DNA of 64,000 nucleotides from a virus. Made by a program: the position numbers and the translations under genes. The stretch spans positions 41,388 through 105,387 of IMG/VR virus record IMGVR_UViG_3300035670_000075. The stretch is one strand, 5' to 3'. The notes below the pieces were generated by a model. It did no database searches and was not told the origin of the DNA. It saw only the letters and a list, made by a program, of their open reading frames with translations. Of this stretch, positions 1 through 64,000 are shown in pieces (positions within the stretch are counted from its first letter, which is position 1; the number at the start of each line of letters is the position of its first letter).

Positions 1-784
1 CAGACTGCAAATCTTTGGCGATTGGCGCTAACAGGTGCGGCATGTCATCGTAAAAACCAAGCTCTGCACCATTCTTCAGGTCGATGCCGACCATGCGGAA
101 AACGTTCGGTTTGTTATTACTGACCCATTGCACGATTGCACTGTTGAGGAAGTTTGACTTACCCCAACCCTTAGTTCCAGCAGCCAAATAAGATGCGTCA
201 CGACCGACGTAAATCTTTTTACCTTCAGCACTTTCGCCGAGGTAGATATTTAGCGGGTGTGGATCAGGATTTTGGTATTCAGCGTGGGCGGAAACTTCAT
301 TTGCTGCTGACTGCTCAACAACCTGCGCCACCTTTTCTTGTACAACCGCAACAGGCATCTGCTCACTTCTTTGTTGCATCTTCTTCAGTGCCGCCAAAGC
401 CTGCTGATACCTCGCGCTAACAGATTTGAGTTCGCCAGAAAGATGCTCGACTTGTGCGACGTACTTACGCTCAGCCTCGTTGCGCGCCGCTGCAATATCA
501 GCGGCGCGAGACTTCTTCAGCGCATCGAGTGCGCTTGAAGTCACCTTCAGTTGGCGCGTGACCGACTTGAAATCGGCTTCTAATTTATCGTAAGCCAGTC
601 TCAGGTCGGCAAAGCGGCTTTTAATCGCGTCAATCTTGCCTATCAGTTTGGTTTTCTCGCCATTCTTCCACTGACGCCACCGGGCGTCGTAGCGCTTCCA
701 TAGTTCTTTGTGAGCTATCAACGCTCCCCACATCGCCGTGGGGACGATAAAGAACGCTGCCAGTGTCCAGTTTGGATCAAGCAT
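1..784 (-). CDS. FtsK/SpoIIIE-family ATPase with N-terminal TM helix and coiled coil (runs off window edge)
   Basis: Not in the ORF track; translated by hand from ATG 784 (RBS GAAGGAG): MLDPNWTLAAFFIVPTAMWGAL...YLAAGTKGWGKSNFLNSAIVQW...FRMVGIDLKNGAELGFYDDMPHLL, matching the FtsK Walker A / IDPK / PHL motifs. Confidence 0.85.
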   Translation of the reverse strand, partial: MLDPNWTLAAFFIVPTAMWGALIAHKELWKRYDARWRQWKNGEKTKLIGKIDAIKSRFADLRLAYDKLEADFKSVTRQLKVTSSALDALKKSRAADIAAARNEAERKYVAQVEHLSGELKSVSARYQQALAALKKMQQRSEQMPVAVVQEKVAQVVEQSAANEVSAHAEYQNPDPHPLNIYLGESAEGKKIYVGRDASYLAAGTKGWGKSNFLNSAIVQWVSNNKPNVFRMVGIDLKNGAELGFYDDMPHLLAPIAKDLQS

Positions 785-2564
785 TTGCTGCTCCTTCGAG
801 TTTGAAATTAGCCCACATTCCTGAGTCTATTTCCGGTTGGATTTTTTTAGTTCCGTAGCGCGATATATGCCCGTCATTGCATTTGAATGCTTCTTGAGCA
901 GTTGACGCTTTTTCGCCCAACACAACCATCCGGTAACGAAACTTGCACGTCCAGTCATTACAATTTTCAATGACACGTCCATTTTCGTCTAAACCAGGAT
1001 GCCCAAACCCTTTTCCAGTCACTTCATCCCACGACTGACTTAGCTTGGCGATTTCATCAGAAACCGATGCGGTTTCATGTGCCGATTCAACAACGCCAGC
1101 AGGCATTGCAAAATCACGTTGCGATGCACGGCTTAAAAAATCAATCACGTCAGCTTTCTGCTGGACTGGTTCAACATCTCCAAAACTAACGGCAACAGCC
1201 GTAGCGCCCTGGACTGGGTATTGAACCACTGCGTCATGACTTCCACCGTAGGCTGTTACACCAGCACTGGCAACCACTGGTGAAGATGTGGCGCTGAATC
1301 CGCCGCCGAACACGCTGCCTTGTGCGCTTGGTTGCTCTTTGGCGGGTTCTTTTCTGGTGGTTGGGCGTGGCGGTACGGGGTCGTTATCGCCATCATCATC
1401 GCCAATACTTGCCAATTTGTCTCTGGCTTTTTCAATTTGCCGAGAGAAAAATCTTTTTGCCGCGCCAGGCAGAATAGATGCTTCATTATCTGCAACCTCG
1501 TCAATAATAGTGCCGTCATCATCTCGCAAAAATCTTAACTGCCCCTTATACATGACATGCAGCGCCCATAAAATAGCGAAACTCGCCGTCATAGCCAATA
1601 GCGTAGAGACTCTTTCAGGTGACGTTCCTACCAACTCGCCAATGCGATGTATCGCAGGCATATAAACATCGCCACCTGCGCTCCCGCTTTTAATTACAGA
1701 CTGGTCGTATTCTCTCTGCGCAATAACAACCGCCTGCTCTGCCGCGTTCAACTGCTGAGCATACTGATGGTACATTGAATACTTACCAAGTTCAGCCTGT
1801 AATTGAGCTATCAGCGGTGAGGTTGTTTCTGCTGGCTTTGATTGCTTAATTCTGTTCCAGTCGTCGCATACAGCCTTCGCTGCTGATTTCATCAACCCAT
1901 AGGACGTTGTTTTAGGCGTACATGATTGGTCGGTGATTTGTCCTCTGGTAAACTCGGCGTTGTATTGAGCATTCCAAAATTCGGCAACCTGCTTATTGTA
2001 AACGATCATCTTGCTTTCATTTGCAGCGTTAAGACGCTCGCGTTCAGCATCTATTTGAGCTTGTATGCTGCTGTACTTGGATACGTTTTCAGATAACTCA
2101 GATTCGCTGAATTTCCCGCCAGCACCAACTTTACTCAGTTCATTAACTGGAACTCCCGCTATTCTTGCCATTTGATTTTTTGCGGCATCCAAGTTTGAGC
2201 TTGAAGCGGTAACACCGGCAGAGCTTACGATGCTTTTAACCCTGTAGTCATTGAATACATCGGTGAAAAATGATGTCATCGAGAACATGGTAATAACAAG
2301 CGTAAGCCCATTCACAATGCGCGCGCTATTGGCAAGTCCATGATCCCCGATTTCAAGCGCAATAATTTCAGTTGCAATTAGCATTCTTCTGATGTAAACC
2401 AGCCCAATTGCAAAGCCAATGAGGATTGCTTGCGTGAGTTCATCATCTGACATGCGCGCCCATGTGTACGCTTCAGCAGCGAATACCAAGATCAGCATCC
2501 CCCATATGGCTGTGCTGTAGTTTGCGGCTATATCAGTTCTCTGTCTGTTGGTAACTGCCATCAC
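777..2564 (-). CDS. Multi-pass membrane protein with long coiled-coil region and low-complexity C-terminus
   Basis: About 3 N-terminal hydrophobic helices, Q/E/K/A-rich heptads, a further TM near residue 330; overlaps both neighbours. Confidence 0.7.
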   Translation of the reverse strand: MMAVTNRQRTDIAANYSTAIWGMLILVFAAEAYTWARMSDDELTQAILIGFAIGLVYIRRMLIATEIIALEIGDHGLANSARIVNGLTLVITMFSMTSFFTDVFNDYRVKSIVSSAGVTASSSNLDAAKNQMARIAGVPVNELSKVGAGGKFSESELSENVSKYSSIQAQIDAERERLNAANESKMIVYNKQVAEFWNAQYNAEFTRGQITDQSCTPKTTSYGLMKSAAKAVCDDWNRIKQSKPAETTSPLIAQLQAELGKYSMYHQYAQQLNAAEQAVVIAQREYDQSVIKSGSAGGDVYMPAIHRIGELVGTSPERVSTLLAMTASFAILWALHVMYKGQLRFLRDDDGTIIDEVADNEASILPGAAKRFFSRQIEKARDKLASIGDDDGDNDPVPPRPTTRKEPAKEQPSAQGSVFGGGFSATSSPVVASAGVTAYGGSHDAVVQYPVQGATAVAVSFGDVEPVQQKADVIDFLSRASQRDFAMPAGVVESAHETASVSDEIAKLSQSWDEVTGKGFGHPGLDENGRVIENCNDWTCKFRYRMVVLGEKASTAQEAFKCNDGHISRYGTKKIQPEIDSGMWANFKLEGAANA

Positions 2565-3661
2565 ACTTCTCCTGTTTTGATTAATGGTTCTATGTCAGCG
2601 TAAACTTGTTGTGACTTAATAAATGACGCAAACTTGTTTGCTGCGTTTACGGTATTAAACTCAACGTGAATATGACCTCCTGTTGAGCCTTTTGATGATT
2701 GCTTATACTCATCAATTACATCAAAATCTTTATCTTTCATCCCGGCAGATAACAGCCATCCATTAATTTTGCTTGCATAGTTGGCGCTCTTGTCGTGCTC
2801 AGAGATTATGAAATCCAAAGCCAATCCATCCGTATGCAGGCTTTCTGGTTTTTTATTTTTGTGCCACGCATCATTGAGCGACGTAAACCTAATAAAAGAG
2901 CTATCAACATCGGCTTTCTGAATCATTCCAGCTAAAATCCAGATAGCCTCATGGCTATCTCCGCCTTCAACAGCCTGCCCGTATCGACCTCCTTTGATCA
3001 CTAGCTCGCTTTTTTGATACTGCCTAAAATCTGAGGTTATATTTGCAACGTAGGCTCTTGTTTCTTTGAATGGAGGAATCGTGTTTTGGTACTTGCGCAC
3101 GTTACCTTGTCCGGCGTTATATGCCGCCAAAGCCAAATCAACAGAGCCAAACATTTTCAGTAACTTGGCGAGATAAGATGCTCCGCAATCTAAATTTTTA
3201 TCTATGTCGAAAATGTATTCTTGCTCAAGACCGCATTCACCGCTTGCAGTAGCAGGCATCAACTGAGTTAAGCCTGAAGCACCTTTTGGTGAGCTAATGT
3301 TTTCAATCCATACCGATTCCTTCGTTATAAGCGAACGAAACAAATACTTGTCAATGCCGTGGCTATCAGCATAGCAATCTGCTTTATTGCGCTTTCCTTC
3401 CACTTCGGCGCAATTGCCAGTAATGGGCTTGTTATTTAACAAAAAATCAAACGACAACTCCTGTTTGGCAATGCTTGCAGAAGCACTTCTAATATAAAAA
3501 TCAAAGCCTGGAATACTCGGCATCTTGAGGAAATCGAAAGCCACCATGACAGCTATGATGCATAGTGCTGGCGCAATGTTGTACCGTAACGGATACCTGT
3601 CATTCCAAAAAACCTTAACCACGATTAAGGTGATAATTACTCCAAATATAGACTCGTTCAT
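2561..3661 (-). CDS. Membrane-anchored lytic transglycosylase (SLT) fused to a C-terminal M15/LAS-like peptidase domain
   Basis: ES...SPKGASGLTQLMPATA...LALAAYNAG...ETRAYV (SLT); SLH..GLALDF...GGHIHVEF (LAS Zn ligands); N-terminal TM segments. Confidence 0.85.
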   Translation of the reverse strand: MNESIFGVIITLIVVKVFWNDRYPLRYNIAPALCIIAVMVAFDFLKMPSIPGFDFYIRSASASIAKQELSFDFLLNNKPITGNCAEVEGKRNKADCYADSHGIDKYLFRSLITKESVWIENISSPKGASGLTQLMPATASGECGLEQEYIFDIDKNLDCGASYLAKLLKMFGSVDLALAAYNAGQGNVRKYQNTIPPFKETRAYVANITSDFRQYQKSELVIKGGRYGQAVEGGDSHEAIWILAGMIQKADVDSSFIRFTSLNDAWHKNKKPESLHTDGLALDFIISEHDKSANYASKINGWLLSAGMKDKDFDVIDEYKQSSKGSTGGHIHVEFNTVNAANKFASFIKSQQVYADIEPLIKTGEV

Positions 3662-3791
3662 TGTTTGATTCTTCTATGTGATTGATATATGATTTGCACA
3701 TATACTCGTATACCAAATACTATATCATAACGATATATGATGCAAGCATATATGCGTCACATATCGCCAAACGCGACACAAAGGATATACA

Positions 3792-4166
3792 ATGGCTGCG
3801 CAAGCTAAACTTACTGATGAGTTAAATCGTGATGAATGCCTCGGTGATGAGGTATTCATGGGGAGAGTTATCGCTGTGGCGGAAGGAAAACCGAAAGTAA
3901 AGCAGCTATCAGTGCCGGGTGTTCTTTTTGATGAATGCCAAGAATCGTCGAGAGCGCTTGGACTGCCGTTTAATGAGTGGATCGTTCAAGCCATGCGTGA
4001 CAAGCTTGCGCGTGAGCGCGGCGTATCTTTATTGACGGAACCCGATATAAAACTGATAGAGGAAACGGCGCGCAGAATGGCTGAGCAAGTCGGTGATGTA
4101 GTTGCGGAAAGAACCGCTGGTCAGTACGGAATGCTGATCGAGCTATGCAGGAATGGAAAAGACTAA
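3792..4166 (+). CDS. Small ribbon-helix-helix-like regulator
   Basis: VKQLSVPGVLFDECQESSRALGLPFNEWIVQAMRDKL fits a beta-helix-helix pattern; divergent from the SLT operon. Confidence 0.5.
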   Translation: MAAQAKLTDELNRDECLGDEVFMGRVIAVAEGKPKVKQLSVPGVLFDECQESSRALGLPFNEWIVQAMRDKLARERGVSLLTEPDIKLIEETARRMAEQVGDVVAERTAGQYGMLIELCRNGKD

Positions 4167-4339
4167 AAAAAACGCCGCCATAAAAAAATCAGACGGCGCG
4201 AAGCGAGAAAAGAAAAGCAGTGCATAGCCTCCATGCCATGCACTGCTGATACCTATAAGAACTCCATTTGAGCGCCATTCAGCCAGCGCACATCTTCGCC
4301 TGAAATCCATTGGCTAGGGTTCATGCTGGCTGTATTGAT

Positions 4340-5902
4340 TCACTCAAAAACGCTGATTTGACCGCAGAAGCTTACGCTGTTGCCGTCGCTGTCAGTTCCC
4401 GTCCACTTTGCCGCCGTCCATTCAGCTTCGGCGGTACGCGGGCCGTCGTTTTCACCGGCAGTCGGGGCGAAGCTCATGGTTACTTCAGCCGCGCTGAAGA
4501 TCACCAGTTTGCCTGCGCCAGCGCAATCTTTCTCCTGCAACTTCAGGTCGATGCGCGACTTACAGTTGCGTTTCATCCGGTCGTAATACTTCACGGAGTT
4601 ACCCACGAACAAGAACGTCACGCTGCCAGTCAGGTTGACATGATTCAGGTGAAAGTTGGTGTTGTAGTAACCCGCCAAGCTATCAGGGTTGTGTGCGTCA
4701 ACACCGCATTTGGTGGTGCGAATGCCAGCGTAGCGTTCTTGCATGTTCCACGAACCGCTGGTGATGCAGAACGCGCCTGTCGTGCCTTCGGCACTGGAGT
4801 TGGTCGTGAATACCATATTCGCGCCTACCAACGGATCGGTGATGGACGAGGCGGTGACGGTGGTGTGGTACGGGGCAGAAACGGCATCGTCTTCTTTGGG
4901 GTTGTAATCCAAATCGGAAGTAACTACCGCCGTAAAGTTGCCGGTAGCGGTGCTTTCGATGTCGCAAGACATTTCAAAACCGCTGATGGCAACACCGTTG
5001 ATCCGGCGATAGAACGGAATACCGGAGTCGGACTCGTTGACTTGAAAGGTTTTGAAGGTGTTGCTGTCGCGGATGTACTTCGCCCGCACAAACGTCACCG
5101 CCACACCAGCTTCAGCCAGCAATGCGCGCGGGCCTTTGACGGTAATCTTGTGTGCGCCAGGGGTGCTGGTATCTTTGTCTTCGACCAAGAAAGGCTCATC
5201 GTTGGCGGAGGCGTTAATTACCAATCCGCTCATCTTGATGAACTGACCGATACCCACGTTAGCCAACCAGCCGTCGGTTGCGCACGCAATGTGGTAAGTG
5301 TCCGGCGTGCCAGCGGTAACGGTGATAGTGACGGTACGCGACGCGCTTTCTTGCGCAACCCAACCCGTATTATTGGTCATCACGGAGGGGATGAAATCGT
5401 CGAACTTGTCGTCGAGGCGCAGCGAATCTTCAACGGAGAAGCCAACGTCAAAGCCGTTGACGACGCGATGACCGTAACGCAAATCTTCAGAGATAACCGC
5501 ACCGGCTTCGTCATCGTAGCTCGCGCTGTCTTCAATGCCGCCGCCCTTGTAAACCAGTTCCTTCACGGTAGGCGGGACGGTAATACTGATCAACGTGTCG
5601 GTACTGAATGCCGCACCGTCAACCGTCAGCACATGGGGGTCGGCGCTAGTATCCACCGCTACCACATAACGGGTTTCGCCAGCCAGGGTGCCGCCATTGA
5701 TAAGTACGGGATGACCGGCTACCAAGCCGTCAAACTTGCTCGGCGATGCGGCGGCAACGGTAATGTCGTTGTCATTCAGCGCGCCATCGACTGCGGTGAA
5801 CGTGCCGGTGCGGGTTTCCAGTTCGTACTGACCGCGATTGGTTTCTTCTTTGTACACCAAACCAACGCGAGCAGCGGTAGGGGTAGAGACTTGGGTTGTC
5901 AT
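4340..5902 (-). CDS. Major tail (tube) protein-like with inserted beta-rich decoration domains
   Basis: T/G/S-rich beta protein in the tail region; likely start MTTQVSTP at 5902. Confidence 0.6.
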   Translation of the reverse strand: MTTQVSTPTAARVGLVYKEETNRGQYELETRTGTFTAVDGALNDNDITVAAASPSKFDGLVAGHPVLINGGTLAGETRYVVAVDTSADPHVLTVDGAAFSTDTLISITVPPTVKELVYKGGGIEDSASYDDEAGAVISEDLRYGHRVVNGFDVGFSVEDSLRLDDKFDDFIPSVMTNNTGWVAQESASRTVTITVTAGTPDTYHIACATDGWLANVGIGQFIKMSGLVINASANDEPFLVEDKDTSTPGAHKITVKGPRALLAEAGVAVTFVRAKYIRDSNTFKTFQVNESDSGIPFYRRINGVAISGFEMSCDIESTATGNFTAVVTSDLDYNPKEDDAVSAPYHTTVTASSITDPLVGANMVFTTNSSAEGTTGAFCITSGSWNMQERYAGIRTTKCGVDAHNPDSLAGYYNTNFHLNHVNLTGSVTFLFVGNSVKYYDRMKRNCKSRIDLKLQEKDCAGAGKLVIFSAAEVTMSFAPTAGENDGPRTAEAEWTAAKWTGTDSDGNSVSFCGQISVFE

Positions 5903-6049
5903 AGCAAAAATCCTCTGATAGTGAAATTGATTGTCAATCAATGAGTTGACACGCCTTTCACTATAGGGGAAGATGCGTGTATTTAATGTATTTTTTGTGT
6001 TAAATGTAGCGCTAAGCGTTGTTGCATGTCATAAAATCGGGTAAACTAA

Positions 6050-6340
6050 GTGTCAACAGAGAAAAACCACCAGTCCAACCCTGATGCGAAACTCAGGATG
6101 GAAAACTTGGGAGAGCCAATTAAAGAGTTTCGTATCCGTCCAGTGGCGGTCTATCTTTCTGACCGGCTTGGTATTTCGTACAAAGCCGCTTATATCAGGG
6201 TTTTGAGAGTGGTGCGTGAAAAGATGGTCGAGCACGATTATTTTGGCGCGCACGACAGGCTTATTCGCGCCGAATACAAAAAAATCGGCGGCACGATTTT
6301 GATCAGCCGCGAGGCTGTGGTGAAGTATTTTTTATCTTGA
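6050..6340 (+). CDS. Hypothetical protein, possibly DNA-binding
   Basis: First gene of a tightly packed plus-strand cluster. Confidence 0.45.
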   Translation: MSTEKNHQSNPDAKLRMENLGEPIKEFRIRPVAVYLSDRLGISYKAAYIRVLRVVREKMVEHDYFGAHDRLIRAEYKKIGGTILISREAVVKYFLS

Positions 6341-6344
6341 GGGC

Positions 6345-6665
6345 ATGAGAATGGAAAGAGGCACATTGATTCGTGAGTTGCAGAGAGTCATGCGTGATGA
6401 GAATGGCGACGAGGGTACGCCGACACAGGCGTTAATTGGCGATGTGTTTGATTCGCTGTGTACGTTTATGCATTCGCAATTGGCGGCTGGTGAAGACATT
6501 CGTTTCCCCGGCGTATGTCGCGTATTCGCCAAAGAGACGGTAAAGACATCACGCCAAAACCCGCGAACCAAAAAAAAGTTGCCAGGTCGCCGCAAGATGA
6601 TGCTGAAAGTTAAAGCTATCGGCGAACTTGCTGCCGAGTTTAATGAATCGGCGGTTGAGTTGTGA
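6345..6665 (+). CDS. HU/IHF-like DNA-binding protein
   Basis: LAAGEDIRFPGVCRVF...RQNPRT...KVKAIGEL matches the HU arm motif. Confidence 0.8.
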   Translation: MRMERGTLIRELQRVMRDENGDEGTPTQALIGDVFDSLCTFMHSQLAAGEDIRFPGVCRVFAKETVKTSRQNPRTKKKLPGRRKMMLKVKAIGELAAEFNESAVEL

Positions 6666-6922
6666 AGTGGGCGCAAAGATACCCTACGGTTGGTGCTGTC
6701 GCCAAGGCATCGCTTGAAACGTTGCGTCAGTACGATACAAACCTGCCAGAACCAACAACGGATGTTGAGCGAACTGTGCGTAAGCGCATTACGCGCAGAA
6801 TCGACGACATGACGGCTCAGCAAGTCAGGGAGCAATCGCCGGATGTTGCTGACGCTTTCAACCGAATATTTGATAAGTTGGCGGATAAGGGTGTTAAAGT
6901 TCCCGGCGCGAGAAGGTTTTGA
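6662..6922 (+). CDS. Hypothetical protein
   Basis: Coupled start/stop overlaps on both sides. Confidence 0.55.
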   Translation: MKWAQRYPTVGAVAKASLETLRQYDTNLPEPTTDVERTVRKRITRRIDDMTAQQVREQSPDVADAFNRIFDKLADKGVKVPGARRF

Positions 6923-7539
6923 TGGCGAGGCTTGATAAGCAGTTTGAATCTGCAACTGTCGAGTGGTCAACGCCGCCAGATATATTTAAGCCGCTTAATG
7001 ATGAATTCGGATTCACTCTTGATGTGGCGGCGAACAGCCAAAACACACAATGCAAGAATTTTATATCAAAAGAGCAAGATGGACTTGTTGCGGAGTGGAT
7101 CGGCGTCTGCTGGTGTAATCCGCCATACGGAAGAGACATAAAGAAGTGGGTTAAAAAAGCCGTAATCCACACATGGGATGGAGTTACAACGGTAATGCTT
7201 ATTCCTGTACGGTCTAATACCGTGTGGTGGCATCAGTTGTGTATCCCGTTTGGTGAAATAAGGTTTGTTAAAGGGCGACCGAAGTTTGGTGGCGCTGACA
7301 AAGGACTTCCGTGGCCGCTTGCGGTTGTTGTTTTTCGCGGTAAGCCTTCGATTATTGCTGAAGTCTTGACTTGCGATATTTGCGGAAAAGAAATCACCGA
7401 CTTTGACAACGACCTTTTCCATCACACCGGAAAACTGCACGGCGAGAAAAATTCACATATTCACCTGTGCGGCGGATGTCATAACCAGGCGCTAATGGAA
7501 ATTGACTTTGATTTGTTGATTCAGCAGGGGATTATTTGA
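6919..7539 (+). CDS. Phage DNA N6-adenine methyltransferase
   Basis: EWSTP..F..L..EFGFTLDVAA, QDGL..W, WCNPPY, LIPVRSNT.WW, RFVKGR.KF. Confidence 0.9.
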   Translation: MMARLDKQFESATVEWSTPPDIFKPLNDEFGFTLDVAANSQNTQCKNFISKEQDGLVAEWIGVCWCNPPYGRDIKKWVKKAVIHTWDGVTTVMLIPVRSNTVWWHQLCIPFGEIRFVKGRPKFGGADKGLPWPLAVVVFRGKPSIIAEVLTCDICGKEITDFDNDLFHHTGKLHGEKNSHIHLCGGCHNQALMEIDFDLLIQQGII

Positions 7540-7835
7540 ATACTCTAATTCCCGCGCGCTGCGCGGGCGACGAGAAAAAACCACGCGCCCCAAAGACCTC
7601 GCGTGCGTGCTTGCACACGATAAAATGCACGCTGGCATCGTAATGCAACGGGCTTTGCTTTTTTGCCGAAACAAAGTCAAGGGGTTGTGCTAACAGCCCC
7701 GCCTAAATTCAATCACTCTCATTCCAACGCGGAGCGTGGTGAAGAGAAAATAAGAACCCTCCAGTCCTTTCAGGGTATGGTTTGCGCCCATGATAGCCAC
7801 CAGTTACGGGAATAACTGGTGGCTATCGAAAACGC

Positions 7836-8507
7836 TCACCCCTTAACCAACTCCGCCCACCAGTTATACGAACAAATCCGCGTCCGATAACCGTCCTTGC
7901 GTTCATTGGTAGTTTCCACGCGGCGGCGCACGCCGTTACTAACGGTGAAATGCAATGAACCACATGTCCAGTCCTTGAAAATCGCATCGCAGCGGTCTTT
8001 GAAATCGAAACTGACAAACGCACTTTCAGGGACATGCAAGCGAATATCCAGCAAGCCTTCCAGCTTCCAACTCGGCGGCGAATAGCACAGATGCGATTCG
8101 CGCTCGCCGACCATCTCCAATTCCACATATGGCTTATCTTGCGGTAACTCGCCAACAATCCACTTGCCGCCTTCGTCCGTGGTGATGAAGTAAGCAGGCG
8201 TGTACCACATGAACAACTGCTCGTCACCATCGCCTGACGCGGATGTAACTGACTCTGCCACGGTGATGCTGAAGGGTGAAACTGACGTGTTGACAGCCGC
8301 GATGGTGAATAGCTTGCCGTTGTTCGCGCCAAGTCCGTCGCGCGACTCTAGCCAATGACCAGGCTCGAAGCCGTCGAACGCGCCGATGTCGCTTGACTGG
8401 AACTTGTTTGGCGCGACAGCATCGATGGTGCCGGATTGCAGCAGACCCCATCCGTCGATAAAACGCTGCTCTATATCGCCGACAATATCTGCGTGCTTAG
8501 TGTACAT
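7836..8507 (-). CDS. Tail completion/terminator-like protein with inserted decoration domain
   Basis: Position in tail region; PYVELE...G.LDIRLHVP pattern; likely start MYTKHAD. Confidence 0.5.
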   Translation of the reverse strand: MYTKHADIVGDIEQRFIDGWGLLQSGTIDAVAPNKFQSSDIGAFDGFEPGHWLESRDGLGANNGKLFTIAAVNTSVSPFSITVAESVTSASGDGDEQLFMWYTPAYFITTDEGGKWIVGELPQDKPYVELEMVGERESHLCYSPPSWKLEGLLDIRLHVPESAFVSFDFKDRCDAIFKDWTCGSLHFTVSNGVRRRVETTNERKDGYRTRICSYNWWAELVKG

Positions 8508-8562
8508 CGTGACTACCCCATACAGTAAAGCCGGGCAGGTATCTCTACCTGTCCGGCTTGGG

Positions 8563-8994
8563 TTAATGCTTCTTGCCGCGTGACGGCTTCGGCGCGCTCT
8601 TTGAACTCTTGCTTTTTGCCTTTTCCTTCTCGCTTTCGAGGCGGAGAAACGCGGCATCGACTGCGTGCATCACATCGGCAAATCCGGGGATCAAAACAGC
8701 GATGCTGATACTGAGTATCATATCGCTGAATAGCAGGTTAGCAAACTCCAGGTAAGCGCTAGGCGGTATCGGATTATGCCCAAAGCCGCCACCCGGATTT
8801 GAGTTGCGTAGCCAGTAATACGCTTTCAACAACTCCATGTCGATGAACGACATGTCAGGGCGCTTATCCTCGATTTCCTTGAGTTCGTCAGGGACAATGC
8901 CTGTCGCTTCGGCAATATCCCTGAGTGCCTTTAGATTACGCCCCTTGTTTGAGGCGTAATTTTCCTGCCACTCAAGAAACGCGATTACTTTTCC
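8563..8994 (-). CDS. Frameshifted C-terminal extension (gpT-like) of tail assembly chaperone
   Basis: The -1 frame is open from the slippery site GGAAAAG (8994-8988) through the 8853-8563 ORF; WLRNSNPGGGFGHNPIPPSAY resembles TAC-GT C-termini. Confidence 0.7.
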   Translation of the reverse strand, partial: GKVIAFLEWQENYASNKGRNLKALRDIAEATGIVPDELKEIEDKRPDMSFIDMELLKAYYWLRNSNPGGGFGHNPIPPSAYLEFANLLFSDMILSISIAVLIPGFADVMHAVDAAFLRLESEKEKAKSKSSKSAPKPSRGKKH

Positions 8995-9833
8995 GTGGCT
9001 GCGTCAGCCTCGGCTTCGGCAACTTTGCGGAAGTTCTCGTTCTCGTTGGCTTTGTCGATGACTTCGCCACGGAAGTTGATGGCATTCGCCGCCAACAAGC
9101 CGACATTCGCCGGGGTGAATTCAAACGGCGTGGTCTTGGCAGCAGCAATCGCTTCGTCGCTCATGAAGTTGGCTTTGACGAACAAAAGGTCATTACCGGC
9201 TTCATTCAAAATAGACGCAGCCAGTTCACGGTCTTCATGAAGCAAATCCATCATGCTTTCGCTGGTGATTGGCAGCTTTTCGTCACCGCTACCCAAATTC
9301 CAGTCAGCGACCACTGCCAAAAGTTTTTCAACGGTTGCCTTGTCTTCGTCAGCCTGCTTGGGCGCGTCACCGACCGCCGTGCCGGACATCATCCGACTAT
9401 TGGACTGGTAGAACTGCTTGTGAGTTTCGGGCAGAGAAGAACTCCGTAGGGTGACTTCGATTTCAACAGACACACCATGCGCTTTGAACTTATGCGTTGT
9501 AGGCACGCCGGATTTGGCTTTATCTTCGTCCAACGTGACCATTGCAGCATCGTATTCACTCATGCGCCAGCTTTGCAGCGCCAAGCCGAAATATTCACGG
9601 CTGGCTTTTTCGCTGTCATCGAATGAGTCTTGCAGCTTGCCGTAAGTTTGCTTGCCGCCGCCCTTCATCATTTTTTCGTATTGCCGACCCTTGGCTGTTT
9701 GGCGCAGCTTTTCGGCGCGCGGGTCTTTGTTTAAGTTACGCAGGGTAACAGGGACATCAATAGCATTGATGTTAATGGTTACTTCGGATTGACGTGCGCT
9801 TTTCAGCAAATTGAAATCGATCAGTTTACCCAT
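8985..9833 (-). CDS. Tail assembly chaperone (gpG-like)
   Basis: LLAVVADWNL...LPITSE..MDLL motif; ends ENFRK...EK* at a slippery sequence. Confidence 0.7.
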   Translation of the reverse strand: MGKLIDFNLLKSARQSEVTININAIDVPVTLRNLNKDPRAEKLRQTAKGRQYEKMMKGGGKQTYGKLQDSFDDSEKASREYFGLALQSWRMSEYDAAMVTLDEDKAKSGVPTTHKFKAHGVSVEIEVTLRSSSLPETHKQFYQSNSRMMSGTAVGDAPKQADEDKATVEKLLAVVADWNLGSGDEKLPITSESMMDLLHEDRELAASILNEAGNDLLFVKANFMSDEAIAAAKTTPFEFTPANVGLLAANAINFRGEVIDKANENENFRKVAEAEADAATEK

Positions 9834-9961
9834 TTTCTCACTCGCTTCTGTAATGTAAAAGTGTATTTTTAACCAAAAATTACGATGCGCGATGGCATCT
9901 TCAAAAAACAACCACGCCACCTCGCGCCAAATAACGCCTAGTGCGTGATAGGTTGTTACCA

Positions 9962-10432
9962 CTACTGTTCGGCGGCTTCTTCGCCTACCGCTTCCACCAC
10001 TTCTTCATGCTTTCTCACCAACGGCAAGATTGGGCCTTGCCAACCGCAATCTTCGTCTCCTTCGTAATTAACCAATGCGTATTGGATAACGCCAAGCTCG
10101 ACTGCGCTGCCTTTATTGGGGAACGCAACCGCGCCGTCGCCCTTGGTTTTTACGGTGACAGCGGTAATACCTGATGGCAGACCTTCGAGTACGCCTTTAG
10201 CGACATCCGTTGGCAGCGCCAAGAAATAAGTTCCAGGTTTAGTTGGGCGGTGAGTATCGAAGCAAATCACCTCGACGCCCATTGCCGACTGCATGATTGC
10301 CAACGAGTCGCGCATGACTTCATGCGCCTCTTCAGGCGTAAGTGCTTTTCCGCCTGGCGAGTTGTCGCTTAACGCAATCGCGATGTCTTTGCCATTTAAG
10401 AAAACGTCTTTAAGCGTGTTGATGATGCCCAT
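9962..10432 (-). CDS. Hypothetical protein
   Basis: ORF co-oriented with the late genes. Confidence 0.55.
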   Translation of the reverse strand: MGIINTLKDVFLNGKDIAIALSDNSPGGKALTPEEAHEVMRDSLAIMQSAMGVEVICFDTHRPTKPGTYFLALPTDVAKGVLEGLPSGITAVTVKTKGDGAVAFPNKGSAVELGVIQYALVNYEGDEDCGWQGPILPLVRKHEEVVEAVGEEAAEQ

Positions 10433-10541
10433 ATAACCACCGAATTATCCTGTGTATATTGATGAATTTTATGTGTTTTTCCAAGTAAAATCAACACATT
10501 GTTACCTATAGTCGATTTAATGCGCTAGAGCTTACGTTAAC

Positions 10542-11057
10542 CTATCTATCATCCATCAGGCGATTGATTTTATCTTCGCTTTCTTGCTTTTTACGCATGT
10601 ACTCAGCACGCATTTGTTGTAACTCTTCGAGCGTCCAATCGCTGCTGCTGAAAAGATCGCGTGTTTTTTGGCTAAAATCGCTTTCGCTTATTTCGCTGTT
10701 TTTCTCGTCGCTGTTGCCATTGCTTTTGTCGCTAGGCTTGTCATCTTCTATGATCTTACCAAACCTAGACTCAAATAATTTTTTCAGCGCCCCGAATATG
10801 TAGGGGAGTCCAACATAACCAGCAAAAACAGACATGCCAGTAGTGAACACAGTGTCGTTTTTGAGTTCAGGGAAAACCACTACCGTAACCGCAGCAAAAG
10901 CAATTGCAGCAAAGCCACCGCCCAAAACTTTACCGATAATATTCCTGGTAGTTAGATTGCCCTCAGCATTGAATACTGCCCCCAATGCAGATAGTGCGCC
11001 GACCAGCCAAATCAAACCTACTCTTGTGATCTCGGCATAGATATTTGGCTCCTGCAT
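10542..11057 (-). CDS. Holin-like membrane protein
   Basis: Three TM segments followed by a charged C-terminal tail. Confidence 0.65.
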   Translation of the reverse strand: MQEPNIYAEITRVGLIWLVGALSALGAVFNAEGNLTTRNIIGKVLGGGFAAIAFAAVTVVVFPELKNDTVFTTGMSVFAGYVGLPYIFGALKKLFESRFGKIIEDDKPSDKSNGNSDEKNSEISESDFSQKTRDLFSSSDWTLEELQQMRAEYMRKKQESEDKINRLMDDR

Positions 11058-11371
11058 TGGTTTTCATCGCCCTGTGCTATTCTGTGTTCATGACTTCTTA
11101 ATTCTTGTTGAATAATCGATCTAGTTTCACGACCTGATGAAATATAATAGTCATTGGCTATGAAGCCTACCCATGCTGATATGCCTATCGAAACAATCAT
11201 CACAGCAATCATTACAACCCGGAAAAGCCGATTAAAACCACGCTCTATGTTGTAGTCTGAGTGCAACTGTGAAATTTCAAATTCCAGTCGCTCCATTCGC
11301 TCTTTGTTTAATTTGCTGTCTGCTTCGATGCGAGCCAAGCGACCCTCAATGCTTTCGGCAAAGTCACCCAT
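11018..11371 (-). CDS. Coiled-coil single-TM protein (lysis-module-like)
   Basis: IEGRLARIE coiled coil followed by a TM helix. Confidence 0.55.
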   Translation of the reverse strand: MGDFAESIEGRLARIEADSKLNKERMERLEFEISQLHSDYNIERGFNRLFRVVMIAVMIVSIGISAWVGFIANDYYISSGRETRSIIQQELRSHEHRIAQGDENQCRSQISMPRSQE

Positions 11372-11933
11372 TCAATATCTCCACAAAACCGCCGTTTCCG
11401 TCTTCCATGTAATGCCACTGGTAATCTAAAGAGTCCCATCGCCATACATGTTGCCAACGGTTATCAACTACATAATCACCTTCGTAGGTGTGAACGACTA
11501 GCACCATATGGTATTCGGTACGTTCTCTATCTGCCCAACAGGTAGCTAATCGTAACTGGCTACGGTCAATACCTTCTAACATCAATAACAGTAATGCGAA
11601 TACTGCGTGTCCATCACAGTCATCAGCTATTTTGCCAGCAGGTGTTAAGTTTGGTACTTCCCAGTTGTCTATTTCACCATCAGGTGTGTAGATAAAGTTA
11701 CGAAATAGAAAACTTCTGACATCTTGAAGTATCGTTAAGATACTGGCGTTGTCGGAATGTAATTGATAACCCTCAATTCCGTTAAGACTGTATTTAAGGT
11801 AGGCAACGCGTAAACTTCGCTGGAAAGCTTTGTAGCGTTGATAATGTGAATCAGAAAGCCAATGCTTTTCGCCGGTTTGAATAAACGGTTCTACAGCGAA
11901 AAACTCTTTTAGCTTTCTAAACAGCCATTTCAT
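11364..11933 (-). CDS. Transglutaminase-like cysteine peptidase (BTLCP/C93, LapG-like)
   Basis: Y..D...DNW..P, DDCDGHA, HMVLVV, YVVDNR give a Cys-His-Asp triad. Confidence 0.85.
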   Translation of the reverse strand: MKWLFRKLKEFFAVEPFIQTGEKHWLSDSHYQRYKAFQRSLRVAYLKYSLNGIEGYQLHSDNASILTILQDVRSFLFRNFIYTPDGEIDNWEVPNLTPAGKIADDCDGHAVFALLLLMLEGIDRSQLRLATCWADRERTEYHMVLVVHTYEGDYVVDNRWQHVWRWDSLDYQWHYMEDGNGGFVEILNG

Positions 11934-12469
11934 TATGCAGTTCCGTCCATATCGTAAACTGGCATCATGGTGCGAATTTGGAAGTTATTAATCACTTCAC
12001 ATTCGGTTGTAAGATTAGCCAGGACGCTACCCAGCATGTAACCATGACATTCACAAGGGATTGCATAACGCCCGTCTGCTAAAGGGACTGGATAGAAGTT
12101 ACCGTAAGTAGAAGTTTCTACCCATTGCTTCCAGGTACGTTGCATATTGTCAGCATCAAATGAACCGTTAAATCCAAGTGGTACTAATGCTGTTTCATAG
12201 TCTTCAGCGGCAATTACAAAGAAGCATTTGAAGTTTTCCACTTCGCCACCGGATGCTACCACCGCTTGTACATGCGCGAAGTTAGGGGCAGATGTTTCTA
12301 ACGCTCTGTCCGGTAAATGGTAGGTTGTAGTGCCGGATGGTGATGAGTCTTTCAACACATCAAAAGTTACATTCACCCATAAGGCTAAATTGAATAACGC
12401 ACCACCAGGCTCTAAAGTAGCTGAAGGGGCGATGATTTTGAAATCACGTTGATAGTTGTCGATGTTCAT
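11933..12469 (-). CDS. Hypothetical virion-associated protein
   Basis: Coupled to the LamG gene. Confidence 0.55.
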   Translation of the reverse strand: MNIDNYQRDFKIIAPSATLEPGGALFNLALWVNVTFDVLKDSSPSGTTTYHLPDRALETSAPNFAHVQAVVASGGEVENFKCFFVIAAEDYETALVPLGFNGSFDADNMQRTWKQWVETSTYGNFYPVPLADGRYAIPCECHGYMLGSVLANLTTECEVINNFQIRTMMPVYDMDGTA

Positions 12470-14385
12470 GATACTTTGTAGTTCCTTTCGCCGTCAGTGT
12501 TTACGTCTTTGGTGACGCCTGTGGTTGGTGACCCGAATGTAATTAAGGTGTCTTTAGGAATGCTTTTGTTTATTAGCTGTGCAGCACCTACTGAATTAAT
12601 CGCTAACTTAGTTTCAGCACCATTATGCCCGTTAATAGCCGGATTTGTTAGTGGATTACCGTCAGCAGCGGAAACACCGCTTAACAGCGCTGGAATTTTG
12701 ACTGCACCGCTTTGCCGGAATCCTTTAGTTAAATTCCAATGAAATGAACCTTGAGTAGTCCAAACAGGAGCGTTTACTAAAGTGGCGTGGTTACTGTTGT
12801 TGGTAACATTATATACAGTAGAACCAGAACCTTCTGACAATGTATAGCGTGTACCATCGCTTAACTGTAAGTCCCAGCAAGTACCGGCTGTGAAATCGAT
12901 TCTACCGGCTGAGATTGAAGGTGTTGCAGTGCCACCTTTTAATACAACAGTTTCAGTACCGATTAAATGTGGTGCTGAAATATATTGACTAACACCATCA
13001 AACTGCAAACAATTCGATTGCACCAACAATGCGTTGTAGGGTACTTTTCCGGTAAATTGCAGCGCATTGCCATAAGCATCCAGCGTGGCATTACGCGCCG
13101 GAATGAACGCGCCGACGTTGTTTGTTGAGAGCGTTTGTTGGTAGGCGGTTGCGACTGTACCCGCCTGAAATTGGATGTTTTCAATTTGAATTGTTGCTGT
13201 ACTGGATGCCGTGTCACCTCTCAACGACGCCAGAGAATCAACAAGGCAAATATAATTTACAGAGCTTTCCAAGCCTGTATTCAATCCAACAACAACGACG
13301 CGCCAATACGCCCCGGCGTCAGTGACGGAAACAGTAGGAAACGGTGTGGCGCTTTGTGTTGCGCCAGTCGCAACGTCTATATTTAGGTATGATGCGACGC
13401 CCCAGCCTGTATTGCTAAATATCTGTAAAATTCCAGATCCCTTTACTACGTTGCACGATAGAACGTAACTAGCTCCAATCGTAGGCAGTGGATTAACGCC
13501 AATAGAGATATATTTTTGCACTCCGCTCCCGGCATTGCCGGTTATCGTGTTTGCTGTTGCGGTGACGTTTAGTTTTATCCAGTTAGCCTGTGTAAAATCG
13601 CCTGAATTAGCGTAATAGTTCACGCCAACAGAATAGCCCAGTTGGTTGTTCGTGTCGTTCCCCGCGCCATCCGTAAACGTGGTATGTGTGACGCCGCCTA
13701 CGTGCGTACCGTGGTAGCCATTGCCGCTAATGTCGTAGGCTGTTGTTCCGCTGCCTGCTGCCATCGGGTAATTAGCACGTAAAACGCCATCGGTTTTTAT
13801 GCTGATGCTGTGAAGCGAGCCGTTAAAATACAGAAGCGGTGTTGAAAACGCGCGGAGACCAATTCTTGCGTTTGTCGTCGTGCTTATAGCGCCAGTATTG
13901 ACAATAGATTTAGTTTCTGAATCTACGGTTATAGTCAATAATCCTGATGCCCAAATAACGCTAAAACGATGCCATAAATTATCATTGTAGTTTGCGTCGG
14001 TTTGAATTGTTGGATTGATGTTGTTGTGATATACCGCCAATCTCCCCCCGTTAATCGCAACTAGCAGACCATCACCGCCGACATCCCTGCAATCGACAAT
14101 TACCCCCAAAACGCCTAACAATGTTCTAAAATGGCCTGTGATTTCATAGCTGGATGTCGCGTTTATTGCGAGCGGTAAATTAACATAACCAGTTGAGCCA
14201 TCAAACGTCAACGCCCGCCCAGGCTGCACCGCCCGCGCCGAGCCTTTCAATGCTGATTGGTCATAAACCGTACTATCAATTATATTCTGTCCGACTGTAC
14301 GCTTATGACTCAACAAACATTGAACAGCATTAGTTTCGGCTGAATAATTGACTGCAAGCCCTTGACGAATAACAGGCAATGTCAT
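12466..14385 (-). CDS. LamG/ConA-like domain protein (tail fibre / receptor binding)
   Basis: LTFDG..GYV, NDNLWH, YFNGSL, GSGTTAYDISGNGYHGT motifs. Confidence 0.8.
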   Translation of the reverse strand: MTLPVIRQGLAVNYSAETNAVQCLLSHKRTVGQNIIDSTVYDQSALKGSARAVQPGRALTFDGSTGYVNLPLAINATSSYEITGHFRTLLGVLGVIVDCRDVGGDGLLVAINGGRLAVYHNNINPTIQTDANYNDNLWHRFSVIWASGLLTITVDSETKSIVNTGAISTTTNARIGLRAFSTPLLYFNGSLHSISIKTDGVLRANYPMAAGSGTTAYDISGNGYHGTHVGGVTHTTFTDGAGNDTNNQLGYSVGVNYYANSGDFTQANWIKLNVTATANTITGNAGSGVQKYISIGVNPLPTIGASYVLSCNVVKGSGILQIFSNTGWGVASYLNIDVATGATQSATPFPTVSVTDAGAYWRVVVVGLNTGLESSVNYICLVDSLASLRGDTASSTATIQIENIQFQAGTVATAYQQTLSTNNVGAFIPARNATLDAYGNALQFTGKVPYNALLVQSNCLQFDGVSQYISAPHLIGTETVVLKGGTATPSISAGRIDFTAGTCWDLQLSDGTRYTLSEGSGSTVYNVTNNSNHATLVNAPVWTTQGSFHWNLTKGFRQSGAVKIPALLSGVSAADGNPLTNPAINGHNGAETKLAINSVGAAQLINKSIPKDTLITFGSPTTGVTKDVNTDGERNYKVS

Positions 14386-14828
14386 GACGTTAATTCCCCA
14401 AATACATCCCAAGTGTCAGTACGTACTTTAACCATACTAAACCTGGAATACTGTCGCAACGTCTTCTTATCAGCGTTACGAATAGTAACACCACCAGCAC
14501 CAGAAACGGTTACTTGACCGGCACCAATCTGAATACCACCGATAGCAGTACCGATTGGGAAAGCGACGGTAGCGTTCAACGGAATCTGTACAGCAATAGC
14601 AGCGGCGTTGTTAAATTCGATGGTCTTATTTGCATCAGTTAGAGCTAACGTGTAACTAACACCGGTTTCTTCTCGAATACTTTCCAGCATTAACTTAGAA
14701 GCAACGGTAGTGATCGCAGCAGCACCTTCACCGGTGCCACCGGAATTATGAACCAGTAAACGCCAACTGGTATCGAAGTCACCAGTGTTTAACGGCGTAG
14801 GGTATTGTTGATAGGCTGCTGTTCCCAT
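14382..14828 (-). CDS. Tail fibre-associated structural protein
   Basis: SYTLALTDA...VAFPIGT...QIGAGQVT...W.VFGEL phage tail module. Confidence 0.65.
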   Translation of the reverse strand: MGTAAYQQYPTPLNTGDFDTSWRLLVHNSGGTGEGAAAITTVASKLMLESIREETGVSYTLALTDANKTIEFNNAAAIAVQIPLNATVAFPIGTAIGGIQIGAGQVTVSGAGGVTIRNADKKTLRQYSRFSMVKVRTDTWDVFGELTS

Positions 14829-14832
14829 GATT

Positions 14833-16131
14833 CTAAATCTCCGCTCCGAATGCTGCACTGATAATCACATTGTCAGTGCCGGAAGTGCTATGTGTACAAA
14901 TCACAATGTCACCAGGGGTTAACATGTATTTACCTAATCCATCTAACGGATTAGTGAAATTCATTGTGGAATTGATCGGTACAATGGCTGACAAAAGCCG
15001 AAAACAACCAGCGCTGGTGAAATCGAAAGTAGTAGCACCACCTTCATTATTGACGATGTACTCTACTGCACCAGTTAATGAATCCGGTGTCCAAGACTGT
15101 CCTACGATGTTTGAAATCTTTGTGCTGTCTCTGGTAATCCACACTTCAAAACTGGATTCATCAACAGCAGTAGCACTGATCTGTGCCAGCATCACATCAA
15201 TCGTGTTTACCCAACTATTACCGTTATCATTAGTGCGGGTAGACGGAATACGGAAAGCCATTGCAGGCTCATTAACTGAAGTGCTGGCGATTAAGCCAGT
15301 AGTAATTGAAGTGTAGGTTAAGCCTTCTGCTTGCCCACCTTGAGAAGTGACATCCCAACAACCAACGTGAATAGTGGGGTTAGAAGTGTCTGCGTATTCA
15401 AATTCCCAGAACACGCCATTCTGTGAAGTACCTAATCCCCATCTTACTGCGCTACCAGTTCTGGCTAGACCACCTAAAGTGTGCGCCCCTTGTACCGCTT
15501 CATAGAACACCGGCATAGCAGGATTAGTAATGGTCAAAGCAGTGGTATTACCAAGCTTTTCAGCATGTGCAATTTCAGTTAAGTTACCGAAACCCCAGAA
15601 ATCGCCAGCACCACGCCACTGAAACACGCCATCAGTGACATTACCTTTAGAAAGGTCTAAGCCATGTCCGACAACTTCAGTTCTGGTATCAGTGACAGTA
15701 GTACCGACAATAGTGCGAAGTACCATATACAACTTACCAGTACCAGGACTGGTAATCCAGACTGAATCAGAATAACGATGTCCACGATTAGGTTGGTAAC
15801 GGTAATGCCGTTTAGTTTGACAGCGGTACAGATTACCGCCGGAAGCAGTCACTTTCAAACGTCCATTGTCGGAATAGATGAAAGCATCAGCAGAAGTGTC
15901 ATAAACTTCAGTGCCATTGATCATCTTCTTCCAATCAGCTTTAGGAACGGTGAAAGTGAATACACCAGCACCGAGGCTATGTGGTTGCACGAAAACTGGT
16001 TCACCCCAAGCAGAAGTTGCAAGGTCGTTTTTACCTAGCACACGTCTAGGGATGTATGGATCGTCAGTTGCACCAGTACCGAGAGCATCGAAATACTTGA
16101 CGACATCGTTTTCAGTTGCGGTAAATGTCAT
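14833..16131 (-). CDS. Beta-rich virion structural protein
   Basis: QTKRHYRYQP motif, T/G-rich composition, late-gene context. Confidence 0.6.
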   Translation of the reverse strand: MTFTATENDVVKYFDALGTGATDDPYIPRRVLGKNDLATSAWGEPVFVQPHSLGAGVFTFTVPKADWKKMINGTEVYDTSADAFIYSDNGRLKVTASGGNLYRCQTKRHYRYQPNRGHRYSDSVWITSPGTGKLYMVLRTIVGTTVTDTRTEVVGHGLDLSKGNVTDGVFQWRGAGDFWGFGNLTEIAHAEKLGNTTALTITNPAMPVFYEAVQGAHTLGGLARTGSAVRWGLGTSQNGVFWEFEYADTSNPTIHVGCWDVTSQGGQAEGLTYTSITTGLIASTSVNEPAMAFRIPSTRTNDNGNSWVNTIDVMLAQISATAVDESSFEVWITRDSTKISNIVGQSWTPDSLTGAVEYIVNNEGGATTFDFTSAGCFRLLSAIVPINSTMNFTNPLDGLGKYMLTPGDIVICTHSTSGTDNVIISAAFGAEI

Positions 16132-16139
16132 AGTTACCT

Positions 16140-16367
16140 CTACGTGACCGTGTTAAGCAGCCCATTTACCGTGCCGCTGTAAGTATCCATTGAGTAGCGC
16201 TGAGAAACATCATTCCACGCTACCGAAAGCCCACCCAACCATTCCATTCCCCATCCATCAATCCATAGCGCAGCAGCATTATCTACAGGCGGATTGACTA
16301 TGCTTATGCCGGGCTGAGAAGCCGTTACATATGGATACGGGTAGCCGGGCGACACCGATAGCTGCAT
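16140..16367 (-). CDS. Hypothetical protein
   Basis: Fills gap in the late operon. Confidence 0.45.
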   Translation of the reverse strand: MQLSVSPGYPYPYVTASQPGISIVNPPVDNAAALWIDGWGMEWLGGLSVAWNDVSQRYSMDTYSGTVNGLLNTVT

Positions 16368-16370
16368 GGA

Positions 16371-16721
16371 CTATTCTCGGCATGGATGAACGTATACGTT
16401 GCCGTTATCAGCGCCATCAAGCTTGATAAAAGCAAGTTTATGATTTTTGGGAATCCGCATTTGCCGTGTCAGCCCGCCCGTCAACACAGGCTGGCTTGTG
16501 GTGGCTGTAGGCGTGACGCCGTGAGTCCAGTGAACACTGGTCGTTGGCGTAATTTCTACTACCACATCGTCGCTGTGCAAATTTGCGTCAAGCCCATTGT
16601 CCGTCAAAAGTCCGGCAATGGTTTTGTTGCTCGGATGTGATGCCGTGTCAGCAAGACCAACAACTTCGCCCAGCGGGTACGGGGTGAGTAAATCCGATCT
16701 CATGCGTTTGTCCTCTGTCAT
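16371..16721 (-). CDS. Hypothetical structural protein
   Basis: Late operon context; start approximate. Confidence 0.5.
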   Translation of the reverse strand: MTEDKRMRSDLLTPYPLGEVVGLADTASHPSNKTIAGLLTDNGLDANLHSDDVVVEITPTTSVHWTHGVTPTATTSQPVLTGGLTRQMRIPKNHKLAFIKLDGADNGNVYVHPCRE

Positions 16722-16924
16722 CTGACTGCGGAGTGTTAATTTTACGTGCCGCAACCAAGACTTTTACATTGCTGTGCGCTTTATCAGTCACAGCCCATCC
16801 GCCTCGTTCGACGCTGAATACCAGGTCGCCTGGATTGCAACCGCCTGATTTAATAATCTCCCACCCTGGAGGCGGATTGGTCGAACTGGCTACCAGTTCT
16901 GGCGGCAATGGATCGCCGGGTAAA

Positions 16925-17959
16925 TCACCACCAGTCATCTCCACCATCACCAGCCTCGATTAATGAAGATTCAGCACACGCACTGGTGCCGTAACCGCGC
17001 ACTTCAGCGCACAGGTACGGCGATAGCAGGTGCAGAACCTCATCTGGAATATAAGAAAAACGGCTCAAGTCGGTGCTGTTAGATGTCTCGAACTCGACTT
17101 TTACCGCCTCGAATACATCGACTTTCTTGACGGGCAAATCTTTGCCAGCCGGTTGCGCTTCTTGTTCGGAGAACATATCGCCGCGCAGAAAATTAATTGC
17201 CAGTAATGCGTTGGCATCGCTAAAAGCTTTTGGCGTTACGCTACTGGCTGGCATCGTCGCGGCGCGGTCTTCGCAAATCGTGCTGCCGCGATATAACGAC
17301 CACTCACGCGGAAATGATAGTCCTGGCTCGTAATACATGGTTAGCGTGGCATTGGCTGTCTCGTCCACTGACGGCGCATTCACCACTGTCAACACATGTG
17401 GGTCGGCGCTGGTATTCAGGTCAACAACGGTAAACTTGCCGTTGTTACCATCATTACTGAAGCCAGTTAAATTCAGCGTGCCGTCTTGAGTGTAATCAGC
17501 CCAAGTAAAAGCATTGTCCGCTGCTGGCGCGGTAAAGCACGAATTGAGATTGTCCGCCGTCACGCTGCCGGTATAACTACGCGCACGAAGAGTCGGCGGC
17601 GTACCGCATATCGCCTCAAGCCCACTCAGGATTGATGCCGCGCGATTCAGTGATTGCTGAATTAATACGTTTTCCGCTGCTGCTTTTGCGTTTGCGCCAT
17701 CATTGATCGGCGCTGCCGTCCACGTCGCAAAATCTTTGAAATACCATGCGCCATCAGTACCGCCGTGAATCGCGGCGCGATTACTGGCTGACACTTGCGT
17801 TGTACCGAATACTCCGGCGACGTAATCGCCATTCGCATCAATCGCCCACGTCAGATACGAATAGCCGCCCCTGCGGGCGGCGTACATTCTGAAGTAATCG
17901 ACTGTCACCAGCGATGTTTGCGTGGGTGATAGTGCGGTTGCATCGAAGTAGACGGTCAT
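16925..17959 (-). CDS. Head-tail adaptor-like protein with insertions
   Basis: TSLVTVDYFRMYAARRG N-terminus, GLSFPR, VLHLLSPYL; follows the capsid genes. Confidence 0.6.
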   Translation of the reverse strand: MTVYFDATALSPTQTSLVTVDYFRMYAARRGGYSYLTWAIDANGDYVAGVFGTTQVSASNRAAIHGGTDGAWYFKDFATWTAAPINDGANAKAAAENVLIQQSLNRAASILSGLEAICGTPPTLRARSYTGSVTADNLNSCFTAPAADNAFTWADYTQDGTLNLTGFSNDGNNGKFTVVDLNTSADPHVLTVVNAPSVDETANATLTMYYEPGLSFPREWSLYRGSTICEDRAATMPASSVTPKAFSDANALLAINFLRGDMFSEQEAQPAGKDLPVKKVDVFEAVKVEFETSNSTDLSRFSYIPDEVLHLLSPYLCAEVRGYGTSACAESSLIEAGDGGDDWW

Positions 17960-17966
17960 ATCAACC

Positions 17967-18251
17967 TTAAGTCACCCGCAGCTTGGGGTCTGCTTTCAAT
18001 TCTGCCAACATACTTTCAGTCAGGTCGGCAAGTTGCAAAACCGTTGGTTTGCGTCCGAAGTTCATTCCGCAGCGCCAACGACTGTCTTGCATCGCGACCA
18101 CCGTGATTTCGGTTTGGCTTGATTGCGGTGATGGCTCTTTAGTTTCCGATGCTACTGACTGAAGCGCATCGACTTGATCTGGCTCGCCTGCTTGCGCGCT
18201 TTTGCGTCCACGGCGTTTTGCCGGTTCTTCAGTGAGTTCTTCGCTCATCAT
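17967..18251 (-). CDS. HI1506 / Mu gp35-like protein
   Basis: RWRCGMNF...LT...LAELKADPKLRV. Confidence 0.75.
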   Translation of the reverse strand: MMSEELTEEPAKRRGRKSAQAGEPDQVDALQSVASETKEPSPQSSQTEITVVAMQDSRWRCGMNFGRKPTVLQLADLTESMLAELKADPKLRVT

Positions 18252-18299
18252 CGTCTCCAGTTTGTGACGCGGCGCAAACCTCGCGCCGCGTCATTCAGC

Positions 18300-19190
18300 T
18301 TAATCCAGGTACTCGGATACCAGGACTTCGACGTTGTTCCAGTCGGGGTTGGTTGCGCCACTTGCCAAACGCTCGACCTTGATGACCTCGTTCGCGGCAG
18401 ACTCGTTGCTCGGACCGCACACCAACAAGGTTGGGCGGATACCCAGCGGACGGCCTTTGTCGCTCTTCAGGGTTTTCATCGCGGCGCGCGCTGCGCGGTA
18501 GTTGGTGGCGTCTAAGGTAGCATTGCTACGATACGCCATTTGCCAAAAACCGTAACCGCCATTGACGCGAGCATCGACGCCGTACAGGTATTCGTTGCGA
18601 TGGAAAACGTTTTCATCGGTTTCGTCTACTTTGCTGACGAAGTTATAGCCCTTGCGCACCTGGAAGATAAACGGCTTCAACGGGCGACGGGTATCCAGCA
18701 AGAACCACGGCTTACCGGCACCGGATTGATAGTTGGAAGTGGCGACAATACTGCCTGCCTCACCAACCGGATGATCAGTATCGAAGAATGCCTGACCGTC
18801 GTAGCAGTTATTGGTCGTGCCGTTCACCAGCAAATCGAAAACGATTTGGTCTGGATGCGTTGCGGCGGCGTAACCCATTTCCTGCATCATCGGCGAGTAG
18901 ATGCCGTAGTTGTCATCTTCGATGTCGTCGCGCGACACACCAACTGTGGCTTCATGGCGCTTGTTGCTGATGGTGTAGTCATGTGCTGCCATGCTTTGAA
19001 TTTGGCGGTCGCCAATCCATTCGCGCATTTGCGGGAACTGACCCAGCCAGGCATAACGGTTTTGCGAGCTAGTGCTAGGCACCATCGTCGCCAGCATGTT
19101 CCAGCGCGATTCCGCCATGCGGAACCCCATGTTGAACGCGGCGTTGTAAGCGATAAACAGATCGCTCAGGTTACTGCGATTGATGATCAT
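18300..19190 (-). CDS. Mu gpT-like major capsid protein
   Basis: YAWLGQFPQMREWIGDR, CYDGQAFFDTDHPV, WFLLDT.RPLKP.IFQ, YGFWQMAY. Confidence 0.95.
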   Translation of the reverse strand: MIINRSNLSDLFIAYNAAFNMGFRMAESRWNMLATMVPSTSSQNRYAWLGQFPQMREWIGDRQIQSMAAHDYTISNKRHEATVGVSRDDIEDDNYGIYSPMMQEMGYAAATHPDQIVFDLLVNGTTNNCYDGQAFFDTDHPVGEAGSIVATSNYQSGAGKPWFLLDTRRPLKPFIFQVRKGYNFVSKVDETDENVFHRNEYLYGVDARVNGGYGFWQMAYRSNATLDATNYRAARAAMKTLKSDKGRPLGIRPTLLVCGPSNESAANEVIKVERLASGATNPDWNNVEVLVSEYLD

Positions 19191-19200
19191 GTCTATCTCC

Positions 19201-19611
19201 TTACTTGATTTCGACCCAGACACCCGTGGTGTCTAAATCGACAATTTTGCCAGCGGCGGATCGCGTGCCAGTGCCGTCGGTTTTCGCAACGGTTTGGTCA
19301 TCGACGATATAGCAAGTGTCGCCAATTTGCGCTGCGGTGATTTCGTCAGCCGCCGCCGAGTTACCAAAGCGGAACACGCCTTTGCGTACCAGCACGTTGA
19401 CGGCACCATCAGCGCCAGCCGAGTTATCGACCGTTGCTTGGTAAACGCCATCTGCAATCAAGCCGGTTGCGGTGCTGCCGGGCGCGGAATAACCCGTCGC
19501 ATTCAACACGGCGATACCGCCTGCGTAGCAAGTGGTGGTCGCGGCAACCGGACGGTTGAACTCGTCGCCTTTGCGCTCAGGGGTGGCGCGGTCTGCGGTT
19601 AAAGCTGCCAT
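19201..19611 (-). CDS. Mu-like head decoration/cement protein
   Basis: MAALTADR.TP, CYIVDDQTVAKT...RSAAG; lies directly before the capsid gene. Confidence 0.75.
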   Translation of the reverse strand: MAALTADRATPERKGDEFNRPVAATTTCYAGGIAVLNATGYSAPGSTATGLIADGVYQATVDNSAGADGAVNVLVRKGVFRFGNSAAADEITAAQIGDTCYIVDDQTVAKTDGTGTRSAAGKIVDLDTTGVWVEIK

Positions 19612-19614
19612 GTG

Positions 19615-20235
19615 TTAGCCCCCCATCAGCAGGTTGTTTTTGGAGCGCACTTGCTGTGCGGATTTTTTGAACGCATCAGCATCCAAGCCCATTTGACGCG
19701 CGATGGTAGACTGCGCGATGGTCAAGCCGCTGTCTTCGTCGTATTCGTGGACGCCGCCGGTTTGAGAAGCTGCAAACGCACGCATCGGCGTACATGCCGC
19801 CAAATACTCTTTCAGTCCGTCGATGTTTTGCGCACCCATGCGCTTAGCCCAGGTGACTTCGGCTTGGCTGACCAGCTTGCCGCTGGCTTGAGCTTCGGCA
19901 ATCAGGGATTCCAACTCGCGGGCTTTCGCGTCGCGCTCTTGGGCTTCCAGTTTTTCCGTCAGCTTGGCGATGATTTCTTTCTGCTCCATCAGCACACTCT
20001 GATCGGGCAGAACATCATTACCTTTGGTAGTTGCGGCGGGGGCAGCAGTGGATTGTTTATCGGCAAGAATTGCCGCGATTTTTTCGTCTTGCGCTTTCAA
20101 GTTGGCTTGCATCGTTTCGATAGCGGAGGATGCTTTGGCGGACTTGGCGATCAGATTACCGACCGCCTCAGCCACCGCGTCATCGCCAGCATCTTCCGGC
20201 AGGCCAAGCGCAGTTTTCATTGCTTGATAGTCCAT
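19615..20235 (-). CDS. Nested in-frame scaffolding protein (lambda Nu3-like)
   Basis: Internal AGGAG 7 nt upstream of in-frame ATG (MDYQAMK) right after the protease domain. Confidence 0.65.
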   Translation of the reverse strand: MDYQAMKTALGLPEDAGDDAVAEAVGNLIAKSAKASSAIETMQANLKAQDEKIAAILADKQSTAAPAATTKGNDVLPDQSVLMEQKEIIAKLTEKLEAQERDAKARELESLIAEAQASGKLVSQAEVTWAKRMGAQNIDGLKEYLAACTPMRAFAASQTGGVHEYDEDSGLTIAQSTIARQMGLDADAFKKSAQQVRSKNNLLMGG

Positions 20236-21084
20236 TGAATGACTCCTGTTTTGAGTTTGCTTGGATTGACTGGGTGATAACTCGCTGATCACGGATTCCA
20301 GGCTACCCAACCTGTCCGCCAGCCCTGCTTCAACAGCCTTGGCTCCCGTCAGGATGCCGCCGCCACCGAATCTATTAAGAACTGTGTCGATTGATACGCC
20401 ACGGTTTCGCGCCACATCACGCACGAACACATCGGCTAAATCGTCCACGTTTTGTTGAATTTGCGAGCGCCCGTCTTCCGTCGCCGGATCGGGGCGTTTA
20501 TTCGGGGATTGCGATGACACGATTTCGTGCTCAACAACGCCAAGCCCCTCTTTCATCTTCCGGCTGTCAACATAAGTAGCAACAACACCGATAGAACCCA
20601 GTTGCGCGGTTTTATCAACCACGATGTCGCCCTTCTTGACTGCGCTGGACAGCCAGTACGCAGCACTTGCCGCCATGCCACCAACGTAGGCTATGATTCG
20701 CTTCTGCTTGGCGTAGGCGCGAATGTGGGACGCCAACTCGCTAATCCCGGTGACATGCCCGCCTGGGCTGTCAACCAATAACACGATGCCGTTGACTTCC
20801 GGGTTATCGACCGCAGCGGAGATGTCTTTTGCCAACACTTCGACCGACGTTGCGCCGCTGATTTCCGTCATTAAATTGGCTTTGGGGAAAATCGCGCCTT
20901 CAATTGGAATGATTGCAACGCCATCCCGATAGGTGACAGTGCGTGTATATTGCAGCGGCTCGCCACCACGCATCAGAACTGAGTGGTACTCGTTCTCGCG
21001 CTGCGCAATCGTGCGAATCATCTCCAGCCATTCGGCTGTAATCAGCCACGGCGCGGAGTCGATGAGGTGAATTAACGGTTTCAT
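19615..21084 (-). CDS. S49 head maturation protease fused to scaffold
   Basis: VDSPGG, MAASAAYWL, GSIGVV, A..AGLADRLGS; coiled-coil C-terminus. Confidence 0.92.
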   Translation of the reverse strand: MKPLIHLIDSAPWLITAEWLEMIRTIAQRENEYHSVLMRGGEPLQYTRTVTYRDGVAIIPIEGAIFPKANLMTEISGATSVEVLAKDISAAVDNPEVNGIVLLVDSPGGHVTGISELASHIRAYAKQKRIIAYVGGMAASAAYWLSSAVKKGDIVVDKTAQLGSIGVVATYVDSRKMKEGLGVVEHEIVSSQSPNKRPDPATEDGRSQIQQNVDDLADVFVRDVARNRGVSIDTVLNRFGGGGILTGAKAVEAGLADRLGSLESVISELSPSQSKQTQNRSHSMDYQAMKTALGLPEDAGDDAVAEAVGNLIAKSAKASSAIETMQANLKAQDEKIAAILADKQSTAAPAATTKGNDVLPDQSVLMEQKEIIAKLTEKLEAQERDAKARELESLIAEAQASGKLVSQAEVTWAKRMGAQNIDGLKEYLAACTPMRAFAASQTGGVHEYDEDSGLTIAQSTIARQMGLDADAFKKSAQQVRSKNNLLMGG

Positions 21085-21180
21085 GTATCGGATAATAACC
21101 TGTTTATTTTTGCAAGTCATTGTTATAATGGTAAAAATAGCCTGCTAGGTAGCTATGTATAAACTATAGAGGATTATGCG

Positions 21181-21402
21181 ATGACAGATTTGCCAGTAAA
21201 CGAAGATAAACCAGCGAAGCCAGTGACAGCAGAACAGCAGGTGGTGCAGCTTAATGTGCGCGTGCCGCTGCACATGAGAATAAAGCTGTCTGCGCTGTCA
21301 GAAATAAATGGCGTTGACATGCAGGAACTTGTGCAGCAGTGGATTGCAGAGAAGTTGATTGAAAGCGAGGACGAGGTGCGGAAGTTTTTAAGTTTTCGTT
21401 GA
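21181..21402 (+). CDS. Ribbon-helix-helix regulator
   Basis: VQLNVRVPLHMRIKLSALS...MQELVQQWI. Confidence 0.75.
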   Translation: MTDLPVNEDKPAKPVTAEQQVVQLNVRVPLHMRIKLSALSEINGVDMQELVQQWIAEKLIESEDEVRKFLSFR

Positions 21403-21480
21403 TTTTTGTTGTGTTTATTTGTGTTAACGTGTAAACTATTGCTACTTGTTGCTTGATACAAAAAACAGGAGTGATCTGAT

Positions 21481-21849
21481 ATGGCAATGAACAAAACAGA
21501 AAAAGCTAAAATGCAAGAGCTTGAAGAGCAGATTCAGATTGCGCTGGCGCTACGCTGGACGGAAAAAGTGCTGCCTGACGTGGAAAAGCCCGAATCGTTT
21601 TCAAATAAAATAGCGAGAGGCTTTCTTTTCAACGCTTATACAGGTCAAGTAGATGAGATGTGGTCAGAATCTATACGCCACGGATATGCTACATCGCCTC
21701 AGCGCGGCTCTCAGGGCGGCATCAGCATGTACAGCACAAGGCTGTTGGCGTTAAAAGCGCTGCGCCACGCGGTAGAAGTGCGCAGTGCTGAGGCTCTGCG
21801 CGGCATTGATAAGAGAATTGCTGCTGAGTTGGCAGCGGATAATAAGTAA
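21481..21849 (+). CDS. Phage hypothetical protein
   Basis: Good RBS (AGGAG); clean ORF. Confidence 0.65.
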   Translation: MAMNKTEKAKMQELEEQIQIALALRWTEKVLPDVEKPESFSNKIARGFLFNAYTGQVDEMWSESIRHGYATSPQRGSQGGISMYSTRLLALKALRHAVEVRSAEALRGIDKRIAAELAADNK

Positions 21850-21920
21850 AATATTTCTACTGGAGTCTAGGTTGCAATGGATACCATTCTTGTGTTGTGC
21901 ATCTTTATTTGTGGAACGGT

Positions 21921-21944
21921 GTCGGCTGTACCGCTAAGTTAGGG
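21921..21944 (-). mobile_element. Truncated attC (R'' and L'' half only)
   Basis: Minus strand CCCTAAC-TTAGC-GGTACAGC-CGAC; no matching second half. Confidence 0.6.
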
Positions 21945-21950
21945 GTTATT

Positions 21951-22133
21951 ATGAATGAGAAAGAGTTGCTTGAGATAATCAACGCATACAAAAACGATAT
22001 TTTATCCAACGATGGAGATAAAGCAGATCGTTTTTTAATGATGCTTGCAAAAGAAGTTGAACGTCAAACACGCCATAAAGCAGTGAAAATTGCTTACGAT
22101 ATGGCAGAGAAAATTAGCGATCTGAACTCCTAA
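21951..22133 (+). CDS. Cassette-borne hypothetical protein
   Basis: Starts just after GTTAGGG; stop TAA lies in the TCCTAAC box. Confidence 0.7.
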   Translation: MNEKELLEIINAYKNDILSNDGDKADRFLMMLAKEVERQTRHKAVKIAYDMAEKISDLNS

Positions 22134-22226
22134 CGCCGAGCTAAGCCTACCGGTGCTGCCGGTCAACTTGAACCAAAACCGAAAAATCTCGGCGGCACCG
22201 GGTCGGCCTTGAGCGATAAGTTATGG
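22128..22226 (-). mobile_element. attC site
   Basis: Minus: CCATAAC-5-GCTCAAGG-CCGA...stem...GCTTAGC-TCGGC-GTTAGGA. Confidence 0.85.
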
Positions 22227-22420
22227 CAGATATTACAATGTGCATCAATCAAGCATGTGATATGCGTGAAGACTGCTATAGAGCAAAAGCGACACCTGCT
22301 GTTTTCCAAAGTTTGTGTTTTTTTGCTCCGATAAACGGTAATTGCGAGAATTATATTGAGTATAAGCAGCACACTAAAAAAGCAAAAAATACTGGTATTT
22401 GTAGCCATAACGCTTTATAG
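22223..22420 (+). CDS. Cassette-borne small Cys-rich phage protein
   Basis: MADITMC....C.....CYR; cassette ends GTTATGGC / GCCATAAC are complementary. Confidence 0.7.
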   Translation: MADITMCINQACDMREDCYRAKATPAVFQSLCFFAPINGNCENYIEYKQHTKKAKNTGICSHNAL

Positions 22421-22430
22421 CCAGAAAAAC
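22404..22430 (-). mobile_element. attI-like array-proximal site
   Basis: Minus: TTTTTCTGGCTATAAAGCG|TTATGGC; resembles the other two array ends. Confidence 0.5.
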
Positions 22431-22658
22431 TTCCGCCATATTAGATAATAGCCATTAAATACGGAGACAATGAATATTTTTTAGCTTGGTATGAAGCGCT
22501 ATGATTTACCTACAACAACAAGCTCACTCCACGCAACCCAATCAGCATCAAACACCATTCCATTGCCATCAACAACACCGACCAACGCCGACGTATTGAT
22601 ATTATCAACATCCTGCACATGCAGGATGTTACCGTTTCGCATGACATCCATGCCAATC

Positions 22659-22898
22659 TTAACCACCACTCGCAAACCCCGCGTAATTTCTAGCCTTCTC
22701 AGCCGCAAGCCTTTCAATCTGCTTGCGCCTACGCTCTGCTTCCAACTCCGCTGTCCCATCTGGCACAACCAAATAAGCTTGCTGCTTTACGTCATCCCAC
22801 ATCATCCTTGCGGGGTCGAATGCCGCTGGACTGATGGGGATTATCTTCTCGTTCTGCTTTGGTTGTCTGCCGATAACATCAGGAAAATCACTCGCCAT
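22659..22898 (-). CDS. Hypothetical protein
   Basis: Overlaps the portal stop; RBS GAGG. Confidence 0.5.
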   Translation of the reverse strand: MASDFPDVIGRQPKQNEKIIPISPAAFDPARMMWDDVKQQAYLVVPDGTAELEAERRRKQIERLAAEKARNYAGFASGG

Positions 22899-24303
22899 TC
22901 AAATCTTCCTCTTCCACGTCGCTTTCGTTGTCATCGTCACTTACCGGATCGATTGAGTCATCCGTCATGTCATCTTCAGGCTGACTATCAACTGACGGAT
23001 CTTGTGGCGGCATTTCCACATCGCTTTCGCCACCGCCAATATCCTCGTAATCATCGCCGTAACGCTCGGCCACTGATTCCGGCTTCAACCTGTACCCCAT
23101 AGCGAACAACTCTTTATCGCGGGCAACGCGCTTGTCCTCGTCTTCAGTAGCAGAAATATCGAAGAAGATTTGCGGCACGCGGCGCAGGTCGCTGGTTCCG
23201 GTATTGAGCAACATCAGCATCGTCAACAATTGATGCCGAGTGGTTGGCTCGTATTGACGGAAATCTGAAACTGCCAAGTCCCACATTTCCGTGTTGCGCA
23301 TATCGCCACCGGAGAATACCCCAGTACGCTCCGCAAAAGCCTTTTCAGAACCAGTCAGCAGGCGGCGAGCCAGTGACCCAAACATATTGTACCAATTGAT
23401 GAAGCTTGCCGTTTGACCTTTTACCGCATCAAGCTCTTTGATGTTCATGCGCTCAGGCATAATGCCGTAAGCCTTTTCGATCATCATTGCCATTGCCGAC
23501 TTGAGTTTGCGCTGGTCGGTTTTCGATGTGCCTTCAGGGAATGTGGCGAACAGTTTTGGTATACCGTAATTGTGTAGGAACGCTTGTCCGTCGCCATGGG
23601 TTTCCATGCGCGATAACCACGCCCAAATCAGCGCCATGAACAAGCCTGACTCATGCGGATAGCCTGGCACTGCTTGGTGCTTATGCACGACCCATCCAAA
23701 CGGCCAAAATGGTTCGTCACCGCCAAGCCGTGTTTTGTAGCGCAACACGTTTTTGTTTTTACGCCACGGCGTCGCGACAGAGATATTGCGCTGCTGAAAT
23801 TCAGGAACCCACACGCCGTCGATTTTCTTCCACCCGCTGCCGCCTTCCTCGTCGGCAATTTCCATCAGCGAAAACCCGGCACCGATACCGGCAGACAAGC
23901 CAAGCAGATAGTCGTCGAAGTTTTTGATTTGCGCCAGGATGTCGCGCAAGATTTTTACGTTCTTTTTGTCTTCGCGCTTCGCCAGTCCACGGTCTACCAC
24001 AAATCCGTTTTCATCGCGGTAGCTGTCCCAGGTGTAAATGTCGAACGACACTGACAGCGGTGCGGTCGCCCGCATGTTAAAGCCCCACATGATGTCGGGG
24101 TCAAAGCGCAGCATCATCCACCACAGGCGGGATAATCTTGTCAGGTCGCCGTCATTGGCTTCGCCGATGATGTTGTAGATGTCGGTTGGGCGTAGATTAC
24201 GGTAAATCTCGCTGTAATCATTCTGCGCCAAACCGAATGAGATGGCTTCGCCGTCGCTTTCGGTTTGCGATTCTTTCAGTGCTTTAATCGCCATTGCTAC
24301 CAA
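22888..24303 (-). CDS. Portal protein, DUF935 / Mu gp29 family
   Basis: A..GDL, G...GFSLMEI, GWVVHKH...GYP..SGL..L.W, F...YGIP; follows terL. Confidence 0.88.
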   Translation of the reverse strand: MVAMAIKALKESQTESDGEAISFGLAQNDYSEIYRNLRPTDIYNIIGEANDGDLTRLSRLWWMMLRFDPDIMWGFNMRATAPLSVSFDIYTWDSYRDENGFVVDRGLAKREDKKNVKILRDILAQIKNFDDYLLGLSAGIGAGFSLMEIADEEGGSGWKKIDGVWVPEFQQRNISVATPWRKNKNVLRYKTRLGGDEPFWPFGWVVHKHQAVPGYPHESGLFMALIWAWLSRMETHGDGQAFLHNYGIPKLFATFPEGTSKTDQRKLKSAMAMMIEKAYGIMPERMNIKELDAVKGQTASFINWYNMFGSLARRLLTGSEKAFAERTGVFSGGDMRNTEMWDLAVSDFRQYEPTTRHQLLTMLMLLNTGTSDLRRVPQIFFDISATEDEDKRVARDKELFAMGYRLKPESVAERYGDDYEDIGGGESDVEMPPQDPSVDSQPEDDMTDDSIDPVSDDDNESDVEEEDLNGE

Positions 24304-25919
24304 TCCTCTTCTTCATATTCATCACCACCGACACCGCCAGTTACAGGTTCAAAGCCGTAATCTTCAAAACCAAGCCCAAGTTCCGACATGTACTTTAGCG
24401 CTTGCGTCATCGAATCAACTTGGTCTTTGAATTGACTCGACGGGAAATTCATCATTTCTTCCTCGAACAACGCCAGCCAAGGCGCATTTTCAGGCAGGAA
24501 AACATTTCCCGCGACGAACTGTGCGGAGATTGATTCTGCGCGCGCCAATTTATCTCCCTGCACATAAAACACGTTACCGCGTTCAACGCGGTTGTCGCTC
24601 GCCTTCTTTGCCACCGGCATCACCGGGACAATATTGAGTGACGGTCGCCGGTCTACACCGAGTTCGTTCAACATCAATCTCCATTCAGCCTCGCGCATTG
24701 AGCGCAGTTGCGAGATAAGTTCCGTCCCGTTTGCCTTGTCCTCAATTAAGATGGCGTCTGGCTTGAACGCATCGGCGCGGGTAATCACCGCCCGCAGCAA
24801 ATCAGAGAACTCGACGCGCTGCCGGTAAACGTCCAGTAGGTAATAGCCGTTGCGCGTTTTTGCCCACTCGGTACACACCGAATATGCGTTACCATCTTTT
24901 TTGCTTTTCGCCGTATCCCACGATGCAACACGCTGGATAATATCACCTATAGAGGATTGATTTCTATATCGCTTGATGTTTACCGCCTTAAATAATCCGC
25001 CACCACGCGGCACTGGACGCTGTTGATGCTGTGCGGCGTAGTTGTATGAACCGAGTTTTAGCTTCTGCCCGTCGATAAACTTGCGGTCGAAGCCGCGCTC
25101 CGGCCACAACAACTCGCCTTCCTGCGTGCGTGGGTCAATAAAGCCGAGCGGGTTGTGGATCATCACCTGCGGTTCGTACTCGGAGGGGATTTTTAGCACT
25201 ACCCAGTTATCCGGCGAGTTGTCCATGAGATATTGCGCAATATCGCGGGTATCGAGGCGCTGCATGATAAGTATTTTGGCGTGTTTTTGCGGGTTGTTGA
25301 TACTTGCTTCCCACGAATTGCGCCACCATTCCACGACATTATCAAAGTCGGCATTGCTGAGTTGACCGATTTTGCGCGAGTCCATGAGGTCGTCGGCAAC
25401 GTTGTAATCACCGCCGTTGCCAAGGATGCCAGAGCCTACCGAAGTGGCGTAGCGGAATCCGCTGTTGTCGTTTTCGTATTTTGACTTGGTATTCTGATCG
25501 CCTGTCAACACGAATTTGTCACCCCAGTAGCGTTGATACAGAGGTGACTGGATGATACGCCGCGAGTCAACGCTATCGCGCAAAGACAGACTGGCGCTGT
25601 GGCTGGCGTAGAGAAACTTGGAGGACGGTACTTTCGTCCACCACCAGGGCGTGAGGCACGCGGATGCCAGCAAAGACTTGGTGTGGCGGCGCGGGATGTT
25701 GATCATGAGGTTGGTAATCTCGAATCGCAGTGCGGCTTCGAGATGCTCACCCACAGCGTAGTGGTGCCAGTTCAACTGCAAGTCCTCGCCACGTACCGCT
25801 TGCCACATCACCCGCATGAACTCGACAAGACTGCGCTCAGCCAGTTCGCGAACGAGGATGTCGCGGTCGGTGCTGAGTAGTTTTTTGGCGAGCGGAGATA
25901 GTCTTGGTTGTTTTTGCAT
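24297..25919 (-). CDS. terL: Terminase large subunit
   Basis: LMINIPRRHTKS, DD, IMQRL, Y.AQHQQRP, SWDTA, IEDKANG, DQVDSMTQAL. Confidence 0.95.
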   Translation of the reverse strand: MQKQPRLSPLAKKLLSTDRDILVRELAERSLVEFMRVMWQAVRGEDLQLNWHHYAVGEHLEAALRFEITNLMINIPRRHTKSLLASACLTPWWWTKVPSSKFLYASHSASLSLRDSVDSRRIIQSPLYQRYWGDKFVLTGDQNTKSKYENDNSGFRYATSVGSGILGNGGDYNVADDLMDSRKIGQLSNADFDNVVEWWRNSWEASINNPQKHAKILIMQRLDTRDIAQYLMDNSPDNWVVLKIPSEYEPQVMIHNPLGFIDPRTQEGELLWPERGFDRKFIDGQKLKLGSYNYAAQHQQRPVPRGGGLFKAVNIKRYRNQSSIGDIIQRVASWDTAKSKKDGNAYSVCTEWAKTRNGYYLLDVYRQRVEFSDLLRAVITRADAFKPDAILIEDKANGTELISQLRSMREAEWRLMLNELGVDRRPSLNIVPVMPVAKKASDNRVERGNVFYVQGDKLARAESISAQFVAGNVFLPENAPWLALFEEEMMNFPSSQFKDQVDSMTQALKYMSELGLGFEDYGFEPVTGGVGGDEYEEEDW

Positions 25920-25991
25920 TGCTGTAGTTTACATTATTCGTGTAAACGTATACTATTAACATACTCTTTGGCGATAAAAGAGCCTCCAATT

Positions 25992-26019
25992 AAGCCTGCC
26001 TCGCGGCGGGCTTTTTTTT
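25992..26019 (+). terminator. Rho-independent terminator
   Basis: GCCTGCC-TCGC-GGCGGGC followed by T8. Confidence 0.65.
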
Positions 26020-26127
26020 GCCTGTTGGTTGGTGATTTTTTGTTAACGAGGTATTTATTTCCTATAGGGAATGGTGTAAACTTGCTGTATACACAATCAA
26101 AAAGACAACTGCGAGGCTCTATATTCC

Positions 26128-26988
26128 ATGAGTTTTATAACTCCACCCATCAAAATCCAAGGACGCAAAACAGCCCTGCTTGGCGAGATAGCCAAGTCAA
26201 TGCCGCAGCGCATCGACGGCATCTACTACGAGCCTTTTCTTGGCTCCGCTGCGGTGGCGGTTAATTTTGCCAATCGCGCCAAACAGGGGGCGAGACTGTC
26301 TGATGCAAATATTTGCATTGCGGAGTTCTATCAAAGTCTAGTTTACGGGCGCGTGTCGCCAATGCACTTCGGTCAACACTTGCTGCACGAAGGCAAGGAG
26401 TTGGCAAGAATTGGCGAGAGGCATTACTACAGTGTACGCGAGCGGTTCAATAGCAACTGCAACGTCAACGAACTTGCGCTTGATTTGCTGTTCCTGAATC
26501 GCACCTGCTACAACGGATTGATGCGCTTCAATCGTAGTGGCGACTTCAATGTGCCGTTCTGCAAAAATCAAAACAGATTGTCAGCTAAGTTTTGCGCCAG
26601 CGTAGAACATTCTGCCGAACAAACGATGGCGGCTTTATCTGGAGGCGAGATTGAGCATTGCGACTGGGAGAATTCAATAAATACCGCTGGCAACGGCGAT
26701 TTTATATTCCTAGACCCACCGTATCTTGGGCTTGAGGCAAATTACATTGCGTCAGGCTGGAGCGAAAAAGACGAAAACGACTTGTACGCCTTCTGTCTCA
26801 ATACGCCAGCGAAATTCATGCTGACAACCTGGGCGGAAAAGCATGGCGGCAAGCCTGCGCGTAATGAGTTCTTCTACTCGCGGTGGGCGAAGAATTTCAA
26901 TGTTCGCGAAGTCGAGCACCAATATATCGTCGGCCCGAAAGCGATTAATCGCGGACGGGTTGTTGAGGCGATTGTTACTAACTACTAA
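26128..26988 (+). CDS. dam: Dam-family (D12 class) DNA adenine methyltransferase
   Basis: K.QGRK, YYEPFLGSAAV, LNRTCYNGLMRFN..G.FNVPF, FLDPPY. Confidence 0.92.
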   Translation: MSFITPPIKIQGRKTALLGEIAKSMPQRIDGIYYEPFLGSAAVAVNFANRAKQGARLSDANICIAEFYQSLVYGRVSPMHFGQHLLHEGKELARIGERHYYSVRERFNSNCNVNELALDLLFLNRTCYNGLMRFNRSGDFNVPFCKNQNRLSAKFCASVEHSAEQTMAALSGGEIEHCDWENSINTAGNGDFIFLDPPYLGLEANYIASGWSEKDENDLYAFCLNTPAKFMLTTWAEKHGGKPARNEFFYSRWAKNFNVREVEHQYIVGPKAINRGRVVEAIVTNY

Positions 26989-26998
26989 CGAGTCAAAC

Positions 26999-28090
26999 AT
27001 GAAATTTACAATCGAAAATCACCTGTTACAAAAAGCCGTCCAAAGCGCAATGAGCGCGATTGAGCGCAAAACAACACTGCCAATTCTCGGCAATATCCTG
27101 CTCAAACTTGAAGGCGGCAAACTTACGTTATTCACCAGTAATAGCGAGCAAGAAGCATCGGTACTTATCGATGATGTTTACGGTGAAGATGGTGAAATCA
27201 CTGTTCCAGCAGAAAAGCTATTCAGCATTTTACGGAGCACAGACAAGCAATCTCATGTCGAGTTTAATCTGAGCGGCGTAAAAGCCAACCTGAAGATTGG
27301 ACGCAGCAAGTTTGTGTTGGCAACGCTGCCAGCGGATGATTACCCATCTGCCGATAGCGGTATTAAATGGCTGGCTGAGTTCGTAATTTCATCCGAGGCG
27401 TTGAAAGCTTGTATGAGCAGAGCGTCTTTCGCAATGGCGCAGCAAGACGTGCGGTACTATCTGAATGGGATGCTGTTTGAGTTGCGCGACAATTTGATGA
27501 CGTGCGTTGCCACGGACGGGCATCGCTTAGCGCTCGCTGGCGCTGATGTAGATAGTACGGCAGAAGTCAGTGTTATCATCCCGCGTAAGATGGTCACTGA
27601 ATTTGTCCGAGTAATTACTGGTGATACTGTGACCGTTCGCGTTTCCAGTAACCATATTCAATTCTCTGTCGGCAACACCACGTTCACCAGCAAGCTGATT
27701 GACGGCAACTTTCCTGATTATCATGGCGTTATTCAAGTTCCTCAGTCACGACCGCTAGTATGTGGTACGGATGCAATCAAATCAGCGCTGAGCCGGGTAA
27801 GCATCCTGTCCAGCGACAAATACAAAGGCGTGCGCTTTAACTTGACGGACGACTCAATCCAGCTTAGCTCCAACAATATTGAGCAAGAAGAAGCAGAAGA
27901 ATTTGTTGTGGTTGAGTACCGTGGCGATGAGATTGAGGTCGGCTTTAACGTCGGCTATCTGCTTGATGCACTCAATGCCGTCGAAACTGAAAAAGTGGAA
28001 ATGCACTTCGGCGACAGCAATAGTTCCATGCTGCTGATGCCTGAAGGTGATTACAGCGTTAAGTATGTCATTATGCCGATGCGGTTATGA
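26999..28090 (+). CDS. dnaN: DNA polymerase III beta sliding clamp
   Basis: TLPILGNILL, FAMAQQDVRYYLNGM, VATDGHRLA, SKLIDGNFPDY, YVIMPMRL. Confidence 0.97.
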   Translation: MKFTIENHLLQKAVQSAMSAIERKTTLPILGNILLKLEGGKLTLFTSNSEQEASVLIDDVYGEDGEITVPAEKLFSILRSTDKQSHVEFNLSGVKANLKIGRSKFVLATLPADDYPSADSGIKWLAEFVISSEALKACMSRASFAMAQQDVRYYLNGMLFELRDNLMTCVATDGHRLALAGADVDSTAEVSVIIPRKMVTEFVRVITGDTVTVRVSSNHIQFSVGNTTFTSKLIDGNFPDYHGVIQVPQSRPLVCGTDAIKSALSRVSILSSDKYKGVRFNLTDDSIQLSSNNIEQEEAEEFVVVEYRGDEIEVGFNVGYLLDALNAVETEKVEMHFGDSNSSMLLMPEGDYSVKYVIMPMRL

Positions 28091-28091
28091 C

Positions 28092-29237
28092 ATGGTTTAT
28101 TACAATGAATTTGACCCCGAAGCTGCGCAATGGCTGCGTAATTTAATCGTCGCAGGGGTGATTCCGTGCGGCGATGTGGACGAGAGGAGTATTGTTGATG
28201 TCAGCCCAAATGACCTTGCCGGGTATGAGCAGTGTCACTTCTTTGCCGGAATTGGCGGATGGGCTTACGCGCTTAGGCTTGCAGGATGGGGAGATTCTAA
28301 CGTATGGACAGGAAGCCCGCCGTGCCAGCCTTTTAGCGCAGCAGGAAAAGGACTTGGCGCGCAAGACGAGCGCAACCTGTGGTACGCATTCTACCGCCTC
28401 ATCCGCGAGTGTAAACCTGCAACGCTCTTTGGAGAGCAGGTTGCGCAAGCAATTGGCTACGACTGGCTCGACACTGTATCGACTGACTTGGAACAAGAAG
28501 GTTACGCGGTCGGGGCGGCAGTATTGCCAGCTTGCAGCGTCGGCGCACCGCACAAACGCGAAAGACTGTGGTTCGTGGCCGACAACCAAAGTGCAGAATC
28601 AGAATGCACCTGGCGAGCACGGCAACGGTGGACAAGACCTTCAGACGGTGGCGGAATATACGAACTGGAGCACGCCGATAGTCAACGACGAGAAGATGAG
28701 TACGCATTGCAACGGCGGCACTCGCAAGGATGGAAGCAAGGCTATATTTCTGAAGCTTCCGGGAATGGCTTAACTCACGACTTGGCCGATAGCGGCAACC
28801 AGAGATTACAAGGGGGGGTATCAAAACGGCAGAATTCGCAACGACAAGTTATCGACAGACGCATTGGATATAACTGCTCAACTCACAATATGGCCGACAG
28901 CCAGATCGACGGATTACAAGATGGGCAAGACCGGAACTGGAGACGGGAGGGAGTTTGCGGACAATCTATGTCAGGCATCCTTGAAGACGGGTCTGACGGA
29001 CTCACTCGCGGATTCTGGAGTAATGCCGATTGGGTGTACTGCCGAGACGAAAAGTACCGCCCAATTGAACCCGGACTTAAGCCGTTGGCTCATGGGGTAT
29101 CCGGTAGAGTGGCTATTGGCAGCGCCGGTAAAACTTATTGGTACACGCGAAAATCAGCGCTCAAAGGATTCGGCAATGCCATCGTACCGCAAGTGGCTGC
29201 GGAATTTATTAAAGCATTCATGACGAGAGACGAATAA
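28092..29237 (+). CDS. DNA cytosine-5 methyltransferase, catalytic (alpha) subunit
   Basis: HFFAGIGG (I), GSPPCQPFS (IV), GEQV (VI), PHKRERLW (VIII), GFGNAIVP (X); motif IX absent from this frame. Confidence 0.9.
   Translation: MVYYNEFDPEAAQWLRNLIVAGVIPCGDVDERSIVDVSPNDLAGYEQCHFFAGIGGWAYALRLAGWGDSNVWTGSPPCQPFSAAGKGLGAQDERNLWYAFYRLIRECKPATLFGEQVAQAIGYDWLDTVSTDLEQEGYAVGAAVLPACSVGAPHKRERLWFVADNQSAESECTWRARQRWTRPSDGGGIYELEHADSQRREDEYALQRRHSQGWKQGYISEASGNGLTHDLADSGNQRLQGGVSKRQNSQRQVIDRRIGYNCSTHNMADSQIDGLQDGQDRNWRREGVCGQSMSGILEDGSDGLTRGFWSNADWVYCRDEKYRPIEPGLKPLAHGVSGRVAIGSAGKTYWYTRKSALKGFGNAIVPQVAAEFIKAFMTRDE
28198..29223 (+). pseudogene. Overlapping-frame beta subunit of the C5 MTase (TRD-like repeats + motif IX), interrupted by TAA at 28771-28773
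   Basis: ORFs 28174-28773 and 28864-29223 share one frame; four W(P/S)(T/I) repeats, then LNPDLSRWLMGYPVEW; start uncertain. Confidence 0.75.
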
Positions 29238-29749
29238 TGAAAGAATCCCCAATCATCTTCTCACCCGCAATGATCGCCGCGCTGCTACGCGGCGACAAAC
29301 ACCAGACTCGCCGCCTGCGCAATATCAATGGCGATATTTTATGGGTGCGTGAATCGGTTTGGATTTACGGAAAGTGGGTAAGAAACGGTGTATCTCCAGA
29401 AGGTAGATATAAATTTAGCTTTAAGGTACACGAAAGCAAACAAGTCAGTTACGACACGCCGACAGGCGCACTGGCTGACAAGATGCTTGGTAATCTCGGC
29501 TGGAAGCATGTGCCGTCGATTCATATTCCGCGATGGGCTTCGCGGATTACATTGCACGTTTCAGAAAGAAGGATTGAACGCTTAAAAGAAATATCCGTTG
29601 CCGACGCTATTGCGGAAGGCATCGATAAAAACGCGGTAGACCCACGCCGCGAATTTGCGCATTTATGGGAACAAATTCACGGACTTGGCGCTTGGGCTGA
29701 AAACCCCGTGGTTCAAGTCATCACTTTCACTGTTAAAAAAGGAAATTAG
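29237..29749 (+). CDS. ASCH-domain protein
   Basis: PIIFS..MI.ALL.G.K.QTRR, LWVRE, PSIHIPRWASRITL, ERL..IS..DA.AEG, W..NP.V. Confidence 0.85.
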   Translation: MKESPIIFSPAMIAALLRGDKHQTRRLRNINGDILWVRESVWIYGKWVRNGVSPEGRYKFSFKVHESKQVSYDTPTGALADKMLGNLGWKHVPSIHIPRWASRITLHVSERRIERLKEISVADAIAEGIDKNAVDPRREFAHLWEQIHGLGAWAENPVVQVITFTVKKGN

Positions 29750-29750
29750 T

Positions 29751-30209
29751 ATGGCGCGCGGATTAAACAAAGTCATGCTCATCGGCAACTTGGGCGGCGA
29801 CCCTGATGTTCGCTCTAGCGCTGGCGGCATGACTATCGCCAAGTTTAGCTTGGCAACAAGCAGTTCACGCAAAGACCAGCAAACAGGTAATTGGATTGAA
29901 GAAACCGAATGGCACCGCGTCGCGCTGTTCGGCAGGCTAGCCGAGGTAGCACAGCAATACCTGCGCAAAGGCTCAAAAGTTTACATCGAAGGACGCATAA
30001 AAACGAATAAGTGGCAGGATCAGGACGGAAATGACCGCTATACCACTGAAGTTATCGGCAATGAAATGCAAATGCTTGATGGTCGTGGCAGTGGTGGCAG
30101 CAGTAGTCATCATGACGACCAAGCATATGAATCGCCGCAGCAACCAGAGCTGCAATCTCAGCAACCGCCTCCAGCGCCTAACGACTTCGACGACGACATT
30201 CCATTTTAA
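29751..30209 (+). CDS. ssb: Single-stranded DNA-binding protein
   Basis: MARGLNKVMLIGNLG.DP...TEWHRV...DFDDDIPF. Confidence 0.97.
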   Translation: MARGLNKVMLIGNLGGDPDVRSSAGGMTIAKFSLATSSSRKDQQTGNWIEETEWHRVALFGRLAEVAQQYLRKGSKVYIEGRIKTNKWQDQDGNDRYTTEVIGNEMQMLDGRGSGGSSSHHDDQAYESPQQPELQSQQPPPAPNDFDDDIPF

Positions 30210-30225
30210 GTTTAAGGAAACACCA

Positions 30226-30711
30226 ATGATCAAGCTTGATGTGAAGATAACCAACAAAGAGTTTTTCGCTGGACGAGACTTGCCAAACTACGCCACACCA
30301 GGCGCAGCGGCAATCGACCTGGTTGCGGCGATTGACAATAAGGTAGTCGTTCGCGGCGGAGCAGTTGAGATTATTCCAACTGGTATTGCCGTTGATATGA
30401 GTAAGCAAGGAACTGCTGACGAGGTTATGTCATTAGCCGCACTGATACTGCCGCGCTCAGGTATTGCCGTCAATCACGGTATCGTGCTCGGCAACTCGGT
30501 TGGGCTGGTTGATTCTGATTACCAAGGCGAAATCAAGGTGGCGGTATGGAACCGCAATATTCCAGGCAGCGGTGATTTTACGATCAACCCCGGCGACCGC
30601 ATCGCGCAAATGACATTTGTGCCAGTTGTGAGTGTGGCACTGAACGTGGTGGACGAGTTCGACTCACAGACGCTTCGCGGTGGCGGTGGGTTTGGGCATA
30701 CAGGGGTTTGA
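30226..30711 (+). CDS. dut: dUTPase
   Basis: PRSG, GLVDSDYQGE, GDRIAQ, RG.GGFGHTG. Confidence 0.96.
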   Translation: MIKLDVKITNKEFFAGRDLPNYATPGAAAIDLVAAIDNKVVVRGGAVEIIPTGIAVDMSKQGTADEVMSLAALILPRSGIAVNHGIVLGNSVGLVDSDYQGEIKVAVWNRNIPGSGDFTINPGDRIAQMTFVPVVSVALNVVDEFDSQTLRGGGGFGHTGV

Positions 30712-30712
30712 T

Positions 30713-31126
30713 ATGACACAAAAACTCACTCTCGGTGATGTAACCGTACCTAAAGACTGGATGCTGACAACAGACAAGAAATGCCTATCAAGTGGTCTGT
30801 CAGCATATTACTCAGCAATGAGCCACTTGTACGATGCTGAAAATGATGACAACAAGGAAAGAAGCCAATACAAGTACGCGATGGCATTGTCGAGCTTTAG
30901 CCGCTGCTTTGGTTATCTATCAAGATTCGAGGTGAACGTCATACCTGAAGAGCTTGATGCCAGCGACGAAAACCCGTTTTCTTATCTTAAAGTTGGCGAA
31001 ATGAAAACATTATGCGAACAATTTGATGCTGTGCTGTCAACGTACATTGCACCGGCATCGAAAGCGGTAATGCGCAAAAAATCCACAACCCAAAAAGGAA
31101 AGCACAATGCAAAGACCGGAAATTGA
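30713..31126 (+). CDS. Hypothetical protein
   Basis: Fills operon between dut and nrdJ. Confidence 0.55.
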   Translation: MTQKLTLGDVTVPKDWMLTTDKKCLSSGLSAYYSAMSHLYDAENDDNKERSQYKYAMALSSFSRCFGYLSRFEVNVIPEELDASDENPFSYLKVGEMKTLCEQFDAVLSTYIAPASKAVMRKKSTTQKGKHNAKTGN

Positions 31127-33755
31127 TTTCCAAAACACTCATGCTACGGCGGTAAAAGTCCTTGAGCGCCGTTACTTGAAAAAAGATGCCGACGGCAAGC
31201 CGGTAGAGAAACCTGAGGATATGTTCTGGCGTGTGGCGCAGAATATCGCACAGGCTGAATCAAGCTTTGAAAGCATCGAACAGTGGGCTGATACATTCTA
31301 CAAAATGATGGTACGCTGCGAATTTATGCCAAATTCACCGACTTTGATGAATGCCGGGCGCGACCTGCAACAACTGTCAGCCTGCTTCGTCCTGCCGGTT
31401 GGCGATTCGATGGAAGAAATCTTTGAAACACTGAAGCACACCGCGCTTATCCATAAGTCAGGCGGCGGCACCGGGTTTTCCTTTACGCGCCTGCGCCCGA
31501 AGAATGACCGCGTGCAATCTACCCACGGCGTATCCAGCGGCCCGGTATCGTTCATGAAGATTTTTGACGCCGCCACCGAGCACGTCAAGCAGGGCGGCAC
31601 GCGGCGCGGCGCGAACATGGGTATTTTGCGTGTTGACCACCCGGATATTTTGGAGTTCGTCGAATGCAAAGCCAATGGCGGCATTCAGAATTTCAATATT
31701 TCCGTCGCCATTACCGATAAATTCATGACCGCGATTGATAACGGCGGTGAATACGCACTGATCAATCCCCGCGACGGTAGCGAGCATAGCAAACTGAACG
31801 CCCGCGAAGTGTTCGGCAAAATCATCGACTTGGCGTGGAAAACCGGCGACCCTGGCTTGGTGTTCATCGACCGCATCAATGCCGCCGCGCCGACTCCGGC
31901 GCACGGCTTCATTGAAGCCACCAATCCGTGCGTGACTGGCGATACGCTGGTGATGACCGTTGATGGCGCGGTAACGGTGCGCTCTATCGTCGGCAAGCAG
32001 GTTACGCTACTGGTCAACGGGGACGAGCACCGCACTACGCAAATCGGGTTCTATGAAACTGGGGTAAAGAAGGTTTTTCGACTCGCTCTGGAAGACGGCA
32101 AGACGGTTAAGCTGACCGAGAACCACATGGTTATGGTGTACCGCGCTAACAAGCAGTTGTGGGTGGAAGCCAAAGACATCAAGACTGGCGATAAAGTCCG
32201 CGTACACGACCACGAAGAAGGCAAACTGCGCTACTCGCGCTTCCTCAGTTTGATCCCATGCGGTGAGGAAATGGTGTACGACGTACAGGTTCCTGGCGTC
32301 AACGCATTCGATGCCAACGGCATTTACGTCCACAACTGCGGTGAGTTGCCGCTGCAACCCAACGACGCTTGTACACTCGGCAGCATCAATGTCGCCAAGT
32401 TTGTTGACGAGAATGGTGATATTGATTGGGTACAGTTGAAAATCTGCGTGCAACACTCAGTACGCTTTCTCGATAACGTGCTGGACATGAACCACTACCC
32501 GCTGCCGCAAATCGCCGACATGACCCGTGGCAACCGCAAAATTGGCTTGGGCGTGATGGGCTTCGCTGACCTGCTGATTGAGATGGGCATTCCCTACGAC
32601 AGCAAAGAAGCCGTCAAAGTAGCTCACAACGTTATGGGCTGCATCAATGACACCGCTGACGCCTACAGCCGCGTACTCGGCGCTGAGCGTGGCGAGTATC
32701 CGTTCTGCGAAAAACCTGAGCACCGAGGTCGCCGCAATGCCACTGTCACCACCATCGCGCCGACGGGTACGATTTCCATGATTGCGGGGTGCTCCAGTGG
32801 TATTGAGCCGCTGTTCGCGCTTGCTTACGTCAAAAATGTGATGGACAACACGCCGCTTGTCGAAACTAATGCGGCATTTGAAGCCACAGCAAAAGCATTT
32901 GGTTTCTATAGCGACGAGTTGATGCGCAAGGTCGCCGAACATGGTGGTGTTCATGATATGGACGAAGTGCCGGAAGATGTGCGCAAGGTATTTGTGACTT
33001 CTCATGACATCGTTCCGCATTGGCACGTTGCCATTCAAGCGGCGTTTCAAGCGCATACCGAAAACAGCGTGTCGAAAACCATCAACTTAGCCAACAGTGC
33101 CACCAGAACTGACGTGCGCGAAGCGTATGAAATGGCGTGGAAAACTGGATGCAAAGGCATCACCATTTACCGTGACGGCTGCAAGGATACGCAAGTGCTG
33201 TACACTGGCACCAAAGACCCGAACAAGAAGCCTGAAGCGGTTGCCGGTACACCGGAAGTGACGGCGCACATCCATCCACGCAAGCGTCCTGGTGTTTTGT
33301 CTGGTGAAACACAAAAAGTCGGTACAGGTTGCGGTAGCCTGTATGTAACGGTCAACCAGGAAGAAGGTCAGCCAGTGGAAGTGTTTGCGCAAATGGGCAA
33401 AAGTGGTGGTTGCGCCACTGCACAAACACAGGCGATTACCCGCCTGGCGTCAATCGCGCTGCGTGCCGGTGTTGACAGCAAGGAAATCGCGGAACAGTTG
33501 ACAGGCATTCGTTGCCCTGCGCCGCAGTGGGGTGTTGGCGGCATGATTCTGTCTTGCCCTGATGGTATCGGCAAGGTGTTGTCTGGTTTAAGTTTGACCG
33601 CAGAGTTGCCTATGGGTGACAAAGCTGATAAACTGGTTAACAACAGTCTGAGCGGTGACATTGTTGGCATGTGTCCAGATTGCGGTCATGTGCTGGAGTT
33701 CGTCGAAGGCTGTTCGGTGTGCAAGTCGTGCGGGTTTTCTAAGTGCGGCGGGTAA
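31107..33755 (+). CDS. nrdJ: Class II (B12-dependent) ribonucleotide reductase with intein; C-terminal TSCPD-like domain and Zn ribbon
   Basis: PNSPTLMNAG, QLSACF, GGTRRGANM, ATNP|CGE, TIAPTGTIS, ILSCPD, CPDC..CKSCGFSKC. Confidence 0.95.
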   Translation: MQRPEIDFQNTHATAVKVLERRYLKKDADGKPVEKPEDMFWRVAQNIAQAESSFESIEQWADTFYKMMVRCEFMPNSPTLMNAGRDLQQLSACFVLPVGDSMEEIFETLKHTALIHKSGGGTGFSFTRLRPKNDRVQSTHGVSSGPVSFMKIFDAATEHVKQGGTRRGANMGILRVDHPDILEFVECKANGGIQNFNISVAITDKFMTAIDNGGEYALINPRDGSEHSKLNAREVFGKIIDLAWKTGDPGLVFIDRINAAAPTPAHGFIEATNPCVTGDTLVMTVDGAVTVRSIVGKQVTLLVNGDEHRTTQIGFYETGVKKVFRLALEDGKTVKLTENHMVMVYRANKQLWVEAKDIKTGDKVRVHDHEEGKLRYSRFLSLIPCGEEMVYDVQVPGVNAFDANGIYVHNCGELPLQPNDACTLGSINVAKFVDENGDIDWVQLKICVQHSVRFLDNVLDMNHYPLPQIADMTRGNRKIGLGVMGFADLLIEMGIPYDSKEAVKVAHNVMGCINDTADAYSRVLGAERGEYPFCEKPEHRGRRNATVTTIAPTGTISMIAGCSSGIEPLFALAYVKNVMDNTPLVETNAAFEATAKAFGFYSDELMRKVAEHGGVHDMDEVPEDVRKVFVTSHDIVPHWHVAIQAAFQAHTENSVSKTINLANSATRTDVREAYEMAWKTGCKGITIYRDGCKDTQVLYTGTKDPNKKPEAVAGTPEVTAHIHPRKRPGVLSGETQKVGTGCGSLYVTVNQEEGQPVEVFAQMGKSGGCATAQTQAITRLASIALRAGVDSKEIAEQLTGIRCPAPQWGVGGMILSCPDGIGKVLSGLSLTAELPMGDKADKLVNNSLSGDIVGMCPDCGHVLEFVEGCSVCKSCGFSKCGG
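31929..32336 (+). mobile_element. Mini-intein (136 aa, no homing endonuclease)
   Basis: Starts CVTGDT, block B LTENH, ends VYDVQV...IYVHN followed by Cys. Confidence 0.93.
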
Positions 33756-33784
33756 TACCTTAAACATACATCACATAATTAACC

Positions 33785-33807
33785 ACTCCCGCTTCGGCGG
33801 GAGTTTT
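33785..33807 (+). terminator. Rho-independent terminator
   Basis: ACTCCCGC-TTCG-GCGGGAGT-TTT after nrdJ. Confidence 0.65.
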
Positions 33808-34090
33808 GCGAGGCTATATGCGGATTGTTCACCAAGGCGATGAGATCGTTGGCTATGTTAATTACGATGGCAGAGGCAAAAAAGAAGTTGTAAGAATCTT
33901 GATTCAAGGCAAAGACATGAGCATTACAACCCCTGAGTTGTTGCCGAATAATCCTGACGAAGAAAACCTTATCGCTGCATGTTTTAACTCCGCTTTCTTA
34001 AAAGCATCTGAAGTTATACTCAACAAAAGCGTTATAAGACTTTAGACCAATCAACATACCGCGCTTCTGCGGTATTTTAGCGAGAACACA

Positions 34091-34396
34091 ATGGAACTTT
34101 CACATAAAGAAGCAGTAATCGTAACCGATTACCAAAACGTAATAGAGTGGCTTCGCCGACAAGGAGTTACGGCTGAAGTTGTTCCTGAAACTCCAGACAA
34201 GATTCGTGGTAAACACGTCATCGGCGATTTACCACCTCATCTGGCGACGGAGTGCTTTACGATTACAGCAATCGCTTTCGATAAGCCACCTATTAAGCGC
34301 CTCTCATACCTCAGCGCGGATGAGATGGAAGCGCACGGCGCACGACTGGAAACGTTTGTGGTGCGGCGCGTGGCTACGCCGGTTTTTTCGTCATGA
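34091..34396 (+). CDS. Csx16-like protein
   Basis: IEWL..QG, VIG.LP.HLA.EC, LSADEM...GARLE.F.V as in Csx16 (VVA1548 family). Confidence 0.7.
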   Translation: MELSHKEAVIVTDYQNVIEWLRRQGVTAEVVPETPDKIRGKHVIGDLPPHLATECFTITAIAFDKPPIKRLSYLSADEMEAHGARLETFVVRRVATPVFSS

Positions 34397-34704
34397 AAAT
34401 ACCCGACGACACATGGGATTTTATCTCGCAAACACTGCTCAAACTCAAAGAAGAGCGAGACAGGTTCGATGAAGCCAACGATGGCTTATTAATAGCGCCT
34501 GAATCTCCGCTGATAGAGCCGCTGAGCAACATCGAAGCACTGCTGGTTGATGCGCTGGACAGGATGATTGGCAATGGCGATAGTGATATAGAGTATTTTG
34601 TGTACGAGTGCAAGTTTGGCAGTAGCCCGCATAAAGCTGGCAAAGACCACGACATGAGAGAAATCAAAACGCTTGACGACTTGCGTTGGTTGATTGAGTT
34701 ATAA
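34393..34704 (+). CDS. Phage hypothetical protein
   Basis: ATGA coupling; IEYFVYEC.FG...IKTLDDL. Confidence 0.6.
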   Translation: MKIPDDTWDFISQTLLKLKEERDRFDEANDGLLIAPESPLIEPLSNIEALLVDALDRMIGNGDSDIEYFVYECKFGSSPHKAGKDHDMREIKTLDDLRWLIEL

Positions 34705-34743
34705 AGTTAATCTAACACCAAATAAATAAACGAGGACTTTTTT

Positions 34744-34977
34744 ATGATTGCAGATTTTATTGACCAGACAAAATTACCGTGGGTAATTGTTTGGCTTGAC
34801 TGGAATTTATTTAACTACTACTTGTCACTTATTGTTTTTATATTACTGGCAATGTCGCACTATTGGTACAAGATGCCATTTCATACTATTCATGGATTAT
34901 TAACTCTTCCTGTATTCGTGGGTTTTTGCGCTTGGGTAGTGTATTGCGCATTTACCGAAGGGTACTCTGTCGGTTAA
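34744..34977 (+). CDS. Small membrane protein
   Basis: Two hydrophobic segments; RBS GAGG. Confidence 0.55.
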   Translation: MIADFIDQTKLPWVIVWLDWNLFNYYLSLIVFILLAMSHYWYKMPFHTIHGLLTLPVFVGFCAWVVYCAFTEGYSVG

Positions 34978-35011
34978 TTTTATTAGTCAAATATAAATAT
35001 CAGGGGAAATC

Positions 35012-35575
35012 ATGGGGATTAAAAACGACAGATGGATTATCGACCAAGCAGCGCAAGGCATGATCAGACCTTTCGAGCAAAAGCAAGTCTCCAGATCGGC
35101 AGACAGCAGCAGACTGATCAGCTATGGCACATCAAGCTACGGTTATGACGTGCGCTGTGGCGACCATTTTAAGGTATTCACCAACATCAACACGACAATA
35201 GTTGATCCCAAAGCATTCGACCATGACTGTTTTGTTGAGCGTGTTGGCAATATCTGCATTATCCCGCCAAACTCATTTGCGCTGGCGCACACCGTAGAAT
35301 GGTTTCGCATTCCGCGCGACGTGCTGGTAGTTTGCCTCGGCAAATCAACATACGCCCGCGCAGGCATTATTGTAAACGTAACGCCGCTTGAACCAGAATG
35401 GGAAGGGCAAGTCACCTTGGAATTTTCCAACACCACACCATTGCCAGCCAAGATTTACGCCAACGAAGGCGTGGCGCAAATGATATTCATCGGTGCCGAT
35501 GAGGTTTGCGAAACATCGTACAAAGACCGATTGGGGAAATACATGGGTCAGCGTGGCGTGACCCTGCCAAGATAA
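35012..35575 (+). CDS. dcd: dCTP deaminase
   Basis: [42 protein letters not shown]. Confidence 0.97.
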
Positions 35576-35580
35576 ATGCT

Positions 35581-35763
35581 ATGACACACCAACCAAAAGG
35601 CGGTATGTGCGCAAGCTGCATACGCGCCATGAATGATTGCTCGCAACTTATCTTTTACGCCATGCCGGTTATAGGCATTGCCGATAAAGTTAAGATTGTC
35701 AGATGCACCAGTTATCAACGCAAGAAGGATTTGAAGCGTGAACCAACCAACCAGAGCAATTGA
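35581..35763 (+). CDS. Small Cys-rich phage protein
   Basis: MTHQPKGGMC..C....DCS...F..MPVI...IVRC. Confidence 0.55.
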   Translation: MTHQPKGGMCASCIRAMNDCSQLIFYAMPVIGIADKVKIVRCTSYQRKKDLKREPTNQSN

Positions 35764-35966
35764 AGTTCCAATTTACACCGACCCGTTCGGTTGTCCACGA
35801 TGTCAAGGAATTGATCAAGGCATCAAGCAAGGTGATTGCCTGTTTGTCATGCAAGCCAATACGCAAAATGCGTATTGCAGGCTGACTAATGTACATCTTG
35901 AAAGAGATGATGCCGGTGGGCTTGTTGCGCCAATGAATTGTCCGTTGTGGATTGTGGGGGCTTGAT

Positions 35967-36680
35967 ATGGACAGGTATAAAAGAAAAGAGATTATAGGAG
36001 ACGCAACGCTGTATTTAGCTGATTGTCTTGACGTTCTCCCTGCGATGAAAAAAGGTGATGCTGATATGCTTCTGGCAGACCCCCCATATGGAATTGAGTT
36101 TGTAGGAAGGGGCGGAGTCCACGAAATGATAAAAAACGATCATCGTGGATTTGACGTTTCTCCATATATAGAAGCTGCTCTCAAAGTATTAAAAAGAGGT
36201 CGTCACGTTTATATTTTTGGTGAATTAGATATTGATAATCTTCAGCTTTGCTCGAAAGCAGAGTTAATATGGGATAAAGAGATTTTTGGACTTGGAAATT
36301 TAGAAATACCGTGGGGAAAGCAGCACGAACGCATAACCTTTGCTGTTCATGAAATAAGCAAAAAAAACCGTGATAAAGGTTTTGGCGCTCTATCAGCACG
36401 AATCAGGCGTGGAAGCATACTAAGAAGCTTACGCCCGCACAGCGGAGGGGCGGTAAACCACCCAACAGAAAAACCAATTGATATTTTATGCCAAATGATC
36501 GAAAGCAGTTCAATGATTGGTGAAACCATATTAGACCCTTTTATGGGTAGCGGAAGCAGTATTGTAGCTGCCATTTGCGAAGGTCGCAAAGCTATAGGCA
36601 TTGAAATTGACGAAAAACACTTTGATACTGCGTGCCGCCGTGTTGATGATGCCACAAAGCAGAAGTCTCTTTTTTACTGA
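35967..36680 (+). CDS. N4/N6 (beta-class) DNA methyltransferase
   Basis: ADPPYG, HPTEKP, LDPFMGSGS, GIEID. Confidence 0.92.
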   Translation: MDRYKRKEIIGDATLYLADCLDVLPAMKKGDADMLLADPPYGIEFVGRGGVHEMIKNDHRGFDVSPYIEAALKVLKRGRHVYIFGELDIDNLQLCSKAELIWDKEIFGLGNLEIPWGKQHERITFAVHEISKKNRDKGFGALSARIRRGSILRSLRPHSGGAVNHPTEKPIDILCQMIESSSMIGETILDPFMGSGSSIVAAICEGRKAIGIEIDEKHFDTACRRVDDATKQKSLFY

Positions 36681-36897
36681 TTTTAGCTTTATAACTACTT
36701 ACTTAAAAGGTCGGTTAGGCATGAGAAAGCTACTGTTTTTATGGGCTGTTATTGCTTCAGTATGGGGATGGTGGAATCACGATGCCTACAACAACTTACG
36801 TAACAAAATGATTGCACAGGAAGATAAGTGCGGAATCGCTGACGTTGCTGCGAGTAAGTTTCGCCAGGTTAAATCTTGGTTTAATGGAGAGTAAACA

Positions 36898-37689
36898 ATG
36901 CACCAATACCTCGACTTCCTCCGCCACATCAGAAACAATGGCGTAACCAAAGCTGACCGCACCGGAACCGGAACCACCAGCGTATTCGGCTACCAGATGC
37001 GATTCAACTTGCGCCACGGCTTCCCCCTGGTGACAACGAAGCATGTCCACTTACGCAGCATTATTTATGAATTGCTGTGGTTTTTGCGCGGTGATACCAA
37101 CGTCAATTACCTACGCGACAACGGCGTGACGATTTGGGACGAATGGGCTGACGCCGACGGCAATTTAGGCCCGGTGTACGGTGCGCAATGGCGTAGCTGG
37201 CCGTCAGAGCATGGCGAGCATATCGACCAACTCGCCGAAGTTCTACACGACATCAAAAAGAATCCAGATTCCCGCCGTCTCATCGTCAGCGCATGGAACG
37301 TCGCGGAACTGAAACACATGGCGCTACCGCCGTGTCACATGCTGTTTCAGTTCTATGTCGCCAACGGCGCGCTGAGTTGCCAAGTTTACCAGCGATCAGC
37401 CGATGCGTTCCTGGGCGTTCCGTTCAACATCGCGTCTTATGCGCTGCTAACACACATGGTAGCGCAGCAATGCAACTTGCGCGTTGGCGAACTCATTTGG
37501 ACAGGTGGTGACTGCCATATTTACAGTAACCACACAGACCAAGTTGAATTACAACTATCTCGCCAACCACTAGAGCTTCCTCGGCTTGAACTGCGTAAAG
37601 CGCGTGATTTATTTTCCTATGACTACAGTGATGTGGTTATACACGACTACAGACCGCATCCACGGATATTTGCTGAGGTGGCAGTATGA
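36898..37689 (+). CDS. thyA: Thymidylate synthase
   Basis: DRTGTGT, ELLWFL.G, SRR...[25 protein letters not shown]. Confidence 0.98.
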
Positions 37690-38408
37690 GTATGAGTACG
37701 AGTATCGGGCTATGCGGCGCACACCGAACTGGCAAGACCACGCTGGCTCGGCGCTATGCCGAGATAAATAATATTCCGTTCGTGCAAATCAGTACCAGCG
37801 ACGTGTTCGAGCGTCATGGCTTAGACCCGGCAAAGCCCATGAGCTTTTCGATGCGCCTGTGGATTCAGGGCTTGATTCTCGCCGAGGCGAAAGCCGTGTG
37901 GGAAGGTACTCAACATTTCATCACCGACCGCACGCCAATCGACTTCATGGCGTACACGCTTGCTGACATACAGGGTGACACCGAAGTTGACGCGCCAGCA
38001 CTGAAAGAATACATGGCGCAATGCTTCGATGCATTGAGCAAATACTTCAGTCACCTGGTTGTCATCCAACCAGGTATTCCGCTGGTATTTGAGCAGGGCA
38101 AAGCGGCACTCAACAGCGCCTATATCGAACACCTCAATACGCTGACGCTTGGGCTATGTCACGACAGCAGAAATCTGGCTGGAGTCAGCGTCATGAGACG
38201 CGGTATGACAGATATTCAAAGCCGCGAGATGTGGCTTTCTAATGTCGTAGCATTCGGTGTGCGGAATGGTGACGGTAGACAACCTTCATTGATTGACAGG
38301 CTTGTTGCGGCAGAAGAAAAGCTGCGGCACTTGCAGTCAATTGTGACCACGGAGCATGAATCAAAAGGTGAGTTCATTGCTCGCGTAAGAGGCGTGTTGA
38401 AAAATTAG
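37686..38408 (+). CDS. P-loop nucleotide kinase-like (AAA_28) protein
   Basis: [25 protein letters not shown]; coupled to thyA. Confidence 0.75.
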
Positions 38409-38640
38409 TGTTTACAAATTGGTTTTAATTTTGTTAACATATGTCTATGCGTATTTATTTCTGATTACATTTTTAGATAGTGTATATAAAAAAGAGTGGC
38501 CGCGACTGAAAAACTCTGTACCTCAAATTGGGAACTCAATTTGGAAATGCGGGAGACGGAATCATGAATTCACCACCGATTGCCGGGTACGCTCACTCTT
38601 TTTTATGTGCATTAACTGAGATATTTGCATCGAGGATGAA

Positions 38641-39477
38641 ATGTCTAACATCGCATGGACACAAAAAACACTAAACTCAGCGACAGGCTGCACCGAAACA
38701 TCGCCTGGTTGCAAATGGTGTTACGCTAAGCTTCTGATGGAGCAGAGACTTGCTAAAATGCCGCACTTGGAAAAGTACGCCGGACGAAAGTTTCATGACG
38801 TGCAGTTTCACGAAGAAGAACTGCAAACGCTTTACAAAACACGCAAGCCGACTGTGTTCTTCCTGAACAGCATGTCAGACACTCTTCATGAGCGATTTGG
38901 CGAGCACGAAATATTAAAGACGCTGATCGCAATAGCAGATAACCCGCGCCATACTGTACAAGTTCTTACGAAGCGCGCTGAGCGCATAGAGCTTCTTGAG
39001 TCTGTATGGAGAAACCACGCTGGCGACAAATTGCCACGCAACATATGGCTTGGTGTAACCGTTGAAAATGCTGATTACATTGGCAGGATAGAGCATCTTC
39101 GCAACTCTAGCGCTGCCGTGAAATTTATATCGCTTGAGCCGCTGCTTAGCGATATACCGAACGTCGATTTAAGCGGGATTGATTGGGCGATTGTCGGCGG
39201 AGAGTCTGGACGCAAAGCCCGTGCAATGCATCCGAATTGGGTGCGCAATATCTTGCGCCAGTGCCGCGAGAATAACGTAGCATTCTTCTTCAAACAATGG
39301 GGAACTTACGCGCCAATAATCGGTGATCATATCAATCCTGGTGCGTGTAAAAAAACGCCTATCCATCTCGCACACGGTCATGCGTTTGAGAAAATGCGGA
39401 CGCCGAGATATGCTGTTTTGGATGGTGTTGTTTTGCAGGAGTATCCAAGGCATAGTGAGGAAAAGTTATCATGCTGA
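38641..39477 (+). CDS. DUF5131 (phage Gp37/Gp68, radical-SAM-like)
   Basis: I.WT, GCTETSPGCKWCYA, NSMSD, LTKR, EPLL, GGESG, FFFKQWG. Confidence 0.93.
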   Translation: MSNIAWTQKTLNSATGCTETSPGCKWCYAKLLMEQRLAKMPHLEKYAGRKFHDVQFHEEELQTLYKTRKPTVFFLNSMSDTLHERFGEHEILKTLIAIADNPRHTVQVLTKRAERIELLESVWRNHAGDKLPRNIWLGVTVENADYIGRIEHLRNSSAAVKFISLEPLLSDIPNVDLSGIDWAIVGGESGRKARAMHPNWVRNILRQCRENNVAFFFKQWGTYAPIIGDHINPGACKKTPIHLAHGHAFEKMRTPRYAVLDGVVLQEYPRHSEEKLSC

Positions 39478-39936
39478 ATTTGGATGACATGACCATAAGA
39501 TGAATCAGTAACAGAAATTCTTGAATATCGCTCACCGTGGAAAACAAAGCGAGCGGTAAAAAAAAAAGGCAAGTGGCTAAGCCGTCATGAGAAGCGCCCG
39601 CCGAGCGCTTGAAATTGCCACATCGGTACGAAGCATCACTGGCTCCAATAGGCAAAGGCGTCTTGAAATGCCGGTGTGTTGCGGTTCGATTCCGTGACTG
39701 TGCTTTTTTTATAGCTATAAGAAGTCAGCAAAATGCATCTCTATTACTGTGGACGTAAAAAATGGCGCGGTTATATGAATCGCGTAACTGAAGCTAGTAT
39801 GCTTGATGCTTTACCATTCGGGAAATTAATTGCGCGGGTAAAAAAGCATCAGGTTTATTTTGTATGTCGTGATGTTTCAAGAAGTCAGCAGGCAATTAAA
39901 TTGAAAAGATTTTGGCGGGCTTCGCGCAGTGAATAA

Positions 39937-40034
39937 AGATAACGCCCGAACTCAGGCGACCATTGCCGCCTATGAGCTTTAATTAACCAATTTAAACCGG
40001 CGGCAATGGGTCGGCCTTGACCGCCAAGTTAGGC
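39937..40034 (-). mobile_element. attC site
   Basis: Minus: GCCTAAC-5-GGTCAAGG-CCGA-CCCATTGCCGCC...GGCGGCAATGG...CCTGAGT-6-GTTATCT. Confidence 0.85.
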
Positions 40035-40053
40035 TTTTGCCTTTAGGATACAT

Positions 40054-40299
40054 ATGAACACAGACGATATAATGAATGAATCTGAGAAGCTTACAGAGGA
40101 ACTTGTAAAATATCTAGCAAAACGTAAAACAAACCGCGCAGTTGCGATCACGTCATTAGTAGATTGCTGCGTTTTTATCGCTACCGAGTCGAAAGATGAA
40201 AAAGTCATTTTCACAATACTTGATATGATTCATAAAAGAGTAGACTCAATTGCCAATGAGCTTTTTGCAGAGCGTAGCATATGGAAAGTTAAAGCCTAA
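40054..40299 (+). CDS. Cassette-borne hypothetical protein
   Basis: Cassette ends GTTAGGCTTT / AAAGCCTAAC are 10-bp complementary; stop lies in TAAC. Confidence 0.75.
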   Translation: MNTDDIMNESEKLTEELVKYLAKRKTNRAVAITSLVDCCVFIATESKDEKVIFTILDMIHKRVDSIANELFAERSIWKVKA

Positions 40300-40349
40300 C
40301 TTGTAGATAGGCAGAATGTTGAATAACTGTTATTTAACATTCTGCCTAT
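40294..40349 (-). mobile_element. attI-like site with 21-bp-arm palindrome
   Basis: Minus: ...CATTCTGCCTATCTACAAG|TTAGGC; palindrome 40307-40349; near-identical copy at 45816-45868. Confidence 0.65.
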
Positions 40350-40354
40350 TACCA

Positions 40355-40915
40355 TCACTGCAACGTCACATCATCAGCACCAAGTCTATCTTGGATGCCT
40401 ATTAACAAAGCCAATTCATCCTGGCTCAACTGCTTCACAAGCTCGCGTTCGTCTTTGACTTTCAACTCACCACTAACTTCAGACCTGCTATCTACGCTAA
40501 GCCTGTCGAAGCGCCCAAACTCATCGCGGTAACGTCGCTCCAACAGCCATGCAATCGGTTGCCACGGTGGAGGCGCGGCTTTCTGAATGACCTCGCGGCT
40601 GAGTAGGTTGCCGTCTGCGTCGTAGCGGCGCTTTTCTTCTATAATCACTTGCTTCTGCGTTGAAGCGTCTAGCATCTTTCTAAGCAGGCTTTTCTTGTAC
40701 TCAAGCTTTGCTTTTTTTATAGTCTCTGAAAACTCCGAAAACACAGGAGACTTTCTTTCATCTCCGCTTTTCATCCAATCATAAAAAGCAGCTTCACTAA
40801 CGCCAGCAGCAGTGCAAGCATCTGCATTTGAAAGCCCTGCCTTAAAAGCCTCCACCAGTATCGCTATAATGTCAGGCGTGAATACCCTCTTCCGCCCGGT
40901 CTTACTCTTCGCCAC
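40355..40915 (-). CDS. Terminase small subunit-like protein
   Basis: GRK..FTP, HTH (AC.AAGVS..AFYDW), WQ..AWLLERRY..EFG. Confidence 0.75.
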   Translation of the reverse strand: MAKSKTGRKRVFTPDIIAILVEAFKAGLSNADACTAAGVSEAAFYDWMKSGDERKSPVFSEFSETIKKAKLEYKKSLLRKMLDASTQKQVIIEEKRRYDADGNLLSREVIQKAAPPPWQPIAWLLERRYRDEFGRFDRLSVDSRSEVSGELKVKDERELVKQLSQDELALLIGIQDRLGADDVTLQ

Positions 40916-41579
40916 TTTGTCTCACCACCTTCTTTCTCTTCTGCACATCGGGGTAGCGCAGAATAATTCCATCTAATTCAGTTTCAAATGCCAGCAAGTC
41001 ATCCATTGGTACACTGACTGTTATCTTAGCAACTTGCTCCATATTGTCGCCGCCACCATCGCCACCGAAGTCATTGCCATCACCGCCGAAGCCATCACCA
41101 AATCCGCTGTTTTGCAAACTCGCAAACAACGCGCCAGTGTCAACTTCAAGTGCCTTCAGTGCATCGGAAAAGCCAGCCTCCAACGCACTCAAGTCCCACT
41201 CGCCACTCACACCTGGTAGTGGGTTGTCGAGCAGTAAGATTTGCTCCTCTTGCGCCGGGGTCAGCCCGCTGCACACAACGGCTGGAGCGTGAGTAACACC
41301 CATGTACAGCACAGCATCGACACGCAAATGCCCGGCGCACGACATCAACTTGCCAGTCCTATCTGACAATATCGGCAATCGATTCATAAACAACTCAGGA
41401 GACTGTTTAATCCCCTCTGCGAGATTATGAATCTCTACCTTGCCGTACTTGCGCGGATTGGCGCTGCCATTGACAGATGTATAGGGGACTATCTCTCTGT
41501 AATCAACCGTCAGCAACTCGCACTTGGCGGAAGCGGTTATTACGTCCAAAAGCTGTTTTTCTGTTTTTTGCTGCGACAT
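40902..41579 (-). CDS. ParB/Srx-like protein
   Basis: NPRK, AGHLRV.A, DN....GEWD...L; sits upstream of terS. Confidence 0.7.
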   Translation of the reverse strand: MSQQKTEKQLLDVITASAKCELLTVDYREIVPYTSVNGSANPRKYGKVEIHNLAEGIKQSPELFMNRLPILSDRTGKLMSCAGHLRVDAVLYMGVTHAPAVVCSGLTPAQEEQILLLDNPLPGVSGEWDLSALEAGFSDALKALEVDTGALFASLQNSGFGDGFGGDGNDFGGDGGGDNMEQVAKITVSVPMDDLLAFETELDGIILRYPDVQKRKKVVRQSGEE

Positions 41580-41667
41580 CTTGCGTTAACGCCGTTGTTT
41601 GTTTACAATATGTTTACATAATCTAATATAGATAGATTATACACAGAATTCACACAGGATAACAAAG

Positions 41668-43173
41668 ATGGGCGGCAGCATAATCACCAAAACCATGTTC
41701 ATGTCAGGCGTGCAATGCACGCTAAAACTATGGCACGAACAGCATGCCGACAGCAGAGAACCGCCGTCAGAAAGCACGCTGCGCGCAATGGCAGAAGGCA
41801 ATGAAGTCGGCGCACTGGCGCGTGCGCAATATCCTGGCGGCGTATTTATCGCCGAAACAAACTACGAAGCCGCTGCCGCTGCGACGCGCGAGGCATACGA
41901 AAACGGCGCGTCGGTAATCTACGAAGCGGCATTTTTGGTAGATGATATGTACGCCAAAGTCGATATTTTGCATATCGACGAGGAAGGCAACGCAACCATC
42001 ATTGAAGTAAAAGCCACTACGTCGGTAAAACCTGAGCATCTTCCAGACGTAGGCTTCCAATGGCACGTTGTCGTAGCGTCTGGTATCAACGTGACTAACG
42101 TATACCTGATGATTCTCGACGACACCAAGCTGTGTCCGTCTGATAACTACTTCAAACTGGAAGATGTCGCAGAGAAAGCGCAAATCTGGAAAGACGCTGC
42201 ACAGTCAAAATCGGTTGCGCTGATGAAAACAGCCAATCAAGCAACACAGCCAACACAACAAATAGGATCACACTGCAACACGCCGTATGACTGCCAATTC
42301 ACCGATAAATGTTGGGCGCATGTACCTGATGAGAATAGCATATTTACAATCCCATTCCTGCGTGGGAGAAAAAAACAAGACCTGATCGACGCAGGAATAT
42401 TCCATATCAACCACTTGCCAACTGAATTTGAGGCAACTGCGGCGCAACAGGTGTGGATTGATGTGGCAACCAGTGGCAAGCCAATCGTCAACATTGCCGG
42501 AATCAAAGACGAGCTATCGCAACTGGAATACCCGCTGGCTCACTTCGATTTTGAGACAATGGCATACGCCATCCCAAGATTTGCCGGGATGAAGCCGTAT
42601 CAGCAGTTCCCATTCCAATTTTCACTGCATGTGCAGAGAAAAAATGGGAAAATAACCCATCAAGAATATTTACATGTCACTCGCGACGACCCGCGAAAAC
42701 ACATTGCAGAAGCCATGCTTGCTTCTATTCCAGACGGCGGACATATCATCACCTGGAACAAACATTTCGAGTCTGGACGCATCATGGAAATGGCAGCGTG
42801 GCTGGAGTCAACCGGAGAAATCTCAAAAGCCAACCAGATGCGCAAGTTCAACGACCGCCTGTGGGACTTGGCTGAGATATTCCGCATCAAAGGCACTGGC
42901 GAAGTGCTGTGGCTGCACCCCGACATGCAGGGGCGCTACAGTATCAAATATGTTCTTCCAGTGATTGCGCCGCACTTGAGCTACAAGGGCATGAAAGTCG
43001 CCAAGGGCGATGAAGCAATGAACGCCTGGGCAAAGCTGATCATGCTTCCAGACGGCAGCGCCGAGAAGCAGGAATTGACATCGGCATTGCTTGCATACTG
43101 CAAGCAGGACACATACGCGATGGTGGTTATTTTGGATTATCTGTGGAGTCTTGTATGGAAAAGCGGTTTGTAG
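41668..43173 (+). CDS. DUF2779 protein (RecB/Cas4-like nuclease + RNase H-like domain)
   Basis: K..F..G.QC...LW, VDIL...IEVKA, C..PY.C.F...CW, DFET, FQFSLH, SIKYVLP, YC..DT. Confidence 0.88.
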   Translation: MGGSIITKTMFMSGVQCTLKLWHEQHADSREPPSESTLRAMAEGNEVGALARAQYPGGVFIAETNYEAAAAATREAYENGASVIYEAAFLVDDMYAKVDILHIDEEGNATIIEVKATTSVKPEHLPDVGFQWHVVVASGINVTNVYLMILDDTKLCPSDNYFKLEDVAEKAQIWKDAAQSKSVALMKTANQATQPTQQIGSHCNTPYDCQFTDKCWAHVPDENSIFTIPFLRGRKKQDLIDAGIFHINHLPTEFEATAAQQVWIDVATSGKPIVNIAGIKDELSQLEYPLAHFDFETMAYAIPRFAGMKPYQQFPFQFSLHVQRKNGKITHQEYLHVTRDDPRKHIAEAMLASIPDGGHIITWNKHFESGRIMEMAAWLESTGEISKANQMRKFNDRLWDLAEIFRIKGTGEVLWLHPDMQGRYSIKYVLPVIAPHLSYKGMKVAKGDEAMNAWAKLIMLPDGSAEKQELTSALLAYCKQDTYAMVVILDYLWSLVWKSGL

Positions 43174-43397
43174 TAACTAAAGGCAACGGGACATTCAAAG
43201 CTGGCGATAGAATAGTCTTTTACAAAAATGGGGACATAGGTTGCGCACAGGCTGGTGGATGGGTTGATAATAAGGACGCAGAAGAAGCTACAAAAGGTAT
43301 GGAATACAGACCTGATGTTGAGTTTGCGAAAAAGAAGATTAAACGCCTATCGGAAGAGATTGCAGAGTTGCGCAGAGAATATGGTGTTACTGAATAA
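43143..43397 (+). CDS. Phage hypothetical protein
   Basis: Overlaps the end of the DUF2779 gene. Confidence 0.55.
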   Translation: MESCMEKRFVVTKGNGTFKAGDRIVFYKNGDIGCAQAGGWVDNKDAEEATKGMEYRPDVEFAKKKIKRLSEEIAELRREYGVTE

Positions 43398-43611
43398 TGT
43401 TATTTTCCTTTGGAGTGAAAAACATGCTTACGACTGTTAGGGCTAGAGTTTGCAGAGTTGGTGAATGGGCAGTGTTCCGCACAAAACAGCATGGATTGGT
43501 CATGCAAATGGGCGACGGTTATATGAAAGCGCCTCTGCAAAAAAAGAATATGTTTAAGTTAAATATCAGCGGTAATACGCCATGCCTGGTAAGGTCGCGA
43601 TGCGATATTAA

Positions 43612-43708
43612 AACTAACGCCAAAGCTCAGGCGACAACCGCCGTCTGTGAACCATAAACAACCAAAAAGCCTAACGGCAGCGGGTCGCGCTCAAGTGTGA
43701 AGTTAGGC
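43612..43708 (-). mobile_element. attC site (more degenerate, array-distal)
   Basis: Plus: AACTAAC-GCCAAA-GCTCAGG-CGAC...GTCG...GTGAA-GTTAGGC. Confidence 0.7.
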
Positions 43709-43722
43709 TGTGGAGATAAGCC

Positions 43723-44010
43723 ATGACTGAGATTGTAAAAGGAATGAAAATTACGCCTTGGGGTACTAAAGATAACCCTCTTATGCAGGGAATGTTTGTT
43801 GGTTGCGTACAATGGGCGATTGGTGATAAAGATATAGTTGAATCGTTCAAGAAAGATACAGGTAATGACCTGAACTCGTTAAGATTTTCAGGTATTGATG
43901 GAATGATTGATGAAGCTACAGGAAGGGCTGGAGAGATGTTTGCAGCCTTTGCGGATTATGTGGCTGAAAATATCTGGGGTGATGAAAACTCGGATATTGA
44001 TGCAGCCTAA
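43723..44010 (+). CDS. Cassette-borne hypothetical protein
   Basis: GTTAGGCTG / CAGCCTAAC ends; RBS GGAG; stop in TAAC. Confidence 0.75.
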   Translation: MTEIVKGMKITPWGTKDNPLMQGMFVGCVQWAIGDKDIVESFKKDTGNDLNSLRFSGIDGMIDEATGRAGEMFAAFADYVAENIWGDENSDIDAA

Positions 44011-44103
44011 CGCCAGAATTAACCCGACATGCGCCGCCAATTAACTAAAACCAAGTCATAAAAGCCCGACGGCGCATGGTCGGACTTGATGGCAAAGTTA
44101 TAC
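44005..44103 (-). mobile_element. attC site
   Basis: Plus: GCCTAAC...CCGACATGCGCCG...CGGCGCATGGTCGG...GCAAA-GTTATAC. Confidence 0.85.
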
Positions 44104-44112
44104 GGAGACTAT

Positions 44113-44418
44113 ATGAGCAAGCAACAATGGGGACATGGATACCACCGTGGTTTTAATAAAGGATACGCAAAGGCGAAGCGCGAAGAGGAAACAAAGCGCG
44201 CTTTCAAAGAAAATAAACATGCTCATTGGGTTGAGATTACTCATTACGGAAGCGAAGGCGTTGAGCCAAAAGACCGCATGTTATGCGGTGATGTTGGTGG
44301 TAGCTGTATAAGCGGAAGCGGTGAAAGCATATGTGCTGGCTATCGCGGTGAAAATGAAACAGGTACACATGTGATATGCGCTGAAAAACCAAGAGCGTAT
44401 AAGCATGATTCCGTATAA
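44113..44418 (+). CDS. Cassette-borne hypothetical protein
   Basis: GTTATACGGA / TCCGTATAAC ends; stop in TAAC. Confidence 0.75.
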   Translation: MSKQQWGHGYHRGFNKGYAKAKREEETKRAFKENKHAHWVEITHYGSEGVEPKDRMLCGDVGGSCISGSGESICAGYRGENETGTHVICAEKPRAYKHDSV

Positions 44419-44511
44419 CGCCAGAACTCAGGCGACCATTGCCGCCTGCAAACTTAAACTTTAGCCAGTTCACTCCGGCGGCAATGGGTCGCCTGGAGTG
44501 ACAAGTTATAT
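44413..44511 (-). mobile_element. attC site
   Basis: Arms nearly identical to the 39937-40034 site. Confidence 0.88.
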
Positions 44512-44524
44512 TGAGGTAACAAAT

Positions 44525-44794
44525 ATGATTAAAAATCTCAGAAATGATTTTATTGAACTGATGTCAGAGTCATATGTAAAAATGCCAAGGCACGACAGAA
44601 TATGTCTGCTCCATGCAATGGACGCACCTGACAATAACCCAGCGACAGGGCTGCCATTTCAAACAGTAGGCGAACTGTTTGGTTCAATGAGTGACGAATC
44701 TTTGGCAACAGTCTATCGCGATATGCGTGATAACGAATTATTAGCAAGTCGGGACAGCTACAGAAAATATGAAGAAGCCATTAAAAATTTGTGA
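44525..44794 (+). CDS. Cassette-borne hypothetical protein
   Basis: GTTATATT / AATATAAC ends; RBS GAGG. Confidence 0.75.
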   Translation: MIKNLRNDFIELMSESYVKMPRHDRICLLHAMDAPDNNPATGLPFQTVGELFGSMSDESLATVYRDMRDNELLASRDSYRKYEEAIKNL

Positions 44795-44898
44795 ATATAA
44801 CGCCAAAGCTCACGCGACCAATACCGCCCGCGATGAGCTTTAATCCGGCACTAAATTTTGTGGGCGGTATTGGGTCGCCGTGGAGCGTAAAGTTAGGT
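44795..44898 (-). mobile_element. attC site
   Basis: Plus: ATATAAC...CGACCAATACCGCCC...GGGCGGTATTGGGTCG...GTAAA-GTTAGGT. Confidence 0.88.
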
Positions 44899-44903
44899 GC
44901 TTA

Positions 44904-45059
44904 ATGAATAAGAATATGAGAGCGGTAGCAAGGAAATCATGCTGGATGGCTAATGGTTTTTTCGGTTCAAACCGCAAAGAAGCCGTTCAAAAAGCAATAG
45001 AAAACGGAGTTAAACCCGAAAACATAAAAGCTAAAAAAGTATATCCATCTGGCAAATGA
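44904..45059 (+). CDS. Cassette-borne 51-aa basic protein (below ORF-track cutoff)
   Basis: MNKNMRAVARKSCWMANGFFG...YPSGK*; GTTAGGTG / CACCTAAC ends. Confidence 0.6.
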   Translation: MNKNMRAVARKSCWMANGFFGSNRKEAVQKAIENGVKPENIKAKKVYPSGK

Positions 45060-45066
45060 ATTTTAC

Positions 45067-45164
45067 ACCTAACGCCTGAGCTAAGCCGCGCTGCGCCGCG
45101 ATGAACTTTATATTAACCTGCTCAAGCCCGACGGCGCAGCGTCGGCTTGAGCGCAAAGTTAGAG
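45067..45164 (-). mobile_element. attC site (textbook layout)
   Basis: Minus: CTCTAAC-TTTGC-GCTCAAGC-CGACGCTGCGCCG...CGGCGCAGCGCG-GCTTAGC-TCAGGC-GTTAGGT. Confidence 0.92.
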
Positions 45165-45241
45165 GTTGACATGGATAGAATCAAGGTAACAAAAGATTGC
45201 ATTAAAGTATATGAGCAGCAAAAAGGTTCAAAAGAATCTTC

Positions 45242-45811
45242 TTACTTATCAAGAAGAAGACTTCTAATTTCTTTGAAATCGTCATCATCAAGAAAGAAAA
45301 ACTGACATGATTTTGATTTCTTTTTATTTGACATAATCGTTAATCCTTTATATATGCTTAACGATTGTGTCTTTTTGGCATCTGCACTTGATAATATGCT
45401 AACTTTATTAAATCCGTTTTTTTCAAAAAAATGTTCTTTACCAATTGAAGATATGAAACATATAGGAGAGAATCTTTCTTTCACTGTGCTAAGCACAAGA
45501 CTACCAATACCTTCCATTCTGTATTTTTCTTCAACATATATGCGATGTAGATAGAATTTATCTCCAGGAAAATGAATAACCATAGCATAAGATATTGGGT
45601 TTCCTTCATAAAGGTAAGCTATGATTTTCAAATTACCAACACGAAATAACTCTTTAAATATATTTGATATATAATTTAAAGCATTATCATAATTTATGTT
45701 TTTATCAATTGATAGCCCAATAATCATTGGAGTTATAAGAGCATCCTGAAGCATTATCTCCGATTCTATTTTTATTATCTGGTTTATATCTGATTGACTA
45801 AGCTCACTCAT
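45242..45811 (-). CDS. GNAT-family acetyltransferase (AT-rich cassette)
   Basis: YLHRIYVEEKYRMEGIGSLVL, FFEKNGF; begins GTTAGAGGTAAATATG. Confidence 0.85.
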   Translation of the reverse strand: MSELSQSDINQIIKIESEIMLQDALITPMIIGLSIDKNINYDNALNYISNIFKELFRVGNLKIIAYLYEGNPISYAMVIHFPGDKFYLHRIYVEEKYRMEGIGSLVLSTVKERFSPICFISSIGKEHFFEKNGFNKVSILSSADAKKTQSLSIYKGLTIMSNKKKSKSCQFFFLDDDDFKEIRSLLLDK

Positions 45812-45815
45812 ATTT

Positions 45816-45868
45816 ACCTCTAACTTGTAACTAGGCAGAATGTTAAATAACTGTTATTCAACATTCTG
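45816..45868 (-). mobile_element. attI-like site with 16-bp-arm palindrome
   Basis: Minus: ...CATTCTGCCTAGTTACAAG|TTAGAGGT; palindrome 45836-45868. Confidence 0.65.
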
Positions 45869-45880
45869 TATAATACAACC

Positions 45881-46207
45881 ATGTCACAATCATTCCTATC
45901 AGCCAACGCCAGGGCGCAGCGCAGGCACAAAGCCAAACGCGCTGCGCTAGGCTTCTCTCAGCTTAATTTCTGGATTCACGAAAAAGACCGTGACATTCTG
46001 GCTTCGGCACTGAAAAAATACAACGCTGACAAGCTTGAAACGCTGGAGCGGCGCATGAGCTTAATCATTCGTGTCGCCAACGACGAAACTGAAATAACAC
46101 TGCACGAAGCATCAGAAATACAACAAAAGATGTTTCCAGAAAATAAACCGCTACCAATAAAAAAAACATGGTGGCAGAAAACCAAAGCATGGCTTGGCGT
46201 TAACTAA
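45881..46207 (+). CDS. Small RHH-like protein with amphipathic C-terminus
   Basis: RAQRRHKAKRAALGFSQLNFWIH; KKTWWQKTKAWLG. Confidence 0.6.
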   Translation: MSQSFLSANARAQRRHKAKRAALGFSQLNFWIHEKDRDILASALKKYNADKLETLERRMSLIIRVANDETEITLHEASEIQQKMFPENKPLPIKKTWWQKTKAWLGVN

Positions 46208-46258
46208 CAATTTTAACGCGCAAGTCATTGATTAAGATAGTATATTACTAGACATAGC

Positions 46259-46286
46259 ACGCAAAATAATTTACATTATTTTATAT
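46259..46286 (+). other. dif-like 11-6-11 recombination site
   Basis: ACGCAAAATAA-TTTACA-TTATTTTATAT; right arm has 2 mismatches to the XerD arm TTATGTTAAAT; IHF consensus at 46221-46233 (minus). Confidence 0.55.
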
Positions 46287-46310
46287 GTATTATTTTTATA
46301 GTTGACACAG

Positions 46311-47387
46311 ATGGAAACTGAAGATTTAGAAGAAAATCATGAATCGGATACGCGCGAAAGACTTCTCAAGAAATACGCCGCAAAATCCATACGGAAAAAG
46401 ACGCGGCAAGACTACGAATCAAGACTTAGGCTTTATCAAGCGTCAGGTAGAAAACTTCCAGCAACTGACGTTGAAATCGTAGAATACATCGAATCGGCAA
46501 AAGTCATGTCGCGTAAGAAAAACGGCGAATACATTACCAAAGACAGCTTGCTTGCTGTGTCATCAGTCCAATCAATAGTTGCTGCTTTGTCGTGGTGGCA
46601 TCAAGAAAATAACCACCAAGACCACACAAATAGCGCGCTGGTTAAAAAAGCCATTGCAGCAATCAAGCGCGAACGCGCAAAACCGCAAGCGCAAGCGCGA
46701 GCAATAAAAACTGAAGAAATTGCAGCAATCACTGAAACGCTACTCGAACTACAAACAACCCAAAATGCCGCAGACAATCTCCGCGCAATCCGCGATCTGG
46801 CTTTTATCCTCGCGCTGTTTTACACCGGGTGCAGAGAAAGCGAAATCCGTCACCTCAGAGTTGATGATCTGGAGTTTACAGATGACGGTCTAATCGTAAA
46901 AATCAGAAAGTCAAAAACAGACGACGGAACTGGAAGAAACACGCCAATCCCATACCGCGATGCTAACGGACAAAAAATACTCGCGGCATACGCGATCTCT
47001 GATTGGATTGAAAAGGCTGGAATAAAGTCTGGCTTCGTATTCAGAACAGTAGACCAATACGCTGTCGTCGGTCGTGGGAAAAAGCCGCTAGACTATGGGT
47101 TTTCTTCACGGACACTACTCAAATACGCAGAGATGTCAGGCGTATCAATAGACGGAATCAGCACACACTCATTCAGAGCCGGGTGCGCAACAGCACTAAA
47201 TTTAAGCGGCGCAGGTATTGCCGAGATAGCGCAGCACTTAGGTCATCGCTCAACGGCGTCAACGATGAAATACTTACGCGCCGACGCATCAACCAGACTT
47301 AAAGACGCACCAACACGGAAAATTGCGCAGCCAAAGAAAACTTTTACGCAGATAGTTTTCACGTTTATTGCACGTTTATTTTCGTGA
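46311..47387 (+). CDS. Cre/TnpS-like tyrosine recombinase
   Basis: RD.A......TGCRESE, KSKTD, HSFRAG.AT, GH.S...MKY; no IntI-specific insertion. Confidence 0.9.
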   Translation: METEDLEENHESDTRERLLKKYAAKSIRKKTRQDYESRLRLYQASGRKLPATDVEIVEYIESAKVMSRKKNGEYITKDSLLAVSSVQSIVAALSWWHQENNHQDHTNSALVKKAIAAIKRERAKPQAQARAIKTEEIAAITETLLELQTTQNAADNLRAIRDLAFILALFYTGCRESEIRHLRVDDLEFTDDGLIVKIRKSKTDDGTGRNTPIPYRDANGQKILAAYAISDWIEKAGIKSGFVFRTVDQYAVVGRGKKPLDYGFSSRTLLKYAEMSGVSIDGISTHSFRAGCATALNLSGAGIAEIAQHLGHRSTASTMKYLRADASTRLKDAPTRKIAQPKKTFTQIVFTFIARLFS

Positions 47388-47434
47388 TGTTGTTTTGCAA
47401 TTAAAAAACAATAACTTATGAAATAAAGCCAAGT

Positions 47435-47458
47435 GTTCGATTCCCGCCGCCTCCACCA
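47435..47458 (+). other. attP core = 3' end of tmRNA (ssrA)
   Basis: GTTCGATTCCCGCCGCCTCCACCA (T-loop plus tmRNA-type 3' acceptor strand, CTCCACCA) just downstream of the integrase; remainder of the RNA gene absent. Confidence 0.85.
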
Positions 47459-47531
47459 ATAACCCTGCGCTATCCGGCGTTATGACGGCAATTTAACACC
47501 TCATAACGCCGCATATCCCCTCGTAAACATT

Positions 47532-48668
47532 TCACGATTTTTGCACGTCGAGTGATTCCAGCATGGCTTTGAATTTGTCTCCGGCGTTGGGTGCTGCGGT
47601 TGGCATCCAGCGCGCGTAGAATTTGCGGATCATTGCCCAGTCAGAGTGTCCCATCACGCTTGCGATCCATGCCGGGTTTTCGCCAGCGGTGAGCATCATG
47701 CAGGCGAATGTGTGGCGGGTTTGATAGGGGTAGCGGTAGCGTACTCCGGCGCGCTTCAGAGTTGGACGCCAGACGAATTCCCGTATAGTTTTGTCGTTGC
47801 TGTACGGTTTGTTGGTTTTGGGGTCGAAGAAGATTTGTGCGGCGTGGTGGTAGGTGTGTGATTTTTGTGCAATCACGGCTTCTAACGCGGGGTCGAACAA
47901 GGGGACTTCGCGGCGGCCTGATTTGGTTTTTGGTTCTTTGGTGATTTTGCGTGATTGACTGAGGCGGATGAATACGCGGCGGTTGGGTTCGTCAAAGTCT
48001 TCCCACCGTAGCGCTAGGAGTTCGCCTGTGCGTAGTCCGGTGAAGAAGGCGAAGCGGATGAGGTTGCGGTGTTGTTCGTACTCGCAGGCGGCGAGGATTT
48101 GTTGAATCTCTTGCGGGGTGAATGGATCGGGTTCTTGCGTGGTGGTTTTGAGGTTTTTGATTTTGTCGGCTGGATTGCGTTCAATGGTGCCGTCAATGTA
48201 GGCGTCTTCGAGCATTCCGCGCAGCGGGATCATGATGTTGTTGATGCGCTTGTTGCTGATGACCAGTCCGGCGATCCAGTCTTTGATGTGGGCTGTTTTG
48301 AGGTCTTTGAGCTTGATATGACCGAACTGAGTTTTCAGGTGGTGATCAATCGCGCTTTGGTAATCGCGGATCGTGGTGTGTGATTTGCCGTGGCTGTTGT
48401 TTCGCAGCCAGGCGTCCAGCGCCTCGGCAATGGTTATTGCGGTAGGCGCGTAGTCGTCGAATAGGGTTGCGCGTTTTGAGTTGGGGAAATGTTTGCGGTA
48501 GCTGAATGTGCCTACTGCTATTTCATGCTCGATGGCAGCGGCAAGACGCTCGCCGTGTTTTCTATTGGTCAGCGTGTCTTTCAGGCGCAGGCTCTCGCGG
48601 CATTGCACGCCGTTGAGGACGAACCCGATCCACAGCCTGTCGCCGTCTCTTGTGTAGATTTTCGCCAT
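47532..48668 (-). CDS. Phage integrase with N-terminal arm-binding domain
   Basis: F...G..CRESL, F.Y..HFPNS, TGLR.GE, KT..G.R, YQTRHTFA, MGH, FY..W. Confidence 0.95.
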   Translation of the reverse strand: MAKIYTRDGDRLWIGFVLNGVQCRESLRLKDTLTNRKHGERLAAAIEHEIAVGTFSYRKHFPNSKRATLFDDYAPTAITIAEALDAWLRNNSHGKSHTTIRDYQSAIDHHLKTQFGHIKLKDLKTAHIKDWIAGLVISNKRINNIMIPLRGMLEDAYIDGTIERNPADKIKNLKTTTQEPDPFTPQEIQQILAACEYEQHRNLIRFAFFTGLRTGELLALRWEDFDEPNRRVFIRLSQSRKITKEPKTKSGRREVPLFDPALEAVIAQKSHTYHHAAQIFFDPKTNKPYSNDKTIREFVWRPTLKRAGVRYRYPYQTRHTFACMMLTAGENPAWIASVMGHSDWAMIRKFYARWMPTAAPNAGDKFKAMLESLDVQKS

Positions 48669-48852
48669 GTGCGCTGGTATTTCCCCACATCCAGTTACGA
48701 ATCGCATCTAAATCATACACGATTCGTTTGCCGTCAGGGGCTTTTTTCCAATGCACGCCTTCCAGCCAATGCCCAAGTCGGCGATGAGACTCTTGGGATT
48801 TTTGGCTGTAGCCTGTTTCGCGCGCCAATACGTCACCGAGTACCGGCGTCAT
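48562..48852 (-). CDS. Excisionase-like protein
   Basis: ETGYS...G.WLEGVHWKKAPDG.RI.YDL.AI..W; directly upstream of int. Confidence 0.8.
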   Translation of the reverse strand: MTPVLGDVLARETGYSQKSQESHRRLGHWLEGVHWKKAPDGKRIVYDLDAIRNWMWGNTSAHGENLHKRRRQAVDRVRPQRRAMPREPAPERHADQ

Positions 48853-49061
48853 ACTTTCTTCTCCAGCCAGTTTGCGTCCAGGCGCAACGTTTTGCCGACT
48901 GCATCGGAAACCGTAATCATCCACCCGCTCTCGCAATTAACAACTTGCTCTGCATTGGTAACGACACAAGGTTCTTTTAGTTTTTTAGCCGGTTTCTCAT
49001 GCTGATTCCAGCGTGCAGGTGAAACGCTATCCCCGATGCTGTATGGTTGCTGATTACTCAT
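48849..49061 (-). CDS. Hypothetical protein
   Basis: ATGA-type coupling on both sides. Confidence 0.55.
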   Translation of the reverse strand: MSNQQPYSIGDSVSPARWNQHEKPAKKLKEPCVVTNAEQVVNCESGWMITVSDAVGKTLRLDANWLEKKV

Positions 49062-49462
49062 ACCATCTCCACATAACATTCGCCGCTGGCGGGCGGTTTT
49101 GCGTAGGTGACGCGGATTTTCCCCGCCGCTTCAAGTTGCGCCAGCGCGCCACACACGTCGGTATCTTTCCATGAGTTATAGCTTGCTACCAACTCGTCGT
49201 AAGTAGCTTTGCCTCTGGAGATGAAACACATCAAGCGCCGTTGCAGTTCGGCGAATTCCTGCCTGGTAATTCGCTGCGGACGCTCAGCTTTGAGTCCGTA
49301 GACAATGGCTGCTTTATTTTCTTTCACCCAACAGAGAAATTGTTCTGACGGCGGATTATCCACACTGTAATCAATCCGTATGCCGTCGTCTCCAATCAGG
49401 ACGAGGGTGAATCCCTTGTCACGGATTTGTTTCAATGCCGCTGCAATTGAACCTGACATCAC
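49058..49462 (-). CDS. TubC-N-like domain protein
   Basis: L......GFTL....D.IRI.....PP......VKENKAAIV. Confidence 0.55.
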   Translation of the reverse strand: MMSGSIAAALKQIRDKGFTLVLIGDDGIRIDYSVDNPPSEQFLCWVKENKAAIVYGLKAERPQRITRQEFAELQRRLMCFISRGKATYDELVASYNSWKDTDVCGALAQLEAAGKIRVTYAKPPASGECYVEMV

Positions 49463-51642
49463 TCACCTCCATGCAGCAAATAACCCAACATCGTCGTCCG
49501 CATCGCTGGTCGGTTGTTTTTCACCGCCCTCTCGATCAGCGTCGTGTCGCCAACGCAATAGCAGCGAACTTTTGGGCGCGTAACCCCGGTGTAGAACAGT
49601 TGCCGGTATAGCATGTTGGTGTGTGAACGACTCAGCACAAAAATCCCGGTGTTGTACTCTCCGCCCTGGACTTTGTGGATGGTTTTGCACCAGGCGTGAG
49701 TTAACTGGTCAAACTTGTCGCTACCGTAGTTAGACACGCGACCATCTTCCCACTGCACTTGGATTTGCTGGTAGTGCCGTCCGTCGTCGCCCTGCACGGC
49801 ACCGGCTGAGACGATAATGCCAGTATCGCCGTTTAGCGCGTCGATCTCCGGATCATTCTTGAGATTCATTACTTTATCGCCAACGCTCATCAGTGACCCA
49901 TTGGCAAAAACGCCGGAATCGCTTGGGTTGATCGCGTTTTTAATAAGTTTGTTGATGGCATGAACGCCGCACTCGCCATCGTACATCGGCGCAAGCACTT
50001 GGATTTGGCTGATGTCGATGCCGCTTGCCAGCGCCTTCTGCACAATCGCCAGCACGTAGCGCGCGGCGTTGCTATCAATGGGCTGATGCAGCATGAAAAA
50101 ATCGCCGCCTACTTGCGGCATCTCGCCGCGTTTGATTGCCGCCGCGTTGACGGCGATCATCGAATCTTCGGCTTGGCGGTGGATGGTTTCGAGTCGCGTT
50201 GTCGGTATACCTGAATCAATCAGGTCTTTGAGCACATTGCCTGCGCCTACCGATGGCAGTTGATCAACGTCGCCAACCAGAACAATTCGGCACTCGCTCG
50301 GTACAACATCGAGCATGTCAGCACACAGTTTGGCATCGATCATTGATGCCTCGTCAATACAGATTACGTCTGCGCCACCAAGTTCTTCTAGTAGCGCCTC
50401 GGTGTAAATGCGCCGATGGATGGTCGTTGCCTCGCGGCGGGTACTCTCGGTCATGCGCAACGCGGCCTTGCCAGTCGGAGCAGCAAGGATGATGTTTGCG
50501 CCAGGCATTGCCTGTTCAATGGCGTTGAGCGCGGCATTGGTTGTATAGGTTTTGCCCACACCAGGCCCGCCAGTCAGTATGCATATCCGGTGATTCAGCA
50601 CCATTTCGACGCCACGGCGTTGATCGTCGTCGAGGTCGGCGGGGATGTCGGCACGCAGAACTTCAGGAGTCGCCGCTAAGCGGCGCTTGATGTCGTCGGC
50701 AATGCGGGTTTCCGCTGCGTACAGAGACTCTAGCGCGAATAAAACCTGCCCGCCAATATCTACCCGCACCACATGCTCTAAAAACGCCTTAGAAGCCGTT
50801 TTAGGCGCTATTTTGGTTTTGTCGATACAAAGCACCTTCTTGGCGCAGTAATCAATCAGTTCGATTTCCGTTGCGGCTGTATGCCCATTTTGAGCAAACA
50901 GCGACAAAGCGTATTCCAGCCCAGCAATGATGCGATGCTCGCTTTCTTTCTCGATCCCGCAGTCCAGCGCCACTTCGTCAGCCTTGGCAAAGCCGATGCC
51001 GTAAACCTGTGTCAACAGGTATGGGTTGGCTTTAATCTCGGCAAAGGTAAATGCCGCACGTTCATCGGTTTTATCCAGTAGCTCCAAGCATTTGTGCGAG
51101 TCTTTTCCGCCCATACCGTGCGCTTGCAGGAATACCAGCAGCTTGTCTGCATCATCTTCGCTGGTGACAGCACGGTGGATGTCATCAACCATCTGCTGCG
51201 TCACGCCGTCAACTTCCAGTAAACGCTCTGGATGACTTTTCGCTATAGGGAATATCCCGCGCCCGAATTTAGCGGCAATGGCATTGGCTTTCACCTCACC
51301 AATTCCGGCGATGTTGCGTTTCAGCCAACCGATAATGCCAGCGTTGTCGAGCGGGGTTTTCTTGCGCACGGAGAAGGCTTTGAACTGACGCCCAAATTTA
51401 TCGCTATTGACCCAGTTGCCAAGCGCAGTGATTTTGTCACCTTCTTCAAGGTCTTGGGGCAGGTTTGAACAGGCGACTTTGTGCTTGCTGGTCAGGGCGA
51501 TGACGCCCCAGGTGTCTTTGCGGGTAAGGATTTTCTGTACAGTCCCAAGCAGTGTTTCTTGTTCTGGTGCAGGGGATTTTCTTGCGTTGACTGGTGTTTT
51601 TTCTTGTGCGACTGCTGGCATGATGCCTCCGTTTTGCTTCAA
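49459..51642 (-). CDS. recD2: RecD2-like SF1B helicase
   Basis: G.W....FGRQF, NPY.L..V.GIGF..AD, TGGPGVGKT, APTGKAA, DEASM, GDVDQLPSVG.G, TIHKVQG.EY. Confidence 0.95.
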   Translation of the reverse strand: MKQNGGIMPAVAQEKTPVNARKSPAPEQETLLGTVQKILTRKDTWGVIALTSKHKVACSNLPQDLEEGDKITALGNWVNSDKFGRQFKAFSVRKKTPLDNAGIIGWLKRNIAGIGEVKANAIAAKFGRGIFPIAKSHPERLLEVDGVTQQMVDDIHRAVTSEDDADKLLVFLQAHGMGGKDSHKCLELLDKTDERAAFTFAEIKANPYLLTQVYGIGFAKADEVALDCGIEKESEHRIIAGLEYALSLFAQNGHTAATEIELIDYCAKKVLCIDKTKIAPKTASKAFLEHVVRVDIGGQVLFALESLYAAETRIADDIKRRLAATPEVLRADIPADLDDDQRRGVEMVLNHRICILTGGPGVGKTYTTNAALNAIEQAMPGANIILAAPTGKAALRMTESTRREATTIHRRIYTEALLEELGGADVICIDEASMIDAKLCADMLDVVPSECRIVLVGDVDQLPSVGAGNVLKDLIDSGIPTTRLETIHRQAEDSMIAVNAAAIKRGEMPQVGGDFFMLHQPIDSNAARYVLAIVQKALASGIDISQIQVLAPMYDGECGVHAINKLIKNAINPSDSGVFANGSLMSVGDKVMNLKNDPEIDALNGDTGIIVSAGAVQGDDGRHYQQIQVQWEDGRVSNYGSDKFDQLTHAWCKTIHKVQGGEYNTGIFVLSRSHTNMLYRQLFYTGVTRPKVRCYCVGDTTLIERAVKNNRPAMRTTMLGYLLHGGE

Positions 51643-51721
51643 GTTATTGAAAGTTAAAATTTATTTATTTATTTAATTTATTATTATTTTTATAAGTATA
51701 TGATTGATGTAATGTTTATGC

Positions 51722-51944
51722 TTTTGTCGCAGACTTGATGCAGAGTTGTGCAACTAAGTCATTGAATGTAGTAATGATGCAAATATTCACGCATTTTTTC
51801 TCGCGTATGAGTTTATTTTTTTTTGATGCGCCAAGCGTCGTGTTTTCACATGTACGCGCACGGGAGGTTTTTACATCAAAAAACTGCTTCATTACTACAA
51901 TCAATAACTTAGTTGCACGGCTTTGCGACATCTTTGCGACAAAA
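51722..51944. repeat. 59-bp imperfect inverted repeat with IHF-like sites (candidate replication origin)
   Basis: Arms 51722-51780 and 51886-51944 (48/59 match by hand); AT-rich flank; downstream of the primase-helicase. Confidence 0.65.
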
Positions 51945-52006
51945 CCACTTTTATTACTTCTTTCAATCAGTTGCGATTTCATTTTTAGGCTTTGTTTACG
52001 GTGAGG

Positions 52007-53857
52007 CTATTCAACATAGCAGGATAAAACTCTGTTTACATTATCGGCTTGGTTATTTTCATTGTCAACTAACCCAAAGCTGTAAGCTATAGGGGATATT
52101 GAATCGCCGTTTTCAGTAATCCTGACACCAAAAATCTTACTCCTGCCGCGAACTCTATCAAAGCACACGCCTTTCAATCCGCGCACATCGCGTAACAATG
52201 TGACAAGTTTGCGGCTAAAGTTCTGGACGTTGTATCGCTTGATTTCAAACTCTGACTCATTGCTTTCGTGCGCCCATTGCAGGAAACTTGGCAGCAAGTG
52301 CGTATCATAAAATTCGTAAGTAACACTGCGGTCATCCGCCGACATCAGCTTTTTAACACCAACTTGAACGCCGTCACCGTATTCTGTTCTATTCCAGTCG
52401 TTGTCAGGATACCCTTTCGGCGGCTCTACATACGCCAGCTTGTCATGCGCCCACCGCGCTAAAATGTTGCCGGACAATAGGCTTTCCATTTCATCCTGTT
52501 TAATTTCGTCTGATTTATCGTTGGCAGCATCGGTCAAAATATCCATTGCTTGTTGCTCGGATATTTTCAATACCTTGTTAATCAGCCCAGGTAACTCAGG
52601 TCTTAAGATGGGCTTGAGGTCTTTTTGGGTTTCTGAAACGTGATGAAAATACAGCACAATTAGGCGTCGCAACAAGCCAACATCGTCGGTATTTAGCACG
52701 CTATTTCCGGCGCAGGCCATAATTCCTTTGTGCCTAATCATTGCGTCGCGTGCCAGTGAGTTGATGTGCTTCAACTTGAACGGCATATCCTCGCCTGAAG
52801 ACAATAGTTTGAGCATTGGCAATGATCCAGCAACCTTATCGTAATCGGCTTCGTCAATGATGATTGCCCGCATATCCTTGAAATTAGTCGCCTCATGCTT
52901 ATCATTCTCAAGCCCTCTTAGCGTTGTACCCATATAATTACCAACGCCAACGAGGTCTTTGAAAATACCCATCACCGTACCCTTGCCTGCTCTTGGCGGG
53001 CCTGCCATGTACAATATTTTCTGATAGCGGTTCAAGTCACCAGACAGCATTAAGCGCATAAACGCCAAAAGAATCATTACCTTGCCTGGGACTGGACGCT
53101 TCTTCAAATCGGCAGTTGCTTCACTTAAAAATTTATCAATTGTTGGGCATGTCGCGTCCGGATCGTAATCAAACCCTAATTGCCAAGTGAAAAAATAATT
53201 CGGGTCATGCGGGCCGAGCTTGCCTGTGCTAAGACTGTAAACACCATTGGCAAATGGCACTAAGTCAGGATCGCTATTCCATTTATCACGCCATAACTTA
53301 CCAGCAAGAAATCTGGCTACGCCGTCAGGCGTTGACGCGCCATAACCGCTGCCGTAACCAGGGTTTGATGCGCAGAATTCCTTTATTTTTTCATCTACCA
53401 AATTAAACACCATAGGCTGTTTAATTTTTCCAACGACTTCCCATACACCGCTACCGTTGTAGCGCATAAACGTGTCAGTCACCGGATCAACGGCAATCTC
53501 ATTATCACACCTGTCGGCGATGGCTTCCGCGATTTGGCTTTGGCTATACGTCAAACTAGCCTGAAATTCTAACTGTTGCTGGCTATTGGTATCATCGTTA
53601 CCTAATTCATGCCGCACCTTTTTCAGAAAAGCATTGAGGTCGCGCGCCGTCACGCCATTGAGCTTAGCCGCCATCTTAGGGGTCAGCGTTTTTACGTCAA
53701 GGTCATCAATGGTGCTGTCAGCCGCCATTTCAGCGATAATCTGACGCGCAAAAGCGAGATCGTCTTGTTGTAATTCCTCATCTACCATCACCTGATAGCG
53801 ACTTTTGCGCTGAGACTTGGTTTCCAGTGATGCGATACTTAATGTTCCATTACTCAT
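52007..53857 (-). CDS. P4/D5-type SF3 replicative helicase
   Basis: D5_N (FANGV..L.TG.L.PHDP), GPPRAGKGT, IIDE, RRL. Confidence 0.9.
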   Translation of the reverse strand: MSNGTLSIASLETKSQRKSRYQVMVDEELQQDDLAFARQIIAEMAADSTIDDLDVKTLTPKMAAKLNGVTARDLNAFLKKVRHELGNDDTNSQQQLEFQASLTYSQSQIAEAIADRCDNEIAVDPVTDTFMRYNGSGVWEVVGKIKQPMVFNLVDEKIKEFCASNPGYGSGYGASTPDGVARFLAGKLWRDKWNSDPDLVPFANGVYSLSTGKLGPHDPNYFFTWQLGFDYDPDATCPTIDKFLSEATADLKKRPVPGKVMILLAFMRLMLSGDLNRYQKILYMAGPPRAGKGTVMGIFKDLVGVGNYMGTTLRGLENDKHEATNFKDMRAIIIDEADYDKVAGSLPMLKLLSSGEDMPFKLKHINSLARDAMIRHKGIMACAGNSVLNTDDVGLLRRLIVLYFHHVSETQKDLKPILRPELPGLINKVLKISEQQAMDILTDAANDKSDEIKQDEMESLLSGNILARWAHDKLAYVEPPKGYPDNDWNRTEYGDGVQVGVKKLMSADDRSVTYEFYDTHLLPSFLQWAHESNESEFEIKRYNVQNFSRKLVTLLRDVRGLKGVCFDRVRGRSKIFGVRITENGDSISPIAYSFGLVDNENNQADNVNRVLSCYVE

Positions 53858-54987
53858 GCTGCTTTCCGCTTGTTATATTGATGCCACTCCGCAATATCGG
53901 CAAAGTCGCATTTACGTGGGTTTCCGCCCGTGGCTTTAGACCACATATGCACGTCAGTCGGTGACGGTTGCACGATTTCCACGGCAATTTTAGGGCGCTC
54001 CTCGGTAATGACGCGATACAAAGCTCTTGCTGCGAACATTCCAGCGCCCTCCGGTTTGCTTTCTGTAGGTTGGTCGGTATCCGCCAAAATAAACAGTTTG
54101 CGGATATTGATTAACCCTATATCAATCAGCTTAAAAATTAATAGATAGGACAAGCTTAATTGCCTATCGTTATAACACGCCCACACCGGCAACTGTGGGT
54201 AATCCTTGTGTACCGCCAACGCCGATTCGATACCTTCTGCAACGCCCAGTATGTCAGTCGCCGGATAGAGTTGACAGGCAATGCCGTCACCCCACTGGTC
54301 ATCTTGTCCGAGGATTTTCTTGGCGGACGACACAGGCGCTTTGCCGCGCCCGTCAGCCTGCAAAAACGTTCTATGCAGCGCCGACCAACCGTGCGGGTTC
54401 TCGAACCACGCCGTCATGACGGGGAAAAATTCGCCGCTATCGGAATGCTTCAGATGTTCATGCAATCTGAGATTATCCGGCAATCTATCTGGCGGCAGCA
54501 CGCCGCGTGACTTCAAATAGTTGATCAGGAGTTGATGACCAGGCTTTGACTCGCCCCACAGCCTTTTAATGTAGGTGGCGCGACTTTTGGTTTTTTTTTC
54601 CGCCGTCACAGGTGGTGGAGGCGTGGGAAGAATTCTGCGTGGGCGAGGGTTTAGTTTATCCGCAAACGGATTGGTAATACCAAAATAATCAGCGAAGAAG
54701 TCGTTGGCTTCTTTGTTACTGCCAAGGTAATCGGAAATAAATTTTGATGTATTGAGATAAAAAGTTTTAGGGTTGCATCCGCGACAGCCGAATGCACCAA
54801 CGTTGCCTTTATGTTTGTTGAAATGAAAACGATCTTTGCCACCACATATCGGGCATGGAATAGGCTTGCCGTCCCATTGCGAATCTACCGCGCCAACAGC
54901 AACCAGTAAATCAAGCGGGCTAGTTTGCTCGACGCGCTGATTTATCGCGGCGTAAAAATCTCTGACCTCGTTTTCGCGGTCATTCAT
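53854..54987 (-). CDS. Primase: P4-alpha Zn finger + Toprim
   Basis: PCPICGGKDRF..CRGC, YL.SRG, LHRTFL..DG.GKA, VAEGIESAL, ADTD. Confidence 0.92.
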   Translation of the reverse strand: MNDRENEVRDFYAAINQRVEQTSPLDLLVAVGAVDSQWDGKPIPCPICGGKDRFHFNKHKGNVGAFGCRGCNPKTFYLNTSKFISDYLGSNKEANDFFADYFGITNPFADKLNPRPRRILPTPPPPVTAEKKTKSRATYIKRLWGESKPGHQLLINYLKSRGVLPPDRLPDNLRLHEHLKHSDSGEFFPVMTAWFENPHGWSALHRTFLQADGRGKAPVSSAKKILGQDDQWGDGIACQLYPATDILGVAEGIESALAVHKDYPQLPVWACYNDRQLSLSYLLIFKLIDIGLINIRKLFILADTDQPTESKPEGAGMFAARALYRVITEERPKIAVEIVQPSPTDVHMWSKATGGNPRKCDFADIAEWHQYNKRKAA

Positions 54988-55124
54988 AAAAGCCTCCAAC
55001 TAGCTATCGCAGTTCGTTGTACTGCACGGTTTTATTATGGGTTGTGGTAACGCTGGTGTTGGCAGTATCACCAACAGTCCGGGCTTTTCTTTGGCATGTA
55101 AAGGCACTTGAAGCGCTGTCAGTA

Positions 55125-55478
55125 TCAGAGCAATAGTGCAGAAGCATTTAATTTCTGTAAGAAATCCCATATCGCTCTAACCTTCTGCTCCGGCATATTT
55201 GACAACAGCAAAACCAGCTTATCCAAAAAACCGCCTGTTTGCGCTTGACTCAAATTTTGAGTTATGCAAACAGGTTGTTTTTGGTTATCATCAATATACG
55301 TTGATGTTAACCCTGCGCTCATGCCTTGTTTTTCGACAAGGTATTGCTCAATCACAAAGCGCAGATAATCTGACCTGGACATGCCCGACATGGATACTAC
55401 ATTGGCAAGAAAATCATCTACCGGCTCAGACAGGTACACTTGCTGTCTGATGCTGGTTGATTTTCCTGCCCGGTGCAT
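55125..55478 (-). CDS. RHH/CopG-like protein
   Basis: RQQVYLS...DDFL......GMSRSDYLR..I. Confidence 0.65.
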   Translation of the reverse strand: MHRAGKSTSIRQQVYLSEPVDDFLANVVSMSGMSRSDYLRFVIEQYLVEKQGMSAGLTSTYIDDNQKQPVCITQNLSQAQTGGFLDKLVLLLSNMPEQKVRAIWDFLQKLNASALLL

Positions 55479-55486
55479 TACGCCGC

Positions 55487-55726
55487 CTACGACTCTGGCA
55501 GTTGAACAGACTCAGCCTTCTCCTTGGCTTGCGCGACAATCGCTTTCATCGTGTCGTGAATTGACTCGGTCAGCGGGCTGTTTTTACCGCTTCGAGGAAT
55601 TTCCAAGACAGCACATGCCATCACATATTCGAGTTCTGTTTCAGGGTCAATGCGCGTGCCGTAATGACCCTTCGGCACGTAGTCCAATTTCTTGCCCATG
55701 TGGGCAATCAGTTTATCTAAATTCAT
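55487..55726 (-). CDS. Small Cro-position protein
   Basis: Divergent from the HTH repressor candidate. Confidence 0.45.
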   Translation of the reverse strand: MNLDKLIAHMGKKLDYVPKGHYGTRIDPETELEYVMACAVLEIPRSGKNSPLTESIHDTMKAIVAQAKEKAESVQLPES

Positions 55727-55738
55727 CACTCGCTCCAT

Positions 55739-55768
55739 GCGTTAACAATTTAAGCTTAATGTTAACGC
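55739..55768. promoter_or_regulatory. Palindromic operator in the genetic-switch region
   Basis: GCGTTAACA-ATTTAAGCTTAA-TGTTAACGC between divergent genes. Confidence 0.65.
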
Positions 55769-55817
55769 ATTTCCCCTGTAATTGCAAACACATTTCACAT
55801 GATAAAGAGGTGTCAAC

Positions 55818-56435
55818 ATGAGTGTCAACGACGAAACCGACGACGAAAGAAAACGTCCGCCAAATCAAAAAGTTGTCGAGATAGGTAAAAAGATGGTGCG
55901 CTTTCTCAAGCACACCAGCCACAACCAATCCGATCTTGCACGCACCAGTGGGCTATCACGAACCTATATTTCCAATGCGCTGCGCTGGCCGAACATGAAT
56001 ACCAGCCGCAAGCCGAATATCGAAATGATTCACGGCATTATCGAGTTGGTGAAGCAGGACGGCGGCAATCCAGAACGTTGGCTGAACTGGCTGATCCTGG
56101 GCGGCGTGGATGCGCAAATGCCTGACCTGGTGCTGGAGAAGTCAGGTAACTACAAGGTTGAAACTAAACAGGCGCAAGGCGCTGGCGAACTGCTCGCCTG
56201 TCAACACGGCGTCGAATGCGAGTTCACCGCGTTCTGCGACAAGAAGCCGCCAACCTGCGCCAAGCTTAAAGACCTGCCCATGCCGCCAGTCGATAATGCC
56301 GAACTGGTAGCACAGGTGGAGGAACTGGAAAATCAAATTGCCGCCCTGCGTGATGAGTTGAGCGGCAAGTATGCGGAATTGAAAAAGCGCGTTGACACAA
56401 TGGAGGTTGTCGTCAAGCGCGGTATGGGGTTGTGA
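55818..56435 (+). CDS. XRE-type HTH repressor-like protein
   Basis: NQSDLARTSGLSRTYISNAL, WLILG; C-terminal coiled coil. Confidence 0.75.
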   Translation: MSVNDETDDERKRPPNQKVVEIGKKMVRFLKHTSHNQSDLARTSGLSRTYISNALRWPNMNTSRKPNIEMIHGIIELVKQDGGNPERWLNWLILGGVDAQMPDLVLEKSGNYKVETKQAQGAGELLACQHGVECEFTAFCDKKPPTCAKLKDLPMPPVDNAELVAQVEELENQIAALRDELSGKYAELKKRVDTMEVVVKRGMGL

Positions 56436-56441
56436 AACAAC

Positions 56442-56512
56442 TCTCGTTCCCACGCCACTATTCTCGTTCCCACGCGCCGAGTGGGAACGAGAAGTGATCG
56501 GCGCGTGGGAAC
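56442..56512. repeat. REP-like TCGTTCCCAC/GTGGGAACGA repeat cluster
   Basis: Nested inverted copies between convergent genes. Confidence 0.75.
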
Positions 56513-56517
56513 TAGAT

Positions 56518-56979
56518 TTATCGTGGCATCGCGCCCTGCACCGCCTTAATACCATCCAGCGCCGAAGCAATATCCGCTTGCAAATGCTGGATCGCCTCCA
56601 GCAACGCGCCTTTGGCTGACTTCGGCAGTTTTTCGCCAAGCGCCGTTGCCGAGCCGCTCAGATTACCAAGGTCGTCGCTCAACTCGCCCAGCGTCAACTT
56701 AAATTCTGTATTGGCGTTGCAATACGCCAAATAGAATTTAACATGCGTTGACACCTCGCCCTGGATATACGGATTCATCAATATGAATCCCGCAATGTTG
56801 ATGTAGTAGCCGTCATTGCCCGGCGTAATGGCGACGTGCTGTAGGTCTTGCGGCGACAGTTTTGCCAGCAGCTTGCCGACCGAGGCATTGACGTTGCCGA
56901 GGTCGCGCTTGAATTCGCACGCAATGGTGCGGGTGTGGGTGACGGCAACGCCGTCTTTTAGTTCAACTAACTCTCGCAT
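56518..56979 (-). CDS. Rha-family regulator-like protein
   Basis: LVELKDGVAVT....IA.EF.R...NV...V.KL. Confidence 0.7.
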   Translation of the reverse strand: MRELVELKDGVAVTHTRTIACEFKRDLGNVNASVGKLLAKLSPQDLQHVAITPGNDGYYINIAGFILMNPYIQGEVSTHVKFYLAYCNANTEFKLTLGELSDDLGNLSGSATALGEKLPKSAKGALLEAIQHLQADIASALDGIKAVQGAMPR

Positions 56980-57123
56980 GTTTACACCTGTTGTTACTGT
57001 GATTTTCCTTTAGTGTATGTCATTTTTTGCGTGTATTCAACATGTGATAAATATGTGGTTTACTCATATATTGACATATCATCAACCATCGTTCCCGCTC
57101 GGCGCGTGGGAACGCGGAAAAAC

Positions 57124-57224
57124 ATTGTCTGAATCAGGATTTTCAGGATTAAAAGATTCACAGGATAAACAATGCGCTTTAATCCTGAAAATCTTAAAAT
57201 CCGGTAAATCCTGATTCAGACAAT
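57124..57224. repeat. MITE-like palindromic element with 19-bp terminal IR
   Basis: ATTGTCTGAATCAGGATTT...AAATCCTGATTCAGACAAT with internal AGGATT sub-repeats. Confidence 0.8.
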
Positions 57225-57307
57225 AAGTATTTTCGCAGCCTCCCCGCATGGCAACAAAAATAAAAAATGCTGTATCATGACAACTCCAATCACAACAGGA
57301 GTTATCC

Positions 57308-57706
57308 ATGAACAAGCTATTTGCACTACTCATTGCAGCCACCCTGTCAGGCTGTGTCACCGTGCCGTCCGGTGCGCCGGTTAAACAACTGCTCGGCAAA
57401 CTGAAAGTAACCAAGTCCACCAACGGCGTCGCCTGCAAAATCGACGCGACGGTGGAAAATCTCAATCAACACCAACTTAAGCCAGTGTTGGAGTGGGTGA
57501 TTTATGACGTGGACGGCAATACCATGACCAGCGGCACGACCCCGTATGATCTGATTGACGCCGGGAAGAACCAGCAGAAAATGCTAACGCTGGTCATGGG
57601 CAGTTGCGACAGGCTCGGCAAGCTGGCGGTGAATAGTGCGCGAATGCGCGGGCTTGACGGTATCCCGATTGCTGGCGTAGAGGGCATGAATGCGGTGTGG
57701 AAGTAG
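57308..57706 (+). CDS. Lipoprotein (moron)
   Basis: Signal peptide with lipobox LSGC; RBS AGGAG. Confidence 0.8.
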   Translation: MNKLFALLIAATLSGCVTVPSGAPVKQLLGKLKVTKSTNGVACKIDATVENLNQHQLKPVLEWVIYDVDGNTMTSGTTPYDLIDAGKNQQKMLTLVMGSCDRLGKLAVNSARMRGLDGIPIAGVEGMNAVWK

Positions 57707-57726
57707 GTATTTTTTTCGTTCCCAAT

Positions 57727-57842
57727 CATCTCGTTCCCACGCGCCGCGTGGGAATGCCGAAGCACCGCGCTGCGGTGCGTACCGTAAGCCGCTCCGCAGC
57801 GCGGAGATTCCGCGTTCCCACGCAGCGCGTGGGAACGAGATG
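57727..57842. repeat. REP/MITE-like element with 17-bp terminal IR and internal hairpins
   Basis: CATCTCGTTCCCACGCG...CGCGTGGGAACGAGATG. Confidence 0.8.
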
Positions 57843-57963
57843 TGATGCTATATAAATACGTCATCTCACCATATATCCATATCATACATAAAATCTTCTT
57901 GAAATCACCTCGTAAATTGCGTAAAATTTTCAGCATCAAATGGCAACAAGCACAGGTGCAAAT

Positions 57964-58704
57964 ATGCAAAATTTTCCGCAAATCAATTTCGCCGATGTGG
58001 TCGGCGAACTCCTAGAAAAATACAAAACCCCCTACGCAGTCGGCGTGGAGATGCAGCGCCTAAACTCCGCAGTCGGCGGGCGTAGCTACGGCTCGGCGGT
58101 CAAGCGACTGCACAGTGGCGAGGTAAAAGAACCCGGCTTCACGGCGGGCGTTACGTTGCTGCTGTTGGCGGGAAGGCAGGTTGAAATCAGTCGGCGGGGC
58201 GGCGACAGCACTGCCAGTCCTCAAAGGACTGGCAGTGCTGGTGGTGATGAAATCACCCGTCGGTGGGACGGCGACGCCATGCGGCGGTTGCGGGAGTCGT
58301 GTTCGGTGGATGGTTGGTGGAACTTGAGCGGCGGCGAGTTCGCGGCGTTGATTGCCGAGAAGGGCGGGCGTGACATTTACCGCGCCACTAGCGTATGGCA
58401 AATAGAATCTGGTATTGCACCAGTGCCGCAATGGGTTAGCGCGGCGCTAGATAAGATACAAGCCGATGTCGATAGCGGGAAAATACCGCGTTCGACACGG
58501 GTACGCAGTTCGCTGCACAAGTCCAGCGAACCAACCAATTTAGTGCAGCAAGTTTTGCAGGCAACCGGCATGAGTATGGAAGCACTCGGCGGGAAAATGA
58601 ACCCACCCATCACGCGGGCGGCGATTTCGACAATGGCAAGAAGCGGGAAAATCCCTAAGCGGCATATTGAGGTATTGCAAAGCCTATTAACTAAGTCGGC
58701 GTAG
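57964..58704 (+). CDS. Multi-HTH-like DNA-binding protein
   Basis: Three HTH-like segments (RLHSGEVKEP.F..G; LS..EFAALI...SVWQIESG; MSMEALG...ITRAAISTM). Confidence 0.6.
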   Translation: MQNFPQINFADVVGELLEKYKTPYAVGVEMQRLNSAVGGRSYGSAVKRLHSGEVKEPGFTAGVTLLLLAGRQVEISRRGGDSTASPQRTGSAGGDEITRRWDGDAMRRLRESCSVDGWWNLSGGEFAALIAEKGGRDIYRATSVWQIESGIAPVPQWVSAALDKIQADVDSGKIPRSTRVRSSLHKSSEPTNLVQQVLQATGMSMEALGGKMNPPITRAAISTMARSGKIPKRHIEVLQSLLTKSA

Positions 58705-58737
58705 TCTTGTAACACCAACTGTATAGGCGGCGTGAGT

Positions 58738-58779
58738 AGCGCCAGTCTGATGACTTGTTATCAGACTGGCGCTTTTTTT
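58738..58779 (+). terminator. Rho-independent terminator
   Basis: GCGCCAGTCTGAT...ATCAGACTGGCGC followed by T7. Confidence 0.75.
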
Positions 58780-58966
58780 GTGTGCGCGAAATCACCCGGC
58801 GGCTACCCTGGTAGTGCGCGGAAGCGCTGCAAAGATGGCAAAATATAGCGTAAATACCTAGTATTTTAGTCAAGAAAAAAAATCCCGAAAAACCCTAGTA
58901 TATAGGCATTTTTTTTAATGTTATCAAATACTTATAAAAATGCGTCTTTTTTAGTGTTTTGTGACA

Positions 58967-58995
58967 TAGACAAATATCTTGACACTATATATAGT
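58967..58995 (+). promoter_or_regulatory. Sigma70-type early promoter overlapped by palindromes
   Basis: TAGACA-17-TATAGT; CACTATATATAGTG and GAGCACACTAT-6-ATAGTGTGCTC. Confidence 0.6.
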
Positions 58996-59169
58996 GAGCA
59001 CACTATTTAATTATAGTGTGCTCTATAAAAGTTTGATGTAGTCGCTAGCGCGTGGCTTTTGTCGCGTGGCTTGGGTGCGATTACTTCTTTTATGCCTTAG
59101 TGCTCAAACTTAATAGCGCAGTGCTCTATAAAAATTTGATTTTGCTTGATTGCTTGCGATTTTTCCCAA

Positions 59170-59920
59170 ACTGAAAATTCCGACTATATGCGTTTATCGC
59201 ATGGTGACGGCTTGGCAGATCGAACAAGTGAAGGTGAGCAGTATACATAGCTGTTTAAGGGTATAGGCCATACCCTTAATATTCCGCAAGTGCCTAGCCT
59301 GAATTAACAGGGAGTAGGGATAAAACAGCGTTGAAACATAGCAAACCAGACCGGGAATAGTGAAAAAAACGACAGATCAGGCAGATGAAAAACATTATAG
59401 ATTGCTATTTAACAATTTGCATATACAGTACAACGAACCGAGACGGAACGTAGCGGGGCGTGTGCCTGTAGGTTAGCGCGGCTTTCGCCCGTGGCGTTTT
59501 GCGCCCTGGCGATTGCGTTTACGTGCCTACCTTTGGTGGTATGGGTTGGGGCTATTGCCTGTCGTCCAGCTTTATACCTACAGGATAACGGATTGCGTGA
59601 TGTTGTGCAAGTCACGCAAAGACACACGCCTTATGATACCCGGCGATAGTCGCGCCCATACTTCACTTTAGATCAGCGCGGAGTCGGGGAAGTCTTGTCA
59701 GAAATGGCAAGCGTCCATGATGTCTCAGTGAAGGGATATTCGTTGCCCGCTTATATTCCTTGCCTGTGAAGGTCAATCGTAAATATAAGTAACCGACTGA
59801 TAATCGGATAATCCGGCTATGTGAAACACCATAGCGGCGGGGGCTGTTTGCGTCTAGCAACAGCTTACTTAGGGTACGGATTTTTCTCTACAACCCCGTG
59901 ATGTTTTGCGGGGTTGTTTC
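59170..59920 (+). ncRNA. Candidate large structured RNA (boundaries approximate)
   Basis: No credible ORF; nested long-range helices and GNRA-capped hairpins; terminator-like hairpin at 59890-59920. Confidence 0.6.
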
Positions 59921-59980
59921 TCAATAGCATTCTACAGAGTGTTATTGAGTAAACAATCCCACCACACAGAGAGAAATCCC

Positions 59981-60184
59981 ATGAAAAAATCCTATTCCAG
60001 CGTAGGCGATCTTGCGCCTGAAGTGTTGGCAATCTATGCCACGCCGAAAGGCAAAAAAGACTCACTCCAAGAAATTCACCGCCGTCGCCGCAATGCGCCT
60101 GCTTGGGCGCGGCGTGAGTTTGACAAGGCTTTTCCCAAACTTGCGCCGCAAATTAAGCGCACGCAAGGCTATGTAAGGAGTTAA
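59981..60184 (+). CDS. Early hypothetical protein
   Basis: First ORF after the structured region. Confidence 0.55.
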   Translation: MKKSYSSVGDLAPEVLAIYATPKGKKDSLQEIHRRRRNAPAWARREFDKAFPKLAPQIKRTQGYVRS

Positions 60185-60188
60185 TGCC

Positions 60189-60398
60189 ATGAATCGCTTA
60201 TATGTTCGCCTTTGGATGTTAAGCCGTCGCTATAAAATCGAATGGGTAAAAAGCATTGGGTGGGCTGTTACGCATAAGCCTAAATTAGGTGGCGTATACA
60301 CCATTCATGCCTTGCCTGAACAATTTGCTGACGCTTGGCAAAGCATTGATGATGATGAAGATTTGCAGTTAGCATTATCATGTTTTTGCCCACGATAA
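60189..60398 (+). CDS. Early hypothetical protein
   Basis: RBS AAGGAG. Confidence 0.55.
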   Translation: MNRLYVRLWMLSRRYKIEWVKSIGWAVTHKPKLGGVYTIHALPEQFADAWQSIDDDEDLQLALSCFCPR

Positions 60399-60459
60399 AC
60401 CGTATGCTATAGCGAGTTTCCAAAAGCTCGCTATGTCATGCGCTTTGCGCAGTAGTCCG

Positions 60460-60493
60460 TACCCGCTTGGACAATCCAAGCGGGTATTTTTTT
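60460..60493 (+). terminator. Rho-independent terminator
   Basis: TACCCGCTTGGA-CAA-TCCAAGCGGGTA followed by T7. Confidence 0.7.
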
Positions 60494-60516
60494 GTCCGTA
60501 AAAAAAGGAGTTCACC

Positions 60517-61941
60517 ATGAACAAACGTCCCGTACCCAACACCGCAGATCAAGCCATGACCGCAATTGCATCGTGGGAAACCACGATCAAAAGCTTGCAT
60601 GAAGGCACCGCTAAAGCGTTAGCTATGGAAAGCGGCAAGCCGCGTAAAAACGCGCTTATCGCCCAACAGAAAAAGCTCGGCGAAATAGCTGAACTGAAGC
60701 GCAAAGCACGCGCTTTGTGCAGCAAGGCTATCAAAGCCGATCCGACGTTGATCGATCTGGTGGCGAACGACAAACAGCCCGGCAGTATTTGGGCGGATGT
60801 TTTGAAGCTGTCGAAAGCAAAATGCGGCAAAGTGAACTATGCCACGGCAATCAAAAATGCCTTGTCAGAACAGCGCAAGCCGCAGGAAGAAAAAGCCAGT
60901 AATGAAGCGGCGGATTATGCCGTGATGAAAATGGAACTGCGCCAAGTAACGGTTGCAGAATTCGCGGGCGAACTTCACAGCAGTATCGTGATCCCGCCAT
61001 ATCAGCGCCGCTATATCGTCAAAGAAGATTGGCAACGCAACTTGGTTGAAAGCGCCGTCAATCAACATCCGATTGGCGTTTTGACCGTGTTTAAGGACAA
61101 GCACGACAAAAAGCTTGGTGATGGTCAACAGCGCGCGACCACTTTGGTTAATCGCTATAACCTGCCGGGCAATATGTCGGGTGAAGACTTCGCCAAACTG
61201 TCGGCGTATCGCCTGATGATTGTCGAATACAGCATGGCGGACGGTTCCGCCGTGCCGCTGAACTTACAGCAAAAAATATTCGACGACATGCAGCGCGGCA
61301 ATCCGTTATCGCTCGGCGAACGCTTACCGGGCATGAAAGGACTGGAATGGAACAGCCGCGCCGAGATTGTTGTGGGCGGCGACGCTTACAAAGACCACTG
61401 CTTGACGCTGAAATCTGACCGTAAGCAGGACATCCAGCTTTACGGTTTAGTCCAGGCGGTTGGCTACGGTCAATGGCTTTCCTTTGAAAATGAGGAAAGC
61501 TTTATCCGTGATAACGTCGCCACCAGTGAAGACATGGACGCCGTGCAAGAGCAATTCGCCGCGACGGAAATGGCGTGGTTGATCGCCAACGAACTCGGCA
61601 GTATTGCCTTCCAAACCAAAGGCAAAAACGACAAGCCGACGTTTAACCGTTGGTTAGCCTCTGCGGTGATTGGGTCTATCGTAAAGGCAATTACCGAAAA
61701 TACCGACGGCAAAGTATTTTGTGATGAAATATTCGTAACCAAAGCTAAAGAAGGGCTGCGGACGTTGCTTGGCAATGATCGCTTCCGTATGACCATTGAA
61801 AAATACGACGGCGAAGAAATCCAGCCCGGCAACCCTGCTGGCTTCAAGCGCCGTATGAGCATGGTTAGCGAAGTTATCAATGCCGCATTCAGCGCCCAAA
61901 TGGATGCCGTTATCAAGCAAGAAGAAGCGGTTGCCGCCTAA
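60517..61941 (+). CDS. DUF262 (GmrS / ParB-Srx-like) domain protein
   Basis: IPPYQRRY, LVES....PIG, DGQQR.TTL, IF...Q.G.PLS..E. Confidence 0.85.
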   Translation: MNKRPVPNTADQAMTAIASWETTIKSLHEGTAKALAMESGKPRKNALIAQQKKLGEIAELKRKARALCSKAIKADPTLIDLVANDKQPGSIWADVLKLSKAKCGKVNYATAIKNALSEQRKPQEEKASNEAADYAVMKMELRQVTVAEFAGELHSSIVIPPYQRRYIVKEDWQRNLVESAVNQHPIGVLTVFKDKHDKKLGDGQQRATTLVNRYNLPGNMSGEDFAKLSAYRLMIVEYSMADGSAVPLNLQQKIFDDMQRGNPLSLGERLPGMKGLEWNSRAEIVVGGDAYKDHCLTLKSDRKQDIQLYGLVQAVGYGQWLSFENEESFIRDNVATSEDMDAVQEQFAATEMAWLIANELGSIAFQTKGKNDKPTFNRWLASAVIGSIVKAITENTDGKVFCDEIFVTKAKEGLRTLLGNDRFRMTIEKYDGEEIQPGNPAGFKRRMSMVSEVINAAFSAQMDAVIKQEEAVAA

Positions 61942-62059
61942 CCCAACCAAGATTGCCCGCCACGGCGGGCAATCATCCGCCAGCGCATTTACGAGTGCGT
62001 TGGCGGATGATTTTATCAACGCCGCCTTATGGCGGTTTTTTTATGCCTGGGAGAGTATC

Positions 62060-62392
62060 ATGCCCAAGAAAAACGTAATACAGGAAGTCGAATATCTGCC
62101 TGACGCACTGAAAATCATTGGCGGCGGTAAATCCATCGTGATCGGCGAGGCAGGCGGTATCAACTGGCCGTTTACCACCGAGATCGATGCCGCCGACATA
62201 GACGCCGCTTGGCGTACTGAGCTTAGCCGCGTCACCGGCATTCCCGCCGACCGGATTGAATGCGTAACCCCCGCAAGCGGTTGGGGCGCGCGCTATTTTG
62301 ATCTGCGCCACAATGGGCGGGAACGCCCGTGGCGACTGTTTGAAACAAAAGCCGCCGCCCGCAATTGGTTGCGGGATCACAAAGAGAATTAA
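62060..62392 (+). CDS. Early hypothetical protein
   Basis: RBS GGAG; flanked by terminator-like hairpins. Confidence 0.55.
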   Translation: MPKKNVIQEVEYLPDALKIIGGGKSIVIGEAGGINWPFTTEIDAADIDAAWRTELSRVTGIPADRIECVTPASGWGARYFDLRHNGRERPWRLFETKAAARNWLRDHKEN

Positions 62393-62609
62393 GCCACCCG
62401 CCACGCCGCAAGGTATGGCGGGTTTTTTATTGTCTGGAGGAAAAACATGCAGCCTTACGGCGTTAGTGCGGAGTGGTGTCGCCGCCGGAATAATCGTGAA
62501 TTGTGGAAAGGCACCAACGAATTAAACCGATCATCGATACCTAAGTTCCAAAGGCAACCCTCTCGCGCAAGGCAAGAGGCAAAGAGCTTTATCAGAAAAG
62601 AGTTAAATT

Positions 62610-62798
62610 ATGATCAAGACCACGAAACAGCAACGCCAAGCGTTGCTTAAAATCTATCGCCGCCATAACAGCGGCGAATCATACCTAGCCTTCCGCCGCA
62701 AAGTTCAGCCGACAATCGGCTGCAATGATGCGGTCGCCGTGCCGATAGGCGGTGTTATGTGGGTGTGCGTAGAGAAAGACGGTTACGCGCACTCATGA
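62610..62798 (+). CDS. Phage hypothetical protein
   Basis: T..QR.AL..IY.R, SYLAFRR, MW...E.DGY.HS. Confidence 0.6.
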   Translation: MIKTTKQQRQALLKIYRRHNSGESYLAFRRKVQPTIGCNDAVAVPIGGVMWVCVEKDGYAHS

Positions 62799-63136
62799 GA
62801 ATGTGGATGCTCCCGCCCGCTTGCCTGTGCCGCAAGCACCTGCTTGGCGAACACGGCGAAATCCACAAGCACCGCCACAACTTCGAGAAGCGTCACCGCA
62901 TGGACGGGCGCTTCTCGCCGGTTGTGCAAATCGAACCCGCCGCAATGCTCCGCCGCCATGACGAACTGGCGGCAGAGATGCTGCGGCGCGGCTACAATCA
63001 CCAATCGACGTTCACCATGCCGGATATTTCATATCTTCCGGCATGGCAACAATTCGCACTGGTTGACACCGCCGAATCACGCCGCGACTTGGCGCAGCGG
63101 TGTCCTGAATGCGCTCGTCTGTTGACAAGCGGTTAA
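62795..63136 (+). CDS. Pyrimidine-dimer DNA glycosylase (DenV-like)
   Basis: MRMW...P..LCRKHLLGEH.E.H, RHDEL..EM..RGYNH.S. Confidence 0.8.
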   Translation: MRMWMLPPACLCRKHLLGEHGEIHKHRHNFEKRHRMDGRFSPVVQIEPAAMLRRHDELAAEMLRRGYNHQSTFTMPDISYLPAWQQFALVDTAESRRDLAQRCPECARLLTSG

Positions 63137-63202
63137 CGCACTTGCATACACGGCTTTTGCTAGTGTATGCTGGTGTTTACGGTTTTTTTGTTGGAGGATG
63201 TT

Positions 63203-63580
63203 ATGCTGGTTATCAATGGGTGCAACTTCAAAGAAGCTCTGAGGAATAGCCAAGATCAATCGGAAGTAGATGCGATCCTGGAATATTTCAAAGGGTGCAA
63301 AATTGGCGGAAAATCGCCGCGTGCGCTGTATATTTACGACAACGAAGGCGAAACCGCCGACCGCTATACAGCGGTATACAAGGGCGCACCTGGGACACGC
63401 GAGCCTAACGTATGGGATGCACGGGGAATGAATGCCTCGCCGTATCACCCTCAAGGCATTGGCATGTTTTGCTCAGCCATGCTTGGCAATCATCTTGGGC
63501 GCAAGATTGGGTTTCTGGATTTACCAGAAGACTGCCGCCTGTTGGTCGCATCGGACATTAAGGACTACAGCCATGAGTGA
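63203..63580 (+). CDS. Phage hypothetical protein
   Basis: RBS GGAGG; YDN.GET.DRYT, HLGRKI.F.DLP. Confidence 0.6.
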   Translation: MLVINGCNFKEALRNSQDQSEVDAILEYFKGCKIGGKSPRALYIYDNEGETADRYTAVYKGAPGTREPNVWDARGMNASPYHPQGIGMFCSAMLGNHLGRKIGFLDLPEDCRLLVASDIKDYSHE

Positions 63581-63863
63581 TCATGGAATTGAAGCCTATT
63601 TTAAGAAAAACCGCATTGCCCACGAAGGCGGGCTGATGGGTATTGACTCAGCGGTGTTTGTCGCCGCTGAGCATATTGATCGTGGCATCAATCCTGATGA
63701 CGTGATTAAGATTTTGCGCGAAGAACACGCGCAGGCGCTCGACGGTAGTGATACCGTCGAGTTTGAAATTGTAAGCATGGCGCAAGATATTGTCTGCGCC
63801 TACCGGGATGGGGGATTGTGGAATGGGCCGACAAGCTTTGAGTGCTTGTTGGTGGCGAACTAA
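63573..63863 (+). CDS. Phage hypothetical protein
   Basis: Coupled to the previous gene. Confidence 0.55.
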   Translation: MSDHGIEAYFKKNRIAHEGGLMGIDSAVFVAAEHIDRGINPDDVIKILREEHAQALDGSDTVEFEIVSMAQDIVCAYRDGGLWNGPTSFECLLVAN

Positions 63864-63912
63864 TCACCGCAGGCGCGGTGATTCCGCATTAAATTTTTGC
63901 GCCGCGTAAAGC

Positions 63913-63938
63913 GGTCGGACTGAAGCGCCAAGTTAGGT
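63913..63938 (-). mobile_element. Truncated attC half, distal end of a probable fourth array
   Basis: Minus: ACCTAAC-TTGGC-GCTTCAGT-CCGAC; followed on plus by GGAGG and ATG 63958. Confidence 0.6.
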
Positions 63939-64000
63939 TTGGCGCTTGGAGGTTATTATGAGGGTAAGGACGGCTGGAAAGCCACAGTTTGCCGGGGATA

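Follow-up and report, generated by a model that had tools for sequence, protein, structure and literature searches.

Why would a tailed phage encode a wall-cutting enzyme, a polytopic membrane protein and an FtsK-type motor side by side? The question is raised by a 105-kb phage genome from subsurface samples, of which we analysed a stretch of 64,000 nucleotides (the window) together with adjacent DNA. The phage has a terminase of its own (large subunit at 24297-25919), as an initial annotation of the window had noted, and it carries a separately regulated four-gene operon. That annotation took three of the genes for an envelope DNA translocation module, possibly acting with a dif-like site.

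A separately regulated operon in the tail gene block

The operon encodes, in order, a wall-cutting enzyme, a polytopic membrane protein, a membrane-tethered FtsK-type motor and a small zinc protein, and is placed in the tail gene block, flanked by a tail gene and the tape measure gene. An ORF check of the window recovered genes 1-3 on the minus strand, overlapping as first annotated (TM-SLT-M15, multi-TM and TM-coiled coil-FtsK), as well as the divergent gene across the spacer. Adjacent DNA completed the FtsK gene (genome 40768-42171, 467 aa) and added a fourth gene and a strong terminator. The features are as follows, in window coordinates unless stated otherwise:

2561..3661, minus strand: gene 1, membrane-anchored bifunctional murein hydrolase, 366 aa (Pfam SLT and motifs)
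777..2564, minus strand: gene 2, polytopic membrane protein, 595 aa (four hydrophobic segments, otherwise helical)
1..784, minus strand: gene 3, FtsK-type ATPase, first 261 codons; a further 619 nt lie before the start of the window
genome 40436-40744, just outside the window, 3' of the FtsK gene: gene 4, 102 aa, Cys-rich, CxxC...CxxC
L002 8992-9045, minus strand: terminator hairpin after gene 4 (fold -36.7 kcal/mol, z -10.4)
3662..3791, no strand: divergent control region, 130 bp, with two exact GATATATGAT copies at 3684 and 3732 and inverted partial copies
3792..4166, plus strand: divergent 124-aa gene (ORF), candidate repressor of the operon by its position

The gene junctions are TGATG and ATGCTTGA stop/start overlaps with Shine-Dalgarno-like sequences; the overlap between gene 2 and the FtsK gene is 8 nt long and comes with a Shine-Dalgarno sequence. 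A single terminator serves all four genes, and a convergent regulator gene shields the operon from the neighbouring tail gene. The genes are translationally coupled and form a single autonomous transcription unit, equipped with an operator-like region and a terminator.

The spacer had been described as repeat-rich. It does contain the two exact copies, 48 bp apart, and inverted partial copies (ATCATA-N6-TATGAT, around 3724-3741). Across the window, GATATATGAT has 4 matches versus 3.05 expected, which is no enrichment, so only its local arrangement in the spacer is notable. Sigma-70-like sites in the spacer were called for the plus strand only. The 124-aa divergent protein has no Pfam, PHROG, PADLOC or PDB match; an RHH-like strand-helix-helix pattern at aa 36-75 was seen by eye only. 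The host envelope is of the Gram-negative type, judged by the Mu-like head genes of the phage, which resemble those of Pseudomonas and Vibrio phages, and there is no outer-membrane component in the operon.

Architecture of the encoded proteins

Gene 1 begins with two hydrophobic segments (aa 1-19 and 29-47), followed by an SLT lytic transglycosylase domain (PF01464, aa 98-193, Pfam E 1.2e-21) and a LAS-type zinc peptidase domain. The SLT domain matches Slt70 and Slt homologues in the PDB (E 6.5e-10), and 5 sequences share its catalytic E-S pair, E115-S116, without variation. Two zinc-ligand motifs, H-x6-D and H-x-H, are found in the C-terminal domain and are conserved in 4 sequences; both these and the E-S pair are kept in P0124 and at loci L031 and L032. 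The M15 label given to this domain initially agrees with the LAS-type motifs and with the ESM Atlas model, which matches Hedgehog and Peptidase_M15_3 clusters (TM 0.55-0.72), but no Pfam M15 model matched at E<=0.1, nor did any PDB sequence. The phage holin (window 10542-11057) lies 7 kb from the operon in a separate transcription unit, and gene 1 is not placed beside holin or spanin genes as a lysis-cassette member would be. The lysis cassette comprises a holin and a Peptidase_C93 protein but no classical endolysin, so that no recognised muralytic enzyme other than the SLT-LAS protein was found.

Gene 2 is predicted to consist of three transmembrane segments, a long periplasmic helical hairpin, a fourth transmembrane segment, an acidic/proline linker and a small cytoplasmic C-terminal domain that is conserved and Cys/His-bearing. 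The hairpin tip is conserved as FW...C-x-P...YGxMKxAA...C. No Pfam or PHROG family matched gene 2, an exhaustive profile search retrieved 23 relatives, all distant, and by sequence comparison it founds an unnamed phage protein family. AlphaFold2 with alignment A3 gave pLDDT >90 for aa 1-345. A structure search with the gene 2 model returned coiled-coil proteins only, including SteB-RipA and Cg1735, at a generic Z of ~7, the range expected of any long helical hairpin. The C-termini of relatives contain HTH_7 (P0250, Pfam 2e-7) or CxxC zinc ribbons (alignment A3), so that the family appears to be one of membrane proteins with a DNA-binding-type cytoplasmic tail; in the present phage, the C-terminal domain matches no DNA-binding family.

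Gene 3 has one N-terminal transmembrane segment, a helical coiled-coil stalk of ~130 aa and an FtsK/SpoIIIE-type RecA-like motor (PF01580, aa 171-396, E 1e-21, 77.8 bits versus a cut-off of 24). Hydrophobicity and the positive-inside rule place this motor in the cytoplasm and the hydrolase domains of gene 1 in the periplasm. In alignments with P. aeruginosa FtsK and the conjugative coupling protein TcpA, gene 3 shows the Walker A (GTKGWGKS), Walker B (VVIDE) and sensor T-Q motifs, and judged by these the motor is intact for ATP use. The PDB matches are P. aeruginosa FtsK (2iuu, 8e-23), TcpA (1e-16) and EssC-type proteins (4e-7). TcpA (6o1w-z), the second-best solved relative, reaches 9e-22 with a profile, against the single-sequence value above, over 238 columns with few gaps. 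The best sequence matches are to cellular FtsK/SpoIIIE, with 33-35% identity over ~250 aa. Two defence proteins, SspH and DndH, have FtsK-like C-terminal domains that are similar to the motor (PADLOC E 1.7e-27), a match to the shared ATPase domain only.

Gene 3 lacks the accessory domains of cellular FtsK. There is no PF17854 (alpha) match, though nearly all cellular hits carry one, and the PDB alignment begins at chain residue 180, past the alpha domain. The completed gene also yielded no PF09397 match, and only ~30 residues follow the motor; the gamma wHTH domain that the initial annotation had asked after is absent. The FtsK gamma domain reads KOPS and activates XerD, and cooperation of gene 3 with the dif-like/Xer site, suggested at first, is therefore unlikely. 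No clt-like cluster was found near the operon, where no 8-mer recurs >4 times in genome 40000-45700 (genome-wide counts of skewed 8-mer words are uncontrolled for codon bias). After the sensor T-Q, loop II reads ATQSPD in gene 3 (P0001) and P0002, with Ser for the Arg that TcpA keeps. In FtsK, loop II Arg632 (ATQRP) grips DNA (bioRxiv 10.1101/2022.01.03.474797).

Relatives of the operon genes

The gene 2 family is taxonomically restricted. Of 55 genomes from the Beggiatoa-type order, to which Parabeggiatoa belongs, 6 carry it; the 398 genomes sampled from the rest of the class have none. This order includes multicellular filaments. A muralytic gene lies directly upstream of the gene 2 homologue in 4 of the 6 loci, and the two are found as a pair at 25-38% identity in L006, L031 and L032. 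These prophage loci are in early or replication regions: in L006 the pair comes after an O-like replication initiator, and in L030 the gene 2 homologue, here without a hydrolase, follows Mu Gam. The homologous pair stands neither beside holins nor among virion genes.

The neighbourhood survey thus bears out a linked hydrolase and gene 2, but not the trio. The FtsK gene is absent from L005, L006, L030, L031 and L032 and from all of the 55 related genomes, where the only FtsK is the cellular one of ~700 aa. The three-gene set was found nowhere else among the loci and genomes sampled. Conservation is a mosaic: the SLT-LAS relative is 90% conserved; the gene 2 relative is 49% overall, with ~90% identity over the C-terminal 200 aa (P0121); and the one full-length relative of gene 3 (P0002) is at 43%.

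Possible functions and comparison with known systems

What the analysis shows is the gene structure, the domains, the predicted topology, the conservation of genes 1 and 2 as a pair and the taxonomic restriction of the gene 2 family. We tentatively favour a TraB/Spd-like inner-membrane machine that handles phage dsDNA at the cell envelope, to which we give a probability of roughly one in three (0.35). Gene 2 would form a polytopic membrane platform, with a long periplasmic helical stalk that reaches the murein layer and a cytoplasmic tail that is a small domain of nucleic-acid-binding type. Gene 1, anchored beside it, would locally cut glycan strands (SLT) and peptide stems (LAS), and gene 3, held by one helix and its coiled-coil stalk, would be a hexameric FtsK-type ATPase pulling or pushing DNA at that site. 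The gene 4 zinc protein or the gene 2 tail could stand in for the missing gamma domain in DNA recognition, and the divergent regulator would keep a potentially toxic gene set off until needed. Most likely, such a machine would serve either between adjoining cells of a filamentous host or at division, where it would move phage DNA through the cytoplasmic membrane and the septal wall or hold it there. That the proteins associate, that DNA is the substrate, which way it moves and what the host is are all inferred here.

The single transcription unit, intact ATPase motifs, predicted topology and DNA-binding-type tails of gene 2 relatives argue for such a machine, as do the conserved pair, its early/replication siting, the order-restricted family and a layout parallel to spd/traB. 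The translocation module proposed initially is partly supported: in architecture, the likeness to TraB/Spd and TcpA-type transfer systems is real. It is weakened by the position of FtsK outside the conserved pair, the loop II Ser in gene 3 and P0002, the missing alpha and gamma domains, a gene 2 tail that matches no DNA-binding family and the failure to find a clt-like cluster near the operon. The Gram-negative-type host envelope, with no outer-membrane component in the operon, also counts against it, and a filamentous host is an assumption.

The lost DNA-gripping Arg would fit a motor that does not act on DNA, as in an ATPase-controlled wall-remodelling module without DNA transport, which is possible but doubtful. 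On the model of FtsEX-EnvC/PcsB or SteAB-RipA, gene 2 would then act as a transmembrane transducer whose periplasmic coiled coil turns the tethered hydrolase on or off, with the FtsK-like ATPase as energy source or trigger. Such a module could soften the wall at an early stage, control cell division or septa, or assist lysis. The hydrolase and gene 2 as a conserved core with FtsK optional, the murein-hydrolase partners among the structural matches and the want of another muralytic enzyme all agree with this; however, those Z scores are generic, the operon is remote from the holin and has its own regulator, HTH_7 or zinc-ribbon tails are needless in a pure hydrolase regulator, and we know of no role for FtsK-family ATPases in hydrolase regulation. 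The absence of FtsK at every other locus would also be expected if two unrelated functions were adjacent, a rather unlikely arrangement in which the pair would be a wall enzyme and an early ToxR/CadC-type one-component membrane sensor or regulator, with a periplasmic sensing domain and a cytoplasmic DNA-binding tail, while the genes for FtsK and the zinc protein would have been acquired separately, as an accessory set for phage or host DNA segregation or host takeover. The mosaic conservation is in line with separate origins, PHROGs classes phage FtsK-like proteins under morons and host takeover, and phage gene overlaps are common whatever the function; but the 8-nt overlap with its Shine-Dalgarno sequence and one terminator for four genes argue for a link of FtsK to the pair, and its membrane tether is needless for purely cytoplasmic segregation.

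Set within the tail gene block as an autonomous, moron-like unit that has a promoter region and a terminator to itself, the operon could also serve superinfection exclusion or defence: expressed from the prophage, it would intercept DNA as this enters at the inner membrane. The similarity to SspH and DndH would suit this quite improbable role, yet it is confined to the ATPase domain, no other operon protein matches a defence family in PADLOC, and a wall hydrolase would have no obvious part in it. It is most improbable that the proteins are virion-associated, as a tail lysin with injection helpers. The SLT domain does match PHROG families named lytic tail protein and internal virion protein, and the operon lies between tail and tape measure genes; but these matches are to that domain only, and the proteins are unlikely virion parts because all three bear membrane anchors and their homologues sit in early/replication prophage regions, apart from which the operon has its own regulator and terminator.

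A bolder reading, which we regard as unlikely, is that in multicellular filamentous sulfur bacteria (Beggiatoa relatives) phage genomes travel between cells across the filament septa without virions. An early wall cutter and a DNA-binding membrane protein would make this possible, here reinforced by the phage's own FtsK-type pump, in a Gram-negative, phage-borne counterpart of Streptomyces TraB/Spd spreading. To our knowledge, virion-independent movement of phage DNA between cells is outside accepted phage biology, and FtsK-type dsDNA transfer is established for actinomycete plasmids only. With a proteobacterial phage as carrier, such an operon would suggest that small septum-crossing machines have evolved repeatedly in the elements of filamentous, multicellular bacteria. 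Whatever the mechanism, gene 2 defines a new phage family of polytopic proteins with a predicted periplasmic stalk and a DNA-binding-type cytoplasmic tail, tightly linked to a bifunctional wall hydrolase and confined to one bacterial order in our sample, which makes a concrete, testable pair.

Among known systems, FtsEX-EnvC/PcsB and SteAB-RipA share a layout of cytoplasmic ATPase, polytopic protein with a periplasmic helical element and murein hydrolase, but the likeness is of layout only: their ATPase is ABC-type and they have no DNA-binding tails. Cellular FtsK/SpoIIIE has the closest motor sequence and a membrane tether through a linker; the phage protein differs in having one transmembrane segment instead of four, a coiled-coil linker, no alpha or gamma domain and the loop II Ser. 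The 'DNA translocation operon' of Bacillus phages 0305phi8-36 and SPO1, informatically inferred and dispensable in the laboratory (Pathria et al. 2012, PMC3357382), is likewise a phage-borne set with membrane anchor proteins, but has a relaxase, a VirD4/AAA_10-type ATPase without a transmembrane segment, no hydrolase and no sequence relation to the present operon.

TcpA (pCW3), Orf21 (Tn916) and ConQ (ICEBs1) are FtsK-like coupling proteins: like gene 3, they have ~460 aa, an N-terminal anchor and an FtsK-type motor without gamma, and with its similarity to TcpA gene 3 has the features of a TcpA/Orf21-type coupling protein of MPF_FA conjugation systems. TcpA-type systems are paired with the membrane-associated, bifunctional two-domain wall hydrolases TcpG and CwlT. 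Unlike the phage operon, they depend in addition on a relaxase and on VirB4-, VirB6- and VirB8-like proteins, and work in Firmicutes; none of these Pfam families was found in the four operon proteins or neighbours within 5 kb, the remaining genome having been scanned in part.

In its proposed function the operon is closest to TraB/Spd of Streptomyces (pSVH1, pIJ101), which mediates dsDNA conjugation and intramycelial spreading. In spd/traB operons, stop and start codons overlap, a repressor acts on intergenic repeats and unregulated traB is toxic, and the oligomeric SpdB2, which is integral to the membrane, binds both dsDNA and murein (PMC4447253). The gene 2 family, with the DNA-binding-type tails of its members, is comparable to SpdB2. 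The phage operon likewise combines a membrane-bound FtsK-like ATPase with an integral membrane partner, has overlapping stop/start codons, a candidate repressor and intergenic repeats, and includes neither a relaxase nor classical type IV secretion genes. The two are unrelated in sequence outside the ATPase domain, and the TraB C-terminal wHTH, which reads 8-bp clt repeats, is missing from the phage FtsK. The phage operon also differs in having a dedicated bifunctional hydrolase, and its carrier is a tailed phage of a host with a Gram-negative-type envelope.

A four-gene operon with its own control region

The initial annotation described three minus-strand ORFs at this position, encoding a wall hydrolase, a membrane protein and an FtsK-type ATPase, and all three are present as described. 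The first two are:

window 2561-3661, minus strand: gene 1, wall hydrolase, 366 aa
window 777-2564, minus strand: gene 2, membrane protein, 595 aa

The third, gene 3, extends past the window edge. The gene junctions, TGATG and ATGCTTGA, carry Shine-Dalgarno-like sequences. A fourth gene starts 23 nt after gene 3 and encodes a 102-aa protein with a CxxC...CxxC pattern; it is followed by a hairpin that has a run of T (-36.7 kcal/mol, z -10.4). The unit therefore comprises four genes and ends clearly. The 130-bp spacer ahead of the operon contains two exact copies of GATATATGAT, 48 bp apart, together with partial inverted copies; across the whole window, the word shows no enrichment. For the divergent 124-aa gene, neither Pfam nor PADLOC detects a family, and neither its product nor the gene 4 protein has a sequence match in the PDB.

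The gene 1 protein begins with two hydrophobic segments and, between them, a loop that contains Arg. Its SLT domain is recognized by Pfam (E 1.2e-21). The C-terminal domain, unseen by every Pfam M15 model, has H-x6-D and H-x-H motifs that are kept in three relatives, and the ESM Atlas model resembles Hedgehog and Peptidase_M15_3 clusters (TM 0.55-0.72). Given the conserved motifs and the Atlas matches, the "dual muralytic" reading proposed earlier holds, its SLT half by Pfam and its putative peptidase half by motifs and predicted fold.

Completed beyond the window edge, the gene 3 protein has 467 aa: one transmembrane (TM) helix, a helical stretch of about 130 residues, and a domain that Pfam assigns to FtsK_SpoIIIE (E 1e-21). 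Its motor contains the Walker A, Walker B and sensor T-Q motifs. The only full-length relative among 5.8 billion clustered proteins is P0002, which is 43% identical and encoded on a 2.8-kb contig; the remaining matches are to the motor of cellular FtsK, at 30-36% identity. The best match among solved structures is P. aeruginosa FtsK (8e-23), followed by the clostridial coupling protein TcpA (1e-16, improving to 9e-22 with a two-sequence profile) and EssC-type ATPases. In phage and plasmid collections, megablast and tblastn gave FtsK matches at the domain level only. A defence role is unlikely, the PADLOC matches being limited to the shared ATPase domain.

A Pfam scan of the completed protein found neither an alpha domain (PF17854) nor the gamma domain (PF09397), so that the gamma/wHTH domain for which the initial annotation had proposed to look is absent. 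The residue following T-Q is Ser in both the phage protein and P0002. The same position in P. aeruginosa FtsK is the DNA-gripping Arg632 of loop II (bioRxiv 10.1101/2022.01.03.474797), and TcpA retains Arg there. From this domain make-up and loop residue, the gene 3 protein is a member of the FtsK/SpoIIIE family, not FtsK proper.

A new family of membrane proteins

Gene 2 matched no known family. A word-indexed search returned one relative, P0121, about 90% identical over the C-terminal 200 aa and poorly conserved over the remainder; P0245 had no match in the phage and plasmid collections (megablast/tblastn). When 1.84 billion representatives were searched exhaustively with a profile, 23 more distant relatives emerged (E 2e-19 to 7e-4). 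Common to them are three TM helices, a helical region whose tip is conserved (FW...C-x-P...YGxMKxAA...C), a fourth TM helix and a variable tail. Gene 2 founds an as yet unnamed family.

Modelled by AlphaFold with 24 sequences, gene 2 reaches a pLDDT above 90 for residues 1-345 (compared with 36 when modelled from two sequences), and the C-terminal domain stays below 50 even with 24. In the model, a bundle of membrane helices is accompanied by a long hairpin with helices of about 45 residues. By the positive-inside rule, the hairpin would be periplasmic and the tail cytoplasmic. Searched with Foldseek, the N-terminal model matched nothing in the PDB at E<=0.001; a wide fold search gave generic helical hairpins only (Z<8), and matches in BFVD were to uncharacterised phage proteins only. 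The tails of many members are HTH-like (P0250: Pfam HTH_7, 2e-7) or carry CxxC zinc ribbons. The tail in this phage has conserved Cys and His residues, with no family match and no usable Atlas match for the C-terminal domain.

Neighbourhood, phage and host

A scan of species genomes with profile A5 gave two loci, and searches of the bacterial order holding them gave more. Viral contigs contained no related locus in scans with single proteins or profiles A1, A2, A4 and A5; nor did the metagenome contigs scanned, nor species-genome contigs with A1.

Genes directly upstream of gene 2 or its homologues
This phage: SLT-LAS, 366 aa; own regulator and terminator
L006 (Thiotrichales MAG, Mu-like prophage): SLT, 243 aa; after an O-like replication initiator
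L031 (short contig): SLT-LAS, 371 aa, 30% identity over both domains, 4-nt overlap
L032 (67.8-kb contig): SLT plus LAS-like, 426 aa, two N-terminal TM; gpA-type terminase about 3 kb downstream, opposite strand
L005 (phage-like region): RNase_T-domain gene
L030: Mu Gam; MuA- and MuB-like genes farther upstream

Co-occurrence of the three genes elsewhere was thus borne out in part: the pair of hydrolase and gene 2 recurs, but in none of the other surveyed loci does an FtsK-type gene stand beside it, and in the order's 55 genomes the only FtsK is the cellular one, of about 700 aa. The gene 2 family occurs in 6 of these 55 genomes; the order includes a Candidatus Parabeggiatoa MAG. An even sample of the class yielded the family in none of its 398 other genomes. 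The pair is the conserved core, and prophages of Beggiatoa-type bacteria carry it as a module of their early or replication regions. To this core the lineage of this phage has added the FtsK gene and the gene for the zinc protein, both tightly coupled to it.

The virus record (105,387 bp; CheckV completeness 95%), of which the window covers bases 41388-105387, is a temperate, siphovirus-type phage whose head module is Mu-like. Among its structural and lysis genes are:

window 24297-25919, minus strand: terminase large subunit
window 22888-24303, minus strand: portal
window 19615-21120, minus strand: protease
window 18300-19223, minus strand: gpT-type major head protein, 53% identity to Vibrio and Pseudomonas B3/D3112-like phages
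window 10542-11057, minus strand: P2-type holin (PF04550)
genome 11590-35700, before the window (L003, L004): ORF of 8036 aa, tape-measure core PF10145 at aa 454-681

The 8036-aa ORF has no Pfam domain besides PF10145. A long tape measure (1937 aa) is also present in the related prophage L006; speculatively, very long tails may suit thick-sheathed hosts. L006 and this phage have in common a phrog_874 protein (L006:7548-9180; window 29237-29749), a tyrosine recombinase, 27% identical to the one at window 46302-47387, and segments of the tape measure, which suggests a distant gene pool shared among phages of this bacterial order. In the DNA that precedes the window, ARAGORN also identifies a phage tmRNA gene (L002:7191-7527, genome 38578-38914), whose tag is ANDERYAVAA.

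Just past the tail gene adjacent to the operon, on the plus strand, lie genes for an HU/IHF-like DNA-binding protein (PF00216, window 6345-6665) and a Dam methyltransferase (PF05869, window 6919-7539); the other flank carries a second methylase (N6_N4_Mtase) and DHFR. These flanking genes place the operon in an accessory-gene island within the tail gene block.

The head genes indicate a proteobacterial, Gram-negative-type host. G+C is 49% in the phage and 47-50% in the loci of G002; this similarity and the range of genomes in which the gene 2 family occurs are the only two observations that would link the phage to a filamentous host. A DNA search with the tmRNA against the order matched only the generic conserved 3' end, which did not help with the host. 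The stretch occurs in three DNA runs, all from one subsurface metagenome study, and no RNA run is listed as containing it. Two of these runs (X1, X3) contain contigs that match parts of the FtsK gene at 87-91% identity (L002:9381-10490 and 11168-11389). The same samples contain a P0121-like gene 2 variant whose divergence begins upstream of about residue 392, as in P0121, and no contig joining the FtsK-gene variants to it. The presence of both kinds of variant indicates that several related phage lineages coexist there.

Possible functions and known systems

We tentatively favour a membrane DNA-handling module (probability roughly 0.35). Against this reading, the FtsK gene is optional, the loop arginine and the DNA-recognition domain are missing, and there is no outer-membrane part. 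The 8-mer search showed no clear clt-like repeats near the operon, which would also speak against it. That search returned skewed words such as the GTTTGCGCCAG family, with codon bias uncontrolled. Genome-wide, the strand-skewed overlapping words were GTTTGCGC (14:1), TTTGCGCC (15:4), TTGCGCCA (21:7) and TGCGCCAG (15:3), again uncontrolled for codon bias, as was the largest strand excess of 13-14 against a maximum of 8-10 in block shuffles.

The main rival readings are an FtsEX-like module, in which the ATPase controls wall remodelling, possible though rather doubtful, and two unrelated functions that happen to be neighbours, which is unlikely. Because of their membrane anchors and early context, genes 1-3 are unlikely to have a virion role. 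No classical endolysin was found in the scanned parts of the genome; the lysis region (window 10542-11933) comprises the holin, a small TM protein and, adjoining the holin at the expected endolysin place, a Peptidase_C93 (BTLCP) cysteine protease. The operon is unlikely to act as a classical endolysin, since the holin is 7 kb away and the operon is served by a regulator of its own.

The DNA-handling reading has several counterparts. Coupling proteins of the TcpA/Orf21 type are accompanied by two-domain hydrolases, an arrangement that the operon parallels; TcpA also matches the gene 3 protein in sequence. For Bacillus phage 0305phi8-36, a phage-borne "DNA translocation operon" was proposed, with no laboratory phenotype (PMC3357382); its proteins differ from those here. 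In architecture, the operon parallels the Streptomyces TraB/Spd apparatus, which combines an FtsK-like ATPase with an integral membrane protein binding dsDNA and murein, and whose overlapping genes are governed by a repressor acting on intergenic repeats (PMC4447253).

Follow-up and report, generated by a model that had tools for sequence, protein, structure and literature searches.

The genome of a temperate siphophage (105 kb) was found to carry integron-type cassettes at four loci, and nearly all of the cassette genes run opposite to those of bacterial cassettes, so that the attC hairpin stands in front of the gene and not behind it. In the window, that is, the whole 64-kb stretch of DNA that was analysed, this mirror-image layout was observed for seven of the eight complete cassette genes and for a ninth that is cut by the end of the record. 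We consider these to be genuine integron-type cassettes in integrase-less arrays (CALINs), with the bottom strand on the plus strand, which a host IntI would probably have inserted and which would probably be transcribed by read-through.

attC sites and array structure

Seven complete attC hairpins and two truncated attCs were identified in the window (Table 1), and all of them, complete or truncated, share one orientation. A pattern search of the whole 105,387-bp record for full attCs returned seven forward sites, no reverse sites and no further sites, and the family model R2 assigned 87 to 103 bits to each of the seven on the plus strand. The core boxes of an attC are the inverted RYYYAAC ... 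GTTRRRY motifs at its two ends. The boxes TAAC ... GTTA were present in all seven sites, the R-box pairs were invariant in the alignment, and 11 of the 22 pairs in the consensus fold showed compensatory changes. The sites form imperfect hairpins with L boxes and unequal central spacers (on the bottom strand, 6 nt on the 5' side and 5 nt on the 3' side). The window contains 25 occurrences of TAACGCC, as against 8.9 ± 3.2 in shuffles.

A CALIN is a cluster of at least two attC sites that has no integron integrase close by. Locus 3 has this structure, with five attCs within 1.6 kb for five genes; loci 1 and 2 have one full attC each. No IntI was found in the 105-kb record, where the best scores against TIGR02249 were 28–31 bits (cut-off, 265). 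The left end of the array is an attC at all four loci, and the right end is a lone R box at the three loci where it is visible. The truncated attC at 21921 has no 5' arm and was undetected by R2; its GTCGGCTGTACCGCTAAGTTA agrees with the 3' halves of the full sites. Locus 4 comprises, within the window, only a truncated attC and the first 14 codons of an ORF. Two related contigs, L020 and L036, whose match to the window extends over just 114 bases (63887–64000, 99%), carry at this locus a full attC, a 73-aa plus-strand ORF and then a second attC, with primase, ATPase and methyltransferase genes as neighbours.

Table 1. Features of the cassette arrays and their right-hand flank in the window.
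Feature	Coordinates	Strand	Remarks
Truncated attC	21921..21945	+	3' (L''-R'') half of bottom strand only, ending GTTAGGGG
Cassette ORF, 60 aa	21951..22133	+	Stop in TAAC; 0.41 per codon; 9/2000 shuffles as long
attC	22128..22226	+, bottom strand	R1 16.0 bits, R2 97 bits
Cassette ORF, 65 aa, Cys-rich	22223..22420	+	ATG within GTTATGG box
Lone R box, right end of array 1	22405..22412	+	GCCATAAC, 8/8 complementary to GTTATGGC at 22220
attC	39937..40034	+, bottom strand	R2 93.8 bits; missed by R1
Cassette ORF, 81 aa	40054..40299	+	Stop in TAAC; 0.257 per codon; 5/2000 shuffles as long
Array-end module, copy 1	40294..40349	+	GCCTAAC + TTGTAG + palindrome, 21-nt arms
attC, left end of array 3	43612..43712	+, bottom strand	R2 87 bits; missed by R1
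Cassette ORF, 95 aa	43723..44010	+	Stop in TAAC; weak match to phrog_5692
attC	44005..44104	+, bottom strand	R1 11.7 bits on +; R2
Cassette ORF, 101 aa, orphan	44113..44418	+	Stop in TAAC
attC	44413..44511	+, bottom strand	R1 23.2 bits on +; R2
Cassette ORF, 89 aa	44525..44794	+	ORF-length and codon-usage tests
attC	44795..44898	+, bottom strand	R1 14.1 bits on +; R2
Cassette ORF, 51 aa	44904..45059	+	Weakest case, 69/2000 shuffles
attC, nearest to blaGES-5 and qacL attCs	45067..45164	+, bottom strand	R1 51.4 bits, E 7e-12
GNAT acetyltransferase, sole canonical-orientation cassette gene	45242..45811	-	Cassette GC 0.325
Array-end module, copy 2	45817..45868	+	CCTCTAAC + TTGTAA + palindrome
108-aa ORF between end module and recombinase	45881..46207	+	No family match
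Cre/Xer-like tyrosine recombinase	46302..47387	+	Position and orientation of intI in an integron
Truncated attC	63887..63938	+	Loop and 3' half only; complete in L020 and L036
Cassette ORF start, cut by record end	63958..64000	+	First 14 codons; 73 aa in L020/L036, then another attC

Polarity of the attC sites

As judged from four lines of sequence evidence, the plus strand is the recombinogenic bottom strand of the attCs. The earlier note had read the attC asymmetry on the minus strand, most clearly at 45067–45164, and the extrahelical bases and model R1 agree with that reading in placing the bottom strand on the plus strand. By BLAST, the plus strand at 45060–45170 matched the attCs of blaGES-5 and qacL from class 1 integrons; in the class 1 records with this match, the cassette genes are encoded on the other strand, with intI1 to the right, on the plus strand (five of five annotated records). 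To compare the two arms of each hairpin, the 3' arm was reverse-complemented and aligned with the 5' arm. The 5' side reads TAAC + 6 nt and the 3' end reads [G] + 3 nt + 5 nt + GTTA; the extra bases sit on the 3' arm of the plus strand, the same layout as in the bottom strands of six control attCs. This pattern was clear at 22128, 44413, 44795 and 45067, and the alignments were noisier at 39937, 43612 and 44005. Model R1, built only from the bottom strands of four class 1 attCs (qacL, a yjjG-annotated cassette, aac(6')-IIc and blaBEL-1), detected five of the seven sites, all on the plus strand (45067, 44413, 22128, 44795 and 44005), and failed to reach 39937 and 43612; on the minus strand, none of the seven scored at E ≤ 10. 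The fourth line is the Giesbergeria integron described below, in which attCs of this family accompany a true IntI and likewise have their bottom strands on the plus strand. The ends of the units show 8–10 nt of complementarity across each ORF. Since such extended complementarity fits either polarity, it adds nothing to the polarity call.

Cassette ORFs and their relatives

The claim that the ORFs are inverted relative to attC polarity at all four loci was borne out, as seven of the eight complete genes are on the plus, and hence the bottom, strand and one (GNAT) is on the minus strand. Only the GNAT cassette has the canonical arrangement, with the ORF on the strand opposite the bottom strand and the attC downstream. 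A tight fit of ORFs to boxes had also been described and was seen again: four ORFs (at 22131, 40297, 44008 and 44416) terminate with the TAA of a TAAC box, and an RBS or ATG comes directly after the GTTA box. The plus-strand ORFs fill their units, and shuffles matched the observed ORF length in only 1–69 of 2000 trials. The codon-usage score per codon was 0.07–0.41 for the plus-strand cassette ORFs, compared with 0.13–0.39 for the long genes of the phage; the minus-strand ORFs had a negative score.

The cargo was said to resemble ordinary small phage genes, and for two proteins this proved to be so, their homologues in other phages being encoded by ordinary, attC-free, overlapping operon genes. 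For the 95-aa protein there were 362 representative homologues (E ≤ 1e-3), with alignments spanning almost the entire length, and those in L047–L049 are without an attC. The 65-aa protein shares 44% identity with a hypothetical protein of Maribacter phage Panino, whose gene is part of a densely packed, attC-free operon. A search of 5.8 billion proteins with the 101-aa ORF returned only itself.

Expression context

At all four loci, the cassettes are co-oriented with plus-strand phage genes directly upstream, and we infer that they may be expressed from these upstream phage operons. The late genes that flank locus 1 (protease and portal) are on the minus strand, so that the phage operon there is only a small plus-strand island (21181–22420). 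A terminator-like hairpin lies at 39678–39698, upstream of locus 2. The earlier note had proposed a reverse-polarity class expressed from phage operon promoters; the polarity held, and co-orientation was seen at four of four loci, whereas promoter scans of the sequence gave no promoter-like matches above the shuffled level.

Array-end module and the neighbouring recombinase

Two arrays end in a 49-nt palindromic module with a single R box, of which the genome has two copies. Read by eye, the module consists of 13-nt arms around a 7-nt AACTGTT centre and is lox-like. Contigs from other samples diverge immediately outside copy 2, before 45820 and after 45869. The module and the recombinase occupy the positions where attI and intI would be. 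The recombinase was considered as an IntI and rejected: it scored 28 bits against TIGR02249 (cut-off, 265), and the IntI model covers only its catalytic C-terminal part and not the IntI-specific insertion region. Its closest solved relatives are Cre, at a weak E of 1e-6. A possible parallel is the Cre/loxP system of P1, since a recombinase with Cre as its closest solved relatives lies some 430 nt away from a palindromic 13-7-13 site; unlike in P1, however, the site is present as two direct copies separated by 5.5 kb, with a cassette array directly adjoining each, and the similarity is weak.

Given this arrangement, the phage might mobilise the cassettes itself, with the Cre/Xer-like recombinase acting on the end module and the hairpins in place of IntI. 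The record is without IntI, the recombinase matches intI of the Giesbergeria integron described below in its position and in its direction with respect to the bottom strands, and the end module, present twice with its arm variants swapped between the two copies, occurs as a discrete unit in other contigs, all of which would fit. Nevertheless, we regard self-mobilisation as unlikely, because the sites are canonical attCs from a family that serves a genuine IntI, the recombinase has only the C-terminal catalytic motif in common with IntI, and a Cre-like dimer resolvase, as its closest solved relatives would suggest, is ordinary in large temperate phages. Moreover, module copy 1 has no adjacent recombinase, and loci 1 and 4 have no module.

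Phage and bacterial contigs with the same attC family

Among contigs that carry this attC family, reversed genes are more frequent in phage than in bacterial contexts. Bacterial-type contigs were mostly canonical, and two contigs related to this phage were reversed. The ratio of reversed to canonical genes was 7:1 in the window versus 5:21 in curated bacterial-type contigs (Fisher p 0.001) and 10:22 by automatic count (p 0.006 versus the window). In the control contigs, which are short and rich in GC, orientation was called from the longest ORFs, and the calls are noisy (7 ambiguous, 5 with no ORF). The genome matches of the family (Giesbergeria and Methylomicrobium) are single MAG contigs each. 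The integron of the Giesbergeria MAG resembles the phage arrays in that its 12 attCs belong to the same family (R2 113.7 bits for a site that was itself part of model R2), with bottom strands on the plus strand and the recombinase gene to the right on the plus strand. It differs in having a true IntI above the family cut-off (TIGR02249, 427.7 bits) and only a minority of its ORFs on the plus strand: the longest and clearest (99–156 aa) are on the minus strand, and two or three shorter ones (70–90 aa) are on the plus strand.

These data bear on whether the cassettes are passive relics, that is, pieces of host arrays acquired by illegitimate or homologous recombination, with an accidental orientation, no ongoing traffic and no phage pool. 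Two attCs are truncated in their loops (21921 and 63887), which requires non-site-specific events, bacterial arrays contain a minority of reversed ORFs, and seven of eight against even chance gives p = 0.07 with only eight genes. We nonetheless find such an origin improbable, in view of four separate loci with one reversed design on one strand, the matched ends that every unit has of its own, the phage codon usage of the plus-strand ORFs, the two cargo families that are phage genes elsewhere, the retention of the design in relatives that diverge upstream of locus 4, and the contrast with bacterial contigs. That the cassettes are conventional, with the plus strand as top strand, each plus-strand ORF travelling with its downstream attC and the asymmetry misread, is scarcely credible: both strands of any attC read TAAC...GTTA, the complementarity across each ORF fits equally well and an ORF followed by an attC is the usual picture, but every strand-specific test places the bottom strand on the plus strand, locus 3 would open with the attC of a non-cassette gene and close with an attC-less gene, and an attC would be missing at all three visible right ends.

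Discussion

The reading that we favour is that of genuine integron-type cassettes with the bottom strand on the plus strand. In the standard crossover, the bottom strand is exchanged at AA|C and the top strand at G|TT. By this rule, each mobile unit consists of an attC and, after it, a gene pointing away from the attC. Such units would be put into double-stranded phage DNA at G|TT targets by a host IntI working in trans; two of these targets belong to the 49-nt end module, a candidate for attI-like behaviour. Transcription would come by read-through from the plus-strand phage genes just upstream, at the array end opposite the position of Pc. In a bacterial integron the reversed genes would be antisense to Pc and silent, just as canonical cassettes from the host would be silent in the phage. 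The outcome would be a phage cassette pool with recombination chemistry in common and a separate expression logic. The evidence supports only in part the view that the reversal is due to a cassette pool specific to phages. It is conceivable, and we put it forward tentatively, that phages keep their own mirror-image pool, moved by IntI or by a Cre/Xer-type enzyme with a lox-like module, expressed from phage operons only, silent in bacteria, and with small phage genes as one source.

CALINs in phage genomes were described by Qi et al. (2023), who showed phage attCs to be substrates of IntI1, and phage TJE1 has a palindrome with inverted GTT motifs at its array boundary (PMC9892861). Those CALINs likewise have attC arrays and small ORFs without an IntI, but their cassettes are described as bacterial-oriented, and the sense of the ORFs relative to attC polarity was not examined there; the present phage is distinguished by seven of eight genes in antisense, by having four loci in a single genome and by an end module that occurs more than once. 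We found no published description of this cassette reversal in the literature. The class 1 blaGES-5 and qacL attCs are nearly identical to the phage sites in their R and L boxes, in spacer lengths and in both extrahelical bases (common consensus, TAAC GCCTGA GYT AAGCCG ... [T]CGGCTT[G]ARY N5 GTTAG). In class 1 integrons, however, the gene is opposite the bottom strand, upstream of its attC and driven by Pc beside attI1/intI1, whereas in the phage it is on the bottom strand, downstream of its attC. Bottom-strand selectivity is said to serve in facing the captured gene to the Pc promoter (PMC13108822). IntI also inserts cassettes at genomic GWT sites (10.1101/2022.09.11.507474), which accounts for cassettes outside the integron platform at double-stranded G|TT (GWT), and the right end of locus 1 is a G|TT target (AAAGCG|TTATGGC on the minus strand). 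Such insertion was demonstrated for the chromosome of E. coli rather than for phage DNA, and since that work reports no orientation bias, the reversal is unexplained by it.

The window is a good test case, as it combines canonical-looking attCs, four loci, a matched bacterial integron and related contigs with a candidate attI-like module beside a phage recombinase. Systematically reversed phage cassettes would mean that these recombination sites also work under a second expression logic, probably read-through from phage operons. If so, phages would have a cheap route for exchanging small accessory genes, possibly including anti-defence genes, and such genes could sit silent in bacterial arrays. 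Because two cargo families exist as ordinary attC-free phage genes, there would also be a handle on the origin of cassettes, and polarity would act as an expression barrier between the phage and bacterial gene pools.

Strand polarity of the attC sites

Seven imperfect hairpins were found on the plus strand of the window, each opening with TAACGCC and closing with AAGTTA and measuring 91-98 nt from TAAC to GTTA (the listed attC parts include 3 flanking nt per side). All seven full sites share one orientation, and a pattern search of the whole record returned no others (7 forward, 0 reverse). The covariance model of this attC family (R2) scored them at 87-103 bits, their DNA folding energies were -15 to -27 kcal/mol, and 11 of the 22 pairs in the consensus structure showed compensatory changes. 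Only the 3' halves of such attCs are present at 21921-21945 and 63887-63938. A GTCG...AAGTTA match at record position 23317, which falls within the tape-measure gene, was rejected as chance.

The motif TAAC...GTTA can be read on either strand of any attC; therefore, polarity must be taken from the asymmetry of the site. The earlier note had claimed that the recombinogenic bottom strand is the plus strand, and five tests that agree with one another bear this out: homology, arm alignment, a model of class 1 attCs, a bacterial integron and the array ends. First, the plus strand at 45060-45170 matches the blaGES-5 and qacL attCs of class 1 integrons. Five annotated class 1 records carrying these attCs were inspected; in every one, the strand opposite the match encodes the cassette genes, and intI1 is on the plus strand to the right. 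The antisense strand of the blaGES-5 attC reads GCCTAAC GCCTGA GTT AAGCCG ... [T]CGGCTT[G]AAC GAATT GTTAGAC, and the window plus strand in the same alignment reads ACCTAAC GCCTGA GCT AAGCCG ... [T]CGGCTT[G]AGC GCAAA GTTAGAG. Second, the arms of the seven sites were aligned, as were those of six control attCs. In all of them, the extrahelical bases, which the earlier note had proposed to locate, fall on the 3' arm of the displayed strand (plus in the window), with spacers of 6 nt after TAAC and 5 nt before GTTA; four of the window sites show this layout most clearly. Third, model R1, trained only on the bottom strands of four short class 1 attCs (qacL, a yjjG-annotated cassette, aac(6')-IIc and blaBEL-1), matched five of the seven sites, every one on the plus strand (top score 51.4 bits, E 7e-12), and matched none of the seven on the minus strand at E<=10. 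Fourth, a genome scan with the family pattern found an integron contig in a Giesbergeria MAG (L012), in which 12 attCs have their bottom strand on the plus strand and the integron integrase lies to the right on the same strand (TIGR02249, 427.7 bits against a cut-off of 265). The minus strand holds the longest cassette ORFs of this contig (99-156 aa), and two or three shorter plus-strand ORFs are also present. Finally, each array has an attC at its left and a lone R box at each visible right end, and the five genes of locus 3 are matched by five attCs. This pattern agrees with a top strand on the minus strand and an attI-like end at the right; the opposite model does not account for it.

Contig breaks at 45070 and 45820 were considered as proof of crossover at the left-hand box and rejected. 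They cannot discriminate polarity because the contig breaking at 45070 (from another sample, X3) carries another member of the attC family, similar to attC 2 of the related contig L020, and the X2/X1 contig breaking at 45820 carries the array end module in another context; the breaks demonstrate junction diversity. Extended complementarity of the unit ends was set aside, being compatible with both polarities.

Cassette genes are reversed relative to attC polarity

The plus-strand, tightly fitted genes described earlier were confirmed. Except in the GNAT unit, a single plus-strand ORF occupies each unit from the GTTA box to the next TAAC box, with an RBS or ATG immediately past GTTA (one ATG is part of GTTATGG) and, in four cases, a stop codon formed by the TAA of TAAC. 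Shuffling the units matched the ORF length in only 1-69 of 2000 trials. With a codon model trained on long genes of the phage, the plus-strand ORFs scored 0.07-0.41 per codon, compared with 0.13-0.39 for the training genes, and the minus-strand alternatives scored negative. At the standard crossover position, a unit comprises an attC and the gene on its right. The TAA stop is then the last three bases of the unit, so that it would accompany the gene at any insertion site. The sole exception to the plus orientation is a GNAT acetyltransferase gene on the minus strand, a canonical cassette adjoining the end module. The GC content of this cassette (45073-45823) is 0.325, against 0.488 for the window, and of all clearly coding ORFs its gene conforms least to phage codon usage, which suggests a recent foreign origin.

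Reversed cassettes in bacterial contigs

A metagenome scan for the attC family of the window returned 27 contigs, in which a crude longest-ORF rule called 22 cassette bodies canonical, 10 reversed and 7 ambiguous. Curation left out one miscall (an IntI gene) and four bodies on L032, a metagenome contig, and on L020 and L036, two contigs related to the phage at locus 4. The bacterial-type contigs, whose genes include hydrogenase, ABC transporter and AraC, then had 21 canonical and 5 reversed bodies. The window (7 reversed, 1 canonical) differs from them at p = 0.001 after curation and at p = 0.006 with the automatic count, the ORF calls being rough. In the Giesbergeria integron (L012:116-3859), eleven attCs are about 65-72 nt long and one is 109 nt. 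The latter belongs to the phage-type family, and the unit just left of it has an 82-aa ORF on the bottom strand, a reversed cassette within a real integron. This integron has two or three plus-strand ORFs in all, and by these rough calls reversed cassettes are a minority in bacteria and are not absent. Clusters of attCs in phages have been published, with cassettes described as oriented like bacterial ones (PMC9892861). A full-text literature search found no account of a reversed gene sense.

Homologues of the cargo proteins

The earlier note had raised the possibility that the cassettes are built from phage genes. Maribacter phage Panino encodes a hypothetical protein with 44% identity to the 65-aa Cys-rich protein of locus 1; the Panino gene starts 11 nt past the preceding gene and overlaps the next. 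The 95-aa protein of locus 3 has 362 representative homologues with near end-to-end alignment, and on three viral contigs the genes of its relatives overlap their neighbours; its Atlas search score was below 0.9, a lead only. Neither covariance model found an attC in the Panino locus or in the loci on these three contigs. The 101-aa protein of locus 3 is an orphan, and neither it nor the 95-aa protein had a tblastn match in GenBank phages. Judged by the homologues, at least two of the cargo genes occur elsewhere as ordinary small phage genes; transfer could have run in either direction.

Relatives of locus 4

L020 and L036, which carry primase/helicase, ATPase and methyltransferase genes, match the window at 99% over 114 bases (63887-64000). 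Both have a full attC, a 73-aa plus-strand ORF and a second attC at this locus, and the first 14 codons of this ORF are those of the cut ORF at 63958. By this comparison, locus 4 is a real array, and the half site that the window has there is an attC whose 5' half has been replaced, with the break in the loop. No continuation of the cut ORF was found at the first bases of the record. In L020 (428-1386), the unit after the second attC opens with an ORF of 47 aa that is similar to the C-terminal motif of C5 cytosine methyltransferases and stops in the TAA of a TAAC box. The next ORF starts with a DLFSGIGG motif and matches phage DNA methyltransferase families; the region could represent a methyltransferase cassette that was split or rearranged.

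Phage genome and proposed expression of the cassettes

The window makes up the rightmost 64 kb of an IMG/VR virus record of 105,387 bp, which is about 95% complete. PHROG, Pfam and NCBIfam scans indicated a temperate tailed phage.

Phage genes in the window
Feature	Position	Strand	Basis
Head protease	19615-21120	-	profile scans
Gene(s) upstream of locus 1	21181-21849	+	
Portal	22888-24303	-	profile scans
Large terminase	24297-25919	-	profile scans
Clamp, methyltransferase, ribonucleotide reductase	between 26.8 and 33.7 kb	+	profile scans
Gene(s) upstream of locus 2	39733-39936	+	
Gene(s) upstream of locus 3	41668-43657	+	
Second tyrosine recombinase	46302-47387	+	profile scans
Lambda-type integrase with arm-binding domain	47532-48707	-	profile scans
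Primase and helicase genes	between 49 and 55 kb	-	profile scans
Gene(s) upstream of locus 4	60517-63863	+	

Rfam gathering and ARAGORN searches of the window gave no match, and neither did blastn of locus 3 against GenBank phages. No relatives were found in IMG/VR with the recombinase, the portal, three cargo proteins or an attC pattern as queries. A family of GC-rich nested palindromic repeats (CTCGTTCCCACGCGCCGCGTGGGAA...) occupies several intergenic sites including both record ends (56437-56519, 57727-57842, and 50-130 and 510-600 of the record start).

Since plus-strand phage genes precede the plus-strand cassette genes at every locus, with a long plus-strand block (26-39.5 kb) before the one at locus 2, read-through from upstream would be the simplest source of cassette transcripts. 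Promoter and terminator scans gave no excess of promoter-like sequences over shuffled sequence. A terminator-like hairpin with GGTTCGATTCC, a tRNA T-arm-like motif, followed by a T run, lies at 39678-39698, just upstream of the ORF before locus 2; ARAGORN found no tRNA there. One contig from another sample, X3, lacks 160 nt inside this ORF (39718-39879); 12 nt at the joint are compatible with either side, and the contig looks like a deletion variant within the population.

End module and proposed mobilisation of the cassettes

Two arrays terminate in one 49-nt module consisting of CTAAC, TTGTAR and a palindrome (40317-40349 and 45836-45868) readable as AACTGTT between two 13-nt arms, a lox-like arrangement. 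The copies are direct repeats 5.5 kb apart, with a single arm difference (G/A) swapped, and enclose a small terminase-like gene, a ParB-like gene, a 501-aa ORF and array 3. The module recurs, with different DNA on both sides, in contigs from two samples of one subsurface study, the source sample being one of them.

No IntI was found in the whole record. The cassettes would most likely be moved by a host IntI acting in trans. Phage attCs are substrates of IntI1 (PMC9892861), and genomic GWT sites are targets of cassette insertion by IntI (10.1101/2022.09.11.507474). As a minority alternative, the catalyst could be the second tyrosine recombinase of the phage, a Cre-like enzyme whose gene lies about 430 nt right of module copy 2. 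Recombinases 93% identical to it are encoded on contigs of 3.5-4.8 kb. Relative to the bottom strands, it is placed and oriented as intI would be; however, it has only the C-terminal catalytic motif in common with the Giesbergeria IntI, and its best solved relatives are Cre.

Follow-up and report, generated by a model that had tools for sequence, protein, structure and literature searches.

A cytosine-5 DNA methylase gene of a phage carries two chains in overlapping frames, and in the phage studied here the second chain is cut short. The second frame (+1) is real, conserved in every related phage gene analysed and under purifying selection in homologues. A TAA codon interrupts it just ahead of the third of four cassettes, and the methylase has on balance probably been inactivated or badly impaired by this recent mutation. 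The gene lies at positions 28092-29237 (+ strand) of the window, the whole stretch of DNA that was analysed, which comprises 64,000 nucleotides of a 105-kb virus record. The product of frame 0 is called alpha and that of the +1 frame beta.

Location of the gene

The methylase gene is part of a tightly packed block containing the following features.

26128-26988: D12-class adenine methylase, in the same block, before DnaN
frame closing at 28090: DnaN clamp, immediately upstream of the methylase gene
29237-29749: phrog_874 protein of 170 aa, function not known, downstream of the methylase gene
29655-30209: SSB-like protein, named from its own sequence in the ORF listing
30031-30711: ORF without assignment, the last of the block

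The alpha ATG at 28092 is 1 base past the dnaN stop. No restriction endonuclease was recognized beside the methylase: the neighbours include no nuclease family, and the 170-aa phrog_874 neighbour is unassigned. The methylase is an orphan inside a phage replication block, and an adjacent nuclease as in a Type II restriction-modification system was not found. With 20 kb of surrounding sequence as query, megablast detected no relative of the phage among deposited phages and plasmids.

The alpha chain

The features of frame 0 are as follows.

28092..29237, +: alpha chain ORF, 381 aa, from ATG 28092 to TAA 29235-29237, with motifs I-VIII, a disordered centre and motif X
28239-28262, +: motif FFAGIGGW
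28311-28337, +: motif PPCQPFS
28425-28442, +: motif FGEQV
28542-28574, +: motif PHKRERLWF
29166-29198, +: motif GNAIVPQVA

Alpha belongs to the C-5 cytosine DNA methylase family PF00145 (E 8.5e-24, 85 bits, gathering cut-off 22), and both PPCQPFS and FGEQV are present. It matches phrog_363 at 1e-79, and a profile search also matches M.HhaI. Motif IX is missing from alpha; every other motif was located in frame 0. In the AF2 model of alpha, pLDDT is above 80 for residues 1-170 and below 50 for residues 182-303, and the C-terminal helix is confident. Foldseek aligned M.HhaI over about 169 columns only, about half of the 327-residue enzyme, corresponding to the large domain. [quoted passage not shown] This centre has the look of a linker, with a sequence set by the needs of the beta frame.

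The beta chain

The +1 frame is open at 28174-28773 and again at 28774-29223, and its sole interruption is the TAA at 28771-28773. From 28198 to 29223 it lies wholly inside the alpha gene and would comprise 341 codons if read through, versus the 381 codons of alpha. Its features are listed below.

28182..28189, +: Shine-Dalgarno-like GAGAGGAG, 8 nt before the beta ATG and inside the alpha codons D-E-R-S
28198..28773, +: beta N-terminal piece as encoded, 191 aa, MSAQMTL...PGMA, matching phrog_1008 (2e-22)
28399..28557, +: beta N-domain, helix plus hairpin, LQRSLESRLR...LTW..., overlapping alpha motifs VI-VIII
28573..28662, +: cassette 1, SWPTTKVQNQNAPGEHG, SWPTTK head
28663..28770, +: cassette 2, NWSTPIVNDEKMSTHC...FLKLPGMA, NWSTPI head
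28771..28773, +: TAA nonsense codon in the beta frame, made of alpha TTA (Leu226) and the next A
28774..28887, +: cassette 3, LTTWPIAATRDYKGGYQNGRIRN...AQLT, TWPIAA head, behind the stop
28888..28992, +: cassette 4, IWPTARSTDYKMGKTG, IWPTAR head
28774..29223, +: beta frame past the stop, 149 open codons to TGA 29221-29223, matching phrog_31772 (5e-12) and phrog_1008 (1e-8)
29062..29112, +: motif-IX-like segment QLNPDLSRWLMGYPVEW; the alpha frame reads the same bases as IEPGLKPLAHGVSGRV

The four units (SWPTTK, NWSTPI, TWPIAA, IWPTAR), followed by QLNPDLSRWLMGYPVEW, are therefore present as they had been described before. The Shine-Dalgarno-like sequence pairs with the anti-Shine-Dalgarno at -8.6 kcal/mol, versus a background mean of -3.4 inside these genes; across the beta family the enrichment of this signal is only moderate. 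An alternative beta start, ATG, is found at 28174.

Beta had 54 database homologues in one search and 441 in a later one, and several of them begin with MS.QMTL. The two families matched by the +1 product, phrog_1008 and phrog_31772, carry the label DNA methyltransferase. No match to beta was found in Pfam, NCBIfam or PDB sequences. The AF2 model of beta has a mean pLDDT of 54 and is confident in only two parts, the N-domain (about residues 65-120, block pLDDT 72-93) and the motif-IX-like segment (pLDDT 74-82). The first 64 residues and the cassettes are not confidently modelled, and pLDDT in the cassettes is near 40.

The motif-IX-like segment is the most conserved part of beta. Its L, P, W and L are nearly invariant in the beta alignment, and its codon-position entropy follows the beta phase. 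It resembles motif IX by pattern and is a putative motif IX on this ground; PF00145 scores the segment in none of 44 beta chains.

Selection on the second frame

The +1 frame was analysed in 53 distinct homologous loci from phage, viral-contig and metagenome collections, each of which was kept if motifs I, IV and X share one open frame. Stop codons were counted from alpha codon 45 to the end minus 25, and the expectation was obtained from shuffled synonymous alpha codons, so that protein and codon usage were kept. The 53 loci contained 6 stops in the +1 frame versus 247 expected. No stop fell over motifs I-V (46.8 expected), 1 up to motif VIII (98.5 expected), 1 in the centre (51.0 expected) and 3 near the end (46.9 expected). 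In the +2 frame, each locus contains 7-42 stops. An internal beta stop occurs in 3 of the 53 loci, namely the window, L038 and L071. The alpha frame is also open through the centre, with 0 stops versus 96.6 expected from beta-synonymous shuffles, a partly circular test because the loci were selected for an open alpha frame.

Codon-position entropy was computed on an alignment of the 53 +1-frame products. Over alpha motifs I-V, variability is highest at the alpha third base; alpha is selected in this region, and the residues of beta are free to change. From the beta segment SSASxALQ on, which includes the N-domain, constraint appears in both frames. In the cassettes and the motif-IX-like segment the beta third base is the most variable.

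A similar change of phase can be seen in the best-supported differences listed for this gene against a relative with about 94% identity, from a sample of a different study (X4). Between 28106 and 28370, 13 of 16 listed substitutions are alpha-silent, and all eight of those from the beta start (28198) to 28370 alter a beta residue. Between 28383 and 28938, 15 of 17 are beta-silent, including those in the N-domain, and most of them alter alpha (Y>H, W>G, R>W and others). The silent-site phase among the listed substitutions thus switches from alpha to beta at about 28380, and past 29036 it swings back towards alpha. Both frames are annotated in the record of Kagunavirus K1ind3 (GU196281.1).

These results bear on the view that the +1 frame is a by-product of alpha composition which codes for nothing, so that alpha alone would methylate. 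Pfam is silent on the +1 product and most annotations call alpha alone; for the alpha-type catalytic chain, the database contains no fewer than 8,000 sequence clusters. The stop depletion, however, far exceeds the effect of alpha protein sequence and codon usage, and the central substitutions and the entropy follow the beta phase. Moreover, over 400 database proteins make up a family with the +1 product, in addition to phrog_1008; alpha has a disordered centre and no motif IX. The by-product view is already contradicted and retains practically no probability. Conservation of the alternative frame in homologues had been set beforehand as one point on which the earlier reading would stand or fall, and both the stop depletion (6 versus 247 in 53 loci) and the beta-phase selection uphold it.

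It is also very improbable that a single polypeptide is made by two programmed frameshifts, from frame 0 (motifs I-VIII) to the +1 frame (cassettes and motif IX) and back to frame 0 (motif X). Such a product would restore the motif order I-VIII, IX, X along the DNA, but the +1 frame is stop-free for about 70 codons upstream of the first shift that would be needed (the motif I-V region above), has its own Shine-Dalgarno sequence and ATG, and overlaps an alpha frame that is open through the entire centre. M.EcoHK31I is active when its separate polypeptides are supplied from separate plasmids (PMC2836561). The lone 'fused' protein, P0263, is a frameshift chimera without motifs VI-VIII; it was the only candidate for a natural alpha-beta single-chain fusion and was rejected as such. 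Two separately started chains are the preferred reading.

The nonsense codon

The TAA at 28771 lies in a near-repeat: GCTTAACTCACGACTTGG at 28768 corresponds to GCTCAACTCACAATATGG at 28876, with GCT TAA CTC in the first and GCT CAA CTC in the second, 108 nt apart, as the preliminary description had noted. In the relatives P0056 and P0295, alpha codon 226 is Ser (TCN), and a sense codon in beta was deduced from this alpha residue. Whichever Ser codon is present, the beta frame would read sense at this point; with TCA it would read CAA, the codon of the paralogous repeat. Both relatives covering the site have Ser and the window has Leu; the stop is thus the derived state, and a single C-to-T change, the origin that had been proposed for it, accounts for it best.

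A sequencing or assembly error at this base, with a sense codon in the real phage, is hardly credible. The record is a metagenome assembly and the TAA allele was judged from contigs, which can mask minority alleles; nevertheless, TAA is found in contigs of three samples of one study, since the independent contigs X2 record 13 and X3 record 19 cover 28771 without difference. In addition, P0294, a protein of another contig, has Leu at the same alpha codon. The agreement of two further samples, together with P0294, indicates that TAA did not arise in assembly. Recoding of TAA was rejected as well: tRNA genes, and hence suppressor tRNAs, are absent from the genome, and TAA serves this phage as a normal stop, ending 16 of 54 long ORFs, alpha included. 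The exact pattern around the stop had nothing close to it in viral contigs, and related-locus searches of metagenome, genome and viral collections found no close relatives of the locus DNA.

A scheme may be put forward from these data. One mRNA would yield two chains, which by analogy with known systems would assemble into a two-subunit orphan DNA cytosine-5 methyltransferase. Alpha would give the AdoMet-binding catalytic large domain (I-VIII), a disordered linker and motif X. Beta would be translated from its own ribosome-binding site and ATG 28198, and would give an alpha-docking N-domain, exchangeable W-P-T cassettes in the slot of the target-recognition domain (TRD) and the motif-IX-like segment. 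A C-to-T change in this lineage (alpha TCA Ser to TTA Leu) would have placed TAA in beta just before cassette 3, so that the full-length chain can no longer be produced. The beta chain that is now encoded stops after cassette 2, without the motif-IX-like segment. The cassettes would read DNA, and an inactive or strongly impaired methylase is the most probable consequence of the stop. The loss of the methylase would be fairly recent, with alpha and the rest of beta still undecayed.

The enzyme might instead still work, and we regard this as rather unlikely. Beta would then be made as two pieces (28198-28770 and a restart at TTG 28864, ATG 28921 or ATG 29023) or by slight read-through, and the pieces together with alpha would form a three-part methylase, perhaps with fewer cassettes. 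Several C5-methyltransferases are known to show fragment complementation, M.AquI exists as a natural split (PMC3404938), and internal Met codons of M.EcoHK31I give an active shortened beta (PMC2836561). Alpha is intact here. Beta is intact for 149 codons past the stop, where the listed X4 substitutions are all beta-silent; these features suggest that the loss is recent or that the C-terminal piece is still used, and the silent substitutions (4 of 4 listed) integrate over the whole divergence and do not date the mutation.

The restart sites, however, are poor. Duplex energies are -0.2 for TTG 28864, -3.3 for ATG 28921 and -3.3 for ATG 29023, versus -8.6 for the true start, and the GGAG at ATG 29023 is just 2 nt away; none of the three is backed by a Shine-Dalgarno sequence. 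The earlier proposal of a restart further downstream that would leave beta with its last TRD alone thus finds no support, since the ribosome-binding sites of these in-frame starts are weak or poorly placed. Of the stop codons, TAA is the one least readily read through, which counts against read-through of beta, as does the lack of an encoded suppressor tRNA. Cassette 3 also looks relaxed. A restarted piece would be without the conserved N-domain, and N-terminal deletions of M.EcoHK31I beta weaken its association with alpha (PMC2836561). Inactivation or severe impairment is the more probable reading.

Cassettes and their turnover

Altogether, 612 cassettes of the W-x-T/S type were parsed from 226 beta chains. 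The four units of the window proved to be genuine cassettes, in keeping with the preliminary description: they recur in other combinations in other beta chains. Cassette 1 has 9 related cassettes elsewhere, at positions 1 to 5 of arrays of 3-5, and cassette 2 has 14. Some relatives of cassette 2 occur in chains with just one pattern-detected cassette. For cassette 4, no related cassette was found at 40% of the self score, and all four of its listed substitutions relative to X4 are beta-silent.

The type of cassette 3 is very common (119 of the 612) and occurs at first, middle or last position. The copy in the window is the most divergent of 75 distinct copies, with an identity to the consensus of 0.65 versus a median of 0.80. 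At a position where 73 of the 75 have Thr, an alpha-silent C-to-T change has given this copy Ile. This divergence hints at relaxed selection behind the stop; the lineage is also isolated.

The heads of cassettes 3 and 4 form a direct repeat of 50 nt with 72% identity and a spacing of 108 nt.

28768..28817, +: direct repeat copy 1, head of cassette 3
28876-28925: direct repeat copy 2, head of cassette 4

A recent tandem duplication of units 3 and 4 was considered and rejected, since the two belong to different cassette types and resemble each other in their heads. The direct repeats on either side of cassette 3, spaced by 108 nt, might allow its excision, which would reopen the beta frame.

With a first search pattern, the 53 loci contained 1 cassette in 18 loci, 2 in 25, 3 in 7 and 5 in 2; these counts are too low, because the WPIA unit of the window was missed. 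Database beta chains have up to about eight cassettes (P0186).

Close relatives differ in their cassettes. P0295 (89% alpha identity) has the four cassettes of the window and a fifth, in the order [1][2][3][4][5]. P0056 (91% alpha identity) has [1][2][4][5]; cassette 3 is absent and the fifth is present. The window, with [1][2][3][4], and P0294 have no fifth cassette. Thus, three cassette architectures exist among alpha chains 88-91% identical to that of the window. At the joint with X4 (28977/29004), 113 letters replace 26, which agrees with a fifth cassette. Modules are exchangeable between related enzymes, as the same cassette types are found at varied positions and in varied combinations.

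The cassettes fit the pattern of exchangeable recognition modules in the multispecific methylases of Bacillus phages (PMC8936443), to judge by analogy. Each W-P-T cassette may be an autonomous target-recognition unit, although we lean slightly against it; the enzymes would then be combinatorial multispecific methylases that re-assort their repertoire by whole-cassette gain and loss among near-identical phages, in a frame overlapping the catalytic chain. Overlapping-frame coding constrains the evolution of specificity, which would proceed by whole-cassette insertions and deletions in multiples of three. The natural knock-out allele, together with near relatives whose cassette sets are intact and of other composition, offers a ready comparison for the roles of the partner chain and of the cassettes.

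Comparison with known systems

The nested two-chain design (M.EcoHK31I), tandem TRDs (SPR-type enzymes) and natural splitting (M.AquI) are already known. Particular to this locus are the nonsense allele with its derived state, the turnover of cassettes among close relatives and the switch of the silent phase near 28380.

As described in PMC2836561 and PMC3404938, M.EcoHK31I (E. coli HK31, YGGCCR; Lee, Kam and Shaw 1995) is a heterodimeric C5-methyltransferase. Motifs I-VIII and X belong to its alpha chain, motif IX belongs to a beta chain encoded inside the alpha gene in a different frame, and neither chain suffices by itself. The N-terminal part of its beta matters for alpha binding (PMC2836561), and split C5-methyltransferases can reassemble from fragments (PMC3404938). 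Compared by description, the present locus is similar: alpha has motifs I-VIII and X without IX, and the second chain is nested in another frame. The preliminary description had recognized a split over two overlapping frames in the manner of M.EcoHK31I, and it holds in that the layout matches the published one (PMC2836561, PMC3404938) and both frames are conserved.

Several differences exist, however. Beta of the locus spans almost the entire alpha gene (341 versus 381 codons), no restriction enzyme is adjacent, and beta is broken by TAA. The predicted TRD of M.EcoHK31I is described in alpha, whereas the cassettes and the selection signal of the locus are in beta. A TRD in the large chain does not agree with an alpha centre of pLDDT below 50 and variation in the beta codon phase. 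The variable region thus appears to belong functionally to beta and not to alpha, unlike in the published description of M.EcoHK31I. In the literature examined, the nested two-chain design is documented for that one E. coli enzyme only. If the overlapping chain holds the DNA-recognition cassettes, the specificity of many phage cytosine methylases is being predicted from the wrong polypeptide.

The multispecific C5-methyltransferases of Bacillus phages (M.SPRI, M.Phi3TI, M.Rho11sI and M.H2I) were described by Wilke et al. 1988 and Lange et al. 1991, both cited in PMC8936443. Compared by description, both they and the locus are phage orphan methylases with several short variable modules in the TRD slot, in sets that vary between related phages. 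The Bacillus enzymes, however, are single chains with all motifs in one frame, whereas the locus has its cassettes in beta and motifs I-VIII and X in alpha. Each of their TRDs is proven to confer one target, while the function of the modules at the locus is predicted. From its sequence, the locus would work like M.EcoHK31I and possibly like the SPR-type enzymes; it lacks the single chain that defines the latter.

M.AquI (CYCGRG) is a C5-methyltransferase of two polypeptides, of which beta carries motifs IX and X (PMC3404938). It shares with the locus a natural two-chain split, within or around the variable region. Its genes are not described as nested, whereas those of the locus overlap fully and motif X is in alpha.

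The homologous pair ORF30/ORF29 of Kagunavirus K1ind3 ('C-specific methylase' and 'Mte8-like protein', GU196281.1) has a 265-aa +1 ORF within a 309-aa methylase gene. 'Mte8' itself received a passing mention only in the literature. The K1ind3 pair differs from the locus in having two cassettes and an uninterrupted beta frame, at about 46% alpha identity.

Interrupted and possibly rearranged homologous loci

Among the 53 distinct homologous loci, the +1 frame, which carries the nested beta chain, is interrupted by a stop only in the window, in L038 (at codon 158 of alpha, the frame-0 methylase chain) and in L071 (at alpha codon 124). The stops of L038 and L071 both lie within the conserved N-domain of beta. 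In the window, the relatives give the direction of the change at 28771, where TTA is derived from TCA, and at 28784 an ATA Ile codon stands against Thr in the consensus of the cassette type. At either position the sequence would fit C-to-T on the + strand; it may be remarked only that this would be the signature expected of 5-methylcytosine deamination.

Unusual arrangements were observed at two further loci. In L016 (1501-2900; on the same contig as L059 and L107), the cassettes are followed by a stop in the alpha frame, and the +1 frame carries on the C-terminal text of alpha (FWSDCDWLPCRDGK...), with about 140 additional codons containing CxxC pairs directly ahead of GRLRAYGNAIVPQVA. This arrangement could reflect a frameshift together with an inserted element or domain. 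L018 (1501-2300; on the same contig as L054 and L106) retains 44 codons of a methylase N-terminus (MNYYNEIDKFAAQWLRNL...), and a complete second methylase copy, beginning MKKWNYYNDTDPF, is located about 0.75 kb downstream. The remnant looks like a leftover from gene replacement or duplication.

The database protein P0263, a called protein of 423 aa encoded on a 43.8-kb contig, contains the alpha N-terminus up to motif IV-V and then passes directly into the beta frame, without motifs VI-VIII. Judged from this composition, P0263 is a frameshift chimera, either natural or produced by an assembly error.

Neighboring genes and RNA genes

Two other genes of the virus record are as follows.

Window 26128-26988: D12-class N6-adenine methylase, two genes upstream of the C5 methylase gene (PF02086, 2.5e-32)
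G000:C1:38578-38914 (105-kb virus record): tmRNA gene (ARAGORN), located about 2.5 kb before the window begins

With this adenine methylase, the replication block of the phage includes at least two orphan methylases. ARAGORN detected zero tRNA genes across the 105-kb record. The tmRNA gene, with the tag ANDERYAVAA*, could be phage-borne, or could be ssrA of the host, flanking an integrated prophage.

Follow-up and report, generated by a model that had tools for sequence, protein, structure and literature searches.

Palindromic attI-like elements at the heads of integron-type cassette arrays in a phage genome without an integron integrase

Cassette arrays and the elements at their heads

The window, a 64,000-nt stretch of viral DNA (positions 41,388 to 105,387 of the 105,387-bp record IMGVR_UViG_3300035670_000075), contains cassette arrays whose attC sites lie on the minus strand. 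Array A consists of a lone minus-strand cassette (40034-40299), which carries a plus-strand ORF of 81 aa and has an attC site at 39938-40033 (nhmmer, 86.6 bits) with bulges in its right arm. Array B comprises five attC sites (43614-43707, 44006-44102, 44414-44510, 44796-44897 and 45068-45163), each of which folds and scores 68-82 bits in nhmmer, and which delimit four cassettes with ORFs on the plus strand. With five attC sites within 43614-45163 and no IntI, it represents a CALIN. Its first cassette (45164-45823, minus strand) contains a GNAT acetyltransferase gene (45242-45811) in the canonical sense orientation (Pfam Acetyltransf_7/1/10; phrog_10454 at 1.6e-22). A further array, at 22 kb, has an attC site at 22130-22225 (minus strand) and a half attC at its distal end (21913-21943). 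Half attCs form the distal end of two arrays, indicating that rearrangements not mediated by an integrase have taken place; as an impossible product of attI insertion, they count against an attI reading of the array heads. The cassette genes match the phage families phrog_10454, 5692 and 20586.

Arrays A and B end, as originally noted, in the same element of ~62 bp, which is present in exactly two copies in the entire record (40296-40357, element A; 45820-45881, element B), with a G|TT crossover marking the precise junction between each copy and its array. Identity between the copies is 85% across 62 nt (repeat family D4), and their core is a near-perfect palindrome of 33-43 bp. The 35-nt core sequence, GGCAGAATGTT[G/A]AATAAC-T-GTTATT[T/C]AACATTCTG, matches solely at 40310-40344 and 45834-45868, with 0 chance matches expected from 100 shuffles. 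Palindrome A (40307-40349) has 21-nt arms around its centre at 40328, palindrome B (45836-45868) has 16-nt arms around 45852, and the arms carry GTTRRRY-type boxes (GTTGAAT and GTTAAAT). The lone arm mismatch is a G.T pair in A (40321/40335) and an A.C pair in B (45845/45859) and is thus swapped between the copies, in agreement with the initial observation. Each copy comes straight after a sequence that ends in TAAC (40297-40300 and 45821-45824). The core is contained in the extents first given for the elements (40297-40349 and 45821-45868), whereas the similarity reaches ~10 nt beyond them on the right.

Read on the minus strand, element A leads from the palindrome (40349-40307) through an L box (GCCTATC) and a spacer (TACAA) to an R box (G|TTAGGC), with the crossover between 40300 (G on this strand) and 40299, and its DNA fold has a z-score of -7.75. 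Element B has the corresponding order, with the palindrome at 45868-45836, the L box GCCTAGT, the spacer TACAA and the R box G|TTAGAG, and its crossover lies between 45824 and 45823; on its right flank, it carries TGTATAAT (45867-45874), 7 nt ahead of the orf108 start codon. Judged by eye, GCCTATC-TACAA-GTTAGGC contains a putative L box inverted to R at the spacing of a simple site. In both arrays, the opening bases of the first cassette agree with the R'' box of its own attC: cassette A opens with TTAGGC, matching GCCTAAC at 40028-40034, and the GNAT cassette opens with TTAGAGG, which places its RBS, AGAGG, straight after the crossover and matches CTCTAAC/GTTAGAG of the attC at 45068-45163. 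The head/R'' pairs at the three array heads are GTTAGGC/GCCTAAC, GTTAGAG/CTCTAAC and GTTATGGC/GCCATAAC. Such precise cassette boundaries, together with the pairing of TTAGGC and TTAGAGG with their own R'' boxes, are the hallmark of cassettes inserted by an integrase at G|TT. The elements themselves are not attC sites, since the attC HMM gave 0 matches at either copy (E <= 10) and GTTA is absent on the far side of the palindrome in both.

The end that had been described for the 22-kb array, TCTGGCTATAAAGCG|TTATGGC, was found at 22404-22426 on the minus strand, where the head reads TTCTGGCTATAAAGCG|TTATGGC. It has only the L-R core in common with A and B, is devoid of the palindrome and shows no significant hairpin in the DNA fold. 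Of the several landing pads initially proposed, two thus have the full element and the third only the L-R core. The motif CTG[C/G]CTA-N5-8-GTTA occurs three times in the 105-kb record, always at an array head and on the minus strand, and the record contains no unoccupied copy.

Array polarity and bacterial attI sites

The single-base bulges of the phage attCs always lie in the right arm, which corresponds to the 3' arm on the plus strand. The attC family of the phage is also found (76 bits) at two bacterial loci with a genuine IntI, one in a Giesbergeria MAG (IntI, 427.6 bits) and one in a Thiomargarita MAG (505.5 bits). There, the attCs agree with those of the phage in orientation and in the side of their bulges, and the flank that the element occupies in the phage is where intI and attI are situated. 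Judged by the side of the bulges and the orientation relative to intI at these loci, elements A and B lie at the attI end of both arrays.

The attI sites of the two bacterial loci resemble the phage elements in several respects. They are located at the same array end by attC polarity, have a plus-strand crossover at TAA|C and contain an inverted repeat that begins 5-6 nt from the crossover, with an L box (YCTAW) 7-12 nt from the crossover at the outer end of its arms. These arms comprise 12 nt in the Giesbergeria MAG and ~20 nt in the Thiomargarita MAG, with a fold z-score of -7.19 in the latter case. In contrast to the phage elements, these sites have a true intI 115-175 bp away, and the sequences of their palindromes are unrelated to that of the phage. 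The phage L box bears only a loose resemblance to the bacterial YCTAW and is shifted by one base, with CTA at positions -11 to -9 of the phage elements versus -10 to -8 in five bacterial attIs. This loose likeness, combined with the fact that attI sites are usually specific for their own IntI (PMC8946536), counts against the attI reading. The L-R motif was found in the Giesbergeria and Thiomargarita MAGs at the chance rate only.

A search of 29 further loci detected a similar arrangement, TAAC followed by an inverted repeat, upstream of intI in 9 of them, compared with 2 of 29 in the reverse orientation and 23 of 290 shuffles (8%; p ~0.0008), using a criterion (inverted repeat no more than 12 nt after TAAC) that was set after two examples had already been seen. 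In those loci, the RBS and ATG of the first cassette come after the junction. In many chromosomal attI sites, the L box thus appears to be embedded in an inverted repeat; this is testable in bacteria, and a limited literature search retrieved no description of it.

A comparison with attI1 also reveals common features. The attI1 string used in the original prediction is genuine, as at least 5000 plasmid records contain GATGTTACGCAGCAGGGCAGTCGCCCTAAAACAAAGTTA at 100% identity. Aligned with each other, GCCCTAAAACAAAG|TTAGGC and TGCCTATCTACAAG|TTAGGC match at 8 of 14 positions ahead of the crossover and at 6 of 6 positions beyond it; CCTA lies at an equal distance from the crossover, and both sites have extra upstream repeats containing ATGTTR. 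However, the accessory sites of attI1 are direct repeats (DR1/DR2) rather than a palindrome, and attI1 adjoins intI1 and the Pc promoter.

Recombinases and the search for a host

IntI is absent from the record, and no cognate intI gene adjoins elements A and B; the only two tyrosine recombinases encoded are both far below the TIGR02249 cut-off. One of them, a Cre-like enzyme (46302-47387, plus strand; PF00589 at 1.9e-20), is divergent from array B and occupies the position expected for intI, an observation that counts against the attI reading. As a candidate IntI, this enzyme was rejected (TIGR02249, 28 bits versus a cut-off of 265). Its best solved relatives are Cre and Tre (~1e-6), and a total of 5.8 billion proteins includes only three homologues. 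A metagenome scan returned relatives at 29-37% identity only, none of them with attCs or a palindrome in its context. Directly downstream of palindrome B lies orf108 (45881-46207, plus strand), which encodes a small basic protein with one homologue (94% identical) and no match in Pfam, NCBIfam or PDB. Weak Atlas leads (MazE-like, RepB-RCR_reg) make it a possible DNA-binding partner. An RHH fold, likewise suggested by weak Atlas leads, was rejected.

Searches of the element against candidate host attI regions and other phages, as suggested at the outset, returned no match. An exact-pattern scan for the palindrome gave 0 hits in 185,579 species genomes, JGI metagenome contigs and IMG/VR, and 30 IntI loci of genomes belonging to the same order as the Giesbergeria MAG contained neither an attC of the phage family nor a match to the element. 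Among phage records, none resembled the region, and no relatives were recovered from IMG/VR through the recombinase, the DUF2779 protein or the terS-like protein. Sister-strain proteins were identified (P0003, 93% identical; P0006, 94%). A terL search detected no related prophage in 401 genomes from the class of the Giesbergeria genome, 165 of which have an IntI (a tally that includes the unpublished G295 and G027, on which none of the sequence findings depend). Three runs from one subsurface study contained no empty site, inversion or deletion between A and B, which is not evidence of absence, and their contigs yielded further attCs of the phage's family. Rfam and ARAGORN reported nothing within the window. 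Overall, neither a host nor its IntI nor a host attI that matches emerged from the searches, which, like the lack of an empty site, cassette variant or relative for comparison, counts against the attI reading. The proposal of integrase-less attI pads stands with respect to the attI end, the G|TT crossover and the absence of IntI, but not with respect to a matching attI in a host.

Possible functions of the elements

Elements A and B could, in principle, be native phage elements with another job, such as operon-end hairpins or, for B, also an operator or promoter of the operon comprising orf108 and the Cre-like gene. The cassettes would then have arrived through rare IntI events at secondary sites or as a block, leaving any attI function unselected. 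In the reconstructed empty sites, the palindrome is no more than 20 nt from the stop codon that closes the last gene on the plus strand, namely orf67 for A and, for B, an 86-aa ORF that would finish at the TAA inside TTGTAACTAGG, and the adjacency of copy B to TGTATAAT and the orf108 start codon points in the same direction, as does a published phage attC cluster that is bordered by a terminator with inverted GTTRRRY boxes (Qi et al., 2023; PMC9892861). However, the suggestion that the 40.3-kb copy doubles as a terminator does not agree with the consensus, as the T run is missing after both copies; the stem is AT-rich, and the terminator scan lists neither copy. The classic pattern of an intrinsic terminator, a GC-rich stem followed by a T run, was thus not found, and copy A lies outside any promoter context. 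Moreover, two independent arrays are joined to the element at the identical base, the third head has the L-R core, and real attI sites show the same layout, so that we consider this explanation unlikely. Two other candidate functions were considered: a LexA box (CTGT-N8-ACAG), dismissed by eye, and a ParB centromere, set aside as the annotated ORFs include no ParA gene and the ParB-like gene adjoins the terS-like gene.

Alternatively, the arrays may be run by the phage itself, with the palindrome, through 13-nt arms that flank AACTGTT, serving the Cre-like enzyme as a lox-like site, assisted by orf108. In phage P1, cre lies near loxP, and here, similarly, a ~33-bp palindromic site is located ~430 bp upstream of a Cre-like gene; the enzyme has Cre among its best solved relatives and, being divergent from array B at 434 bp from the palindrome, takes the place that intI has in integrons. 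The 13-nt arms are present, and use of the site by the enzyme is putative. In contrast to loxP, however, the candidate spacer AACTGTT is nearly symmetric, with asymmetry at the centre base only, the site is joined to attC cassettes, and its two copies, in direct order and with the same spacer, flank the terS-like gene, which is presumably needed for packaging, such that recombination between them would delete 5.5 kb including this gene. In addition, the IntI-type attCs also occur in real IntI integrons, the third head has no palindrome, and neither the context of the enzyme's distant relatives nor its scarcity fits this scheme. A self-contained platform, in which palindrome-bound orf108 guides the Cre-like enzyme to insert cassettes with IntI-type attCs at attI-like heads belonging to the phage, is quite improbable; if it existed, folded attC sites would be handled by an enzyme outside the IntI family. 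Even more doubtful, in our view, is that the heads are fossils, i.e. that a single illegitimate recombination event brought in part of a bacterial integron platform, an attI with its cassettes, which was later duplicated inside the phage genome and fell into disuse. The 85% identity of the copies, the half attCs at two distal ends and the lack of site variation in the three metagenome runs would fit such a history, but the cassettes beside A and B are mutually unrelated, the cassette genes match phage families and are oriented for phage transcription, and the similarity ends ~13 nt past the palindrome, with no trace of an intI-proximal region.

The explanation that we favour, with a probability of roughly 0.55, is that elements A and B serve as attI-type heads at which a host IntI acts. 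It builds on their position, the exact junctions, the array polarity, a layout that real attI sites have in common with them and the lack of an IntI in the phage. As the phage has attI-like heads and no integron integrase of its own, it probably gathers cassettes with the enzyme of its host. We envisage a temperate phage whose IntI-type arrays are headed by elements that would each act as a double-stranded docking site, with the palindrome, an L box (GCCTAT/GCCTAG) at its outer end, TACAA and the R box G|TTA following each other on the minus strand. An IntI-type integrase, most probably derived from the host's chromosomal integron, would recognize this site and insert circular cassettes at G|TT by acting on the folded plus strand of attC. 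By analogy with attI1, whose accessory repeats (DR1/DR2) favour attI x attC recombination (PMC8946536), the palindrome may play an accessory or architectural role. Each pad lies where a plus-strand phage operon has its 3' end, so that cassette genes lying antisense to the attC polarity would be read from phage promoters. The attI reading predicts a host attI with TTCTGCCTA-N-ACAAG|TTA or, at least, with a palindrome-embedded L box.

Phage attC clusters lacking IntI (CALINs) have already been published, and IntI1 recombines attCs borne by phage (Qi et al., 2023; PMC9892861). So far, such clusters are described only as integrase-less leftovers. The arrays described here resemble them as IntI-less attC clusters, and one of the published clusters is likewise bordered by a hairpin with inverted GTTRRRY boxes (PMC9892861). 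The present arrays differ in that two of them share one border element, joined at an identical base, whose layout can be matched to that of real attI sites. If this repeated docking site is used precisely, the phage would be equipped for cassette uptake whenever the host integrase is expressed. Cassettes would then land at fixed places at the ends of operons, opening a route by which integron cassettes may travel between bacteria via phages.

A repeated palindromic element at the heads of cassette arrays

The window covers the rightmost 64 kb of an IMG/VR virus record of 105,387 bp, which was obtained from a subsurface metagenome and is classed as linear and ~95% complete. The element originally noted at the array ends is real: it forms a 62-nt direct repeat at 40296-40357 (element A) and 45820-45881 (element B), with 85% identity between the copies, and its 35-nt core has no third match in the window (0 expected by chance) or in the 105,387-bp record. 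Each copy contains a palindrome, with 21-nt arms in A (40307-40349) and 16-nt arms in B (45836-45868), and both fold far better as single-stranded DNA than shuffled sequence (z = -7.75 and -3.6, respectively). The arms mismatch at a single position, which on the plus strand is a G.T pair in A and an A.C pair in B.

A profile made from six attC sites does not recognize the element as an attC. It recovered seven full attCs (22130-22225, 39938-40033, 43614-43707, 44006-44102, 44414-44510, 44796-44897 and 45068-45163), all in a single orientation, and two half attCs (21913-21943 and 63908-63937). The latter comprise only the plus-strand right arm, close the 22-kb and 63.9-kb arrays on the distal side and cannot be products of integrase insertion at attI; the 63.9-kb array continues past the record end. 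Two runs of a subsurface study yielded contigs in which the attC right arm at 44060-44100 is joined to other left arms and other downstream cassettes, showing that attCs of this family circulate in the community sampled.

The cassettes adjoining the elements have exact boundaries, with GTTAGGC (40028-40034) opposite GCCTAAC (40294-40300) in array A and GTTAGAG (45158-45164) opposite CTCTAAC (45818-45824) for the first cassette of array B. In the 22-kb array, GTTATGGC stands opposite GCCATAAC. Boundaries of this kind are the footprint of integrase insertion at G|TT. The 105-kb record contains three copies of the motif CTG[C/G]CTA-N5-8-GTTA, each at an array head on the minus strand, and no copy is unoccupied. 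The 22-kb head (22404-22426, minus) possesses the L-R core but lacks the palindrome, identifying the core as the common denominator and the palindrome as an addition.

Polarity and layout shared with bacterial integrons

Plus-strand folds of the phage attCs place single-base bulges in the 3' arm without exception. Based on an alignment of the aadA1 attC sequence, the extrahelical bases of canonical attCs presumably lie in the R''-L'' arm, so that the minus strand of the phage would correspond to the canonical top strand. In canonical sites, these bases set the strand choice for recombination (PMC2727003, PMC8946536). As an independent check of polarity, a scan of 185,579 species genomes with an attC-derived pattern returned five matches, one of which (L009) is a complete integron on a 5.4-kb contig of a Giesbergeria MAG. 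Its IntI scores 427.6 bits (cut-off 265), and one of its dozen attCs reaches 76 bits with the phage attC profile. Similarly, a Thiomargarita MAG (L049) encodes an IntI (505.5 bits) adjoining attCs of the phage family. Both loci share the attC orientation and bulge side of the phage, with intI and attI to the right of the attCs. The phage element therefore stands exactly where attI belongs, bearing out the polarity originally proposed.

The resemblance extends to attI itself. On the plus strand, L049 reads TATAAC|TAAAA-TTAGACACCCTAAAAGGCGTAA-tttt-TTACGCCTTTTATGTGTCTAA, L009 reads CTAAC|TAGGA-TTAGCCGACTGC-(13 nt)-GCAGTCGGATAA and the phage element reads CCTAAC|TTGTAG-ATAGGCAGAATG...CATTCTGCCTAT. 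The L049 palindrome has ~20-nt arms, begins 5 nt from the crossover and folds with z = -7.19. In all three cases, the L box forms the outer end of a repeat arm (minus-strand TCTAA in L049, GCTAA in L009 and CCTAT in the phage). A looser criterion required an inverted repeat (arms of 8 nt or more) no further than 12 nt after TAAC. Such sites lie upstream of intI in 9 of another 29 loci from the same bacterial order, compared with 2/29 in reverse orientation and 23/290 shuffles (p ~0.0008). This test is exploratory because the criterion was set after two examples were known. In attI1, whose sequence we checked and found in at least 5000 plasmids, AGGGC of DR2 pairs with GCCCT of its own L box.

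In several of the further loci, the junction is followed by the RBS and ATG of the first cassette, and motifs such as GGTGTATA or TTTTATCGGG are repeated near the junction. A number of chromosomal integrons (L025, L039, L041, L043 and L045) share the attI consensus TAAC|GTAAAGTAGAC upstream of intI. Beyond it, these two short motifs recur in both inverted and direct orientation and may be accessory sites.

Candidate recombinase and role of the palindrome

The 105-kb record encodes two tyrosine recombinases, neither of them an IntI. The enzyme next to element B (46302-47387) diverges from the array, as intI would, yet it is Cre-like and reaches 28 bits with the IntI model; a search of 5.8 billion proteins found only three homologues, and its distant relatives lack an attC context. 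Real IntI integrons share this attC family and attI layout, which makes a host IntI the most economical catalyst. IntI1 recombines phage-borne attCs (PMC9892861). However, an attI is usually specific for its cognate IntI (PMC8946536), and searches for the phage host and a host attI found neither.

In the rebuilt empty sites, each palindrome lies at most 20 nt from the terminal gene of a plus-strand operon, a position that suits a 3'-end hairpin, but both copies lack a T run and a terminator scan called neither. Copy B adjoins TGTATAAT immediately before orf108, an apparently leaderless gene for a small basic protein (45881-46207). Both arms retain a GTTRRRY box (GTTGAAT and GTTAAAT) with no compensatory change that would re-establish base pairing there, which, judging from two copies only, would fit duplex half-sites better than a stem. 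By the best analogy, the palindrome may be an accessory site in the manner of DR1/DR2.

Cassette content and genomic setting

The cassettes carry small orphan genes; some of these match phage families, and most run antisense to the attC polarity. Such mirror cassettes occur in the phage (43723-45059) and in L009 (1396-1668 and 2191-2439), where one carries the attC most resembling that of the phage. The 22-kb array lies between the portal and protease genes, and other arrays sit where plus-strand operons end. A terS-like gene (40355-40915) adjoins a ParB-like nuclease gene and is situated 14 kb from terL (24297-25919), with a block of plus-strand DNA-metabolism genes in between. Elsewhere, a gene-free stretch of 150 nt (39555-39705) has a T arm resembling that of a tRNA (GGTTCGATTCC), together with two CTTGAAAT loops; neither ARAGORN nor Rfam gave a match. 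An AT-rich gap beside a RecD-like helicase gene harbors an inverted repeat with 81-nt, 75% complementary arms (51701-51965). At 56465-57846, five copies of the palindromic repeat CGTTCCCACGCGNCGNGTGGGAACG occur together with an inverted repeat of 46 nt (57124-57224), and this region may be an origin or operator cluster.

Searches for relatives and for empty sites found none. Clusters of attC sites in phages have already been published (PMC9892861). The new features appear to be an attI-like head that recurs, and is used precisely, in a phage lacking IntI, and the match of this head to the palindrome-embedded L box of real attI sites.
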